Assembly: GCF_004010195.1 (NCBI RefSeq)
Contig: NC_057718.1
Location: 81,025,666-81,089,665, forward strand
Reading direction: 5' to 3'
Source of the DNA: Chiloscyllium plagiosum
Lineage: Eukaryota
DNA length: 64,000 nucleotides
Shown here: one piece after another, positions 1-64,000 of the stretch
Numbering within the stretch: position 1 is the stretch's first letter
Layout of the letters: every line of letters begins with the position of its first letter
The notes under the pieces: model-generated
The model's database searches: none
What the model saw: the letters and a program-made list of their open reading frames with translations, nothing else
What the model was told of the DNA's origin: nothing
Made by a program: the position numbers and the translations under genes

Positions 1-264
1 ACTCACACCATGTTGTCCCTGATCACTAACTGAGTTTGAATTACTTAATCTCCCAGGTGTGGCTGCCTCCTGAAACAAAGCATCCAGGTAACTCTCCCCC
101 TTCCGGATGTGCCGCAGTGTTTGAAGCTCAGATTCCAGATCATCAACTCTGATCCGGAGTTCTTCCAGCAACCAACACTTGCTGCAGATGTGGTCACTGC
201 CGTTCACAATGGGATCAGCCAGCTCCCACATCATACAGCAACAGCACATCACCTGCCCAGCCAT
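1..264 (-). CDS. CR1 ORF1p N-terminus (Cys-rich zinc-binding motif plus coiled coil), partial, open to the window edge
   Basis: Manual translation with no stops in 88 codons: MAGQVMCCCCMMWELADPIVNGSDHICSKCWLLEELRIRVDDLESELQTLRHIRKGESYLDALFQEAATPGR... Confidence 0.8.
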   Translation of the reverse strand, partial: MAGQVMCCCCMMWELADPIVNGSDHICSKCWLLEELRIRVDDLESELQTLRHIRKGESYLDALFQEAATPGRLSNSNSVSDQGQHGVS

Positions 265-735
265 CTCTGCTTAGTTAGTTAATTCGTTACTTTGTACAAG
301 TATGAATTAGAATGCCTTCTGATACCTCTCTGCTATAGTTTTTTTTTTACCCTAAATAAGGACTTGATGTACACACACACAAAAAAAACTAAGTAAATTT
401 TTAACTTGTCCCTGGTAAAGAAATAAAAATCCTTACCTTAAAAGAAAAAGCAGAGTAGTTAAGAAGGTTAGAGGAGGAGGGTGGGTGGGAGATACTACAG
501 GTGTAGAATCTCGGGTTTAGCCGCCTTCCTGACTTATATACTCACTTTTCCTTCCCGGCTGCCCCTCTGCTTGCCGTCACTTCCTCTGCTGCTCCCGCTC
601 TTTCTGTGGAGAGAGAGTAAAAAAAAAACACACCGCTGCCTGCTACAGGTAAGCAATTTTAAAACAAAACTGTCTTACCTTTGCTGTAGTCTCCCGGGTT
701 CGCTTTTACTTCGACGCTGCTCCCACTCAAATGCT
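1..735 (-). mobile_element. 5' end (5' UTR and start of ORF1) of a CR1/HER1-type LINE that runs off the window
   Basis: The minus-strand ORF from 264 resembles the ORF1 N-terminus of the CR1 at 16330. The upstream boundary near 735 is approximate. Confidence 0.8.
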
Positions 736-928
736 TAGTGATGCGTAGTGATGGGGTGCTGAGGAATATTGCCCAACATAGAGAACTTGGGGTGCAAGTG
801 TTTCTCGTTCCTTGAAAGCAGAGTTGCAGATAGACAGGGTAGTGAAGAAGGCATTTGGTAAGCTTGTGTTTATTGGTCACTGCATAGAGAATGAGTTGGG
901 ACGTCATGTTGTGGCGTTGCAGGATATT

Positions 929-2629
929 TGCTTTGGACCACACTAGACCCCTTCAAAATATATTAAGATAGTCTGGATGTGAACTTTTTCTTATTTTAAA
1001 AGTAAGTGAGAGATGTTGTGTTGCGGATGCAGTTCAATTGTCCAAACAATCAGACCTGAAACAAAGCTCTCTTTAAAATACAGATGTAATATAGCCAAAA
1101 ATTGACTTAACTAACTCTATCAAAATGCTTAACAAAATAATATATATTAACTACTAGTAATTAACTGATCAAGTATAGTAACATGGCATTAACATGCCCT
1201 TGGCAAAGGAAAAATTCAGTAAAATAGATTGTCTGTCATGCAATTCTCGCAGCGGAAAGAGAACCCCAGCTTTTGGCTGTAACAGAGACAGGAAAAAGAG
1301 CTTCTACATACAGTTTCAAGACCCCAGCAACTGCTATTGAAGGCTAAAACTTAAAAATGAAAATCCTGTTTCTGTGGGAGCTTGACCCCAACCATTCAGG
1401 CTACTTGCAAAGTTCCACCTTTATGACCAGATGCATCAATGGGCTGAGAAGTGGCAGATGAAGTTTAATTTCGATAAATGCGAGGTGCTGCATTTTGGGA
1501 AAGCAAGCCTTAGCAGGACTTAGACACTTAATGATAAGGTCCTAGGGAGTGTTACTGAACAAAGAGATCTTGGAATGCAGGTTCAGAGCTCCTTGAAAGT
1601 AGAGTCGCAGGTAGACAGGGTAGTGGACAGCGAAGAAGGTTACCACAGAGTGCAGTAGGATCTTGATCAGATGGGGCAATAGGCTGAGCAGTGTCAGATG
1701 GAGTTTAATTTAGATAAATGTGAAGCACTGCATTTAGTATGGCAAATTAGGGTGAGACTTGTATGCTTAATGATGGGGTGCTGAGGAATATTGCCCAACA
1801 AAGAGAACTTGGGGTGCAGGTGTTTCTAGTTCCTTGAAGGTGGAGTTGCTGATAGACAGGGTAGTGAAGAAGGCAATTTGGTAAGCTTGTGTTTATTGGT
1901 CACTGCATAGAGAATGAGTTGGGAGGTCATGTCACGCTGTACAGGACATTGGTTAGGCCAGTTTTGGAACATAGCGTGTAATTCTGGTCTCCATCCTGTC
2001 GGAAGGATGTTGTGAAACTTGAAAGGGTTCAGAAAAGATTTACAAGGATTTTGCCAGGGTTGGAGGATTTGAGCTATAGGGAGAGGTTGAATAGGCTGGG
2101 GCTGTTTTCCCTGTAGCGTTGGAGGCTGAGGGGTAATCTTAGAGAGGTTTATAAAATAATGAGGGGCATGTATAGGATAAATAGACAAAGTCTCTTCCCT
2201 GGGATGGGGGAGTCCATCTAGACGCTTAGATTTCGGGTGAGAGGGAAAAGATATAAAAGAGACCCAAGAGGCAACTTTTTCATGCACAATTTGGTACGTG
2301 TATGGAATGAGCTGCTGAGGAAGTGGTGGAGGCTAGTACAATTGCAACATTTCAAAGACATCTGGATGGGTATATGAGTAAGAAGGGTTTCAAGGAATAT
2401 GAGCCAGCTGCTGGCAGGTGGGACTAGATTGGTACGGATATTGGGTCGACATGGATGAGTTGGACCGAAGGGTCTGTTTCTATGTCGTGCGTCTCTATGA
2501 TTCTGTGACAAGTAGTTCACTTTATTGGCTTTGGAGCAGACTAATTGACACCTCTCAAAAGTTACACTGTATTTAGTTTTTTAATAAAAAAGGACAAAAT
2601 CCACCTTTTAAAGCTATAGTGTCATCGCA
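929..2629. mobile_element. Solo LTR (929-1422 and about 2506-2629), interrupted by a younger CR1
   Basis: TG at 929 and CA at 2628-2629, with a 4-bp TSD TATT (925-928 and 2630-2633). The start resembles the copy at 29182. Confidence 0.7.
1423..2505 (+). mobile_element. CR1 LINE 3' fragment with an internal duplication, ending in the tctatga tail
   Basis: Encodes ORF2 C-terminal motifs (WQMEFN.DKCE.LHF) twice. The 3' UTR matches those ending near 20357 and 56227. Confidence 0.85.
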
Positions 2630-2934
2630 TATTGTTTACGCCACTTTTGAAATATTGCATTCTGTTCTAGTCTCCTTGCTAAAGGAAAGATATTGTGAAA
2701 CTTGAAAGGGATCAGAAAAGATTTACAAGCTTGTTGGCATGTTTGGAGGGTTTGAGTGATATGGAGAGGATTAATCGGCTGGGGCTATTTATCCTGGAGC
2801 GCGAGAGGATGAGGGGTGACCTTATCGAGGTTTACAAAATCGTGAGGAGCATGGATAGGGTGAGTAGAGGGCATAGATTTATGGTGAGAGGGGAAAGATG
2901 TAAAGGGGACCTGCAAATCATGACTAATTGGTGA

Positions 2935-3440
2935 GAAAGTGGTGCTCTTCTTGAACAGCTGCAGTCCATGTGATGTAGATGTCTTTATGGTGCTGTTAGT
3001 AAGGGAGTTCCAGAAGTTTTACCCAATAACCATGAAGGAATGAATCATGTTTCCTCATCAGGATGATGTGTTTCTTGGAAGAGAATTTGCAAGTTGTCCT
3101 ATGCTTCTGCTGTACTTGTCCTTCTAGATATTAGAGGTTGTGGGTTTGGAAGATGTTGTCTGGGTGAATTGCTGCATTGCATTTCTGAGATGGTATGCAC
3201 TGTTCCCAATGTGCTTTGGTGAAGTGAGTGATATGTTGAAGGCCATGGATGAGGCACCAGTTGAAGCGGCTGGCTGGTGTTGAGCTGCTTCGATGTTGTT
3301 GGAGCTTCACTCATCCAGTTACTCAAGAGTATTCCGTCCTTGTGCATTGTTGATGGTGGTTAGGCTTTTAGGAGTCAGGAGCAGAATTTCCAACCTCTGA
3401 CCTGCTCTTGTGACCACAGTTTTTATCTGTCTGGTCCAGT
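2935..3440 (-). mobile_element. Old LINE 3' fragment of a second, more diverged family
   Basis: Similar to degenerate stretches at about 45130-45600 and 51745-52565. No intact ORF. Confidence 0.5.
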
Positions 3441-3805
3441 TCATTTTCTGTTGTGCCCTCCCATTGTGAATCATTGTCTGAATGAAATTGGAAACCTGGA
3501 TGAGATTCCAGCATATTTGAATACAGCAAAGAATAGAACAGTTCTCGGCTGATGTTCAAATCAGCTTCACTGAAAACTCTAGCTTTCATAGTCAGTGGTG
3601 ATGATTTAAAATTAATGTCATTTTACAGACTAAAAAGCCTGTCACCACCAGTGCTACATACAGTGCAGAATGCTGAATGACACATGCTGTGATAGGAAAC
3701 TTGGTGTGTCTTGCACCAAAAATGTCACTTGTTCAGGAGCTTTTGTTACACCTAAGCCTATTCACGTTGGACAATTTAATGCATGATAGCATGAGCAAAT
3801 ACAAT

Positions 3806-4104
3806 TTTAGATTACATTACAGTGTGGAAACAGGCCCTTCGGCCCAACAAGTCTACATCGACCCACCGAAGCGCAACCCACCCAAACCTCTAACCTAACA
3901 CTACCGGCAATTTAGCCTGGTCAATTCACCTTACCTGCACATCTTTGGACTGTGGGAGGAAACCACAGTACCTGGAGGAAACCCACGCAGACACACTGGG
4001 AGAACGTGCAAACTCCACACAGTCAGTCGCCTGAGGCGGGAATTGAGCCGGGTCTCTGGTGCTGTGAGGTAGCAGTGCTAACCACTGTGGCACCGTGCCG
4101 CCCC
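3806..4104 (-). mobile_element. HE1-type shark SINE (tRNA-derived head, V-domain, LINE-derived 3' tail)
   Basis: Minus strand reads ggggcggcacggtgccacagtggttagcactgct...caattcccg (A/B-box-like), then gtgtggagtttgcacgttctcc (V-SINE core), then the tail ttgggccgaagggcctgtttccacactgtaa similar to CR1 3' ends. Confidence 0.9.
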
Positions 4105-4504
4105 TAATCTCAGCTATGAGACCAGGAAGCTGCTTCAGACTGTCACTTGCTAGATGCAGCACGTGCTCGGCTGATGAAAGTCACGTATGTACAACCATGG
4201 GCAGCCACAATATTTGAGGGCTGGAGGCATGACAATATCAACTGCAAGAAGAGGGAAGGCCATTGTAGATATATAACTCAGTTTATGTCCTAAAGAATTG
4301 CTAGCTACTCATTCATATTTATGAATTCTTAGAATCAATTGGACAAAATCCTTGCTTTGCAAAGTTTTTGTTGAACACAGCTTGTTTCACTGATTATCGT
4401 TGTGATTTTGTGGGTGACTTTTTTTGAGTTTGGGCTCCAAGGTGAGGCTGCTTATTTCAATTTGTCTAAAGATTCTTACAGTTAGTATAGAAAGGAAGAA
4501 AGAA

Positions 4505-4620
4505 GGGCTTTTGTGCATTGGTAATGCCCCACCTTTGAATCAGGAGACCCAGGTTGAAGTCCAGCCTGGTCGAGGGGCATATAATGTGTCATGACATCTC
4601 TGCATGGGTTGATTAAAAAT
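4505..4620 (+). mobile_element. Degenerate tRNA-derived SINE, second family
   Basis: A-box-like gtgcattggtaatg and B-box-like ggttgaagtcc. Homologous copies at about 42575-42675 (+) and 9650-9855 (-, two in tandem). Confidence 0.55.
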
Positions 4621-6840
4621 TTCGAGAAAAGGAAGAAAAATAAGACTTATATCCTCTTTGGACTTGAAACCAAATATCAATTGGTGAAAGGATATTTATA
4701 ACCTGTGGCTTCACCTGATGGTAATAGGGTTTAACTAACGGGTGGTAACAGTACAAATGTGTGGGAATTTAATTTGTGAAAATGAATAAGTTAGCAAACT
4801 GTCGATACGTCTTTAATATATTTTATTGTTTTATGTTCTAGCAAGGACAAGTAATTTTTTCTCAGGTGTTGGTGAGGATGTTAGCAAGGTATAGAAGAAA
4901 GATAGGCAAACATGAAGTATTTCTCATTGTTGCGCAATTCTTGTCTAGGAAGAATTATTTTTCTTGTAAAGAATTTTTTGATTCCCATCAGCTCACAAGG
5001 TTCTGCTTGGCTGTTAGTAATTGCAGGGTAGAGACTGTACTATGCCTCTTTAACTTTTAAGTCCCATATTTCTGAAGAGCATCTGTGCTTTCTTATCATT
5101 TATTTTGCATCTGAGTTATTGTCTTATTCATTTCCACACTTCAAGACAGTACATGCTTTGTGTTAATAATATTAATATGCAGCTGATCTTGTACTCTTTT
5201 GCTGGAAATTGTATATTGTATACAGGCTGTGGTGTAAGCACATGTAACAACTGGACTGAGCTCCCTCACACAAAATAATCCAACTGTCTCTCCCTGACCT
5301 TCAGCATTAATTAAACCAGCAATATCAGCATTGGCTACAAGAACAGGACAGAGGTTAGGTACTTCGTCATGAATGACTGTATACCTTCAGGTCTCATCTT
5401 CTTTCCTTACAAAGCCCCTCACACATCTAGGGGGCTCAAGTTCAGGGATGTGATGAGGTTAAATGAATGGAAAAGATTGTGTTTGATTTAGTTGTCATTG
5501 AGCTTATTTTTAAATGACAAATGCAGGAAATAAGAGCAAGAGTAAGCCAGCTGGCCCTGGAAGCCCACTGCTGGTCAATAAGATCATGACTAATCTGATT
5601 GTGGTCTGTTTAACTTTCTGCTTGTCTCCATAATGTTTCACTTTGCTGAGAAATCTGTTTAACTTGGCCTTGAAGAGCTAAGCCATTTGACCCATCGTGC
5701 CTGCACCAGCTTTTTAAGTGAACAGCATTTATCCAAACCATCCAGTGCCCTCTTGAATATCTCAATTGAACTTGCCTCTACCAACTACCAGACAATGTAT
5801 TCCATACCCTAACTATTTGTTGAGTTGGGGAAAATAAATCTTTCCTTCCTTTGCAGATTTCTTTACATCTATGTCCTCTTATTCTTGTTTTTTTTGTGAG
5901 TGCAAGCAGCTTCTCTTTATCTGCTCATGACTTTCAAAACCAAACTTCGATCAGATTTCCTCTTAGCTTTCTTCTCTACAAGATGAACAGTTATCCACAT
6001 AACTGAAGTTCCATTTTTGTAAACTGCCTCTGCACTCTCTTCAATGCATTCACATCCTGTGGGGGCCCAGAGCTTTACATGGTGCTTCAGTCAAGGTCTT
6101 ACAAGTGTCTTACACAAGTTCAACATCATCATCATGCATTTGTTCTCTAGCTTCTATTAACAAAGTAAAGGATACTGTATACCTGCAGGTCTCTCTACCC
6201 GTCTTGTTCACATATACATCCATGTGCCCTTTAAGATTTTACCTCCTTTTCTTTATTGTCTTTTAATGTTCTTCCAACCAAAATGCATCACCTCACACGT
6301 CTCTGCCTTAACTCATCTGCCACCTATCTATCCAGTCCATCAACTTGAATATGTCTTTCTGGAGTTCTACACAGCTCTCCTCCTATTTTACAATTCTTTC
6401 AGGTTTTGTCATCTACAAACTTTGAAATCACCCACTGCACTTTGGAAATCAGCAAAAACAAGGGTACCAATACCAGTACCTGGGGATCTGTGTGACACGC
6501 TTCCTGCAGCCTGAAAAATATCCTTTGATCATTACTCTGACCTATCACTCAGCCAGTTTTGTATCCAAGTTTCTACTGACTCTTTTATTCCATGACCTAG
6601 AACATTGCTCATGAGTCTGTTGTATGGCACTGTCTCAAGTATTCTAAAAGTCCATGTCCACGACAGCAACACTGTTACCCTCATCGGGCCTTTCTGTTGC
6701 CTCTTCAAAAAACACTTGAGCAAGTTAGTTAAACATGATTTTCCCTTTAGAAATTTCTAGTCAACCTACCATTTTCATGTAACTACTCATTCTATGACAA
6801 ATAATTGACTCTAGAAGCTTCCCCACCATGACGTTAAATT

Positions 6841-7544
6841 TTAAAAAAGACCAAAACTGTGGATGCTGGAAATCAGAAATAAAAACAGAAATTGCTTGGA
6901 AAATGTAGCATATGTGGAGAGAAAGCAGAGTTAATGTGATCTTTTGGCTAGGAAAAGGTTGGGTATATGTGGTGGAAATAGGATGGAGTTTATTAGTATA
7001 CAATAGTTGCATATGAACAGCAGTTAGACAAAGAAATGGGTAAAAGTCAACTTGGCGGGGGGGGGGGGGAGAATGGGTAAAAAGTCAGCTGCTAATTGGG
7101 ACCATTAGTATCTGATGTTGGGATGGTAGTGGGAGCAGCCCATGTGATGACAAGGCCTGGTATGTGGGGGTTGGGGTAAGGACTTGGCAGAAGGTACTTA
7201 TGCCTTAAAATGATTGAATTCAGCGTTGAGTCCTGGAGACTGCAGATTCCCCAGGCAGAAATGCGATGCTGTTCTTGTAACGTGCGCTGAGGTTTGTTGG
7301 AGCACAGCAGAAATTCCAAGACAGATATGTTGGCCAGGGAACACAGTGGTGTGTTGAAATGGCAGGAAACTCTGGTTCATTTTTGCAGACTGAACGTATG
7401 TGTCTGTGAAGTGGTTGCCTATTCTGTGTTTTGTCTCCCTGATGGACAGTCGACTAAATTGAGTGAAATGCAGTTAAGTGAAGGTGTGTCTGGGGTCTTG
7501 GCTAGTAAGGAGGGAGGAAGTAAAGGGCCGCTTTGCAGATTGTT

Positions 7545-7579
<35 letters not shown>

Positions 7580-7793
7580 TTCACATGTCGTCTTCTCCAC
7601 AAAATATTTACTACCCATCTTCCTGTCTTCCCCTTCAACACCTCCTCCCACCCTTTCTTCAGCATATATGCTGACCCTTTCCTAGTTATAATTAGTTCTG
7701 AAGAAGAGTCACTGGACCTGAAACATTAACTCTGCTTTTTCTGCACAGATGCTGTCAGACTGCTGAGTTTTCAGTAATTTCTGCTTTTGTTGC
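6841..7793. mobile_element. Penelope-like element remnant with inverted termini
   Basis: TSD tga(c/a)gttaaatt at 6829-6840 and 7794-7805. About 6875-6940 is reverse-complementary to about 7722-7790. Minus-strand GIY-YIG C-terminal remnant (..F.LGNLQSPGLNAEF). Degenerate HHR at 7698-7727. Confidence 0.75.
7541..7580 (+). repeat. (TCTG/TTTG)n microsatellite
   Basis: tgtttgtctgtttgtctgtctgtctgtctgtctgtctgtt. Confidence 0.9.
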
Positions 7794-8069
7794 TGAAGTT
7801 AAATTGACTGATCTGTAATTGTTTGTTTTTATCCTTGTAACTTTTCTTGAGCAAGATCATAATGTTTGCAGTTTTCAGTCCTCTGCTACCTCCTCTGAGC
7901 CTGGGGAAGATTGAAAGATTGTGACGAGTGTCCTTGCAATTTCCACACTTACTCACTTCAAAATCCTTGGATGCATCTCATCCAGTACCCCTGCCTTGTA
8001 ATCTTTAAGTGCCAACAGTTCTGCCATTTCAATTTTGAACCTTTCTTCTGTCAGAGTGCCCTACTCTGT

Positions 8070-8570
8070 CAGAGTCATACAGCATGGAAACAGACCCTTT
8101 GGTCCTACCCATCCACGCCGACCGGATATCTCAACCCAATCTAGTCCCACCCGCCAGCACTCGGTCCATATCCCTCCAAACCCTTCCTATTCATATATCC
8201 ATCCAAATGCCTTTTAAATGTTGCAATTGTACGAGCCTCCACCACTTCCTCTGGCAGCTCATTCCATGCACATACCACCTTCTGTGTGGAAGAAGTTTGC
8301 CCCTTAGGTCTCTTTTATATCTTTCCCCTCTCCCCCTAAGCCTATGCCCTGTAGTTCTGGACTCCCCCACCCCAGGGAAAAGACTTTGTCTATCTATCCT
8401 ATCCCCTCATAATTTTGTAAACCTCTTTCAGGTCACCCCTCAGCCTCCGATGCTCCAGGGAAAACAGCCCCAGCCTGTTCAGCCTCTCCTGAAAGCTCAG
8501 ATCCTCCAACCCTGGCATCATCCTTCTAAATCTTTTCTGAACCCTTTCAAGTTTCACAATATCTTTCTGT
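8070..8570 (-). mobile_element. CR1 LINE 3' end fragment
   Basis: Reverse complement of the CR1 3' UTR and ORF2 end seen at 55740-56227. Confidence 0.85.
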
Positions 8571-9439
8571 CCTCATAGTTTGTGGAATATTTCACTCTTC
8601 GGTGACAACAGATGCAAAATATCCATTTAAGTCTACCAGTGGTGTCCCCTGCCTCTGGACGCAAGTCCCTTTTTCAACCCTAGTTGGTCCCAATCCTCCT
8701 CTGACTGCTTGTTTTTTGTATGGCTGTAAACAATGGGAAATGCTAACTAAACAAGCCAAATGTTCAGGATTCAAAATAAAAATTCAGCAAAGCATACATT
8801 TCATTTTTTTGAAAAAAAAGCAAAGGATCAGCAAGAAGGAATCACCTGTGGTTTACTGAGGAGGTTAATTACAGTATTAAGTTAAAAGAGGAGCCTTCTA
8901 ATACTGCAATAATAGTAATAAATCTTGTGAATGTCATAGGGCTGCCAGAATTAGGGCTGTTGTAGGGAAACTATCATTGCCATCTCAGATTCAGGAAGCC
9001 TTCAGATCCCACCTGCTCCAGAAGCATATAGTGCCAACTCTGAACCAGTTGATTAGGGAATACTTCCGGCGATTAGAATTTGAGAAAACACGAAATAGTT
9101 TTATATTCGTGCTTAACTTACTCATTTATCAATTGATTGCAAAAGCTTTTACAATTATGCAATGTTGAAAAGATATTATCTAAAGTAAATGTTCCTTTTG
9201 TGGTGCCAGGGATGGGAGTAATTATCATGTGAAATAAAGAAAAGGTAGAAATTTTGAACAGATCTTTGACGAGGGTTTCTCCTGCCTATAAATGATGGCG
9301 AAGATGACTGAAACTCAAATAATTTCACCAGGGAGATGACTGACTCCTTCCTGCCACCATTGGTGCTAAATTCTGAGAGGGAAGGCTCATCGTCGACCTT
9401 CTTAATTCTTTGTCAATTATGGCCCTGTTGTGGTCTTTT

Positions 9440-10340
9440 AATGACCACTAGAGGACTTGAGCCAGCTTATCTAAGTGCAGTGGGACCAACCCCGACCATC
9501 TCATGGTTGTGGCAGAGTGCTGCTACAAATTCTTCTTTCTACTCTTTTTCTTTTAAATTAGAAAAAAAGTCAGACAGCCCCCAGTGGGCACCACAACAAT
9601 AACAACAAAAATCCTCCTTTGTAGCTATTTTTAATCATCCTTGTTATGCTCCACCTCTAGAGCAGATGGGATTTGAATTCAGGCCTCTTCATCCAAAGGA
9701 AGGGACATTACCACTGCACCACAAGCCCTCGACTGTGTTGATATTTCTAACCAACCTGTTCAGATGTATTATTGCACATCTCTGGAAGCGTTTAAACTTG
9801 AGCTCTGGTCTTCTGGCTAAGAGGTAGGAACACTACTACTGCATCACAAGAGCACTTCTAGTCCTTCTTTGTATACTGGGTCTCGAGACCTATTTGGTGA
9901 CCTATCGTAGCAGATGAGAAACAGTAACTTGCCTCCATGATAAGTTGTGGTCCTGTGGCTTGATAACAATAGGTGCAAGTCATATTTACAAATTAAACAT
10001 AATAACTAAGACTTGAGGGACGTTTCTGACTCCATTGGGATCTTGAGCTAGGCTGTTTGTTTTCCCACCCAAGGCTTTCGTGACTTCAAATTAGGTAGAG
10101 TTTAATGCAGTCTCTCGCATTAACCTTTCCAGAGCCAGTATCTCATAGGAAGCCAATTACTAACTTGATTAATTGTGTTTCTGGCAGGTGAGAAAAGTGG
10201 GGGCTATCTGACTTTTTTTCTAATTTAAAGAAAAAGAGTAGAAAGGAGAATTTGTAGCAGCACTCTGCCACAACCATGAGATGGTCAGGGTTAGTCCCAC
10301 TGCAATTAGATAAGCTGGCTCAAGTCCTCTAGTGGTCATT
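9440..10340. repeat. Inverted repeat of about 144 bp (9440-9583 and 10198-10340) with a spacer of about 614 bp
   Basis: The arms align by eye with about 5 substitutions and 1 indel. The ORF track shows the same peptide (MTTRGLEPAYL..) on both strands. Confidence 0.9.
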
Positions 10341-11590
10341 TTCCACTGCTGCAGCAGGGTAGCTTGCCTGTTGGATTTGAGGGCGAGGCTTTGATTTTCC
10401 ACAATATGGAGTAAATCTGGGGCATGGCAGGAGGGTGGTCACTAAAAGCTCTTAAATTCAGATTCTTTACTGAATTCAAATTTCACTATCTGTCATGGTG
10501 GATTTCCCACGTATGGCTTCAGCACATTAACCTGTATTTCTGGATTACTTATCTTTTGACATTAGATTTTTAAAGACGTAACATTACCATAGTACTTCAT
10601 CGGGCTGCTGTCTCATCTAAAAGAAATGACTGATAGTGGTTTAACCTGAGGATCACCACACCTCAGGTGAGGGAAGAGGTTGAGACCACTCAAAACGCCA
10701 CCCTCTTCTCAGGCATTTGTGGAGAAAAAACAAGTTAGAGTTTCAGGTTTTATCGGAACTGAAGTGGATAGAAATAAGCATGTTATGAAGATGGTGAAGG
10801 GGAGAGGAGCGGCAAAAAATGGGGAAGCTTGATGATAGGGTGAAGCCCAGGTAAGGTTAAATTACAGAAGGTTTCAAGATGTACCAGTCAAAAAGATGGA
10901 TGTAGTGAAAGAGCAGAGATTGTGTTCAAATGAGACGTGGGTTGCTACATTTTAAAACAAAACATGAATGTACCATGAAGGAGTAAAGAAAGAAAAAGAC
11001 TTCCTTAGAATCTTCCATGTTTCAATAAGAGAGCCTCTCATATGTCTAAATTCTGCTTCAAATCGGTGCAGCCAATTCACTTTTCCTCGTGAAACAATCC
11101 CTTCATTCTAAAAGTCAAACTAGCAAATTTTCTTTTTGTATATGCTTGCTCAAATGTGGAGCCAAAACTATAAACAATATACCTGTACTTGAAGTCGTCT
11201 TATTAACAATTTGTAAAATTACAATAAGACTTCTCTACCTTTTATACAAAATGCCTTCCTACTGATTTGTTTTGCCTGCATTTTGTGATTTGAGTTTTCC
11301 CAAATCCCTTCTGCACTGCTGCCTTTCATAGTTTCTCTCCACTTAAATTATATCCAAATTTTCTATTTTTTTCTGACAAAGTGGATAACCTCTTATTTCC
11401 CAGAAATCTGCCAGTTTTTCCCCACTCGCTTTACCTGTGTATATATTTTTGCAGATACTTGATGTAACTGTCACAACTTGCCTTTCCATCTGTTTTTGAA
11501 TCATGATCAAAAATGGCAAGAAAGCAGTTGGTCCATCCATCTATGCCTTTGTAGATTGTTCACCATAACTGTTCACCTTACTTCTGTATT

Positions 11591-11753
11591 GGATGTAAGT
11601 TTGCTCGCTGAGGTGGAAGCTTTGTTTTCAGAGGCGCACTGGTGATGTCACCTAATATGGTGATGAAACATCTGAAAGCGAACCTTCCAGGTCAGCGAGC
11701 AAACTTGCATCCAGAACCTCAACCTGAGTTACACATCTTCTCAAAACTCGCTA
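11591..11753 (+). mobile_element. Miniature fold-back PLE derivative with a degenerate hammerhead
   Basis: Exact TSD acttctgtatt at 11580-11590 and 11754-11764. 42-nt inverted arms (11591-11632 and 11671-11712). HHR-like ctggtga-t-gtcacc-taatat-ggtgat-gaaac-atc at 11639-11672. 41-nt tail related to 37969-38001. Confidence 0.8.
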
Positions 11754-11894
11754 ACTTCTGTATTCCTGTACATTTGAAAATAAAATCCAAATCTAATGTT
11801 TTCTGGGGCACCGTTTCAAATGTTTTTTAGAAATTCAAGATACAATACTGATTCCCATTGTTCCACCCTGCTTGTTAAATGATCAGAGAACTGG

Positions 11895-12051
11895 CTCAGC
11901 GGGGGCCCAGCAATCATTTGCTTAGCTTTCCATCGGGTTCTCTGGTACACCTGATCAGGTTCTGGGGACTTATCTATCTTTAAGTATTTTAAGATGTCCA
12001 GCAGTTCCTCCTCTATAGAATGGACATTTTTCAGTAAAAATAATTTCAGGG
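11895..12051 (-). repeat. 157-bp inverted duplicate of 14300-14456 (CR1 5' junction plus flank)
   Basis: Both copies include the non-LINE flank ccctgaaattatttttac fused to the same CR1 truncation point. About 12 mismatches by eye. Confidence 0.85.
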
Positions 12052-14019
12052 TGAATATTATTCCAGGGGACTGAGGAGTTGATGTGTATTTATAACATGT
12101 GAATGATGTACCTGACACACCTGAAAAGTTCTGAACTAATAGCATAAGTTTATCCTGCCTTTGTGAAACTCAGTTGGGAGGGAGGCAAAAGAATGAGTTT
12201 TCCTTTCTGCTTTTCTAAAAGCAACAGGTCAGTCTGGAAAATTCTGCCCATTATCATTTGATTTCTGGTCCCATGCTTTAATCACAAGGCTCAGACCCCT
12301 TTATAATAAACAATAAAGAACACTTCTCAACTACATTTGGTGAATAGATGCAGTAGAAAATGGAAGCTGATGTTTAAAAGGTATAAGGGCATGTTAACAC
12401 AAAATGGTGTTTATTCTTTTGCCTGTTCATGCTTTGGTAAGAATTAATTTTCAGTTGCATTTATTAGTATGTCTTGATTTCAAAACATAGCTGGAGTTTT
12501 TTCCCCCAAGAGCTTATGAATAGGCAAACAACGAGAACAACTGTTTTCACTGCTGATGACTGGCTTTCATACAGTGTTTAAAAAATGATGTTTCTTAACT
12601 AAATGGCAGGATGGTAAAGATTGAATTTCTGCTTGGGATTTTAAAATCTTATTGACATGTATCTAATATTCTGTGTGTCAATAAAAGTCTCAAAAGTAAC
12701 TGATACTTGTGGTTATTGCATCTTTAAATTGCATATTACTGCTATTTACCCACTCAGAATTGAGATCATTGTTAATTTTTTTTTCCTCTTGGTTTCGATC
12801 CAAGGTGTAAACTGATAAATTATGCCTCAGTAATGATCAATATAATGGATTAATTGGTGGAACACCACTGATCTTCTATAACAGAAATAACAAAGTTGTT
12901 GAAATGATTATCACAGACTTGTTTTGAAAATTCTGAATTATTGTTATTTCTTTTTTCTAGTTTATATAAATAGTTTAGCAGTTGCATTAACTTAGGATAG
13001 ATTCTGGCATAATTTCACTTGTGCTTTGGTAATGCTTCGCTGGAAATGCAACGGTATTTATATGTTAGCTATAAATTCCCACAATTCAATAGTTTCACCA
13101 GGTTAGAAGCTGACAAACATAACGCAAGTATTCAAAGAAAAATGCAGAGACAACACCGCAAACTACATGCTGATAACAGTTGTTGGAAAAGTGTTGGAAT
13201 CGATTATTAAAGACTCATAACAATGCATTTGGAAAAGTATAGTATGATTAGTGTTGTATGTGTAGTGGAATCTGCTAATGATAAGGGTACACATCAAAGA
13301 CCAAACCTCCTTTGTATTCTTTTAAAGAAACCATAAAGAAACCCCCAGTGGGCACTGCAACAAAAACACAAATTTAACTGTCAATAGTGAGAGCTAATCA
13401 TGTCTTGGGTTCCTGTGAGCTTCATTGTCTCTATACCAGTGTTATAAATGTCCCATATTTTGGTGCTCTACAGTGATCCTTCCATGTCCATAGTCTGCTG
13501 TTTAGAAGGAGAGGGTTGGCTTTTTTATGCAAATTTAGATTGCTAATGTAATTTATTTCCTTTTGTGGGGTTTGTGAAGCCAGATATCTGCAGCTGTCAA
13601 TAGTTCATGTTGACATAGATTTCATGTTGTAGAACTTCAGTTTAGCTGTGGTCCATTAAAGGAACTTGGAAGATGGCACATAGCAGCACTTGGAAGGTCT
13701 TGGATATTCTTGTGTGGTGATGGCAATCCCCATTTCATCAAAGAAAAATGACCTTGTTCGTAATCTTTGGCATAAAAGCTATTTATTACATCCATGATGC
13801 AGAATAGAGAATATTTGATTTTCTAGTGTAATACGGATAATATGGTCCAATAACTAGGGTCATTAAAAATGAAGAAATGTAATTTTAATGCAAAATTTGA
13901 AAATGTGATTGGCTTCTGCGAAAATCATCATTCTGCCAAATTGCTTGGTCACACTTACTTGACTTACTTTCTTTTCCAATCAGCATACTTGAAAGAGAGA
14001 CCCCAGACATGTATTTATA

Positions 14020-14236
14020 TAGCATGTTTCACAATTTGAGCATGGGAAATATCCACAGATAGGACATTGATATTGATCAGTTTATCAATTTTAACAATAT
14101 TTGAGGGATCCATATTTGTCAGGATACTGGAGGGACCTCCACTGTTCACCTCAAAATAGTATACTGAGATTTTTCTTCGATGCTTGAGGGGGCACAAAAG
14201 AGCTTTGTTTATCATCTCATTCAAAAGATCGACACA
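14020..14236 (-). mobile_element. DeuSINE (SacSINE1/AmnSINE1-like) Deu-domain remnant
   Basis: Minus strand ..tcttttgaatgagatgataaac..ccctca..aaaatctcagtatactattttgag..tcctgacaaatatggatccctcaa.. resembles the Deu-domain consensus as I recall it. Needs Dfam confirmation. Confidence 0.65.
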
Positions 14237-14317
14237 GCCGATCTCTCTTGGGAATGCGTTCGGGGCATCAAAAAGTATTTTGTGCTTGTTTCTCTCAAGC
14301 CCTGAAATTATTTTTAC

Positions 14318-15733
14318 TGAAAAATGTCCATCCTACAGAAGAGGAACTGCTGGACACGTTAAAATGCTTAAAGATAGATAAGTCCTCAGAACCTGATCAG
14401 GTGTACCCGAGAACCCTACGGGAAGCTAAGCAAATGATTGCTGGGCGCCCGCTGAGATATTTGTATTGTCGATCATCACAGGTGAGGTGCTGGAAGTTTG
14501 GATGTTGGTTAACATGGTGCCATTATTTAAGAAAGGTGGTAAGGAAAAGCTGGGGATATATAGACTGGTGAGCATGACATCAGTGGTGGGCAAGTTGTTG
14601 GAGGGGTTCCTGAGGATAGTCAACGTGTGTGGGAATTTGTGTTTCACGAACTTGATTTTGTTTGAAGTAGTAACGAGCATTGATGAAGGCAGAGTGATGG
14701 GCATAATCTATTTGGACTTTGTTGTGGAAGAATCATTCAATTTTCTATATAAAAAAATTACCAGGAGATGCAGAAAGTCCTTCATGAAATTAAAACTTTA
14801 ATCTTGCAAAGTCAAAGCTGTGGCAGCCAGCAAAATGTCTACCCTGATGCCCACAATCTGTTTGTTTGTCCTTCTACAGTTTATACAGTTGTTGTTCCTG
14901 TGCTTATTGGATAACATTAGCATAACCAATCATGCTGCCTTGCTTTGTCTTTCTAAACTAATCATATTCTGCCACACTGGCTCCTGACATTACACATAAC
15001 CTATCACATTACAACACCATCATCTTCAGCATTAGCTCATCTACCTGTGATTTAACTAGCCTACCACAATGCACTACCATTGGAGCCCTGTAATATAATC
15101 CCAGACATGCATTGCAACATTAAGTCACCTACATAACTGCCAGAATAACTTCAGGAAAGCGTTCGAAAAGGTTCTGCACAGTGGACTGGTTAGCAAGTTT
15201 AGATCACATGGAATACAAGGAAAGCGAGCTATTTGGATACAGAACTGGCTCGTAGGTAGGAGAAAGGGTGTTGGTGGAGGGTTGTTTTTAAGACTGCAGG
15301 CCTGTGACCAGCAGTATGCCACAATGATTGGTTCTGGGTCCACTGCTTTTTGTCATTTATATAAATGATTTGGGTGTGAACATCGGAGGTATAGTTAGTA
15401 AGTTTGACACCAAAACTGGTGGTGTAGAGGACAGCCAAGATGATTATCTCACTGTACAATGGGACTATGATCAGATGGCTGCTGAACCAAGGAGTGGTAG
15501 ATGGAGTTTGATTTAGATAAATGTGAGGTGCTGTGTTTTGGGGAGGCAAATCCGGGTAGGACTTCTATACTTAATGGTAAGGTCCTGGGAAGTGTTGCTG
15601 AACAAAGAGACCTGAGAGTGGAGGTTCATTGTCCCTTGAAAGTATAGTTGCAGGTAGACAGGGTAGTGAAAACAGCATTTGGTATACTTGCCTTTATTGG
15701 TCAGTGCATTGAGTATAGGAATTGGGAGGTTCT
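14318..15733 (+). mobile_element. Older CR1 ORF2 fragment that continues at 20358-20890 after a nested CR1
   Basis: RT remnants ([42 protein letters not shown]). The ending ..gggaggt joins ..atgttgcggctg at 20358. Confidence 0.8.
14720..15147. mobile_element. Probable 428-bp solo LTR inserted in CR1
   Basis: Starts TG and ends TA (possibly decayed CA). 4-bp TSD ACTT at 14716-14719 and 15148-15151 interrupts the CR1 YLDF.KAF motif. Confidence 0.6.
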
Positions 15734-16329
15734 GGGTAATCCAAGATGGAGGACAGGAAAAATTTCTGGCTGTAACAGTCTGCTTTTTTTTTTGAGGTAT
15801 TTTGGGTGTTGGAGGTGATTTCCTCAAATTTCAGGAGCAGCAATTACTGTTTTATATGTTCTTGCATTGTTTTGGAACTTTGGAGAAAAAAAGTCAAAAC
15901 TACAGCAGTTCTAAAAGGGAGAGGAACAGACCAAGGAAGCACATGGTGAGGTGAGAGAGAGAGAGAGAGAAACTGACACCGCAGTGAACCTGCACATTTA
16001 CTGCCTTTGCTGTTTGAATTCATGTATTGTTGGACATTAGAGTGTGTCTGGGAAAATTAACAAACAGTGAAATTCACAACTAATCTTGGAGGAACCTGAT
16101 TGGGAGGGGTCACAGCATAGAAGCAGATAAGTGGATATTTAAGCGTGGCCTTACAGTAAATCTGCAGTAGTGAGTAGAGTGGTTTATTTCTTGATTATCT
16201 GTTTTATTGAGATATGTGTCTTTATTAAATTTAAAATATAAGCCATAACTATTAATTTAACCTGGAGCAGTGTTTTGTAGAGGAATAAGAGTGCTATTTT
16301 CTGGGTCTCTCGATTGTGAAGGAGCAAAA

Positions 16330-17242
16330 ATGGCCTTTTGTAGAATGATATGCTGCTCTTGTTGGATGTGGGAGTTTGGGGAGAGTTTACAGGTTACTGC
16401 GGATTATATCTGCAACAAATGCCATTGGTTGCAAATCCTATCAGATCGAATGGATCAGTTGGAGAGACCGTTAGAGGCAGTGAGGAATTTACAAGGGCAA
16501 GGGAATGTGATGGATGGCATATTGGAAGGGGGAAAAGTCGCAGATACAGTCACATAGATGACCTAACTCCAGGAAAGGTAAGAGAGGTAGGCAGTTAGTG
16601 CAGGAGTCTCCTGTGGCTATTCCCATTTCAAACAAGTATGCTGTTTTGGAAAATGTGATGGATTCTTAGGGGAATATAGCATGAACAGCCAAGCTTCTGG
16701 TATTGATCCTGGCTGTAATGCAATGAGGGGTATGTTGAGTTATGAGAGATCAGTTGTTAGTCTGAGGTACAGACAGACATTTCTGTGGCCAGCAGCGAAA
16801 AATCAGAATGGTGTGTTGCTTCCCTTGTGCCAGGATCAAGGATGCCTCAGTGAGGGTGCAGAATGTTCTTATGGGGGCGAGGGGCCAGCAAGAGGTCATT
16901 GTCCACATTGGAAATGACGACATAAGAAAGGAAAACGTTGAGATTTTGAAGGGAGATTACAAAGATTTAGGCAGGCATTTAAAAAGGAGGTCCTCGAGAG
17001 TAGTAATATCAGGGTTACTCCCGATGCTATGAGCTAGTGAGGGTAAGAATAGGAGGATAGGGCAGATGAATGCATGGCTGGGGAGCTGATGTGTGGGAGA
17101 AGGATTCACATTTTTCGATCATTAGAATCTCTTTTGGGGTAGAAGTGACCTGTGCAAGAAGGACGGATTGCACCTAAATTGGAAGGGGACTAATATACTA
17201 GCAGGGAGATTTGCTAGAGCTGCTCGGGAGGATTTAAACTAG
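16330..17242 (+). pseudogene. CR1 ORF1 (Cys-rich motif plus SGNH-like esterase domain), disrupted
   Basis: MAFCRMICCSCWMWE..DYICNKCHWL; VCCFPCARIKD..VIVHIGNDDI; KDGLHLN. These are motifs of the CR1 ORF1 esterase. Confidence 0.85.
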
Positions 17243-17842
17243 TAAGGCGGGGGGGGGGGGGGGTGGGACCCAGGGAGATAGCGAGGAAAAAGAGATCAAT
17301 CGGAGACCGGTACAGTTGAGAACAGAAGCAAGTCAAACAGTCAGGGATAAACCAGAGGACAAGGTAGGACTGATTAATTAAACTGCATTTGTTTCAATGC
17401 AAGGGGCTGAACAGGGAAGACGGATGAACTCAGGGCATGGTTAGGAACATGGGACTGGGATATCATAGCAATTACTGAAACATGGCTCAGGGATGGACAG
17501 GACTGGCAGCTTAATGTTCCAGGATACAAATGCTACAGGAAGGAAAAGAAAGGGAGGCAAGAGAGGAGGGGGAGTGGCGTTTTTGGTAAGGGATAGCATT
17601 ACAGTTGAACTGAGGGAGGATATTCCCGGAAATACATCCAGGGACGTTATTTTTGTTGAACTGAGAAATAAGAAAGGGATGATCATCTTATTGGCATTGT
17701 ATTATAGACCCCCTAATAGTCAGAGGGAAATTGAGAAACAAATTTGTGAGGAGATCTCAGTTATCTGTCAGAATAATAGGGTGGTTATGGTAGGGGATTT
17801 TAACTTTCCAAACATAGACTAGGACTGCCAAGTGTTAAGGGT

Positions 17843-17968
17843 TCCTGATGAAGGGCTTTTGCCCGAAACGTCGATTTCGAAGCTCCTTGGATGCTGCCTG
17901 AACTGCTGTGCTCTTCCAGCACCACTAATCCAGAATCTTGTTTCCCGCATCTGCAGTCATTGTTTTTA
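17843..17968 (+). mobile_element. 126-bp hammerhead-headed PLE terminal fragment inserted in the CR1 endonuclease region
   Basis: Imperfect TSD cca(t)agt(g/a)ttaagggt at 17828-17842 and 17969-17984. Matches the 3' end of the PLE at 31782-31910. Confidence 0.85.
17845..17872 (+). ncRNA. Minimal type-I hammerhead ribozyme motif, intact core
   Basis: CTGATGA-a-gggc-tttt-gccc-GAAA-c-GTC, with a palindromic, loopless helix III (acgt). Confidence 0.75.
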
Positions 17969-20357
17969 CCATAGTATTAAGGGTGTAGATGGAGAGGAAT
18001 TTGAGTGTGTACAGGAAAGTTTTCTGATTCAGTATGTGGATGTACCTATTAGAGAAGGTGCAAGACTTGACCTACTCTTGGGATATAAGGCAGGGCAGGT
18101 GACTGAGGTGTCAGTGGGGGAGCACTTTGGGGCTACTGACCATAATTCTATTAGATTTAAGATATTGATGGAAAAGGATAGACCAGATTGAAAAGTTGAA
18201 GTTCTGATTTGGAGAAAGACCAATTTTGACAGTGTTAGGCAAGGACTTTCAAAAGCTGATTGGGGGGCAAATGTTAGCAGGTAAAGGAACGGCTGGAAAA
18301 TGGGAAGTCTTCAGAAATGAGATAACAAGAATCCAGAGAAAATATATTCCTGTCAGGGTGAAAGAGCAGGCTGGTAGTTATAGGGAATGCTGGATGACTA
18401 AAGAAATTGAGGGTCTGTTAAGAAAAAGAAGGAAGCATATGTCAGGTATAGACAGGATAGATCGAGTGACTCCTTAGAAGAGAATAAAAGCAGTAGGAGT
18501 ATACTTGAGAGAAATCAGGAGGGTAAAAAGGGGACATGAGATAACTTTGGCAAATAGAGTTAAGGAGAATCCAAAGGGTTTTTACAAATATATTAAGGAC
18601 AAAAGCTAGGGAGAGAATAGGGCCCCTCAAAGATCAGCAAGGCAGTCTTTGTGTGGAGCCGCAGGAGATGGGGGTGATACTAAGCAAGTATTTTGCAATG
18701 GTATTTACTGTAGAAAAGAGCATGCAAGATATTGAATGCAGAGAAATAGATGGTGACATCTTGAAAAATGTCCATATTACAGAGGAGAAGGTGCTGGATG
18801 TCTTGAAATGCACAAAATTGGATAAATCCGCAGGACCTGATCAGGTTAACCCTAAAACTCTGGGAAGCTAGGGAAGTGATTGCTGGGCCTCTTGCTGAGA
18901 TATTTGTATCATCGATTAATCACCGGTGAGGTGCTGGAAGAGCAGAGGTGGGCTAATGTGGTGCCACTGTTTAAGAAAAGTGGTAAGGACAAGCCGGGAA
19001 CTATAGACCATTGAGCCTGACGTCTGTGGTGGGCAAGTTGTTGGAGGGAATCCTGAGGGACAGGATGTACAAGTATTTGGAAAGGGAGGGGTTGATTAGG
19101 GATAGTCAACATGGCTTTGTGCATGGGAAATCATGTCTCATAAACTTGATTGAGTTTTTTGAAGAACTAACAGTGAGGATTGATGAGGGCAGAGCGGTAG
19201 AGGTGATCTCTATGGACCTCAGTAAGGCATTTGACTAGGTTCCCCATGGGAGACTGGTTAGCAAGGTTAGATCTCACAGAATACAGGGAGAACAAGCCAT
19301 TTTGGATGCAGAACAGGCTCAAAGGTAGAAGACAGAGGGTGGTGGTGGACAGTTGTTTTTCAGACTGGAGGCCTGTGACCAGTGGAGTGCCACAAAGATC
19401 GGTGCTGGGTCAACTACTTTTCATCATTTATGTAAATGATTTGGATATGAGCATAAGAGGTATAGTTAGTAAGTTTGCAGATGACACCAAAATTGGAGGT
19501 GTAGTGGATAGCGAAGAAGGTTACCTCAGATTATAATGGGATCTTGATCAGGTGGGCCAATGGGTTGAGAAGTGGCAGAGATGGAATTTAATTCAAATAA
19601 ATGTGAGGTGCTGCATTTTGGGAAAGCAAATCTTAGCAGGACTTATACACTTAATGGTAAGGTCCTAGGGAGTGTTGCTGAACAAAGAGACCTTGGAGTG
19701 CAGGTTCATAGCTCTTTGAAAGTGGAGTCACAGGTAGATAGCAAAATGAAGAAGGCGTTTGGTATGCTTTCTTTTATTGGTCAGAGTACTGAGTACAGGA
19801 GTTAGGTCATGTTGCGGCTGTACAGGACATTGGTTAGGCCACTGTTGGAATGTTGTGTGCAATTCTGGTCTGCTTCCTATTTGAAAGGGTTCAGAAAAGA
19901 TTTACAAGGATGTTGCCAGTTTGGAGGATTTGTGCTATAGGGAGAGGCTGAACAAACTGGGGCTGTTTTATTTGGAGCATTGGAGGCTGAGGGGTGACCT
20001 TATAGAGGTTTGCAAAATCATGAGGGGCGTGGATAGGATAAATAGACCAAGTCTTTTCCCTGGGATGGTGGTGTCCAGAACTATAGGGCATAAGTTTCTG
20101 GTGAGATGGGAAAGATATAAAAGAGACCTAAGGGGCAATTTTTTCAGTGTGTCTGGAATGAGCTGCCAGAGGATATTGTGGAGGTTAGTACAATTGCAAC
20201 ATTTAACAGGCATCTGGATGGTTATATGAATCGGGAGGGTTTGGAGGGATATAGGCTGGGTGCTGGCAGGTGGGACTAGATGGGGTTGGGATATCTGGTT
20301 GGCATTGGCAGGTTGGACCAAAGGGTCTGCTTGCATGCTGTACATCTCTATGACTCT

Positions 20358-20890
20358 ATGTTGCGGCTGCACCAAACATTGGTTGGGCCATGTTTGGAAT
20401 ATCATGTTCAATTCTGGTCTCCATGCAATTGGATGTGAAACTTGAAAGGGTTCAGTAAAGATTTATAAAGATATTGCCAAGGTTGGAGTTTTTGTGTTAT
20501 AGGGAGAGGCTGAATAGGTTGGGGCTATTTTTCGTAGAGCGTCAAAGGCTGACCTTATAGCAGTTTATAAAATCACGAGAGGCATGGATAAAGTAAATTG
20601 ACAAGGTGAGAGAGTTCAAAATTAGAGGGTATGAGAGGGGAAAGATTTAAAAGGAACCTGAGAGGCAACTTTTTCACTCGGAGGGTGGAGTGAACTGCCG
20701 GACGAAGTAGTGGAGGCTGGAACAGTTACAACATTTAAAAGGCATCTGCATAGCTATATGAATACAAAGCGTTTAGAGGGACATTGGCTAAATGCTGGCA
20801 AACAGGACTAGTTTAAATGAGGCTATCTACTCGGCATGTGAGATTTGGACCAAGGGCATGTTTTTGTGCTCTACCACTCTGATTCTATGA
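20358..20890 (+). mobile_element. 3' half of the older CR1 that begins at 14318
   Basis: Degenerate ORF2 C-terminus and 3' UTR ending in ctgattctatga. Confidence 0.75.
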
Positions 20891-22349
20891 AATATCAACT
20901 TTAAGTAATAGTAGGTCTTAGAAAATTACTTTGGTGGACACACATCCTGATGGTTACTGCTCTGTGAATCAGTGTTTTTCTAAATTGCATGAGAAAGTGA
21001 ATAAAGTCAATTTTATTATCCGACCTATCAAGTAATGCAGTTAAAAAAGAAAATCCTTGATGGCCATGCTGACAGCTGTTGGCTTTATAATTAAAGGTTT
21101 TATTATTTCTATAAAGCTCTGAAAATGCAAATAAAAGTTTATTATGTATTGAGGGATATGTTCAAGGCCACAGCAATCTGAGACATCATTCTCTGTATGA
21201 CACTGAATTTTTATTTTGCACAGTCAATCAAACTAAAAGTGGATGGAACTAAGTTGTCAGTCTGATAACTGAGTATGAGTTGCTGTAAAGGAGTAGAATG
21301 CTCTTTGATCACATGACTTTTAAATTGAGGAAACAACTCCTCTGGATGCAACATCAAATATCTTAACATATCTGTATGACACTTGCACATTTAATTTGTG
21401 CAAGATGTTGCTTTTATGTATTGACTGACCATCAATTTTAAGATGATCATATGATTGAAAGTTTTTTAAACTGGCAAAACATAAATAGTCAGTTCTTCAC
21501 TATTATTATGATACATGGAACTATTTTTCCTTTTGATTTACTTAGCCTGGATGTGTTGACCTATATATTTTTTTTTACTGTATTACTGTATCAGATTTTC
21601 AGTATGGTGACATTAAAATGATCAAGCATTTCACACTGGCTGAAATGGAACTAAAGTGCGTCCTTTGATTAATATGTCACATGAGCATTAACAATTGATG
21701 GAATAATTTTATGTTGCGTTGGAGTGTAATCTGTTACGTCTTGTATAGCAATATAGAAAATTGACATTACTTATGGCCAAGTAATTTTATTCATCTAAAG
21801 TTTAAAAGACATTTGGAAGGACTGGACTAAACTTGAAAAGACATTTGGATGGATACATGAATAGTGAAGGTTTGGAGAGATTTGAGCCAGGAGCAGGCAG
21901 GTGGGACTAGTTTAGTTTGGGATTGTGTTCAGCATGGGTTGGTTGGACCGAAGGTCTGCTTCTGTCCTGTATGGCTATGTATTTTACATCTGTCACTCTG
22001 TAATCTATGAATGACAAAGTTGAATTTTTTTGAGGAAACTTTAGAACTTAGTTTTTCACATTACCAGAATGAATAGATGGTTTGAAAATAACTTAGTCTG
22101 TTTTGCTTTCAGATTTTTTTCTTTTCTTCACATGTGATGGAAGAGTTTGCTTCAAATTATAAATAAATTATACAATTGCATAAAAAGACAAAGTAATAAA
22201 TTGGAAAAAAACCTAATTTTATGGGGATGATATCAGGAAAATAATCATGAAAAATCTTGTCAAAGAAATAGAATACTTCTGTCATAATTTCATGTTTTCC
22301 CTGAGTACAGGAACAGTGTATCTCATTAAAACTCTTAAGAAAAAAAAAA

Positions 22350-23228
22350 CAATCACCATGGGAAAAGAATGGACTTATAAGGGAGAGTGAGCATGGCTTT
22401 ATGCTGGGGAGGTCCTCACTCTCAAAACTTTGAGTGATTTCTTTGAGGAAGTGAAAACGTTGATTGAGAGTACAGCATTGGATGTGGTCAACGTGGACTT
22501 TATGAAAGCATTTAACAAGGTTCCTCATGATGGGCTGGTCCAGAAGATCAAGTCATATGGGATCCACGATGAGTTGGTTTGTTCGATACAAAATTGACTT
22601 GGCTATAGAAGACAGAGTTTAGTTTTGGAAGGGTGATATTCTGACGAGAGTTTTGTGACCAGCGGTGTTCTGCATGGATCAATGCTGGGACCTGATTTAG
22701 ATGAAAATGCAGGAGGTCCAGTTAGGAAGTTTGCAAATGACATGATAATTGGTGGAATAGTGAGGAAGATTGTTAAAGGATACAGCAGGATATGGATCAG
22801 TTGGAAAGTCAGGCGGAGAAACAGCAGACGGAGTTTAACAAGAATGAAGTGCTGCATCTTGGGAGTTCATATGCAGGAGGCAAATATACTGTAAATAGCA
22901 GGACCATGTGGAGCATTGACATGCAGAGTGAACTTGGGGTGCAAGTCCATTGCTCTCTGAAAGTGGGAACGCATGTGGACAGGGTGCAAGTCATGGAGCT
23001 ATCTAAGACTTTAATTAGGCCTTTGGACTTTAATTAGGCCTTTGTGTGTAGCTCTGGTTGCCACACGGTAGGAAAGATGTGGACAACTTGGAAAGAGTGC
23101 AAATGAGGTTTGCCAGTAGGTGTTGGATTGGAGTATTTTACTTATCAAGAAAGGTTAGACAAAAATGGATTGTTTGTTGAAAAGTGTCAGAAGCTGAGGG
23201 TTGACTTGATATAAGTATCTAAAATTGA
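22350..23228 (+). mobile_element. Old CR1 RT fragment
   Basis: VDFMKAFNKVPH; TSGVLHGSMLGP; KFAND; EFNKNEVLHLG. Confidence 0.75.
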
Positions 23229-23420
23229 GAAAGTTAAAAATCAAACAACAGCAGGTTATAGACCAAAAGGTTTATTTAGAAACACTAACTTTCAGAACAC
23301 TATCCCTTCATCGGGTATCTGTGGAGAAGGATCATAAGACATGTATTTATAGCAAAAGATTACAGTGCCATGCAGCTGAAATGATATGTTGAACAACCCT
23401 AGATTGTGGTTGAATCTTTC

Positions 23421-24802
23421 GTAGAGTCATAGAGATGTATAGCACGGAAATAGGCCCTTCGGTTCAACCCAGCCATGCTGACCAGATATCCCAACCCAAT
23501 CTAGTCCCACCTGCTAGCACCTGGCCCATCTCACTCCAAACCCTTCCTATTCATGTACCCATCCAAATCCCTTTTAAATGTTTCAATTGTGCTAGCTTCC
23601 ACCACTTCCTCTGGCAGCTCATTCCTTACATCATCTTGAAAATGTTGCCCCTTAGGTATCTTTCACATCTTTCCCCTCTCACCCTAAACCTATGTCCTCA
23701 AGTTCTGGGCTCCCCATCCCAGGGAAAAGACTTGGTCTATTTATCCTATCCATGCCCCTCATGATTTTGTAAACCTCTATAAGGTCACCCCTCAGCTTTC
23801 GACGTTCCAGAGAAAACAGCCCCAGCCTGTTCAGCCTCTCCCTATAGCTCAGATTCTCAAGCCCTGGCAACATCCTTGTAAATCTTTTCTGAACCCTTTC
23901 AAGTTTCACAACATCTTTCCGATAGGAAGGAGACCAGAATTGCACGCATTATTCCAACAGTGGCCTAACCAATGTCCTGTACAGCCGCAACATGACCTCC
24001 CAACTCCTGTAATCAATGCTCTCGCCAATAAAGGAAAGCATACCAGGCATCACCGTCACTGTCCTAGCTACCTGCGACTCCACTTTCAAGAAGCTAGAGA
24101 CCTGTGCTCCAAGGTCTATTTGTTTAGCAACACTCCCCAGGGTCTTACTATTAAGTATATAAGTCCTGCTAAGATTGCTTTCCCAAAATGTAGCATCTCA
24201 CATTTATCTGAATTAAACTCCATCTGCCACTTCTCAGCCCATTGGCCCATCTGATCAAGATCCTGTTGCAATCTGAGGTAACCTTCTTCACTCTCCACTA
24301 CACCTCCAATTTTGGTGTCATCTGCAAACTTATGTCATCTGCAAACTTACTAACTATACCTCTTATGCTCACATCCAAATCATTTACATAAATGACGGGA
24401 AGTAGTTGACCCAGCACCGATCCTTGTGGCACTCCACAGGTCACAGGCCTTCAGTCTGCAAAACAGCCCTCCACCACCACCCTCTGTCTTCTACCTTTGA
24501 GCCAGTTGTGTATCAAAATGGGTAGTTCTTCCTGTATTCTGTGAGATCTAACCTTGCTAACCAGTCTCCCATGGGGAACCTTGTCGAACACCTTACTGAA
24601 GTCCATATAGATTACATCTACCGCTCTGCCCTCATCAGTCCTTTTTTGTTACTTTTTCAAATAACTCAATCAGGTTTGTGAGACATGATTTCCCATGCAC
24701 AATGCCATGCTGATGATCCCTAATCAGTCTTTGCCTTTCCAAATACATGTACATGTACATCCTGTCCCTCAGGATTCCCTCCAACAACTTGCCCACCAGT
24801 GA
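23421..24802 (-). mobile_element. 5'-truncated CR1 nested in the PLE
   Basis: QFWSPSYRKDVVKLERVQKRFTRMLPGL; QWAEKWQMEFNSDKC. The 3' tail lies at 23421. Confidence 0.9.
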
Positions 24803-25125
24803 CATTTCATCTTTTTGAATGGGTTGCAGGTCTTAGTTTATTAATATGTAAATCCTAGAACTACTTTTAAGTCACATTCTCGAGATAACTTAAGGTTTTT
24901 ATATTAAAGAAGTGACATCTCAGCTCAGACAATGCTTAAAGGTATGAGGTTAAGAGAATATCTGTATCCCAATCTTGAGTCAAACTGGTTCTATTTCCAA
25001 AGTAGGAATTTATAAAATGTTACATGGATTACTGGCTGCATTGACTGCCTACAGGTTGTGTTTTTTTGAGCAAAATAGAATGTATCTGCAAATATAATTC
25101 TGCAACTGCAAATTCACCACATAGA

Positions 25126-25315
25126 CGTGTGTGTGTGTTTGCGCGTGTGAGACAATATTTGCATGTGCGCGTGCTTAGTAAAGTGTGTGAGAAAGTGTGA
25201 TGGAGCATAAGCCTGTGAAAGTGTGAATGCATGAGTGTGTGTGTGTGAGGGTGTGTGTGTGTGTGTATTTATGAGAGAGAGCATGTGTTTGAGAGACGGT
25301 CTGCGTGAGTGTGAG
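25126..25315 (+). repeat. Degenerate (GT)n/(GA)n tract in the PLE 3' UTR
   Basis: Multiple gtgtgt runs. Confidence 0.8.
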
Positions 25316-26615
25316 ATTGTATAGTGTAGTGGGGTCACGTGTAGTGTGACCATGTGTAGTGTGACATGAACCCAAGGTCCCGGTTGAGGCCATCCTCATG
25401 GGTTCTGAACTTGACTGTCAGCCTCTGCTTGGCCACTCTGCGTGGTTGCGTATCCTGAAGTCCTCCTCGGAGAATGGACACCCGAAGATCTGAGGTTGAT
25501 TGTCCCTGACTGGGAGAGAACACTGTATCTGGCAATTGTTGCATGGTGTCCATTCATCTGTTGTCGTAGCATCGCTTGGTCTCTCCAATGTATCGTGCAT
25601 TGGGGCATTCTTGCCTGAAGCGTATGAGATAGACAACGTTGTCTGAGTGACAGGAGTACCTGCCGTGTGCATGATGGGTGGTGTCCCTATGTGTGATGGT
25701 GCCATCCATGTTGACACTCTGAAATGTCTTGCAGTGGTTGCCATGACAGGGCTGTACGGTGTTTTGATTGATGTTGTCCTGAAGGCTGGGCAGTTTGCTG
25801 TGAACAATGGTCTGGTTAAGGTTTGGTGGTTATTTAAAGGTGAGAAGTGGAGGCGTAGGGAAGGTCTTGGTGAGGTCTTCGTACTCATTGATAATGTATT
25901 GCAGGCTGTGAAGAACATAGCGTACTTTCCCTGCTCCCGGGAAGTACTGGACTACAAAGGGTACCCTATTGGTTGCATCCTGTATCACTCTCCTGAGGAG
26001 GTAATTTGTGGCTTCTCAGTGTGGCACATTGGAACTGGCAATCGATGAGTTGAGCACCAAACCCTGTTCTTATGAGAGCATTCTTGAGCACCTTCAGGTG
26101 TACATTGCGTTCCTTCTCATCAGAACAGGTCCTGTGTATGCGTCGGGCATTTCTGTAGGGACTGGCTGTTTTAATATGTTTGGTGTGGAAGTTAGAGAAG
26201 TGCAGCATTGTGAGGTTATTCATGGGTTTGCAGTAGAGTGAGGTACTGAGGTGCCATCACTGATGGAGATGCATGTATCCAAGAATGAGACTGATACTAA
26301 AGAGTTGTCTGTGGTAAGTCTGATGGTGAGATGAAATTTGTAGATATCTCTGTGTAGTTGTTTCAGTGACTCCTTGCCATGGGTCCAGAGGAAGAATATG
26401 TTGTCAATATATCTGGTGTAAAGTGCTGGTTAGAGGTCCTGTGCAGCAAAAAAGTCTCGCTCAAACCTATGCATGAAAATATTGGGGTGCAAATTTTGTC
26501 CCTAGTGCTGTTCCATCTGTCTGGATGAAGAATGGCTGTCAAAAGTGAAAACGTTGTGGTCGAGGTTGAAGCGGATGAATTGTCGGATGGTGCTCTGATA
26601 TTGGCAGTTGTTACA

Positions 26616-27330
26616 TTATGGCCACATCATGGCTAACATTGAGAGGTGAGTAGTGGGAGTCTTTTTCCCAGAGTGGAATGGGGACCATAGGTTTAAGATG
26701 AAAGGGGACAAGTTTAAAGGAGAAATGTGAAGAAAATTTCTTTTAAAGGGAGTGTGGTAGATGCCTGGGATGTGCTGCCATTGGAAGACAGTAGAATTAA
26801 CATTTAAGAGGCATGAACATGAACAAACTGGGAATAGAGAGATATGTACCATGTTCAGGCAGGTGGGATTAGTTTGGAGCAGCATGATGTTCACCGAAGA
26901 CATGTTGGGCAAAAGGGCCTGTTCCTGTGCTGCAGTGCTCCATGCCCTGTGTAATTCTGTTCAGTCAGCATGGATTTGTTAAAGAAAAATCATGTCTAAC
27001 AGACTTGCTGGAGTTTTTAGAAGAGGTGAGTTGAAGAGGCAAAGCTGTTGATTTATGTCTAAGACTTCCAAAAGGTGTTTGAAACGGTGTCACACAACAG
27101 ATGTGAGGGAAAGTCATAGGTCATGGAATAAAAGGGGCAGTGACAAAGCAGATATAAAACAACGTTAATGGGTATTTTTAGCCTGGAAGAAGGTTTGAGT
27201 GTAGTTCTCTAGGATTTGGTTTTGGGATCCTTGCTTTTCCTGAAATATGAGAGTTGTTGTGATTTTTATGTACAGGAGACAATGTTGAAGTTTGCAGACG
27301 ATACACATCTTGGTGAGGCTTGCAGAGGTG
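26616..27330 (+). mobile_element. Two old CR1 remnants
   Basis: 3' UTR-like sequence at 26640-26955 and an RT remnant (QHGF, DFQK.F, LKFADDT) at 26960-27320. Confidence 0.6.
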
Positions 27331-28413
27331 AAGTTTGCATTCACATTAGCTCCTTTGGGCCATGCAGACACACACTATTGTTATCTTCTGTACGTTGTGC
27401 TGAATGATTTGGATTTGCAGAGAAGGAGAATTACAAAAATGCACAAATATCCTCAGTAATTATCATAATTATCATCCCATTGAACATAAAGCCAAATGAA
27501 ACACAAGAAAAGCATGAATTTCTGAGATACTTAAATTTACATTTAAATTGACATGAGACAATGGGTGTATGTTAGCAAAACTATCTTCAAAAGATCTTGA
27601 CATTTTTTGCAGACAGGAATCCACCCTCTAAGCACAAATTCTCTAGACTGGTGAGGTTGGAGCTAAAACATTCCCATCACATATTCATAAAGCTGAAATA
27701 TTTTAAACAAGCAGAAAGTTGCATTTCAGGTGTTAATCTCAAATTTAAATTTAACAATTGGTGAGGTGTTACTTTCAATAGCGTCCAGTACAGACTTTGC
27801 AAGCAAACAACTCCTGAGCATACGCAATCTTAGGCTTGAGATACTGCATTCATTTGCAAGTAATTCATAATCTCGGTGGCTTCAAGTTTACCTAGCTTTT
27901 AGCTAGCTGACTGTTGCTTTGACAGGATTGAATCTGTTCTCTCTTCCCCACCATTGCTTCCTGTTCTTTCCAACCTCCTTGAAGATTTCCTTTCTGTATC
28001 CCATTCCCCTTTATTGTCCCTCTCTCTTATTCTGCTAGGGTCTCTTCTGTCTTGTTTGCTGCCTCCCCTCTCCCCAACATCTCTTACTATGTTTTTTCCC
28101 CCTTAGGGTTTATCTGTGTTAGTTTTACATCTTTGCATCACTCTCCATCTGAATGGCTTTTGCTACAGTTAAATCATCATCAGATTGTAATAAATCTGAC
28201 AGTCATCAGTTTGCCTATCAATTCTGACATTGTCACCACAAGTCGCATCCCTCCACAAGTCTACAGAGGTAATTAATGAAACGATGTTTGGATTCTCTGA
28301 GATGACATTCATCTGTTCAACCCTTTTCAAACAGAATTCTATTACTATTTTAATAACTGTCACTATCTCTTTGTGTCTGTCGCTTCTCTTACCTCTGGTG
28401 AGCAACATCATAT

Positions 28414-28545
28414 AGGAGAACGTACGGACTGCAGATGCTGGAGTTTAGAGTCGAGTGTGTGGTGTTGGAAAAGCACAGCAGGTTAGGCAACATCCGAGGA
28501 GCAGGAAATCAACTTTTCGGGCAAAAGCCCTTCATCAGGAATGAG
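28414..28545 (-). mobile_element. 132-bp hammerhead-headed PLE terminal fragment
   Basis: TSD gag(c/t)aacatcatat at 28400-28413 and 28546-28559. Minus strand CTGATGA-a-gggc-tttt-gccc-GAAA-agtt. Confidence 0.85.
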
Positions 28546-29181
28546 GAGTAACATCATATGCCGTACTCCCAGTTGCGTTCAGCAGTTGAATGGTTTGTTC
28601 AGCTTCTGGCTTAGTGTCGAGTTCTATTGTGCCTCAAGAATTGTTTTGTCCAGGCTATTCGATTTTTATGTTCTATTTAACCCATTTCTGATATTAAATC
28701 TTCCTTGAAATACTATTTCAAATGTCACCGCTTCCTAATATTATTCACTATGTTATTATTCTTCATTTTATGTTTCTGTGACACCAGTTCTCCCATACTT
28801 TACTGTTAGAGGTTTTTCCTGTTTGATATGACTATACATGTGGAATCCTGTGCTTTTGTAGCTGTAATGGAGAATTTTTGCACTTCTGTGACTGTTGCAA
28901 GGATTTCTGTCTTCCCTGACTATTGGAACTATTCCTGCTTTTTTCAGATTTCCTGCCTTTTGTTGGCTGTAATGGAGGACTCCTGCCTTTTAGTGTCTAC
29001 AATAGCATCTCCTGAAAATGTTGTGTATCAGACCAGAACTGCTTGCTTGCTTTTAAATTGCCCAATGCGTGGTTGCTTCAAATGACTTGGCGAGTTTGTG
29101 ATTTCCCCAGTTCCCTTCCCTGTTCTAAGATTGTGAATTTCTCTTTGTCTTGGTAGTTCAAGTCTATGATTTTTGGCCTTG

Positions 29182-29726
29182 TGTTATGGACCAGACAAAA
29201 CCCTCTAAAACATTTTACAAAGGTAGCCCAGACCCAAACCCACCTTTTTTTATTTTTTGTAAAGACAGGAGTGATGCAGCTGGTCAAACCTCTCAGCTTT
29301 AAACATATCAGAATGTATTGAAACACAAATACAAGCAAACAGAATTTAGAATAACTTATTCGAAAACCCAACCGACATGATATAGCAACTTAACGAAGCT
29401 GTTCCGATCCCAGCAACATCGCATAAACACACCTCTTGGCAAAAGGTAAATTCAAACATAAGTTCTTACAAGCAGCAAAGTTTTCAGAACGTTCAGTCAA
29501 GACCTCTGTTGAAGCATGGAACCTCTTTTTACTGTAGCTGCTTTGCTAGGTCCCCAGAAGTTGTCTGACTGCTTGCTGAAACAAACCAAACTCAGGAAAA
29601 AACCTGAATTGGGAGAACTCGCCACTCCCCTGCCATTGTTCAAACTAACCATTTCCTGACAAACCAGCACTTCTGCTTTTACAAACCCTCTTGGAAAAAC
29701 AAAGGACAACATGGGCAGCATCAACA
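29182..29726. mobile_element. Probable solo LTR related to 929-2629
   Basis: Starts tgttatggaccagac..ccctctaaaacatt and shares internal blocks (cttggcaaaaggtaaattca). The right end and TSD are unresolved. Confidence 0.5.
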
Positions 29727-30419
29727 CACACGTCCTACGGTGATTACATGTGATGTGAGCTGCAACTTCATATTTTGTTTTTAACCATTTCAACCTGAAT
29801 TACTTTGATGTTTAAAGTTTTCCCTTTTTACCCGTGCTTTTTAGTTTTGTCTCATACAATCGGTTGTTGGATTGACTTTTTGAAGCATGGAATATTCCTA
29901 CAGACAACTGTCTAGCTAATGCAGACTACACCTCTGGATTGAAACAACAGATTTTTTCTGTTCCAGCAAGACTTCTGTGAAGTCTGAAATGGTTCCTCTA
30001 TTATTCTTTGGAGTATTGCCACAAGGTTTTTTTTTGGGGGTTCATGTTCTCAGCAATCAGCAGTATCTGCCTTCTGGCTACCAGCATGTTTGTTTTTTTT
30101 TAGAGCTGGTTCTGATTCCATACTGTTCACAGTGATGTCAGTGTTGCAACCTGTGTGTTTGAGGTGTATAGTCTCTTGGGGACGTGGGTAGTCACCTTAT
30201 AGTCTAATGAAAAGAGACTTGTGAAATGAAGGAGATGTTTTTTATTGCTTCTGTGAAACAATTTACTGAGTATATGAATAGTCTCTATTAACTATGTTGG
30301 GAGAACTAGATCCATCTCCTTCAGGTCTTCTTTTGCTCTTTCAACAAGTTCTCATAAGAGTGTGTGATGTTTATTATACTCAATCAAATAATAACTCTTT
30401 CAGATCCTTCTGACCCATA

Positions 30420-31290
30420 CAACAGGAAAATGTGGAGTCATGAGGCAACAGAATGGGGAACAAGTTGATAACAATGGAGAAAGTGCAGTAAAGTTTAAAA
30501 ATTAGCACTCAGACTGAAGTAAGGTGGGAAATGGTGTTACTGTAGGAATTGTGCTGAAGCCATTGTTCTTCACTGTTTGTAGAAACAATTTGTCCTCTCC
30601 AATTTCAAAATTATGGATAATGCCAAATTGGGAGGAGACTGTGACAAAATGCATGAAGTTGTAAATGGTGGGCAATAGGCCAGTGAATGTCAGTGTAGGT
30701 AAATATGAAGTGATATATATTTTGGTAAGGAAAATAAGATCATAAACTCATTGGAAATGAGTTTCCAAAAAGGGAAACGTGTTGAGTAATCTGATGATAT
30801 ACATACCTAATTTCTGAAGTATGACTGATTAATGAGGTCATTCAAAAAAGAAGCACTAGTATCCATTTGGAGAGGGAAAAGAGGAATTATTTAACTTGTA
30901 TAAGTTTGTTTAGACCACACTTGGAGGACTGCAGAGTTCTGGTTTTATATCAGAAGTATATACTGATAGAGATGAACTGTGCCCTGATCAAAGTCTTTAA
31001 GATTATGGAATGATTTGATGGGCTTGACATAGACAATGTTTTGAAATGTGGATAAGATCAGAATTGGTGCAATAAATGTGTGTGTGTGTGTAATTCTCTT
31101 AATCAGAATGTTGGAATATGAAACTTAGTACCATAGGTAGCAGTTCAAATGAATTCGTATGGCCACATGTCAGTGGGTGCAACACAAATATATGAAAGAG
31201 AAAGGAATACTAACACAATAGTAGATGAAGATTGGCAGATTAGTGTGGACCATATACATGGGCTTAGGCCAGTGTTGAATCAAATCATCA
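30420..31290 (+). mobile_element. Highly decayed CR1 remnant
   Basis: Faint ORF2 3' motifs (ttagaccacacttggag, gtctttaagattatg) and a 3' UTR-like end. Confidence 0.45.
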
Positions 31291-31370
31291 TTTTCTGTGT
31301 AATACCTTTGTGTGTATTCCATAGGTTTATCTATGGTCTGCAATATAAATAACCACATTTATTTATAATA

Positions 31371-31912
31371 GCCCCGTGGCCCAACATTTCAACTCCCCCC
31401 TCCCACTCTGTCGAGGACATGGAGGTCCTGGGCCTCCTTCACCGCCGCTCCCTCACCACCAGACGCCTGGAGGAAGAACGCCTCATCTTCCGCCTCGGAA
31501 CACTTCAACCCCAGGGCATCAATGTGGACATCAACAGCTTCCTCATTTCCCCTTCCCCCACCTGTTCCTAGTTTCAAACTTCCAGCGCCGCACTGTCCCC
31601 TTGACTTATCCGGACTTGTCCGACCTGCCTAGCTTCTTTTCCACCTATCCACTCCACCCTCTCCTCCCTGACCTATCACCTTCATCCCCTCCCCCACTCA
31701 CCTATTGTACTCTATGCTACTTTCTCCCCACCCCCACCCTCCTCTAGCTTATCTCTCCACGCTTCAGGCTCTCTGCCTTTATTCCTGATGAAAGGCTTTT
31801 GCCCGAAACATCGATTTTGCTGCTCGTCGGATGCTGCCTGAATTGCTGTGCTCTTCCAGCACCACTGATCCAGAATCTGGTTTCCAGCATCTGCAGTCAT
31901 TGTTTTTACCTC
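31371..31912 (+). mobile_element. PLE 3' fragment (GIY-YIG C-terminus, 3' UTR, hammerhead, tail)
   Basis: Manual frame PVAQHFNSPSHSVEDMEVLGLLHRRSLTTRRLEEERLIFRLGTLQPQGINVD. HHR CTGATGA-a-aggc-tttt-gccc-GAAAc-ATC at 31785-31812. Confidence 0.88.
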
Positions 31913-32380
31913 TAAGAATAGGGCCAATCAAGGATAGTAGTGCGAGGTTGTGCATGGAGTCAGAAGAGATGGGTGAAGCGCTAAGTGAATATTTTTTCAG
32001 TATTCACACTGGAAAAAGACAATGTTGTCAAGGAGAATACTGAGAAACAAGCTACTGGATTAGATGGGATTGAGGTTCACAAGGAGGAGGTGTTAACAAT
32101 TCTGGAAAGTATGAAAATAGATAAATCCCCTGGGCTGGATGGGATTTATCCTAGGATTCTCTGGGAAGCCAGGGAGGTGATTGCAGAGCCTTTGGCTTTG
32201 ATCTTTATGTCGTCATTGTCTAAAGGAATAGTACAAGAAGACTGGAGGATATCAAATATTGTTCCCTTGTTCAAGAGGGTGGGAGTAGAGACAACCCAGG
32301 TAATTATAAACCAGAGAACCTTACTTCTATTGTGGGTAAAGTGTCGTAAAAGGTTTTAAGAGAGGATTTATAATCATCTG
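31913..32380 (+). mobile_element. Internal CR1 ORF2 fragment
   Basis: [40 protein letters not shown]. Confidence 0.85.
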
Positions 32381-32464
32381 AGCCCATACCAGAAATGGCT
32401 GAAAACATTCTAAGCCATTCTAAGACAAACCAAAATTTTCACATGATGGTTGCCTATATGTATT

Positions 32465-32574
32465 GCCGCCAAAACAGCTCAGCGCCAAAGTAATGAGCGC
32501 CAAAACAGTTTAGAGCCAAAATGGCAGGGCCAAATGATTGGCACCAAAAGGGCGGCACCAAATAGTCCCATTCC
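32465..32574 (+). repeat. Seven degenerate 14-16 nt units with an RCCAAA core
   Basis: CCAAA starts at 32469, 32485, 32500, 32516, 32530, 32544 and 32558. Confidence 0.75.
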
Positions 32575-33994
32575 TCTGTGAATCATCGCAACGGTTAAAG
32601 ATTCTACAGAATTAGGCCAAGTTCCCAAATTTATTTGATTTTCAGATCTAAGTTAACAAAGGATGTCCACGTTTTTGTACTTCAGAAGAATTACTCTGTA
32701 TTACAGGTAAATAGACTTTAGCTACAAGTAAACTTTAATGATCTATCAGCAAATAACTTTCCTGGTTAAAACTCTAATCCTGTTATAAACATTGCCTTAT
32801 ATGTGTCTCCTCCCCTAATGCACGCATGTGCACATGCACAACATGGATGATATGGGTGGAGGGAAAAGTGGGAAAGTTGTCCACTCGTCCTTATTCGCAG
32901 AATTTTCTGAGATGATTCTTGCACTAAACAGAACACTTCTTTTCAGTTCTTCAGATGCCTCCACTTGTTTACCGGAAGCATAGGGCAACTGGCTCACACT
33001 TGTAAAAGGTCTCTGATTCTTATTAAAAGCCACAGTTCACAGCAACTGTCAAAGGCAAAATGAACTGGTTTACTTCAAACTTAAAGTAGCTTTTCCAGCA
33101 AAGAACAGAGAGAGAGCTCTTGAGCTAGTGGAAATCTATGAGCTTCTCGCTGTCTTATTCACAGCCCCAAGTTGTTCAGTCATGTGAAAGCCAATTATGC
33201 AGTTGTAGGCAGACAGAAGGGCTACAATATCAGTCATGTGTCCATAGACCAATCGACTATTTGTTGCTAGCTCCAATTCATCTGCAAAGTACACTTAAAC
33301 TGCTGCTTGAACAAGCAGTTGTTTAAATGGTGCTTGTAAATTAATTTTAGGTTACTCGTTTTTACAAACTGCACTAATCCTTCAGCAATCTTTATTTTTT
33401 AAAGCAGTTCTTTCTTTCTTCAGTCACAATCAAAAACATAAAACTAAAGAAGTATAGGTAACAATGGTAGAAGGTCCAAATTTCTTACTAATCACACAGC
33501 TGACCAGAAATCACTCCCATTCTTACTGCTTGTCATTTGTGTATATTGGAAGGATCTGCAGGTTGATAAATAAATTTGTTTAGCTTTTTGAATGCACCTT
33601 CCTTAACCATCAAGTCTTGGAGTGTGACTTGAATGCAGATCTTCTGACTTGGAGGTGTGGACAATACCTACTATGCTACAAGATCATTTCATTTAAGTTA
33701 GTAGAGCGTTGCAGTGTTGTGAAGGTACTTGATGCTGGAGTTACACCACACTGTGATTCAAAATGTACCACAGTTCCCTGGACTTCTGGCAGCTCAGCAT
33801 TTATGGGCTAACAGTCTTGAATATACTGTTACTTGTAGAACCATTTTGCAGTCATAACAATTTTTTTCCATATTTCTCTCACCCTATAAACTTAAATACA
33901 ACTGCTTTGTATTTATAAATTTATTTGAATAATTTTCAGAAAATGTAATGAATCTGAACAAATACTTTGTGAAACAATTTGAGTTTAAACAAAA

Positions 33995-34470
33995 GTAAAA
34001 TATAATGGATGGTAGATATCTGAAATAAAAACAAAATATTGCAAATTCTCCTGTATAGCAGCATCTGTGGAGGAACAAGTCGTTTGTTTCAAGGTATTGC
34101 CTTTCTATCAGAATTGGAAAATGTTAGAAATGTGACAGGGTTAAAATGAGTGTACATGGAGAGCGAGGAGGGCAGATACAACAGAAGATCTGTGATACGG
34201 TGGAAACTGTCAAGATTGGTAAACAAAAAAAAAGTTAATGATGCAAAGCAAAATGGAATGGGGCAGATTATGGAAACCAAAAATGGAGCTGTGGAAGGTG
34301 TAAATTAGAAAGCATAATCATCACTAACCATCCAAAAACACAGTCAACTATCTCAAACTGAAATGGGGGCAAAGGTTGTGACCTGAAATTGTTGATCTCA
34401 TTATAGAGTCCAGAAGTGAATAATCAAAAGGTGAAGAACAGTGTAGGAAGCCAGGTCAGTGTGCAGCAAG
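33995..34470 (-). mobile_element. Old PLE 3' terminus remnant
   Basis: Resembles the termini at 6846-6940 and 52590-52670 (ctgaaataaaaacaaaatattgc..gcagcatctgtggag). Confidence 0.5.
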
Positions 34471-36384
34471 AACAACTCCACTAGTCCCACCTCACTGGCC
34501 TTTCTGCATGGTTCTGCAAATTTTTTATCCTGTAAAATAATTATCCATTTTCTTTTTTAAAGCCTACTGTTGAATATGTGACCTGCATGGTCTTGGGCAA
34601 TACATTCCAAGTTTCAAGCACTTGCTGCAGAAGAGATTTTTCTTGTGTTACACCATAATTTATCAGAGGACGGTTGGATAAGAGATGTCAGTGCTCAAGA
34701 TCACCAATAGATCCTTCTGCATGAGCTGTCTGATAACTGCTGTTTGGATGACATGTGACTCTTCTAAAGACCCGAATGATTTTGACATGATTGATATTTT
34801 AATGTTTAGCTTATTCCCTTCAACTGCACTGAGTATGATTTATCTGTAGGTGAAGGATAGTATGTTTCCATTCTCTTCTTTCATACAGATTGCTATGCTT
34901 TCCTTAAACTGGATGTTTTGAAATGCATTATTATTCTTTTGTATCGATCTTAAATTAGCTTGCTAATATATTGCCTTGGAAGTGGGATCAGCCAGTGTTT
35001 GGGACAGAGAGCTTGAATGTATGCAGTTAAAACACAACAGTGTGCTTGGGTTTTTTTCCAATTTCGGAATCAATAATATGTTGCTGTACATTGTTGCAAT
35101 GAAGTTGCAAGATGAATTCTACTGCTAAACACCTAGTATGAATTCCGAAAATTTCCTCGATGTTTTTGTGAAGTATACTTTGGGCTATTTTAGTGGAAAA
35201 TATTTTTCAGGGTGAGAACGTCTATGTTCTCTAAATTTGCCATTGAATGCATGTGTCAATATTACACAACATTTAATGCCAGAAATGTGTATTGTTGACA
35301 TTTGTTTAGGAGCTGAGATATTTATGTAAGACAGGAGCAAACAAAATGAGTTACAGAAGTCTGCCCTGTAAGTGGTGAAATTTTGATTTTTATTATAGAA
35401 ATGCTCATGGAGATTCCTTATATTGTTTCTGTTGTTTCTCTCATTTTTCTTATACCTATCAGAAAGGGGCATGACCACTGATCTTGTTATCAGCCACTAA
35501 ATATTATGGACTGAATTTGCCAAAATTTTGAGGAATTTCATGGAGGATTTCACTCAGTGAGTACACGTATAAAATGTATATAGTGTCATAGTGTCATACA
35601 GCATGGAAACAGACTCTTGAATCCAACTTGACCACGCCAACCAGATGTCCCAATCTGGCCACCTCCCATTTGCCAGCATTTTGCCCATATCCCTGTAAAC
35701 TATTCCTATTCATGTGCCCATCCAGATACCTTTTAAATGTTGTAATTCCAAGTGACTTTGGACATGTAATTTTACACTGCTCACTGGTGCAAGAGGGCTT
35801 TATAGCTCTAACTGCACAGTTCAGATGCTGCTAGGCTGGCCTGAAGTTGCTTCCTGGAGCGTGGCAGTTACCCTGATGCAGAGGAATGTACAGCCTCAAT
35901 AGTTCTGACCCACCCCAACCCCCAAACTCCTAATCCTTTCAGTCCTCTGTGATTTCTGCTAAATCCCAGCACTGAGGATGGACCAGCCCCCTAACTGACC
36001 ATCATGTCCTTGCTGGACTGAATCAGAAGTCACACGACACCAGTTCATAATCCAACAGGTTTATTTGAAATCACAAGCTTCCAGGGCACTGCTCCTTCAT
36101 CAGATGAAGTGGAGGGAACCACACAGGCACAGAATCTATTGGCAGAGAGATAACTGCAAGATAATTCCAGGTAATTAAGGGTGTCAAAAGTTAGTACAAA
36201 TGGTTTGGAGTGTTGGCAGGCTGAATAAAAAATCTTTGCAGACAATCAAAAAGTGTCAAATGGTGTGAGTAAGGTGTCAACAGCTGAACAGCAAGTGCAG
36301 GGATAACCTGTGATCCAATTAATTAAAGCAGAGAGATAATTACAGAAAATCAGAAAAATGATGGTGCCAGAGACCAACCAAATG

Positions 36385-36569
36385 AAACAAGCTGGAGGCT
36401 GGAAGAACGCATCAAGATAGGCAGTATTAGTCAACGTTTTGGGTGTAACCCTTCTTCAGGTCCTCCTGGACCTTCTCCATCTCATGATGTTGCCTGGCTT
36501 GCTGTGTTCTTCCAGCTTCCTGCTTGTCTACCTTGGATTCCAGCATCTGCAGATTTTTTGCCTCTGTCC
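36385..36569. mobile_element. 185-bp fold-back PLE derivative nested in the left arm
   Basis: TSD gagac(c/a)aaccaaatg at 36370-36384 and 36570-36584. Inverted arms of about 40 nt, HHR at 36433-36459 (-), and a one-sided tail. Confidence 0.8.
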
Positions 36570-37968
36570 GAGACAAACCAAATGGCTAGAATAACATGAT
36601 CGGTATAAGAGTCACATGACGAGGGTCTAACCAAAGTGACAAGTAATCCAACACTGTACAAACAAATTAAGATAGGGAGATAGTAACAAATTATCATGGT
36701 GATGTTGTCAAAACAGAACAATATGGGAGATTTTGCAAGCACAGAGCAGTATGCTGGGGTTACATGTAGCATGATATGAACCCAAGGTCACAGTTTAGGC
36801 CGTCCTTATGGGTACAGAACTTGACTATCGGTTTCTGCTCAGCAATTCTGCATTGCTGTGTCTCTAAAAGACCGTCTTGGAGGACTCTTACCCAAAGATT
36901 GGCAGCTGAATGTCCTTGATCGCTGATGTATTCCCTGACTGGGAGAGAGCACGCCTGCCTGGTGATTATTGTGCAGTGTCAGTTTATCCGTTGTCACAGC
37001 GTCTGCATGGTCTCGCCGATATACCATTCCTTGTGGCATTCTTTCCTGCAGCATATGAGGTAGACAGCATTGGCCGAGTCACATGAGTACCTACCGTGTA
37101 TATGGTAGTTCGTGTTACCACATGGTGGTAGTATCCATGTTGATAATCTGGCATACCTTGCAGAGGTATGTCAGGGTTATGTGGTGTTATGGTTGCTGTT
37201 CTCCTGAAGGCTGAGTAGTTTGCTGTGAAATATGGTCTGACATGGCAGATCATCAATATGGATACTACTATCACACATGGGAACACCACTCACCATGTAC
37301 ACAGTAGGTACTCACATGAATTGATCAATGCCGTCTACCTCATATATGCTGCAGGAAAGGATGCCATGTGGCATGGTATATTGGCTAGACTATGCAGATG
37401 CTGTGACAACGGATGAACGAACGCCGCCCAACAATTGTCAGGGAGGAGTGTTGCCTCCCATTCGGGGAACATTTCAGGATCAAGAATGTTGTGCAGATGA
37501 TCCTTGGGTAAGCGTCCCCCAAGGCAGCCTTTGAGACACACAACGCAGAATCGCTGAGCAAAAACTGATAGCCAAGTTCTACACCCATGATGACAGCCTT
37601 AACTGTGATCTTGAGTTCATGTTTCACACATGGAACCCCACCATACTATTGTGTTTGCAAAATCTTCCTTACTGTTCTATTTTGACACCATTGCCTTGAC
37701 AAATTGTTATTATCTCTCTACCTTAGTTTGTACAGTATTGGATTACTTGTTACTTTGGTTAGACCCTTGTCATGCCACTCTTATACCTATCATGTTATTC
37801 CAGCTATTTGGTTTGCCTCTAGCACCATCTTCGTTTTTGATATTTTGAAATTATCTCACTGCTTTAATTAATCAGATTATAGGTCATCTCTGCACTTGCT
37901 ATTCAGCTGTTGACACTTTATTCTCATCACTTGACACTTCATGATCACTTGTAAAGACTTGTTATTCA

Positions 37969-38741
37969 AAGTTTGGGAGAAGATTTGTAGCTCGGGTGCT
38001 CGTTGTTGTGGTTCTGTTCGCCGAGCTGGGAATTTGTGTTGCAGATGTTTCGTCCCCTGTCTAGGCGACATCCTGAGTGCTTGGGAGCCTCCTGTGAAGC
38101 GCTTCTGTGATCTTTCCTCCGGCATTTGTAGTGGTTTGAATCTGCCGCTTCCGGTTGTCAGTTCCAGCTGTCCGCTGCAGTGGTCGGTATATTGGGTCCA
38201 GGTCGATGTGCTTATTGATTGAATCTGTGGATGAGTGCCATGCCTCTAGGAATTCCCTGGCTGTTCTCTGTTTGGCTTGTCCTATAATAGTAGTGTTGTT
38301 CCAGTCGAATTCATGTTGCTTGTCATCTGCGTGTGTGGCTACTAAGGATAGCTGGTCGTGTCGTTTACCAACTAGCCACGAAACGACACGACCAGCTATC
38401 CTTAGTAGCCCCACACGCAGATGACAAGCAACATGAATTCGACTGGGACAACACCACTATTATAGGACAAGCCAAGCAGAGAACAGCCAGGGAATTCCTA
38501 GAGGCATGGCACTCATCCACAGATTCAATCAATAAGCACATCGACCTGGACCCAATATACCGACCACTGCAGCGGACAGCTGGAACTGACAACCGGAAGC
38601 GGCAGATTCAAACCACTACAAATACCGGAGGAAAGATCACAGAAGCGCTTCACAGGAGGCTCCCAAGCACTGAGGATGTCGCCTAGACGGGACGAAACGT
38701 CTGCAACACAAATTCCCAGCTCGGTGAACAGAACCACAACA
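37969..38741. mobile_element. Young, near-perfect palindromic PLE insertion
   Basis: Exact TSD acttgttattca at 37957-37968 and 38742-38753. Arms 38002-38366 and 38381-38743 with a 14-nt spacer, and a 33-nt tail at 37969-38001. Both arms encode the GIY-YIG C-terminus (H...HEFDW.N..II....R..REFLEAWHS). Confidence 0.93.
38670..38701 (+). ncRNA. Minimal hammerhead ribozyme motif, intact core
   Basis: gca-CTGAGGA-t-gtc..gac-GAAA-c-GTC-tgc, with helix I gca/tgc. Confidence 0.7.
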
Positions 38742-41700
38742 ACTTGTTATTCAGCATGTCAACTTTCCACTGACATAATTTATACTACCTTTTGACACTC
38801 TTAAGTACCTAGAATTATTTTGCAATTATCTCTTTGCCTATAAATTCTGTGCCTGCGTGCTTCCCTCCACTTCACCTGATGAAGGAGCAATGCTCTAAAA
38901 GCTTGTGATTTCAAATAAACCTGTTGGCCTATAATCTGGCGTTGTGTGTTGTATGACTTGGTCCACTCCAGTCCAACACCATCACCTCTACTTACTGGAC
39001 TGAACACTGGTTCTTTTAGATTTCTGACATGGCCGTTTGGTTGAAGCACATGTAGTGTATTTGTTTCCTAAATCTGTTGCAGCATGCTGTAGATGTGACT
39101 ATGATGTGCCATAGTGCTTACACCAAAATGTCTATTAATTTGACTGTTTTTGGGAGACATGACCAGGTGCTGGGCTTTGTCTGTGCTGCAAGGCAAGGCA
39201 GGAATGTTCTGAGCAATGTAAACGCAAAGTGAGTGAGCAAGCCAACTAAGAGCTCTGAGGTGCACCATACTCTGATGTATGAGACACAAAGTGGCCTGGC
39301 AACAGCATTGCAATGTCAGGTGTCAGTGAGCTCCAAAGTGCTGTATTAAGGTGCTAAAGCCTATTATAATCAAGTTTTGGATGTGCCAAGATGATATTGT
39401 AAGGCTGGTGCTTTGTCGATACAGACCTGTTTAACAGAGATTGCAGGTGGTCACTGCCCAAGGATTGTGCCCCTGAAGTGTCAGAAAATGATGGCCAAGT
39501 TGTATGCCCAGAGAACTGCAGATGCCACACTACTACTGACTTGTTGAGAATTTGTGCCATCTGATTTTTAATTCAGCAGTAGCTGGGGAAAAAAAGCAGT
39601 CTGCATATAAATGAGGTGAGATGCAGCTATGTTGAGCTGTTAATGCTTGCAAATAGTGCTCACTAGTGAGATTTTTCATCTAGCGGTTGAAAACTTAAAT
39701 GGAAAATCAGCTTCTTTTAGTTTCTCAGTGTCAAGAATCTCATTCTTCATTCTTGTTATGATTTTTCATCTGTCTTGCCCATGTCATTCAAGAGGCTGAG
39801 GTATTCAGCCCTGGTTTTTCTTAGATTTGCTCCCATTTCCAAGATGGTAGATGGGAACCATCTTGAAAGAGCAGAAATTCAAATATTTAAGAAAAAGGAA
39901 TGTGGGAAAATAAAGACTGAAAAAAGAGTGGGAAAGAATAATATAGCGTGGGGGGAAACATAAGATGAGCAGGCAAAATTGTTCGCTTGTATTATCTCTG
40001 TCCACATGTATGCTGCCAGTATCGAACTCTGCCTCAATTTCATTTGACTTGGTTCCTCATCTGACTCTGAGCTGTTTAATTGCTTGTCGAATATCCAGAA
40101 CTGGATGAGCAGAAATTTTCTCTGTTGAAATATTTGATAGGTGCCATTAAAGGTGATTTTAAGGGCAGTAAAATAAGGCTTGCAAGATGGCTGAATTACA
40201 TAGGATGTGAACTTTCACATCCTATAATAGCAGATTGATGTGGAAAGATGAAGTCAATGATGAGTTTGCAGCAACTTGAGGATTATGTCAGCCTTTTTTC
40301 TTTTGGCAAGCATGTGGGGTTCATGCTTGTAATAGCTTTGTATGCCATGAAGGCACATTAACATGGAACCAATATCAGTGAAATCCTACTCTCCACATAA
40401 AGTTGGAAAATGGAAAGGTTTTATACTGCACTTAGTTCATGATTGTTCAAAGGTGATGTGCTTTAGTCAGCTTTGTGCAGTTTTGACTAAGATAAGCAGT
40501 CTCTCTGTTGAACTTTGTGTGGTGCCGTGTTGTGGGTCTTGGAAGTTTGGTGTTTTAAGTGCAGTGAAGTACGGCAGAGTGAAGGAAATAGTGTTTTGGA
40601 TGCAGTGGTCTTGTAAGGAAGAGAGATTTGGTGGATGAAGGCTGGGTTTGAAAAATGGCTGGAGAGCCTAAAGCACTGGATTGGTGCTTTCAATGGATTT
40701 GTCCTAAGAATCAAGTTAAGGGTGTGTTGGCCACAGGTAGAGCATTCGAAGTCCTTTCTTCCTAAGATATTTGAACCCTCTGCACTCTCAATGTTTTTGA
40801 TTTGCCTCATCCCATCTACCACAAGCATCTAGCGGGCCTTCATCCTGGTACTGCTTGCAGCAAAGGCAGTACCCACCATGAAGCTTTGAACCTGGCAGTA
40901 CAACTAAAGCTGCTAGCCAGCCTAGCAGGGGTGGAAGTCCTGTTGTAAACCAACCTCATCTTGCAAAGTGCATTATCGCTGTGGGGTAAGCCTCTTATCA
41001 ATCTGGTGTTTTCCTTTGATAGGGACAATGGTGTGGGTCAGTATTGTTTGCATTTTAATAAGGGGAACAGATATGAAAACATCACTCAACTATTTCAGTT
41101 TTTGTTTTGATTTTCTTTATCAACCATTACATCTAGTTGCAACTCTGCCATCACCTGAACTGGAGCCAGTTTGCTCTGTCATGCCCCATTGACTTAGATG
41201 ATCTTGGTAGATATCTGCTGGAGGTAGGGGGCTTAATAGCTCCAGATTACTAGAGATTTTCTTCATTGATGCAGGAGTGTCATCCTCGGCTCCTTGTGCT
41301 GAAGCTGTTGGGATCAGTTGTGGAAGTAGTGAAGAAGTGCTGTTAATGTTGTAGATATTCAGACATGAGGGATCTGATACTGCTCCTTCACCTGGGTGCA
41401 CGAATCCATCTCTGTTCACTGAGGAGATCTGTGTATCTTTTGCTAGCCACTGCTCCACTGAGCACATGATTAGTATTAGAAAGCAGTTTGGAGCGCATAT
41501 GGGTAATCTTCCATGGCAGTCACCACCCTTTCCAAGATTGAAGCTGTTAACTTAAATACAAGAGAACTTGCAGATCTCATGCCATGCATGGTCTCCTGCT
41601 TACCCTGTGCAAAGCTGTACATGATCTGTGCAGTCTAAGAAGTGTACCGCTGTTAGTCTGGTAGGTTCTGTGCAAGCAGTCAGGGAATTTGCAGATTTTT

Positions 41701-43739
41701 CATTCTTGTTGTAGATTGCTTCGGCGTCTGGTCAGTCATTAGTCTAGGCTGTCAGCCCAAGTTGGCCGGAAGGTTGGGCCACAGTCAGTCCTCCATGATC
41801 AATTCAATGAACACTTTAGGTGACGGGGTTGAGGGTTGGAATATTAGAGAGCACTGTTTTGGAAGAGGAGGGAGGTGGGAGGGAGAACCAACCCTGAGAA
41901 GTAGAGGCAGAAATTTGAGATACTTCGGGGACAAGGATGTTGAAGAGGGGAAATTTGATATTCATAAGGGCGTTTTGTGCATGGGATACTGTGGGAGATG
42001 GAGGTTATAGGCAGTTACCACCACTGTTGTCTCCAACAGAGGAGTGTGCATTACGATGGAGGACATGATTAAACTGTAGTGACTGGGCTTAGGGTGTAAG
42101 TATGAGTTGCTGTTGTAATTCCAGTTCTAGATGAGAACATGTAGCGGAATCAGTCATGATGGACTGTCCAGGTAGAAAGGGACATGGAGGTGGGTGGGCC
42201 CTGATAATCAGCTGAGCCTGGGATTCACTGTACCTCGTAAACCTGCATTGCCTTCAATGAGATTTTGATTCCGTTATGTGACCAAGAATAGAAAATGGCA
42301 GCAGATACAACGGGTGGATGGAGTCATTTCTATTTGCGGGGCTAAACGTCAGGGGTGGGGTCTCAACATTTCGGTGATGGGAGGCCCTCCAGGGGTCAGC
42401 TGCATCAGTCATGCACTTATAGAATCAAAGTTCACTTTTTTGCAATCATATGGTTTTTATGGTGCATTAAAAGTGTCCCCATTTCTAAGCCTGAAATTCC
42501 GGATTCATGTCCCATCTGCTCCAGAAAATTATAATAACATCTGTAAACAGGCAGTTGAAAAAATGACTAAGCACTTTTGTGCAGTAGTGGTGTCCCAACT
42601 TCTCAATCATGAGGCCTGGATTCACATCTCACCTGCTCTAGAGGTGTGTAATAACATCTCTGAACAATTGAATAGAGAATACCTTACTCTTGTCAAGTGC
42701 ATGCAGCATATGACTTTGTGGGATACAAATGCTGGTTGCAGGCAATTTTAGGAGAAAATGAGGGCTGCAGATGCTGGAGATCAGAGCTGAAGGCAATTTT
42801 AACCATGTCCTTACAGATCGAAAATAGACATCTCTTTGAGACAGAGGTAATCTCAAACACATTAAAAGTTGAACCTGCAGGCCACGAAATACAAAGCCAA
42901 TGCCAGACCTCAGACAACACAGGGCTACATAGGCCCATACTGACTGTAAGTATAAAGCAACATGCTATTACTTTCAGTGACGTCTTTCATGGGTGATGTA
43001 GAGCTGGGAAGCGAAGAGTTCAGTGCTCATGCAGCACTTGCAATCTCCCAGTGTATCTATGTGATATTATTGGTGGTGTTTTCATTGGAATAAAGTCCAA
43101 TGTCAAAGCTGGATGCAGAGTAATTCCATGACTCTCATTGTGGAAATACTCCATGCCCCACTGCATGGAATAATATGCAAAAATATCATTTGAGAGTGAT
43201 GTGAATACTGACTGCTTGCATTACTGTGGATCTTTCCATTCCTTATGATTCCCAAACATGGCAACTGATAGATCCAGCCACAGCAGGTGTTATTGTCGAG
43301 GTTATTGGAATGCAACAAAATTGCAGAGAAATAGTAGAGAAAAAGGTGTGACCAGGACCAGTAGAAACATAGTGGTACCAAAACCCTGCACATGAAGGGC
43401 TCTCAGGATGTGGAAGAAGTTCGAGGGCCAGAACCTATCATCATTGATACCCAAACTGCACCCTGTTCATTCATGAGAAATGGTAAGATTAAACTGTCCC
43501 AGAACTTTTTCTGAACAATGTCAGCTGCTGGAGTGGGACTTGTGACCTGAAGGGGTGGGTGGCCAACCTATTCTGATCACTGATTTTCTGTTCCAGAGCT
43601 TATGCTCGAAATGTCAACTCTCCTGCTGCTTGGATGCTGTCTGACTGGCTGTGCTTTTCCAGCACCACATTTTTTGACTCTATATTGTTTGATTCAAGGT
43701 GACAGTCACAATGTGACTCAAGGTGACTGGCTTGTTCCA

Positions 43740-44400
43740 AATAGCCAACAGCAACCTGTATGGAATCTCAGGTTTCCACACACAAATGTATTTAGACTAT
43801 TGCTGATGACATTTATGGTGAATCAGAGAGCTTCATCTCATTTCTCTGTGATAAGCTTAGTGCTGCAGTTTGGGCAATAAGATTCATGAACATAGTTGGT
43901 TTCCCTGACTTGTAGCCATCATAGACTGTAAACATTTTGCATTGAAAGGAAAATGTCATAATGCAGCTGAGTTCATCAATAGTAAAGGATTCCAGTCCAT
44001 CAATGTGCAAGTGACCTCTGTTCATAGGTTCCACTTCTCAGACGTTTGCACAAGTTTTCCTAGGCGTTGCCATGTTTCAAATATGGTTGTGACCTCTCAT
44101 GTTTTTGCTGCAGTTCGGGGCCACATGTATTACAAGGATGGTTCGTGGCAGTCAAATGCTATCCTTTGTGACCAGGGCTGATGATACTGTCGTGCAGTGC
44201 TGCTAACTGAATTGGAGCCTAGATATCTTGCTGTCAATTTTTCGACAAAGGCCACGATGAAGCAGAATATGGGCCTCCTAGCAATGAGATCCTGGTGCTT
44301 GGTTAGTCTGTGGTCTCTTGCAGTACATTCCAGATGTACACTGCTGCATAATTCTAGCATGCTATTCTCCACAAAACTGGAGAAAGTAAAGAGAGGGTGT
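43740..44400 (+). pseudogene. Fossil PIF/Harbinger (HARBI1-like DDE) transposase
   Basis: Frameshifted motifs GIS..STHKCI; VGFP..IIDCKHFALK; FINSKGFQSINVQV..F.DVC..FP..CH; TKATMKQNMGLL.MR..CL; LHN. Confidence 0.75.
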
Positions 44401-47315
44401 TAGGGATACTGAAGAGCTGGGAGATGGAGGACAACATTCCAAGTAGGAGAATTAGGACACTAAACAGGAGCCATCACCTTCAGCTTGATAGAGTGCAACT
44501 GTGTTGGATACTACAAACCAGGCAGGATTTAATTGACACCAAGTTCAAGTAGATACAATGACCCTTCGTTGATTACAAAATTGTTGGTGCTCTCCATGAA
44601 GCAGTTTGTTTCCATTCTGTGAGACAACTGCCGATTCTTTGTTTGCTTTCTGTGTTTGTTTTTAGAGTCATAAGGATGTACCGCATGGAAACAGACCCTT
44701 CAGTCTAATTCGTCCGTGCCAACCAGATATCCTAAATTAATCTAGTCCCATTTACCAGTGCTTGGCCCATAGCACACTAAACCCCATTCAGATGCCTTTT
44801 AAAAGTTGTACCAGCCTCCACCATTTCTTCTGGCGGCTCGTTCCATACACATACCGCCTGAGTAATGATGAGTGTTTTGAACCATTTGCAGTCTGTACTC
44901 TGTGATTGTCCTACATTGTAACCCAGTATATCATCTTTGTACAGTGGAATTTAGAGAAAGAATAGCAATGATGTAGAGAGTTGTAAGGTGGAATGTGGCT
45001 AAAGACAAGAAGGCTGTACAGCCTGGTACTTAAATGATTAAGATAGGAATATGCAGTTGTGTCGGGAACACGGGCTGTGTTGATTAGGCCAGCATCTTTT
45101 GCCTATATTAAGTTCCATTGAAAGGCTATGCTGAGCTTCCTTTTTGGACTGCAGTCCTTGAGGAGTAGGTACACACTTTAGGGAAGGCATTTCTGTGTTT
45201 TAACCTAGTGACACTGAAGGAACAGCAATATGTTTCCAAGACTGGCACGAGAGTGGCCTGAAGCAGAGCATGCAAGAAATGGTTCTGGAAGGTTTTTGCT
45301 TCCCTTGTCCTTCTAGATCGTAGTGTGGTGGCATTGGACAGCATTTTCTAAAGAGCTTCGGTGAAGTTTTGCAGCACATTTTGTAAGTAGTACTCTACTG
45401 CCAGTGTTCATCAGTTTCAGGGGAAATGACTGGCATCACGTCATCATACAATCATGTGGGCTGCTTTGGCCTGGATGGTGTCAAGTTTGCTGTTGGAGCT
45501 GCGTTCATTCAGGCAACTGGGGAGTATTCATCATTGTAACTGTTGTGTCATTATGTTGAAGGCAAATGGCAACTTAGGATTGCCAGTACTTGGCTGGCTG
45601 AATGGCTTGTCTGAGCACTGGCGTCAGGTATCAAGCAGAAGTGAATTCTTCCCCCTATGGTGATTGGGAGAATCCAACTAGCATGTAGAAGGGTGCTGGA
45701 GGGTCGTGGTTCCTAATTAATGAGGTGAATTTGGATTGATCACATGTACCTCATGGAGATAAACCCTTCATGAAACCTGACCAAAACTGAAACTTAAGTC
45801 AATTTCTGCTGTTCTGTATTTCTGCCTCTTCAACTTTACTCAAATGTACCCTTGCCTCAGCTTATCTGACAAAATCCTCATCCATATCTTTGTTCCTTCT
45901 AAACTGGAATAATCTAATGTAGTCCTTGTTATGACACAAGCCAAATCAAATCAGCCTCGCTATCACTGGATTCACAACATTCAATGATCCTCAAAATTGC
46001 TCCGTTGTTCAGAACTAGATTTTAGAAATCATAGATTTTGAACACTAATTCTATAACTGAAAGAAAAATTAACTATTTATTCTTAAAAATATAACTTCAG
46101 CGCACAGATGAACCAGAAAGTGACCTAATTGATATCTATGATCTAAGCCTAATTGTCTTTGAATATAAACCCCCACTCTCTCGCCAACAGATAGATGTAG
46201 TTAAGGGACAAATTTTTTAAAAAGAAAATAAGAGATTTGTAATTTGTCAGTTTCATTTCACAAGAATTCATAGCCTTCATGAAATCCTTAGATGATGTGC
46301 TTTATTAGAGGTGCATGGATTGTGTATCTTGCTTGAATTCCAAAGCCATAGTTAATGCAAATAGCTTCCACACACCTCTAAAGATTTTTTACTTATTTCT
46401 TAAAACTGGAATTGTCAGAATTTACGGTAAGTTGATAACTGGAGAATAACCAGAGAGAACAATACTCACAAAAAACCCAGGTTAGCAGCCTCCAAAGCAA
46501 AACCTACCTGCTACCCAAAATTTAGTCAGAGTCAATTCACTCTTTGTTTGCCCTTTTTCAACATTCTCTGTGGTTGATTAGCCAGTACCAGCTCTCCATT
46601 GGTTGACCGATTCACCATACAACTAGCTGCCAGTTCTTGGACATAGCAATATCTTGATGTTGAATCGTCTACAGTGTTCTTAGAGTAGTAATTAATCTGC
46701 ATTATCTTTCCAGGCCAGTTCAAACATCAGTCTTTTGTGTTCCCTTTTTTTTAATTCAACAAACTGCTGTTTCAAGTTCAATCCTCAACTGCAATTCACA
46801 ATTCCAAACCAGTATCAGAAAAAAAGAACATAAGTGATGGTCTGAACACTTCAGGTTGCTCTCCTCAGTTCTACCCTCTACAGACTTGCACTTATTGAAA
46901 CCCTGCCAGCTATGTCCTATTATAGATTAGGTCATGCTAGCCTCCCTCTCCTGTGTTTGCAGACCTCCTATGTTATGGATTTTTTCTGGTATGGTATCGT
47001 TGATTTTCTGGGTTTTATTATTTCAAATCTACCTGGACTCCTCTGTTATTGTTTATCTCTCTTATTGTATCCAGCCTGACAGGCAGTTAGCTCCCGCAGC
47101 TCTGACTACTTGAGTCATTGCCAGTTTCAATGACTGCATGACTTTGTCTTCTGCAGCCAAAGCCACAAATTCTGAAACTCCCTCCCTAAATCTCCACATC
47201 TCTGTCCCACTTGCCATATTTGAGACTCCTTTGGACATTTAGTCATCCATGCTAACATCTTGATGTGACCCACTGCCATTATTTGATAATACTTATGAAG
47301 TGCATTGGAATATTT

Positions 47316-50300
47316 ATAACATAGAGCATAGATCATCACAGTGCAGTACAGGCCCTTCGGCCTTGATGTTGCGCTGACCTGTGAAACCAATCAAAAGCCC
47401 GCCTAACCTACGTTATTCCATTATCATCCATATGTTTGTCCAATGACCAGTTAAATGCCCTGAATGTTGTGGAGTCCACTACTGTTGCAGGCAGGGCATT
47501 CCATACCCTTACTACTGTCTGAGTAAAGAACCTACCTCTGACATCTATTCTATATCTATCACCCCTCAATTTAAAGCTGCATCCCCTTGTGCTAGCCATC
47601 ACCATCTGAGGAAAAAAAACTCTCACTGTCCACCTCATCTCATCCTCTGATCATCTTGTATGCCTCAATTAAGTCACCTTCTAGCCATTTTCTCTTTCTC
47701 GAAAACCGCCTCAAGTCCCTCATCCTTTTCTCATAAGATCTTCCCTCCATTCCAGGTAACGTCCTGGTAAATTTCCTCTGCACCTTTTTCCAATGCTTCC
47801 ACATCCTTCCTATAATGCAGCAACCAGAACTGTACGCAATACTCCAGTGTGGCTGCACCAGAATTTTGCACAGCTGCAATATGACCTAATGGCTCCAAAC
47901 CTCAATCGCTCTACCACTAAAAGCTAACACAGTATACACCGCCTTAACAACCCTGTCAACCTGGGTGGCAACTTTGAGATATCTATGTACATGGACATCC
48001 CGATTTCTCTGCTCATCCAAACTCCCAAGAATCTTACCATTAGCCCAGTACTCTGCATTCATGTTACTCCTTCTAAAGTGAATCATCTCACACTTTTCCG
48101 CATTAAAGTCTATTTGCCGTCTCTTAGCCCAGCTCTGCAGCTTATCTATGTCCCTCTGTAACCTGCAACATCTTTCCACATTGTTCACAGCTCCACTGAT
48201 TTGAGTGTCATCCACAAATTTACTAACCCATCCTTCTACGCCTTCATCCGGGTCATTTATAAAATGATAAACCGCAGTGGCCCCAAAACAAATCCTTGCA
48301 GTACTCCAGGATGAGCATTTCCCATCAACCACCACCATCTGTCGTCTTCCAGCCAGACAATTTCTGATCCAAACCTTTAAATCACCCTCAGTCCCATGCC
48401 TCCATATTTTTTGCAATAGCCTAACGTGGGGAACTTTATCAAACGCTTTTCTGACATCCATATACTCCACATTATTCACTTTACTCTCATCCACCTGTTT
48501 GGTCACCTTCTCAAAGAACTCAGGAAGATTTGTGAGGCACAATCTACCTTTCACAAAACCATGTTGACTATCCCTAATCAAATTATTCATTTCTAGATGA
48601 TTATAAATCCTATCTCTTATAATCCTTCCCAAAATCTGTCCACAACAGAAGTAAGACTCACTTGTCTATAATTACCAGGGTTGTCTCTACGCCCCTTCTT
48701 GAACAAGAGGACAGCATTTGCTATTATCCAGTCTTCTGGCACTATTCCTGTACACAATGACAACATAGAGATCAAATCTAAAGGCTGAGCAATCTCCTCC
48801 CCAGCGAATCCTAGGATAAATCCCATTCGGCAAAGGGGACTTATCTATTTTCACACTCTCCAGAATTGCTAACACCACCTCCTTATGAACCTCAATCCTG
48901 TCTAGTCTTAATAGCCTGTATCTCAGTATTCTCCTCAACAACATTGTCTTTTTCCAGTGCCCTTCATATCTCTTTGGACTCCACGCACCGCATCCCACTA
49001 CTAACCGTGACTGACCCTAATCTTGACATACTTATCGGAAGCTTTAGGGTTTTCCTTGATCCGACCTGCCAAAGACTTCTCATGTCCCCTCCTTTGTCGT
49101 CTTAACTCTCTCTTTAGATCCTTCCTGACTAACTTGTAACTCTCAAAGAATCCTAACTGAGCCTTAATGGCTCATCTTTATATAAAGCTACTCCTTCCGG
49201 TTGATAAGAGATTCACTTCTTTTGCGAGCCATGGTTCCCTTGCTCGACCACTTCCTCCCTGACTGACATGTGTCCTTGATAAGTATGTAACTAAGAGCTG
49301 TTCCTTGAATAAGCTCCACATTTCAATTGTGCCCATCCCCTGCAGTTTTCTTCCTATCCTATGCATCCTAAATCACATCATAATTGCCTTTCCCCCAGCT
49401 ATAACTATTGCCCTATGGTAGATATCTATCCCTTTCCATCGGTAAAGTAAACGTAACTGAATTGTGGTCACTTTCACCAAAGTGCTCACATGCCTCTAAA
49501 TCTAACACCTGGCCTGGTTCATTACCCAGTATCAAATTCAATGTAGCCTCACCTCTTGTTGGCCTATCGATATCCTCCTGCACACTTTGGACAAAAACTG
49601 ACCCATCTAAACTACTTCAACTGTAGTGTTTCCAGTCAATATGTGGAAAATTAAACTACCTTGTTACTTTTGCTCTTATCCAGAATCATCTTTGTAATCC
49701 TTTCCCATACATCTCTGGAACGTTTTAGAGGCTGATAGAAAATTCCCAACAGGGTGACCTCTCCTTGCCTGTTTCTAACCTCAGCCCATACTACCTCAGA
49801 TGGGTCCTCATCAGATCTTTCTGCCACCGTAATACTGTCCTTGTCTAACAATGCCACACGTTCCCTGATCTTACTGAAACGCCTAAACCCACGAACCTGC
49901 AACAACCATGCCTGTCCCTAATCTATCCATGTCTCCAAAATGTTCACAACATTCAAGTCCCAGGTACCAACCCATCCATGCTGTATGTTCACCCACCTTA
50001 TTCCGGATGCTGCTGATGCAGAAGTAGACATACTTCCAACCACCTTCCTGCCTGCTTGTATATTCCTGTGACTTTGAAACCTTATTCATGGCCTCACTAC
50101 TCTAAATCTCCTGTACACTGGAGCTACAATTCAGGTTCCCATCCCCCTGCAGAATTAACTTAAACCCTTCCGAAGAGCATTAGCAAATTTGGCCCCACAG
50201 TATATTGGTACCCCTCTGATTCAGGTGTAAACCATCCCATTTGTAGAGGTCCCACCTACGCCAGAATGAGCCCCAATTATCAGGTATCTGAATCTGTCCC

Positions 50301-50545
50301 TCCTGCACCATCTCTGTGGCCACATGTTGAACTGCTCTCTCGCCCTCGTCCTTGCCTCGCTAGCATGTGGCACAGATAACAAGCCAGAGATGACCTCTCT
50401 TGTTTGTTCTAGCTCTAAGCTTCCACCCCATCTCCCTGAATTTTTTCCTTACATCCTCAGTCCTTTTCCTACCTATGTCATTGGTGCTTATGTGGATCAC
50501 GACTTGGGGCTGTTCCCCCTCCCATTAAGGATCCCAAAAACACAA
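47316..50545 (-). mobile_element. Long decayed CR1 (ORF1 esterase end, endonuclease, RT, 3' UTR)
   Basis: The 248-aa RT ORF at 47886-48632 ([16 protein letters not shown]), endonuclease remnants at 49400-50050, and a DGLHLN remnant near 50230. Tail of the (ctatgtt)n subfamily. Confidence 0.9.
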
Positions 50546-51174
50546 TCCAAGACATTAAAAGTAGTATATTCTCCAGTCCAGGAGAAGGAACACAGCAGAA
50601 TGAATCTAGTAGCAGGGAGAGAATTCAAGCTTTTGCAGCAGCAGCGAGAGATCTGTATCGAGCAGCTTCAACTCCAAAGCCTTCAACAACTGAAAACAAA
50701 AACTAAAAACCCTGGGTCTGTGTGAGCCTGACTCCAGTTACTTATGCTTCTTTTGTCTCGCTTATAAAAAAGCTATTTCTATTGCTTTCCATTGAGCAGA
50801 CACCTCTCCACCAGGTTGACAACACTACTTTCAAGACAAACAGGACTGAACAAATTCTTCTTTAAGTTCTATATTGTCACATGTACACACATGCACGTAT
50901 ATGTGGAATTGGCAAATCAAAAGATTGGTAGTTGTCCAGTGCAAGTTCTTGGAACACTGGCATGCTGGAGATCTTCACTGGTGCCGGGAGTGAAGGTGGG
51001 TAAAGTGGGTTTGCTGAGAACAGTGAGGGAATCTCCAATGAGAACAAAGGTCAAAGATTTAGCAAAAAGAAAAAACAGAAGCCTTCAGCCTTGTGCTGTC
51101 CATGCCTCTGCAGCTTTCTCAGTTGCAAATGAGCTGCCAAATGAAAGTGACACCATCGCCAGACCACTGACATC

Positions 51175-51202
51175 CTGAAGAAGGGCTTATGCCCGAAACG
51201 TC
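51175..51202 (+). ncRNA. Minimal hammerhead ribozyme motif, intact core
   Basis: atc-CTGAAGA-a-gggc-ttat-gccc-GAAA-c-GTC-gat, with helix I atc/gat. Confidence 0.75.
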
Positions 51203-51300
51203 GATTCTCCTGTTCCCTGGATGCTGCCTGACCTGCTGCGCTTTTCCAGCAACACATCTCCGGCTCTGATCTCCAGCATCTGCAGACCTCACTTTCTCCT
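51175..51300 (+). mobile_element. 126-bp hammerhead-headed PLE terminal fragment
   Basis: TSD cactg(a/g)catc at 51165-51174 and 51301-51310. The insert begins exactly at the HHR core. Confidence 0.85.
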
Positions 51301-51744
51301 CACTGGCATCTCTGCCAACAGATGGATTGTCTATATAACTTTGCTCAGTCCTGGTTGGCTATTTTAGGGACTGTATTGGTCTTGGGGCACACAGGCACTC
51401 TGCCATCCTGCCCAGAATCCAAGGGAGGCATGGGGAAGGCAACAAGGTTTCCACTTTTAAACTTCACTGTCAATTATACCGGCCCCAAATGTAGAGTAAT
51501 ATTATGCACATTGTAAACAATGCAAATGTAAATAGTCACCTCATTCAGCAGTTGCATTCAGCTTCTGCACAAAATTAATATGCATTGTTTATTTCTGTAT
51601 AATTTTTAGTGGTACTTTTCTGTTGGAAGATGATATTAAAGGTTGCAGAACCGTGAAGGGCAGTTGGAGTTACAGATCAGTCATGATCTAAATTAATGGT
51701 GATTAAGGCTTTATCTAAGTTCATGGAATAGAGGCAGTGCTGTA

Positions 51745-52565
51745 TAAGCTCTAACAGCCCTGTAAAAGATTGTGGTATGCTGCTGCCTTGAACTACTGTA
51801 GTCCTTTATAGGTTTGTTGAAAGTCATGTTAGGAAGGAAGTTCCTGGGGTTTGACCATTGACAATGAAGGAATAGCAATGTAGATCCAAGTTAGGATGAT
51901 CTATTCCTTGGAAGGGGACTTTGTCTTGTCCTTTATAGATGGTTGATCATGGTTTTGAAAGTTATTGTTGAAGCAGTCTTGGTAAGTTGCATCTAGCAGA
52001 TGATACATCAGCATGGTGTTAAGCTTCTTGGTTGTTCAATCTGCACTTATCCAGGTAAGCGGAAAGCATTGAATTCCATCGTACTTTTGACTTGTGCCTT
52101 GCAGATCATAGACGGGCATTGAGGAGACGGGTTAACTCACCACAGCATTCCTAGCTTCTGACCTGCTCTTCTAGTCACAGTATTTATGTGGCTGGTCAAG
52201 TTCTGTTTCTTTGTGACAACCCACAAGATGTTGATAGTTGGGGATTTAATGATGATAATGTCATTGATCATCAGGGAACATAGCAAGCTAGTTAGATTAT
52301 TTTGTATTTGAGATGGTCATTGTCTGGCACTTTGCCCAGGTATTGCTGTGTGTGCCACAAGCTGCTTCATTATTTGTTGGGTGCTAAATGGTGATGAACA
52401 TTGTGCACTGTACACCCAACTTCAGACCTATGATGGAGGGAAGGTCATTGAGGTTGCTGAAGATAGTTGGGCCGAGATCACAACCTGACAACCTCATTGC
52501 AATGTCATGAGGTTGAGTTGATTGACTTCCAGAAACAACAGTCTTCTTTCTTTGTGCTCAGTAAG
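51745..52565 (-). mobile_element. Old LINE fragment of the same family as 2935-3440
   Basis: Shared blocks such as ctgacctgctctt..cacagt.tttat and gttaggaaggaagttcc. Confidence 0.5.
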
Positions 52566-52589
52566 ACTTCAAACAGCAACCCACTGATT

Positions 52590-54295
52590 TCAAAAACAGA
52601 AGGTGTTAGAAAAGCTCAGCAAGTCTGGTAGCATCTGTGAAAAGAAATCAGAGTTCACATTTCGGGTCTGGTGATTTTTCAATGGTAGCTCGGAAAATGT
52701 TGGTTTACGTGAGAAGATAGCGTGGAGAAAGGAGGTAAGGCGTAAACAATAAGTGGGGATAGAGCTCAAAGAGAGAGAAGAACAGTTGGACAGACAAAGG
52801 AATGGATAACGATCTGGCTCAGAAGGTGACTAGCAGTTAGTGGAGACTTAGTGGCTAACAATAGGTACTGTGTAATGGCAGACTGTGAGATAACAAGGTC
52901 TGGTGTGTGGAGTAGGGGGCTAGATCATAGGAGAGATCAGGCCCTAAAATTGTTGAATTTGGTATTGAATCCAGAGGGCTGCAGGGTTCCCAAGCAGAAA
53001 ATGAAGTGGTGTTCTTCTAGCTTGTGCTGCGCTTTACTGGAACATTGAAGCAAGCCAAAGACTGATAAGTTGGCCATGGACTAGAGTGGTGTGTTAAAGT
53101 GGCAGGCAACTGGAAGATCAACGTCTTTGTGCTTCATTTCCCCAGTGTAGAGGAGATCACATTGTGAGCAGTGAATGCAGTAGACTAGATTGTGAGAAGT
53201 GCAGGTAAACTGCTGCTTCACCTGGGAGGTACGTGTGGGCCTTCGGATTTTGAGGGAGCAGATAAATCAGCAGGTGTTACACCTGCGGCGGTTGCAGACG
53301 AAGGTGCTGTGGGGGGCTGTTGGGAGTGAAGGAAGACTTGACTAGGGTGCCCTGGATTGAACGGTTCCTGTGGAAATGAGACAAGGGAGGGGAGGGGAAT
53401 GTATGTCTAGAGCTGGTGGAGATGGTGGCTGATGGTCATCTTCTGGATGTGGATGCTGGTGTAATGGTAGGTAAGGACAACGGGAACCCTATTGCTGGGA
53501 GGGAAGAGAGGATGAGGGCCCTGTCGACAATGGTGCTGGGGAGTCCTTTGTTGAGGAAGAAGGTGGACATTTCGGAGGCTCCCTTGTTGAAGTTTGCCTC
53601 ATTATAACACATGCAACGGAGATGGAGGAACTGGGAGAATGGAATTGAGTCTTTACACGAAGCAGGGTGCGAGGATATACAGTCCAGGTAGTTGTGGGTG
53701 TTGGTGGGTTTATAGTGGATATTAATGGCCAGTCTATCCCCAGAAATGGAAACAGAGCTGTTGAGGGAAGGCAAGGGAGGAGACAGAGATAGGGCGGGGT
53801 GGAAATTGGAAGCAAAATCAGTGAACTTTTCCAATTCTGGACAAGAGAGGGAAGCAGCACCTCCAATATCATAGATATATCAGAGAAAGAGTTGTGGTAG
53901 GGTTTGGAATAGGACTGGAGCAAGGAATGTTCCTCGTATCCCATGAAGAGATAGGCATAACTGAGGCCCATGTGGGTACCCATGGCCACCCCTCTGACCT
54001 GAAGAAAATGAGAGCAGTTAAAAGAGAAGTTGTTGAGGGTGAGGATGAGCTCGACCAAGCGGTAAAGGGTGGTGGTGGATGGGTACGGTCCAGGCCTTTA
54101 CTGCAGGAAGAAGTTGGAGCCCTGAGACCAACCTGGACGCTTAAAGGAATTGCACATCCATGGTGAGGATGAGGCAGTTGAAGCCTACAAACTGGAAATC
54201 CTGAAACTGGCGTAAAGTGTCAAAGGAATCATGGATGTACATGGGCAGTGACTGGACCAGAGGAGAAAAGACTGAGTCAAGGTAGGAAGAGAGGG
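52590..54295 (-). mobile_element. Penelope-like element with RT, GIY-YIG remnant and terminus
   Basis: LILTMDVQFL (motif A); LNNFSFN..HFLQVRGVAMGT.MG.SYA.LFMG (motif B); IHYKPTNTHNYLD..SSHP..CKDSIPFSQFL.LR. Confidence 0.9.
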
Positions 54296-54329
54296 TTTTA
54301 ACCCCTAGATTTCCATTGACTCCAGTTAT

Positions 54330-57300
54330 AAAACATAAAACCAGCACAGTACAGGTCCTTCGGCCCTCAATGTTGCACCGACCTTTCATACCAATCGGAA
54401 GCCCATCTAACCTACACTATTCCATGTACGTCATTTGGCAAATAGAATTAAGGAGAATCCAAAGGGTTTTCACAACTATATTAAGGACAAAAGGGTATCG
54501 AGGGAGAGAATAGGGCCCCTCAAGGCGGCCTTTGTGTGGAGCCACAGAAAATGGGGGAGATACTAAATGAATATTTTGCATCAGTACTTACTGTGGAAAA
54601 GGATATGGAAGATATAGACTGTAGGGAAATAGATGGTGACATCTTGCAAAGTGTCCAGATTACAGAGGAGGAAGTGATGGATGTTTTGAAATGGTTAAAA
54701 GTGGATAAATCCCCAGGACCTGATCAGGTGTACCCGAGAAGTCTGTGGGAAGCTAGAGAAGTGATTGCTGGGCGTCTTGCTGAGATATTTGTATCATCAA
54801 TAGTCACAGGTGAGGTGCCGGAAGACTGGAGGTTGGCAAACGTGGTGCCACTGTTTAAAAAGGGTTGTAAAGACAAGCCAGGGAACTATAGACTGGTGAG
54901 CCTGACCTCAGTGGTGGGCAAGTTGTTGGAGAGAAGCCTGGGGGACAGGATGTACATGTATTTTGAAATGCAAGGACTGATTCGGGATAGTCAACATGGC
55001 TTTGTGTGTGGGAAATCATGTCTCACAAAATTGATTGAGTTTTTTGAAGAAGTAACAAAGAGGATTGATGAGGGCAGAGCAGTAGATGTGATCTATATGG
55101 ACTTCATTAAGGCGTTCGATAAGGTTCCTCATGGGAGACTGATTAGCAAGGTGAGATCTCCTGCAAAACAGGGAGAATTAGCCATTTGGATACAGAACTG
55201 GCTCAAAGGTAGAAGTCCGAGAGTGGTCGTGGAGGGTTGTTTTTCAGACTGGAGGCCTGTGACCAGTGGAGTGCCACAAGGATTGGTGCTGGGCCCTCTA
55301 CTTTTTGTCATTTACATAAGAGGTACGGTTAGTAAGTGTGCAGATGACACCAAAATTGGAGGTGTAGTGGACAGCGAAGAGGGTTACCTCAGATTACAAT
55401 AGGATCTGGACCAAATGGACCAGTGGGCTGAGAAGTGGCAGATGGAGTTTAATTCAGATAAATGCAAGATGCTGCATTTTGAGAAAGCGAATCTTAGCAG
55501 GACTTATACACTTAAATGGTAAGTGTTGCTGAACAAAGAGACCTTGGAGTGCAGGTTCATAGCTCCTTGAAAGTGGAGTCGCAGATAGATAGGATAGTGA
55601 AGAAGGCGTTTGGTATGCTTTCCTTTATTGGTCAGAGTATTGAGTACTCTGGGAGGTCATGTTGCGGCTGTACAGGACATTGGTTAGGCCACTGTTGGAA
55701 TATTGCGTGCAATTCTGGTCTCCTTCCTATCGGAAAGATGTTGTGAAACTTGAAAGGGTTCAGAAAAGATTTACAAGGATGTTGCCAGGGTTGGACGATC
55801 TGAGCTACGGAGAGAGGCTGAACAGGCTGGGGCTGTTGGAGGCTGAGGGGTGACCTTGTAGAGGTTTACAAAATTATGAGGGGCATGGATAGGATAAATA
55901 GACAAAGTCTTTTCCCTGGGGTGGGGGAGTCCAGAACTAGAGGGCAAAGGTTTAGGGTTAGAGGGGAAAGATATGAAAGAGACCTAAGGGGCAACATTTT
56001 CATGCAGAGGGTGGTACGTGTATGGAATGAGCTGCCAGAGGATGTGGTGGAGGCTGGTACTATTGCAACATTTAAAAGGCATTTAGGTGGGTATATGAAT
56101 AGGAAGGGTTTGGAGGGATATGGGCCGGGTGCTGGCAAGTGGGACTAGATTGGGTTGGGATATCTGGTCGGCATGGACGAGTTGGACTGAAGGGTCTGTT
56201 TCAATGCTGTACATCTCTATGACTCTATGTGCTTGTCCAATGACGACTTAAATGTACTTAAAGTTGGCAAATCTACTACCTTCGCTGGCGAAGCATTCCA
56301 TACCCTTACTACTCTGAGTAAAGAAACTACCTCTGACATCTGTCCTATATCTATCGCCCCTCAACTTAAAGCTATGCCCCCTCATGCTCACCCATCACCA
56401 TACTTGGAAAAATGCTCTCCCTGTCCACCCTATCTAACCCTCTGATTATCTTATATGTCTCTATTAAGTCACCTCTCGACCTTCTCTCTAACGAAAACAG
56501 TTTCCAGTCCCTCAGCCTTTCCTTGTAAGAGCTTCCCTCCATACCAGGCAACATCCCAGTAAATCTCCTCTGCACCCTTTCCAAAGCTTCCACATCCTCC
56601 TCCTAACGCGGTGACCAGAACTACACACAATACTCCAAGTGCGGCCGCACCAGAGTTTTGTACAGCTGCAGCATAACCTCATGGTTCCGGAACTCGATCC
56701 CTCTATTAATAAAAGCTAAAACACTGTATGCCTTCTTAACAACCCTGTCAACCTGGGTGGCAACTTTCAAGGATCTGTGTACATGGACACTGAGAGTCTC
56801 TGCTTATCTACACTACCAAGAATCTTACCATTAGCCCAGTACTTTGCATTCCGGTTACTCCGACCAAAGTGAATCACTTCACACTTGTCTGCATTAAACT
56901 CCATTTGCCACCTCTCCGCAGCTTATCTATGTCTCTCTCTAATCCTCAACATCTTTCATCACTATCCACAGCTCCACCGACCTTGGTGTCATCTGCAAAT
57001 TTACTAACCCACCCTTCTACGCCCTCATCCAGGTCGTTTATAAAAATGACAAACAGCAGTGGACCCAGCCCTGACCCTTGCGGTACACAACAAGTAACTG
57101 GACTCCAGGATGAACATTTCCCATCAACCACCACCCTCTGTCTTCTTTCAGCAAGCCAATTACTGATCCAAACTGCTATAATCTCCCACAATCCCATTCC
57201 TCCGCATTTTGTACAATAACCTACTGTGGGGAACCTTATCGAAAGCCTTGCTGAAATCCATATACACCACATCAACCGGTTTCCTCTCAAAGAACTCAAT

Positions 57301-57705
57301 AAGGTTTGTGAGGCGCAACCTACCCTTCACAAAACCGTGCCGACTACCCTGAATCAAATTATTCTTTTTTAGATGATTATAAATCCTATTTCTTATCACC
57401 TTTTCCAACACTTTACCAACAACTGAAGTAAGGCTCACTGGTCTATAATTACCAGGGTTGTCTCTACTCCCCTTCTTGAACAGGGGAACCACATTTGCTA
57501 TCCTCCAGACTTCTGGCACTATTCATTAGACAATGATTATTTAAAGATCAATGCCAATGGTTCGGCAATATCCTTCCTGGCTTCCCAGAGGATCCTAGGA
57601 TAAATCTCATCCGGCCCAGGGGACTTAGCTATTTTCACACTCTGCAGGATTTCTAATACCTCATCCTTGTGAACCTCAATCTCATCTAGTTTAGTAGCCT
57701 GGGTT
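54330..57705 (-). mobile_element. CR1 (54330-54432 and 56228-57705) split by an opposite-strand CR1
   Basis: The 3' UTR halves rejoin. RT ORFs carry [28 protein letters not shown] and FADD. Confidence 0.88.
54433..56227 (+). mobile_element. 5'-truncated CR1 with a 288-aa RT ORF (54536-55402)
   Basis: [25 protein letters not shown]; ends in tctatgactct. Confidence 0.92.
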
Positions 57706-57719
57706 TCTTGATGCCATAT

Positions 57720-58170
57720 TTAGGTAATACTGCTCTGATGTCAAAGGCAGTCACTCTCACCCCACTTTGAGTTCAGCAATTTACAACCTTGGTCCAAACA
57801 TGGATTAATAAGGTCACGAGCAGAGTGGCCCTGGTAGAATCTAAACTAACAATTAGTGATCAAATTATTGTTGAGCATATGCTGATAAATAATGCTGTTA
57901 AAGACTCTTTCCATCATTTTGTGGTAATTGATTGGGTGGATCTATGGACAGGACACATCTGGCCAATTTTCCACTTTCCTTGGTAAATGGAAATGCTTGC
58001 AACTGTACTGGAACCACTGGGCCAGGGACACGACTAAATCTGCATGTCTTTGGTACTTTAGCCAAAATGTTTTCAGGGCTGATGGCTATTACAGTCTGCA
58101 AGATGCTTTCAGTTTCTTGATGGGCTGTTTTGGCTGGCACCAATTCATATGTCGATATCAGAGTTGGTTG
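57720..58170 (-). mobile_element. Old LINE RT N-terminal remnant
   Basis: Frameshifted ISPENILAKVPKTC..LAQWFQYS..KIGQMCPVH. Confidence 0.55.
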
Positions 58171-59209
58171 GGAAAGGTTAGCGTAGAGAGATTGGGGACA
58201 GGGGAGTTTGGGCTCAAGGGGAGGGGCAAGGTTTGAAGCGATCAGGATGGAGGGTGGTGGAGAGATGGAGGCTGTGGTGATCAGGATTTGAGCGGGTTTG
58301 GTGAAGAAATCGAGATGACTCCAATGGGAGAGATTAGGACCCTGGAGAAAACCACAAGGGAGGTTGGGAGGGAGAGAACTGGAAAGGATTACTGGGCTTT
58401 CCTTGACACCTCCCAAACCGTCTACCCCAAAACCCCTAACTCCTTTCTTTGTCAATCCCCCATCCCCACTATCCCAAATCCTGACTCCTTCTCACTCCTG
58501 GAGTTCCTCAAAACACCTGTCCAATGTCCAACATTCTCAAATGCTCTACCCCTGCAGCACAAAAGCCCACATCAAAACAGCATGTGGACTCCCTGCGTAC
58601 GTGCAGTAATGCATTTATATGTGATTGTCAGTGATTGGAACCATGCATTCCCCAATGAGCATGCATGTATAGTTGCCCATAATTGTCAGTGTCAGCAAAA
58701 GTCGTCACCTTGACATTGTCTTTCTTGAGATGCTGAATAGTCTAGACCTATTGCTGTTCCAATTTCACATACTTAAATCATTGAGTTAAAAGTACATTGC
58801 CAGACTTTTTTTTACTTCTCTTCTGTCAAGGAGGTTACCCATTCATCTACATCTTGGTAAACTGTTCACAACCTCCATACCAATATACCTTAATGCACTT
58901 TGGAGTTATGTTGGCAAATCTGATGTGTAGGCCCACATTCTAATGTGCAGAATTTTTATTTTTGAAAAACTGTGGTCCAGTGCTTGGGTCTTTATTATTG
59001 ATTTTATTTATGGATTGGTTGCTTCAAAACGTGCAATTCTTTGTTGATCTGTTCACAAAGTTATAGCAATTCTGAATGGTGGGTTGTATGATAAAAACAC
59101 GTTTCTCTGTGTAATTGATTAGTAGTGATATGATGTAATATAGCCAACAGTGCAAGTGGTTTTTGGAAATCATAATTTGTGTGATCATGGTTTTTGAGGT
59201 TGGTGATCA

Positions 59210-59745
59210 GAGCTGGAAATGCGTTGCTGGAAAAGCGCAGCAGGTCAGACAGCATCCAGGGAACAGGAGAATCGACGTTTTGGGCATAAGCCCTTCTTCA
59301 GGAATGGGGAAAGTTTGTCCAGCAGGCTAAGATAAAAGGTAGGGAGGAGGGACTTGGGGGAGGGGCGTCGGAAATGTGATAGGTGGAAAGAGGTCAAGGT
59401 GAGGGTGATAGGTCAGACTGGGGTGGGGGCGGAGAGGTCGGGAAGAAGATCTCCGGTTAGGAAGGCGGTGCTGAATTTGATGGATTTGACTGAGACAGGG
59501 TGGGGGGAGGGGAAATGAGGAAACTGGTGAAATCCGAGTTCATCCCTTGTGGTTGGAGGGTTCCTAGGCGGAAGATGAGGCGTTCTTCCTCCAACCGTCA
59601 TTTTGTTGTGGTCTGACGATGGAGGAGTCCAAAGACCTGCATATCCTTGGTGGAGTGGGAGGGGGAATTGAAATGTTGAGCTACAGGGTGGTTGGGTTGG
59701 TTGGTCCGGGTGTCCCAGAGGTGTTCTCTGAAACGCTCCGCAAGT
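59210..59745 (-). mobile_element. PLE 3' fragment with hammerhead
   Basis: Exact TSD aggttggtgatca at 59197-59209 and 59746-59758. Encodes AERFREHL..HPVAQHFNSPSH..RLEEERLIFRLGTLQP. HHR at 59274-59301 with G12>A. Confidence 0.9.
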
Positions 59746-59819
59746 AGGTTGGTGATCATCCAAGTCTATGAATTTATACATAATATGGAAAAAAGAGGTT
59801 TTTGACCTCGTAGAATGAA

Positions 59820-60120
59820 TGGACATTAATCCAGAGACCTGTACTCCCATCATGGCAGATGGTGGAATTTGAATTCAGTGAAAATCTGGAATTAAGCATT
59901 TAATGGTGATCATGACAACATTGTTGATAATTAAGGAAAAACCCATCTGGCTCACTCATGTCCTTTCGGGAAGGCAACTGCCATTCTTACTTGGTCTGGC
60001 CAACATATGACACTAGGTGCAGAGCAATGTGGTTGACTCTTAATTGTCCCCTGGGATCAGAGATGAGCAACCAATGGTGGCCTCACGATGTCCACATCCC
60101 ATGTATAAATAAATAAAAAG
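59820..60120 (+). mobile_element. Degenerate SINE-like dispersed repeat
   Basis: A related copy lies at about 10350-10560 (-) (catggcagatggtggaatttgaattcagt). A-rich tail. Confidence 0.5.
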
Positions 60121-60719
60121 GACTGCTTACTAAGAATTGAACACAGAAGTTGTGCATTGAGGCCTTATCTCTGTTAATGCAGTGACTGCTGATCAGCTGC
60201 AGTAGGTACATTCAGAATCCCAGTAAATATGAGGTAACAACCAAAATAGATACAAGTACAGTTGAAACTGAGGATAAGCACAGCATACTTAATATTCTGA
60301 ATGATTAATTTCACCAAGTATTCATATCACTGTGCTTTTCCAACATACCTTCCTCAGAGCCAACCAAACTATAATTAATTACTTTGATTAGGACAAAATA
60401 AATAAATCAACTGAGAGAGACTACATTTTGAGTGTTGAAATATTCTGATGAGATTTGAGGTACAGTGGATATTACTGGAAGTTGAGGCAGTAGGAGTAGA
60501 ATGGAAAGTGGTCATTGTTGGTCTAATATTACATGCAGAGACAACTACAAACTCCTTAACCTGCTTTTCATTCTAAATTTACCAGTAACATATTTGAAAA
60601 TTGTGTAATAGTAATCTCGTTAAAAAAAAATTCAATATTCAGAAATGGAAGATCCTGGCAGACTGTTCTGACTGAGTTAGGGGCATCTGAAGTGAATTCT
60701 GGGAATCCCTTTTAATATG

Positions 60720-61295
60720 ATGCAATTAGACTTTCAAATGATATTTGACAAAGGTCCATATTGAAGGTAGGTAAAATGCAAATGGTTTAGAAACTGGCTG
60801 AAGGAGAAAATAAGAATAAACTATGAACTTAAGCTGGGAATGCTGCATGTGGTACTTCAGAACCTGATGTTGCAAAGTAAATGTTTTGAGATGTTGCTGA
60901 GAAGTGAAGTCACTTTATAATTGCAAACATATTCGATTTTTGGGGGCTTGACAGGATATATGGACAGTGTGTTTCTCCCTTGAACTGGAGGATATAATCT
61001 TAGAATAGAGGAATTCCAGTGAAGACAGATATGAGGCGCAATTTCTTATTTCAGACGGTCGTCAGTTTGTGAAACTTTTACTGCAGACAGCTGTAAGGAC
61101 TGGTATTTTTAAGTATATTTAAGGCTGAGATTTATTTTTAATCAGGAGAAGAATCCAAGCTTATGGGCAGAAGGCAGGAAAGTGGAGTTCCAGATTACTA
61201 GACCAGCCATGATCTCAGCCATGATCTCATCGAATGGTAATGCAGGCTCGATGGTCTGAATGGACTACTTCTGCTCCGACTTGTTGTGGTTTTAT
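60720..61295 (+). mobile_element. Old CR1 remnant with deletions
   Basis: LDFQM.FDK.P-like motif and a 3' UTR (gccatgatctc..gaatgg..ggactacttctgctcc). Confidence 0.55.
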
Positions 61296-62234
61296 GCAAG
61301 ATACCATGTTTTTCAAAGTGAGTTCAGTTTTTTAAAAAAAAAAATAAAAACATTCTTTTATTTCAAAGATTTTGGAAGTTTACGTAAAAATGCTTTTGAG
61401 ATTTGTTTTAGATAATCATTTGACAAATTGCTCAAGTTGAATCTGGAATGATACATTTTGTTACATACATAGAAGCAGTTAATGGTACAGGTAGTTTTCC
61501 TATAACGTGCATTTATTAAATGCGATTTGTCTAATGTGATTTGTGAATAGCTGATCTTGCTTTTGTAAAGCAAACTCCTGTTCGCTTTTGCATGATTCTC
61601 ATCCCTGGCACTCGGCGTCACGGTGTATAGAGGACTGGACTCTGTTGGCATCGCATGATCAAAAGCATTATGAAATGTTTGTGCTAGTAGACTTGGAAAA
61701 GCATTGTGAAAATGTCCTTATAGCCTGAGGACAAGAAGCTGGGAGCAGTCTGTTAATTTAAAGATTTAGAGTTGAGATTAGAATGAAATTTCACTGGAAT
61801 TGACTAACAGTGAAAGGGCAGTGTTGAAAAGTTTGAAACTTGGCTTTGTTTGTATTAAGAGCTTTTTCTCTCATTTTGTTTAAAAAATGTGTTTAGATGC
61901 TAAAGAATATCTGCAGACTCATGTGAGTCTGTTACGGTGACTAATCAGTATGGTAACCAACTACAAAAAAATACCAGTACAGGGGCTTGAAATGGCCAGG
62001 ATGATCAGAGTAAGGAAACTCTGCACATAGTGGGTGAGGGAGAGCAAGGGTACTTTTGGTGCATTTGTGGAGATGTCCTGAGGGGGTGAGTAGGCTGTTT
62101 CGAAGAGATTGAGGGTTAGTCATGGTCAGATGTTAGCGAGGATGAGAGTGAGTGGAGATGATGATGTAGGAAATGGTGTGTATGGTAGCAGAGATAGAGT
62201 GCGTGTGAGGTATCAATGTGAAGATGGTGGCACT

Positions 62235-62465
62235 TTCACTGGCAGAGTGAAGAAGGTCTTAGTCTTCTTCCTATATTCTGTGCATTCCTTCAGATGGTTG
62301 AGATTGCACTGGCCTGGATGGTAACCCTCGTCTACGTTGGCATGGTTGCAGTAAAATGGTTAACTCTGTTGGCGTGGGAGAAAAGGACATCCTGTCTTTG
62401 GATCACCCCATTCCCTCACCATTTCCATGTCCCTGCCCATAAAGAGCAGCACCAATTTTCCATTA
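62235..62465 (-). pseudogene. Fossil Myb/SANT-like DNA-binding gene of the Harbinger-partner type
   Basis: Frameshifted F.GRDMEMV..GVIQRQDVLF..MPT*TRV..QASAISTI*RNA..YRKK..DLLHSA. The stop in MPT*TRV falls where a conserved Trp is expected. A TIR-like aagattcagccc lies at 62785-62796. Confidence 0.55.
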
Positions 62466-62796
62466 TCTGTCACATCCAGGATCAATGTCAGGAGCCATGC
62501 AGGGCAGCTCTGACAGCTCTTCTCTGGGTGCACAATGTCATTTTAAAAATGGTGCTGCACCTTGGATGTTGGTTAATCCTGGGATATTCAGGAAGTGGTG
62601 AGTTGTTCTGGAAATGGCGCATGATTTGATGGGGCTAGAATGTGTAAAAGGGGCACCAAAGAATGGGGTACGTCATAAATCAGGCAGGTTTTCTGAAATA
62701 AGGTGATATAACGTCCCTAACTATCATGTTGCGAAAATCTCCAAAAAAAAAACTTGACAAAGCTGACACTTAGTGAAAGAAATTAAGATTCAGCCC

Positions 62797-63945
62797 ATAG
62801 AACATAGAACATTACAGCGCAGTATAGGCCCTTCAGCCTTCGATGTTGCTCTGACCTGTGGAACCAATCTGAAGCCCATCTAGCCTACACTATTCCATTC
62901 TCGTCCATATAACTATCCAATGACCATTTAAATGCCCGTAAAGTTGGCGAGTCTATCACTATTGCAGGCAGTGTGTTCCACGCCCCTACTACTCTGAGTA
63001 AAGAAACCTCTGACATCTGTCCTATATCTATCACCCCTCAATTTGAAGCTATGCTCCCTCATGCTAGCCATCACCATCCTAGGAAAAAGGCTCTCACTGT
63101 CCACCTGATCCAACCCTCTGATTATCTTTATATATTTCATTAAGTTTGCCTCTCAACCTCCTTTTCTCTAACGGAAACAGCGTCAAGTCCCTCAGCCTTT
63201 GTCATAAGACCTTCCCTCCATACAAGGCAACATCCTAGTAAATCTCCTCTGATCCATTTCCAAAGCTTCCACATCCTTCCTCTGATGTGGTGACCAGAAC
63301 TGCACACAATGCTCCAAGTTCAGCCACACCAGAAATTTATCCAGCTGCAGCATGACCTAATGGTTCCAAACTTGATTCCTCTCCTAATAAAAGCTACTGC
63401 ACCGTATGCTTTCTTAACAGTTCTATCAATCTGGGTGGCAACTTTGAGGGATCTATGTACATGTACACAGAGATCTCTCTGGTCATCTACACAACCAAGA
63501 ATCTTACCATTCGCCCAGTACTCTGCATTCCTGTTACTCCTTCCAAAGTGAATCACCCCTCAGTTTTCTGCATCAAACTACATTTGCCACCTGTCAACCC
63601 AGCTCTGCAGCTTATCTACGTCCCTCTGTAACCTACAACATCCTTCGGCACTATCCACAACTGTATTGACCTTAGTGTCGTTTGCAAATTTACTAACCCA
63701 TTCTTTGACATCCTCATTCAGGTCACTTACAAAAGTGATAAACAGCCCTGGTCCCAAAACCGATCCTTGCGGTACATTGCTAGTAACTGAACTCCAAGAT
63801 GAACATTTCCCACAACCACCACCCTCTTTCTTCTTTCAGCTAGCCAGTTTCTGATCCAAACCACTAAATCACCCTCAATCCCATGCCTCCGTAGTTTGTG
63901 CAGTAGCCTGCCATGGGGAATCTTATCAAATGCCTTACTTAATCT
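62797..63945 (-). mobile_element. 5'-truncated CR1 of the same subfamily as 47316 and 56228
   Basis: Tail atagaacatagaac; IHFGRSNRNAEYWANGKILG; FKLRGDRYRTDVRG. Confidence 0.9.
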
Positions 63946-64000
63946 ATCAAGACAGGTTTAATTCTGGAATCTGACTTGAGCAATGTTACCATTGGATAGG

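Follow-up and report, generated by a model that had tools for sequence, protein, structure and literature searches.

Insertions of endonuclease-positive Penelope-like elements (PLEs) are described, in the accessible text of PMC8557442 and PMC3846280, as 5'-truncated, with pseudo-LTRs (pLTRs), an inverted truncated copy and an optional tail of 30-40 bp, and solo pLTRs are mentioned in that of PMC3846280. The minimal hammerhead ribozymes (min-HHRs) of metazoan PLEs number thousands per vertebrate genome and are mostly single motifs, ascribed to truncated PLEs (PMC4209133). In Poseidon of Anolis carolinensis (PAc), the hammerhead lies at the ORF start, and the enzyme nicks DNA, starts reverse transcription at two internal sites approximately 110 nt into the ORF, adjoining the hammerhead, and extends both strands; uncleaved RNA is the main template and cleavage is dispensable (PMC11167929). 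The animal non-LTR retrozymes, which carry a type I hammerhead, are defined by tandem arrays, at least two hammerheads and abundant circular RNA (accessible parts of PMC7229834 and bioRxiv 10.64898/2026.07.22.740005).

The window analysed here is a stretch of 64,000 nt from Chiloscyllium plagiosum (contig NC_057718.1). A preliminary description had reported three TSD-flanked inserts of near-equal length in it, each starting 0-7 nt before a hammerhead core, and we confirmed for c1-c3 these starts, the coordinates, the lengths (126-132 bp) and the duplications of 10-16 bp, the latter being imperfect (Table 1). Relative to the core, the 5' ends lie at -2/-3 (c1), -7 (c2) and 0/-2 (c3). The TSD of c1 can be aligned over 12 bp ungapped with one mismatch or over approximately 16 bp with one gap, and the insert splits a LINE-like reading frame (...GDFNFPNID*DC on the left, HSIKGVDGEEF... 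on the right). The TSD scores were compared with those at 300 random positions with equal search slack: the score of c2 (11) was reached at none, that of c1 (9) at two and that of c3 (7) at 14, so that the c3 duplication on its own is modest. The ATC 5' of c3, proposed to supply helix I at 51175 from the target, does fall within the duplication, but its TC equally fits the ATTC of the element itself, and hence this 5' junction can also be read as microhomology of 2-3 nt.

Table 1. PLE-derived insertions in the window
Feature	Position	Strand	Description
c1, short insert, subfamily A	17842/3-17970	+	Hammerhead core CUGAUGA at 17845, then tail
c2, short insert, subfamily C	28414-28545	-	Core at 28538; 14-bp TSD, 1 mismatch
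c3, short insert, subfamily B	51175-51300	+	Core CUGAAGA at 51175; 10-bp TSD, 1 mismatch
Long copy, subfamily A	31370-31912	+	C-terminal ORF end, 3' UTR, core at 31785, tail
Long copy, subfamily B	59201-59819	-	Endonuclease-region ORF end, 3' UTR, core at 59301
Tail-only insert, ~40 bp	42751-42790	-	90% to c3 tail; 11-14 bp TSD; without hammerhead
Old tail-less copy	43595-43682	+	Start ~8 nt inside hammerhead
Small fold-back insert, another subfamily	36385-36569		15-bp TSD with a single mismatch, identified by eye
Small fold-back insert, family related to 38670 element	11591-11753		11-14 bp TSD

An Rfam search of the window (E<=1) reported no hammerhead family, so the motif was identified by sequence against the min-HHR description in PMC4209133. 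As in that description, the copies have a CUGANGA core, an extra base before helix II, a short helix I and a palindromic helix III, whereas helix II of the window copies is only 4 bp; PMC4209133 has no mapping of single-copy starts. Core, helix II and cut triplet are all present in c1 and c3, in agreement with the proposed minimal hammerhead in a PLE terminal repeat, and the helix III palindrome of c2 is mutated (GAAAAGUU). The bare core pattern gave 10 matches in the window against 7.1 expected, that is, no enrichment, and exact hammerhead patterns were found at 0 loci in both viral and metagenome contigs. The units fold no better than shuffled sequence (z of +0.63 for c1, +0.19 for c2, +0.75 for c3 and -0.54 for the unit of the long copy). 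The 5' ends of c1-c3 lie approximately 28-35 nt upstream of the predicted cut, which upholds the earlier view that simple self-cleavage cannot explain them. Termination of reverse transcription by the ribozyme structure, which had also been suggested, fared less well: the folding z values of the inserts are 0.2-0.75, and reverse transcriptase would be expected to run into the fold on the 3' side while the ends lie on the far (5') side, so a structural stall is unsupported.

We then compared short with long copies. Pairwise identity among c1, c2 and c3 was 75.6-81.6%, compared with 91.5% between c1 and the long subfamily A copy and 94.1% between c3 and the long subfamily B copy. A clade of the short copies (c1-c3 monophyly) was rejected by the AU test (p=1.9e-7), which included one short copy per subfamily and in which masters within a subfamily are beyond reach. 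As judged from these comparisons, c1-c3 are end-pieces of three distinct PLE subfamilies, and one mobile family is ruled out; nor do they appear as a clade of their own apart from an autonomous partner, as would be expected of a SINE-like family. The single discrete SINE- or retrozyme-like family proposed in the preliminary description is not borne out, since the short copies fall together with the long ones of their respective subfamilies; this pairing, found in the tree of short against long PLE copies named there as a check, is one half of what had been set out as evidence against it. The tail said to be common with the coding fragment 31782-31912 agreed at 91.5% for c1, but at only 77% for c2 and c3.

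In tblastn comparisons, the long A and B copies aligned at 54-85% with the C-terminal portion of P0002/P0003; the ORF end of the A copy is 70% to residues 402-455 of P0002, and the B copy lacks the last ~25 nt of the tail. A Pfam search of the window fragments alone gave no relevant match. Among full-length relatives, RVT_1 was above the cut-off in both P0004 and P0010, and GIY-YIG was above it in P0010 and just below it in P0004. By protein similarity, the parents qualify as endonuclease-positive Penelope-like elements (RT plus C-terminal GIY-YIG). The closest proteins, P0002/P0003, have a cysteine linker (CX2-5CxxC) between RT and endonuclease that is conserved across alignment A1, while the window A and B fragments end short of the linker region. 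Relatives of subfamilies A and B differ from PAc in carrying this linker, which is of the Neptune/Nematis type according to the accessible text of PMC8557442.

The insertions as a group resemble endonuclease-positive PLEs, as portrayed in the accessible literature, in TSD-flanked 3' ends, a terminal-repeat hammerhead, an optional tail and head-to-head fold-backs. The optional tail is seen in two 3' ends 46 nt apart, in the tail-only insert at 42751 and in fold-backs with a tail on one arm; two 3' ends flanking the tail are likewise a feature of PAc (PMC11167929). In the fold-back at 36385-36569, the minus arm begins at the hammerhead edge (core 36459) without the tail and the plus arm begins near the predicted cut with it. 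In that at 11591-11753, it is the plus arm that carries the tail, starting 3-5 nt ahead of a decayed core at 11639; the minus arm is tail-less and starts 2 nt before the predicted cut. A TSD was looked for at the 43595-43682 copy and none was found. On the strength of spacing and nearby coding fragments, three candidate short copies (23231-23367, 6841-6939 and 52594-52743) were reassigned to the ends of long insertions, the links of the first two resting on distances and not on continuous alignment.

A census that took in all PLE 3' ends found in the window, not hammerhead-headed copies alone, gave 15 insertions. Five of these, across five subfamilies, start in the 9-nt bin from -8 to 0, none was confidently placed between -30 and -290, and seven long insertions read through the helix I edge. 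For a bin that was picked after the fact, smooth truncation gave a binomial p<=1.5e-4 (exponential means of 50-1000 nt). Two DNA runs, X1 (possibly the source of the window itself) and X11, were compared over 31330-31925 from 18 listed of 1,592 loose-end rows, and contig depth was not taken as copy number. Among the rows listed, the 5' loose end with mixed flanks that drew the most contigs was at 31781 (-4), with 429 in X1 and 440 in X11, and X11 had a further 141 contigs at 31782. The loose parts at 31781 were long and agreed at only 0.33-0.35, which marks them as mixed genomic flanks; at the 5' alignment-loss sites 31396 and 31613 the agreement was 0.64-0.68. Because the loose-end consensus ends in a run of shared letters in both runs, this peak is read as inflated in part by subfamilies other than A, whose sequences depart from that of A upstream. 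The 3' loose ends at 31865 (363 in X1, 343 in X11) and 31911 (288 and 362) had similar counts.

These observations indicate that the pile-up of 5' ends at helix I is real, and the earlier statement that random 5' truncation is unlikely was supported by both the census and the 31781 end. In the accessible PLE literature (PMC8557442, PMC3846280), 5' truncation is variable, whereas a large share of the window ends falls within 9 nt at helix I. Clustering of PAc 5' ends is not mentioned in the accessible main text of PMC11167929, and no published description of PLE 5' ends clustering at the hammerhead edge was found in the literature covered, to which subscription journals and Repbase/Dfam entries did not belong.

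The reading that best fits these data, and to which we assign an even chance, is a template RNA starting at helix I, an option missing from the preliminary description. We suggest, with confidence evenly balanced against doubt, internal tail priming by the PLE RT, of the kind demonstrated for PAc (PMC11167929), and run-off on uncleaved RNA that begins at helix I, probably an mRNA leader. A hammerhead-plus-tail module near the mRNA 5' end would serve as the priming site, so that the cDNA would run off after ~130 nt as a strong-stop-like product, lose 0-4 nt and then join the target via short microhomology. The predicted start of the template RNA is 0-8 bases ahead of the hammerhead core, which is the likely reason that the inserts start just before the motif; the ordinary long copies with random truncation would arise by priming at the module's downstream copy. 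This run-off view is supported by the TSDs, the pairing of short with long copies by subfamily, the 5' pile-up and the two classes of 3' end, and also by relatives in which the module immediately precedes the ORF: in L004, L019 and L035, three of 10 relative loci, the first in-frame ATG is 3, 204 and 162 nt downstream of the hammerhead. The Drosophila virilis PLE, the only one with a mapped start, counts against a transcript start at helix I, since its transcripts start farther upstream, by 46 nt plus a 75-nt intron, and it is the intron end that maps to helix I.

In favour of a transcript start near helix I, subfamilies A, B, C and D each carry an initiator-like motif (YYANWYY) whose A falls at -4 (background 1.1-1.7% per position). 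The motif occurs at -7 in two of three family E copies, and it is missing from both F copies. It overlaps helix I and may be retained for pairing; as a general PLE feature an initiator at -4 was rejected, none of 22 hammerheads in metagenome PLE loci having it. Also against the reading, of eight shorter hammerhead-overlapping arms selected from the metagenome relatives, a sample in which long copies are over-represented, one starts at the edge and the others start between -245 and +24. A PLE alignment search of viral contigs gave 0 relatives.

Each subfamily could instead have its own short non-autonomous master, copied by the PLE, possibly via a self-cleaved circle from a head-to-tail dimer. 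We regard this as doubtful, although near-constant insert length and TSDs would suit it and one short copy per subfamily leaves room for masters within subfamilies. Descriptions of animal non-LTR retrozymes derive them from PLE pLTRs and give them many monomers, and the inserts resemble them in being non-coding, pLTR-related and dispersed as many monomers and in having a type I hammerhead (accessible parts of PMC7229834 and bioRxiv 10.64898/2026.07.22.740005); unlike retrozymes, c1-c3 occur singly, contain the minimal motif and are paired with long coding counterparts. A head-to-tail joint from 31911 to 31792 does exist among the joints listed (three contigs in X1, one in X11), but its depth (39.6 and 15.3) is at single-copy level, and the window yielded no tandem array of the unit among the seven matches listed, so the arrays of at least two units that define retrozymes were not seen. 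Nor are the short copies one clade, and such masters would require independent origins in at least five subfamilies. In the poly(A) single-cell RNA run X21, depth over the unit was about equal in the two directions (~500/520), as expected of copies inside host transcripts and not of a dedicated RNA; no start or end pile-up is listed for this run, whose fragmented reads are unable to show ends or small circles. RNA depth in X21 steps 8-10-fold at the hammerhead, but no copy ratio was taken from this, since it is to that part alone that other subfamilies map, at 80% likeness. No tRNA was found in a tRNA search, and a loose scan gave a one-mismatch A-box-like match overlapping the core in three of three copies and a one-mismatch B-box-like match in one of three.

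Three further explanations were considered. An RNA-protein complex might set the end, either through a 5'-to-3' nuclease that trims to a protein-bound hammerhead or through release of the enzyme after copying the module. In favour of this, the ends sit at helix I's outer base and scatter over 8 nt in five subfamilies, and the Anolis hammerhead cleaves only with protein, the binding region being inferred to fall within the first 172 nt of its ORF; however, the RNA alone is of no unusual stability, the seven long insertions pass the same site, and a structural stall would be expected 3' of helix II, where the DNA-run rows listed hold no 5' loose end, so that we consider the complex unlikely. A boundary made by DNA cutting at ATT before the core, or by a 3' splice site at helix I, seems quite improbable. 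Cutting would suit the preference of the Anolis enzyme for 5'-ATT-3' and the ATT found at -4..-2 in subfamilies A-C, but both small fold-backs start at the edge without a visible ATT; the D. virilis intron end at helix I and the AG at -4/-3 in D and F would fit splicing, whereas the nearest AG in A and B is at -19 and -27, and the exon-1 letters that a spliced template should leave between TSD and hammerhead are absent from c1-c3. Ordinary random truncation, with clustering produced by selective notice and by alignment loss of other subfamilies at the same spot, can draw on the heavy 5' truncation of PLE copies, the predominance of single minimal hammerheads, the mixed composition of the 31781 peak and the post hoc bin, yet it is highly improbable given the unselected census and the low flank agreement at 31781.

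A wider form of the transcript-start reading is put forward only tentatively, as one we think unlikely: shark PLE mRNA would start at the hammerhead, a strong-stop-like leader cDNA of ~130 nt would be routinely made and inserted, and one dimeric enzyme, acting on two RNAs of which one is uncleaved and the other self-cleaved, would yield the tail-only, hammerhead-headed and fold-back inserts as discrete products. If so, the second arms at the predicted cut in both small fold-backs would record in the genome that minimal hammerheads undergo cleavage in vivo, of which the PLE and hammerhead literature covered contains no demonstration.

Taken together, the finding is a refinement of a known element class and no new system. 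How PLEs define their RNA, regenerate the pseudo-LTR and use the hammerhead is open according to the accessible text of PMC8557442 and PMC11167929, and the sharp common 5' boundary gives an exact position for these questions. Short inserts of this kind would account for the thousands of lone minimal hammerheads in vertebrate genomes without a separate ribozyme SINE.

The window is shark-like DNA densely packed with LINE and Penelope-like retrotransposon (PLE) fragments, and the closest named proteins to the PLE coding end at 31401–31568 were two from Chiloscyllium punctatum (70–72% identity). The sequence at the three short inserts, c1, c2 and c3, bore out both their presence and their description, each flanked by its own target-site duplication (TSD). 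The 5′ part of each runs from the CUGANGA core and one further A through a 4-bp hairpin and GAAA to the palindrome ACGU (disrupted in c2) and a GUC/GUU triplet, and c1 interrupts a LINE-like reading frame. Judged from its sequence, this motif matches the minimal PLE hammerhead of PMC4209133, in which lone hammerheads from truncated PLEs were already described; an Rfam search gave no match to a hammerhead in the window.

PLE insertions, with 5′ ends relative to the core (negative, 5′ of it) and, in brackets, random positions matching the TSD score
Feature	Position	Strand	Subfamily	5′ end	TSD or remark
c1	17842–17970	+	A	−2/−3	12 bp, 1 mismatch; ~16 bp if a gap is allowed (2/300)
c2	28414–28545	−	C	−7	14 bp, 1 mismatch (0/300)
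c3	51175–51300	+	B	0/−2	10 bp, 1 mismatch (14/300)
Tail-only insert, 40 bp	42751–42790	−			own TSD 11–14 bp; approximately the interval between two predicted priming sites
Small fold-back	11591–11753			hammerhead edge	other arm near predicted cleavage site
Small fold-back	36385–36569			hammerhead edge	other arm near predicted cleavage site
Long copy	31370–31912	+	A		core 31785
Long copy	59201–59819	−	B		core 59301

Among all 15 PLE insertions in the window with a readable 3′ end, five TSD-flanked insertions started at −8 to 0, namely all three short inserts and, by their hammerhead arms, the two fold-backs; the other ten comprised one old insertion (start ~+8), the tail-only insert, seven long insertions and one uncertain case (34005–34143). 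At least five of 15 starts within one 9-nt bin, here picked after the data were seen, has a probability of ≤1.5e-4 under exponential truncation with means of 50–1000 nt, and chance alone as the source of the clustering is highly improbable. Public DNA runs from two organisms, X1 and X11, the former possibly from the same source as the window, were aligned to 31330–31925 at 80% likeness, and the best 18 of 1,592 rows were considered. In both, the top 5′ loose end listed was 31781, 4 nt 5′ of the core (429 of 6,661 partly aligned contigs in X1; 440 of 6,965 in X11, with a further 141 at 31782), a peak partly inflated by other subfamilies, in which the hammerhead is shared and the upstream sequence divergent. 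Among the rows listed, its contig counts were similar to those of both 3′ ends (31865 and 31911), and its loose letters were long with an agreement of only 0.33–0.35, as in unrelated flanks, compared with 0.64–0.68 at 5′ sites of mere alignment failure. The 5′ boundary at the hammerhead edge is real, and the census and this peak together uphold the earlier view that random 5′ truncation is unlikely.

The proposal that the short inserts form a single family did not hold. c1–c3 shared 75.6–81.6% identity with each other, compared with 91.5% between c1 and the long copy at 31370–31912 and 94.1% between c3 and that at 59201–59819, both of which extend upstream into the endonuclease end of the PLE ORF. 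In a tree of seven of the eight aligned rows (the 40-bp tail-only row being omitted), a forced c1–c3 grouping was rejected (deltaL 43, AU p=1.9e-7). c1–c3 are more than one family. With one short copy sampled per subfamily, the tree is compatible with within-subfamily masters; non-autonomous masters as the source of the short inserts are quite unlikely.

Self-cleavage would place ends ~28 nt inside the core start, and none was found there among the X1 and X11 loose ends listed, in agreement with the preliminary description. Its two suggested origins fared less well. Termination of reverse transcription by ribozyme structure was not supported: the c1–c3 units folded no better than shuffles, and the enzyme would reach the fold from its 3′ side yet stop past its 5′ side. 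Nor was a retrozyme-like unit, which requires tandem units: the window contained none, and among the joints listed a head-to-tail joint occurred in three contigs of X1 and one of X11, at single-copy depth. Retrozymes are described as pLTR derivatives (PMC7229834; bioRxiv 10.64898/2026.07.22.740005). RNA coverage in X21, whose fragmented poly(A) single-cell reads could not show a pile-up of starts or ends, showed none and was approximately equal in both directions, which fits copies within host transcripts. An RNP-defined or trimmed end as the determinant of the 5′ boundary is unlikely.

Priming on a leader copy, followed by run-off from an RNA beginning at helix I, is the likeliest mechanism and stands at about an even balance of probability. 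The purified Anolis Poseidon protein nicks both strands and initiates reverse transcription internally, at two sites either side of the tail; its ORF starts within the hammerhead, and its main template is uncleaved RNA (PMC11167929). The window PLEs share this anatomy: their 3′ ends fall at two sites, the fold-backs carry the tail on a single arm, and one insert is tail-only. In three of the ten relatives examined (from 80 metagenome loci), a hammerhead lies 5′ of the ORF, with the first in-frame ATG 3, 162 and 204 nt further downstream, so that the hammerhead–tail module would also be the leader of a downstream copy. In a full-length relative, L004:323, the first in-frame ATG lies within the hammerhead core, resembling the Anolis arrangement. 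The enzyme would prime on the leader copy of the module, and the cDNA would run off the RNA 5′ end after ~130 nt, yielding short inserts whose junction has lost a few bases or has them in common with the target (ATC in c3). The template would start at helix I, a placement favoured by the initiator-like motif that four subfamilies carry at −4. Against such a start, this motif overlaps helix I and is missing at −4 in 22 of 22 hammerheads of relatives, and short arms in relatives begin at scattered positions (one of eight at the edge). In D. virilis, moreover, transcription starts ~120 nt upstream and an intron ends at helix I. An endonuclease or splice boundary setting the 5′ ends is improbable.

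The second arm of fold-back 11591–11753 begins at 11632, 2 nt before the predicted cut, and that of 36385–36569 at ~36479, near the cut and less clean. These two cases, which are not proof, fit either a self-cleaved second template or cDNA snap-back through helix I. The latter fold-back lies among nested PLEs (36013–38990), where a long inverted pair of family E encloses it together with a 770-bp palindromic PLE end (37969–38743; perfect 12-bp TSD), whose pivot gives weak Rfam miRNA matches (38329–38418, below gathering scores). Another family E PLE (23231–26550, −) is apparently split by a ~1.4-kb LINE insertion (~23409–24802).

Other repeats were also observed. A 144-bp inverted repeat (9440–9583/10198–10340; 96% identity, 600 bp between copies) had no match to the PLE and LINE families looked at. 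A short GC-rich repeat at ~3990–4100 (−) with A-box- and B-box-like motifs resembles a tRNA-derived SINE head; ARAGORN found no tRNA there. A 170-bp direct repeat inside LINE fragments (741–909/1763–1932; 93.5% identity, against far lower similarity among the window's other LINE copies) is possibly a local duplication.

Our literature search found no description of PLE 5′ ends clustered at helix I. The short-insert elements derive from endonuclease-positive PLEs and work like them, as these are described in PMC8557442 and PMC3846280, and the clustering is a genuine feature that adds a modest new regularity to a known element class.
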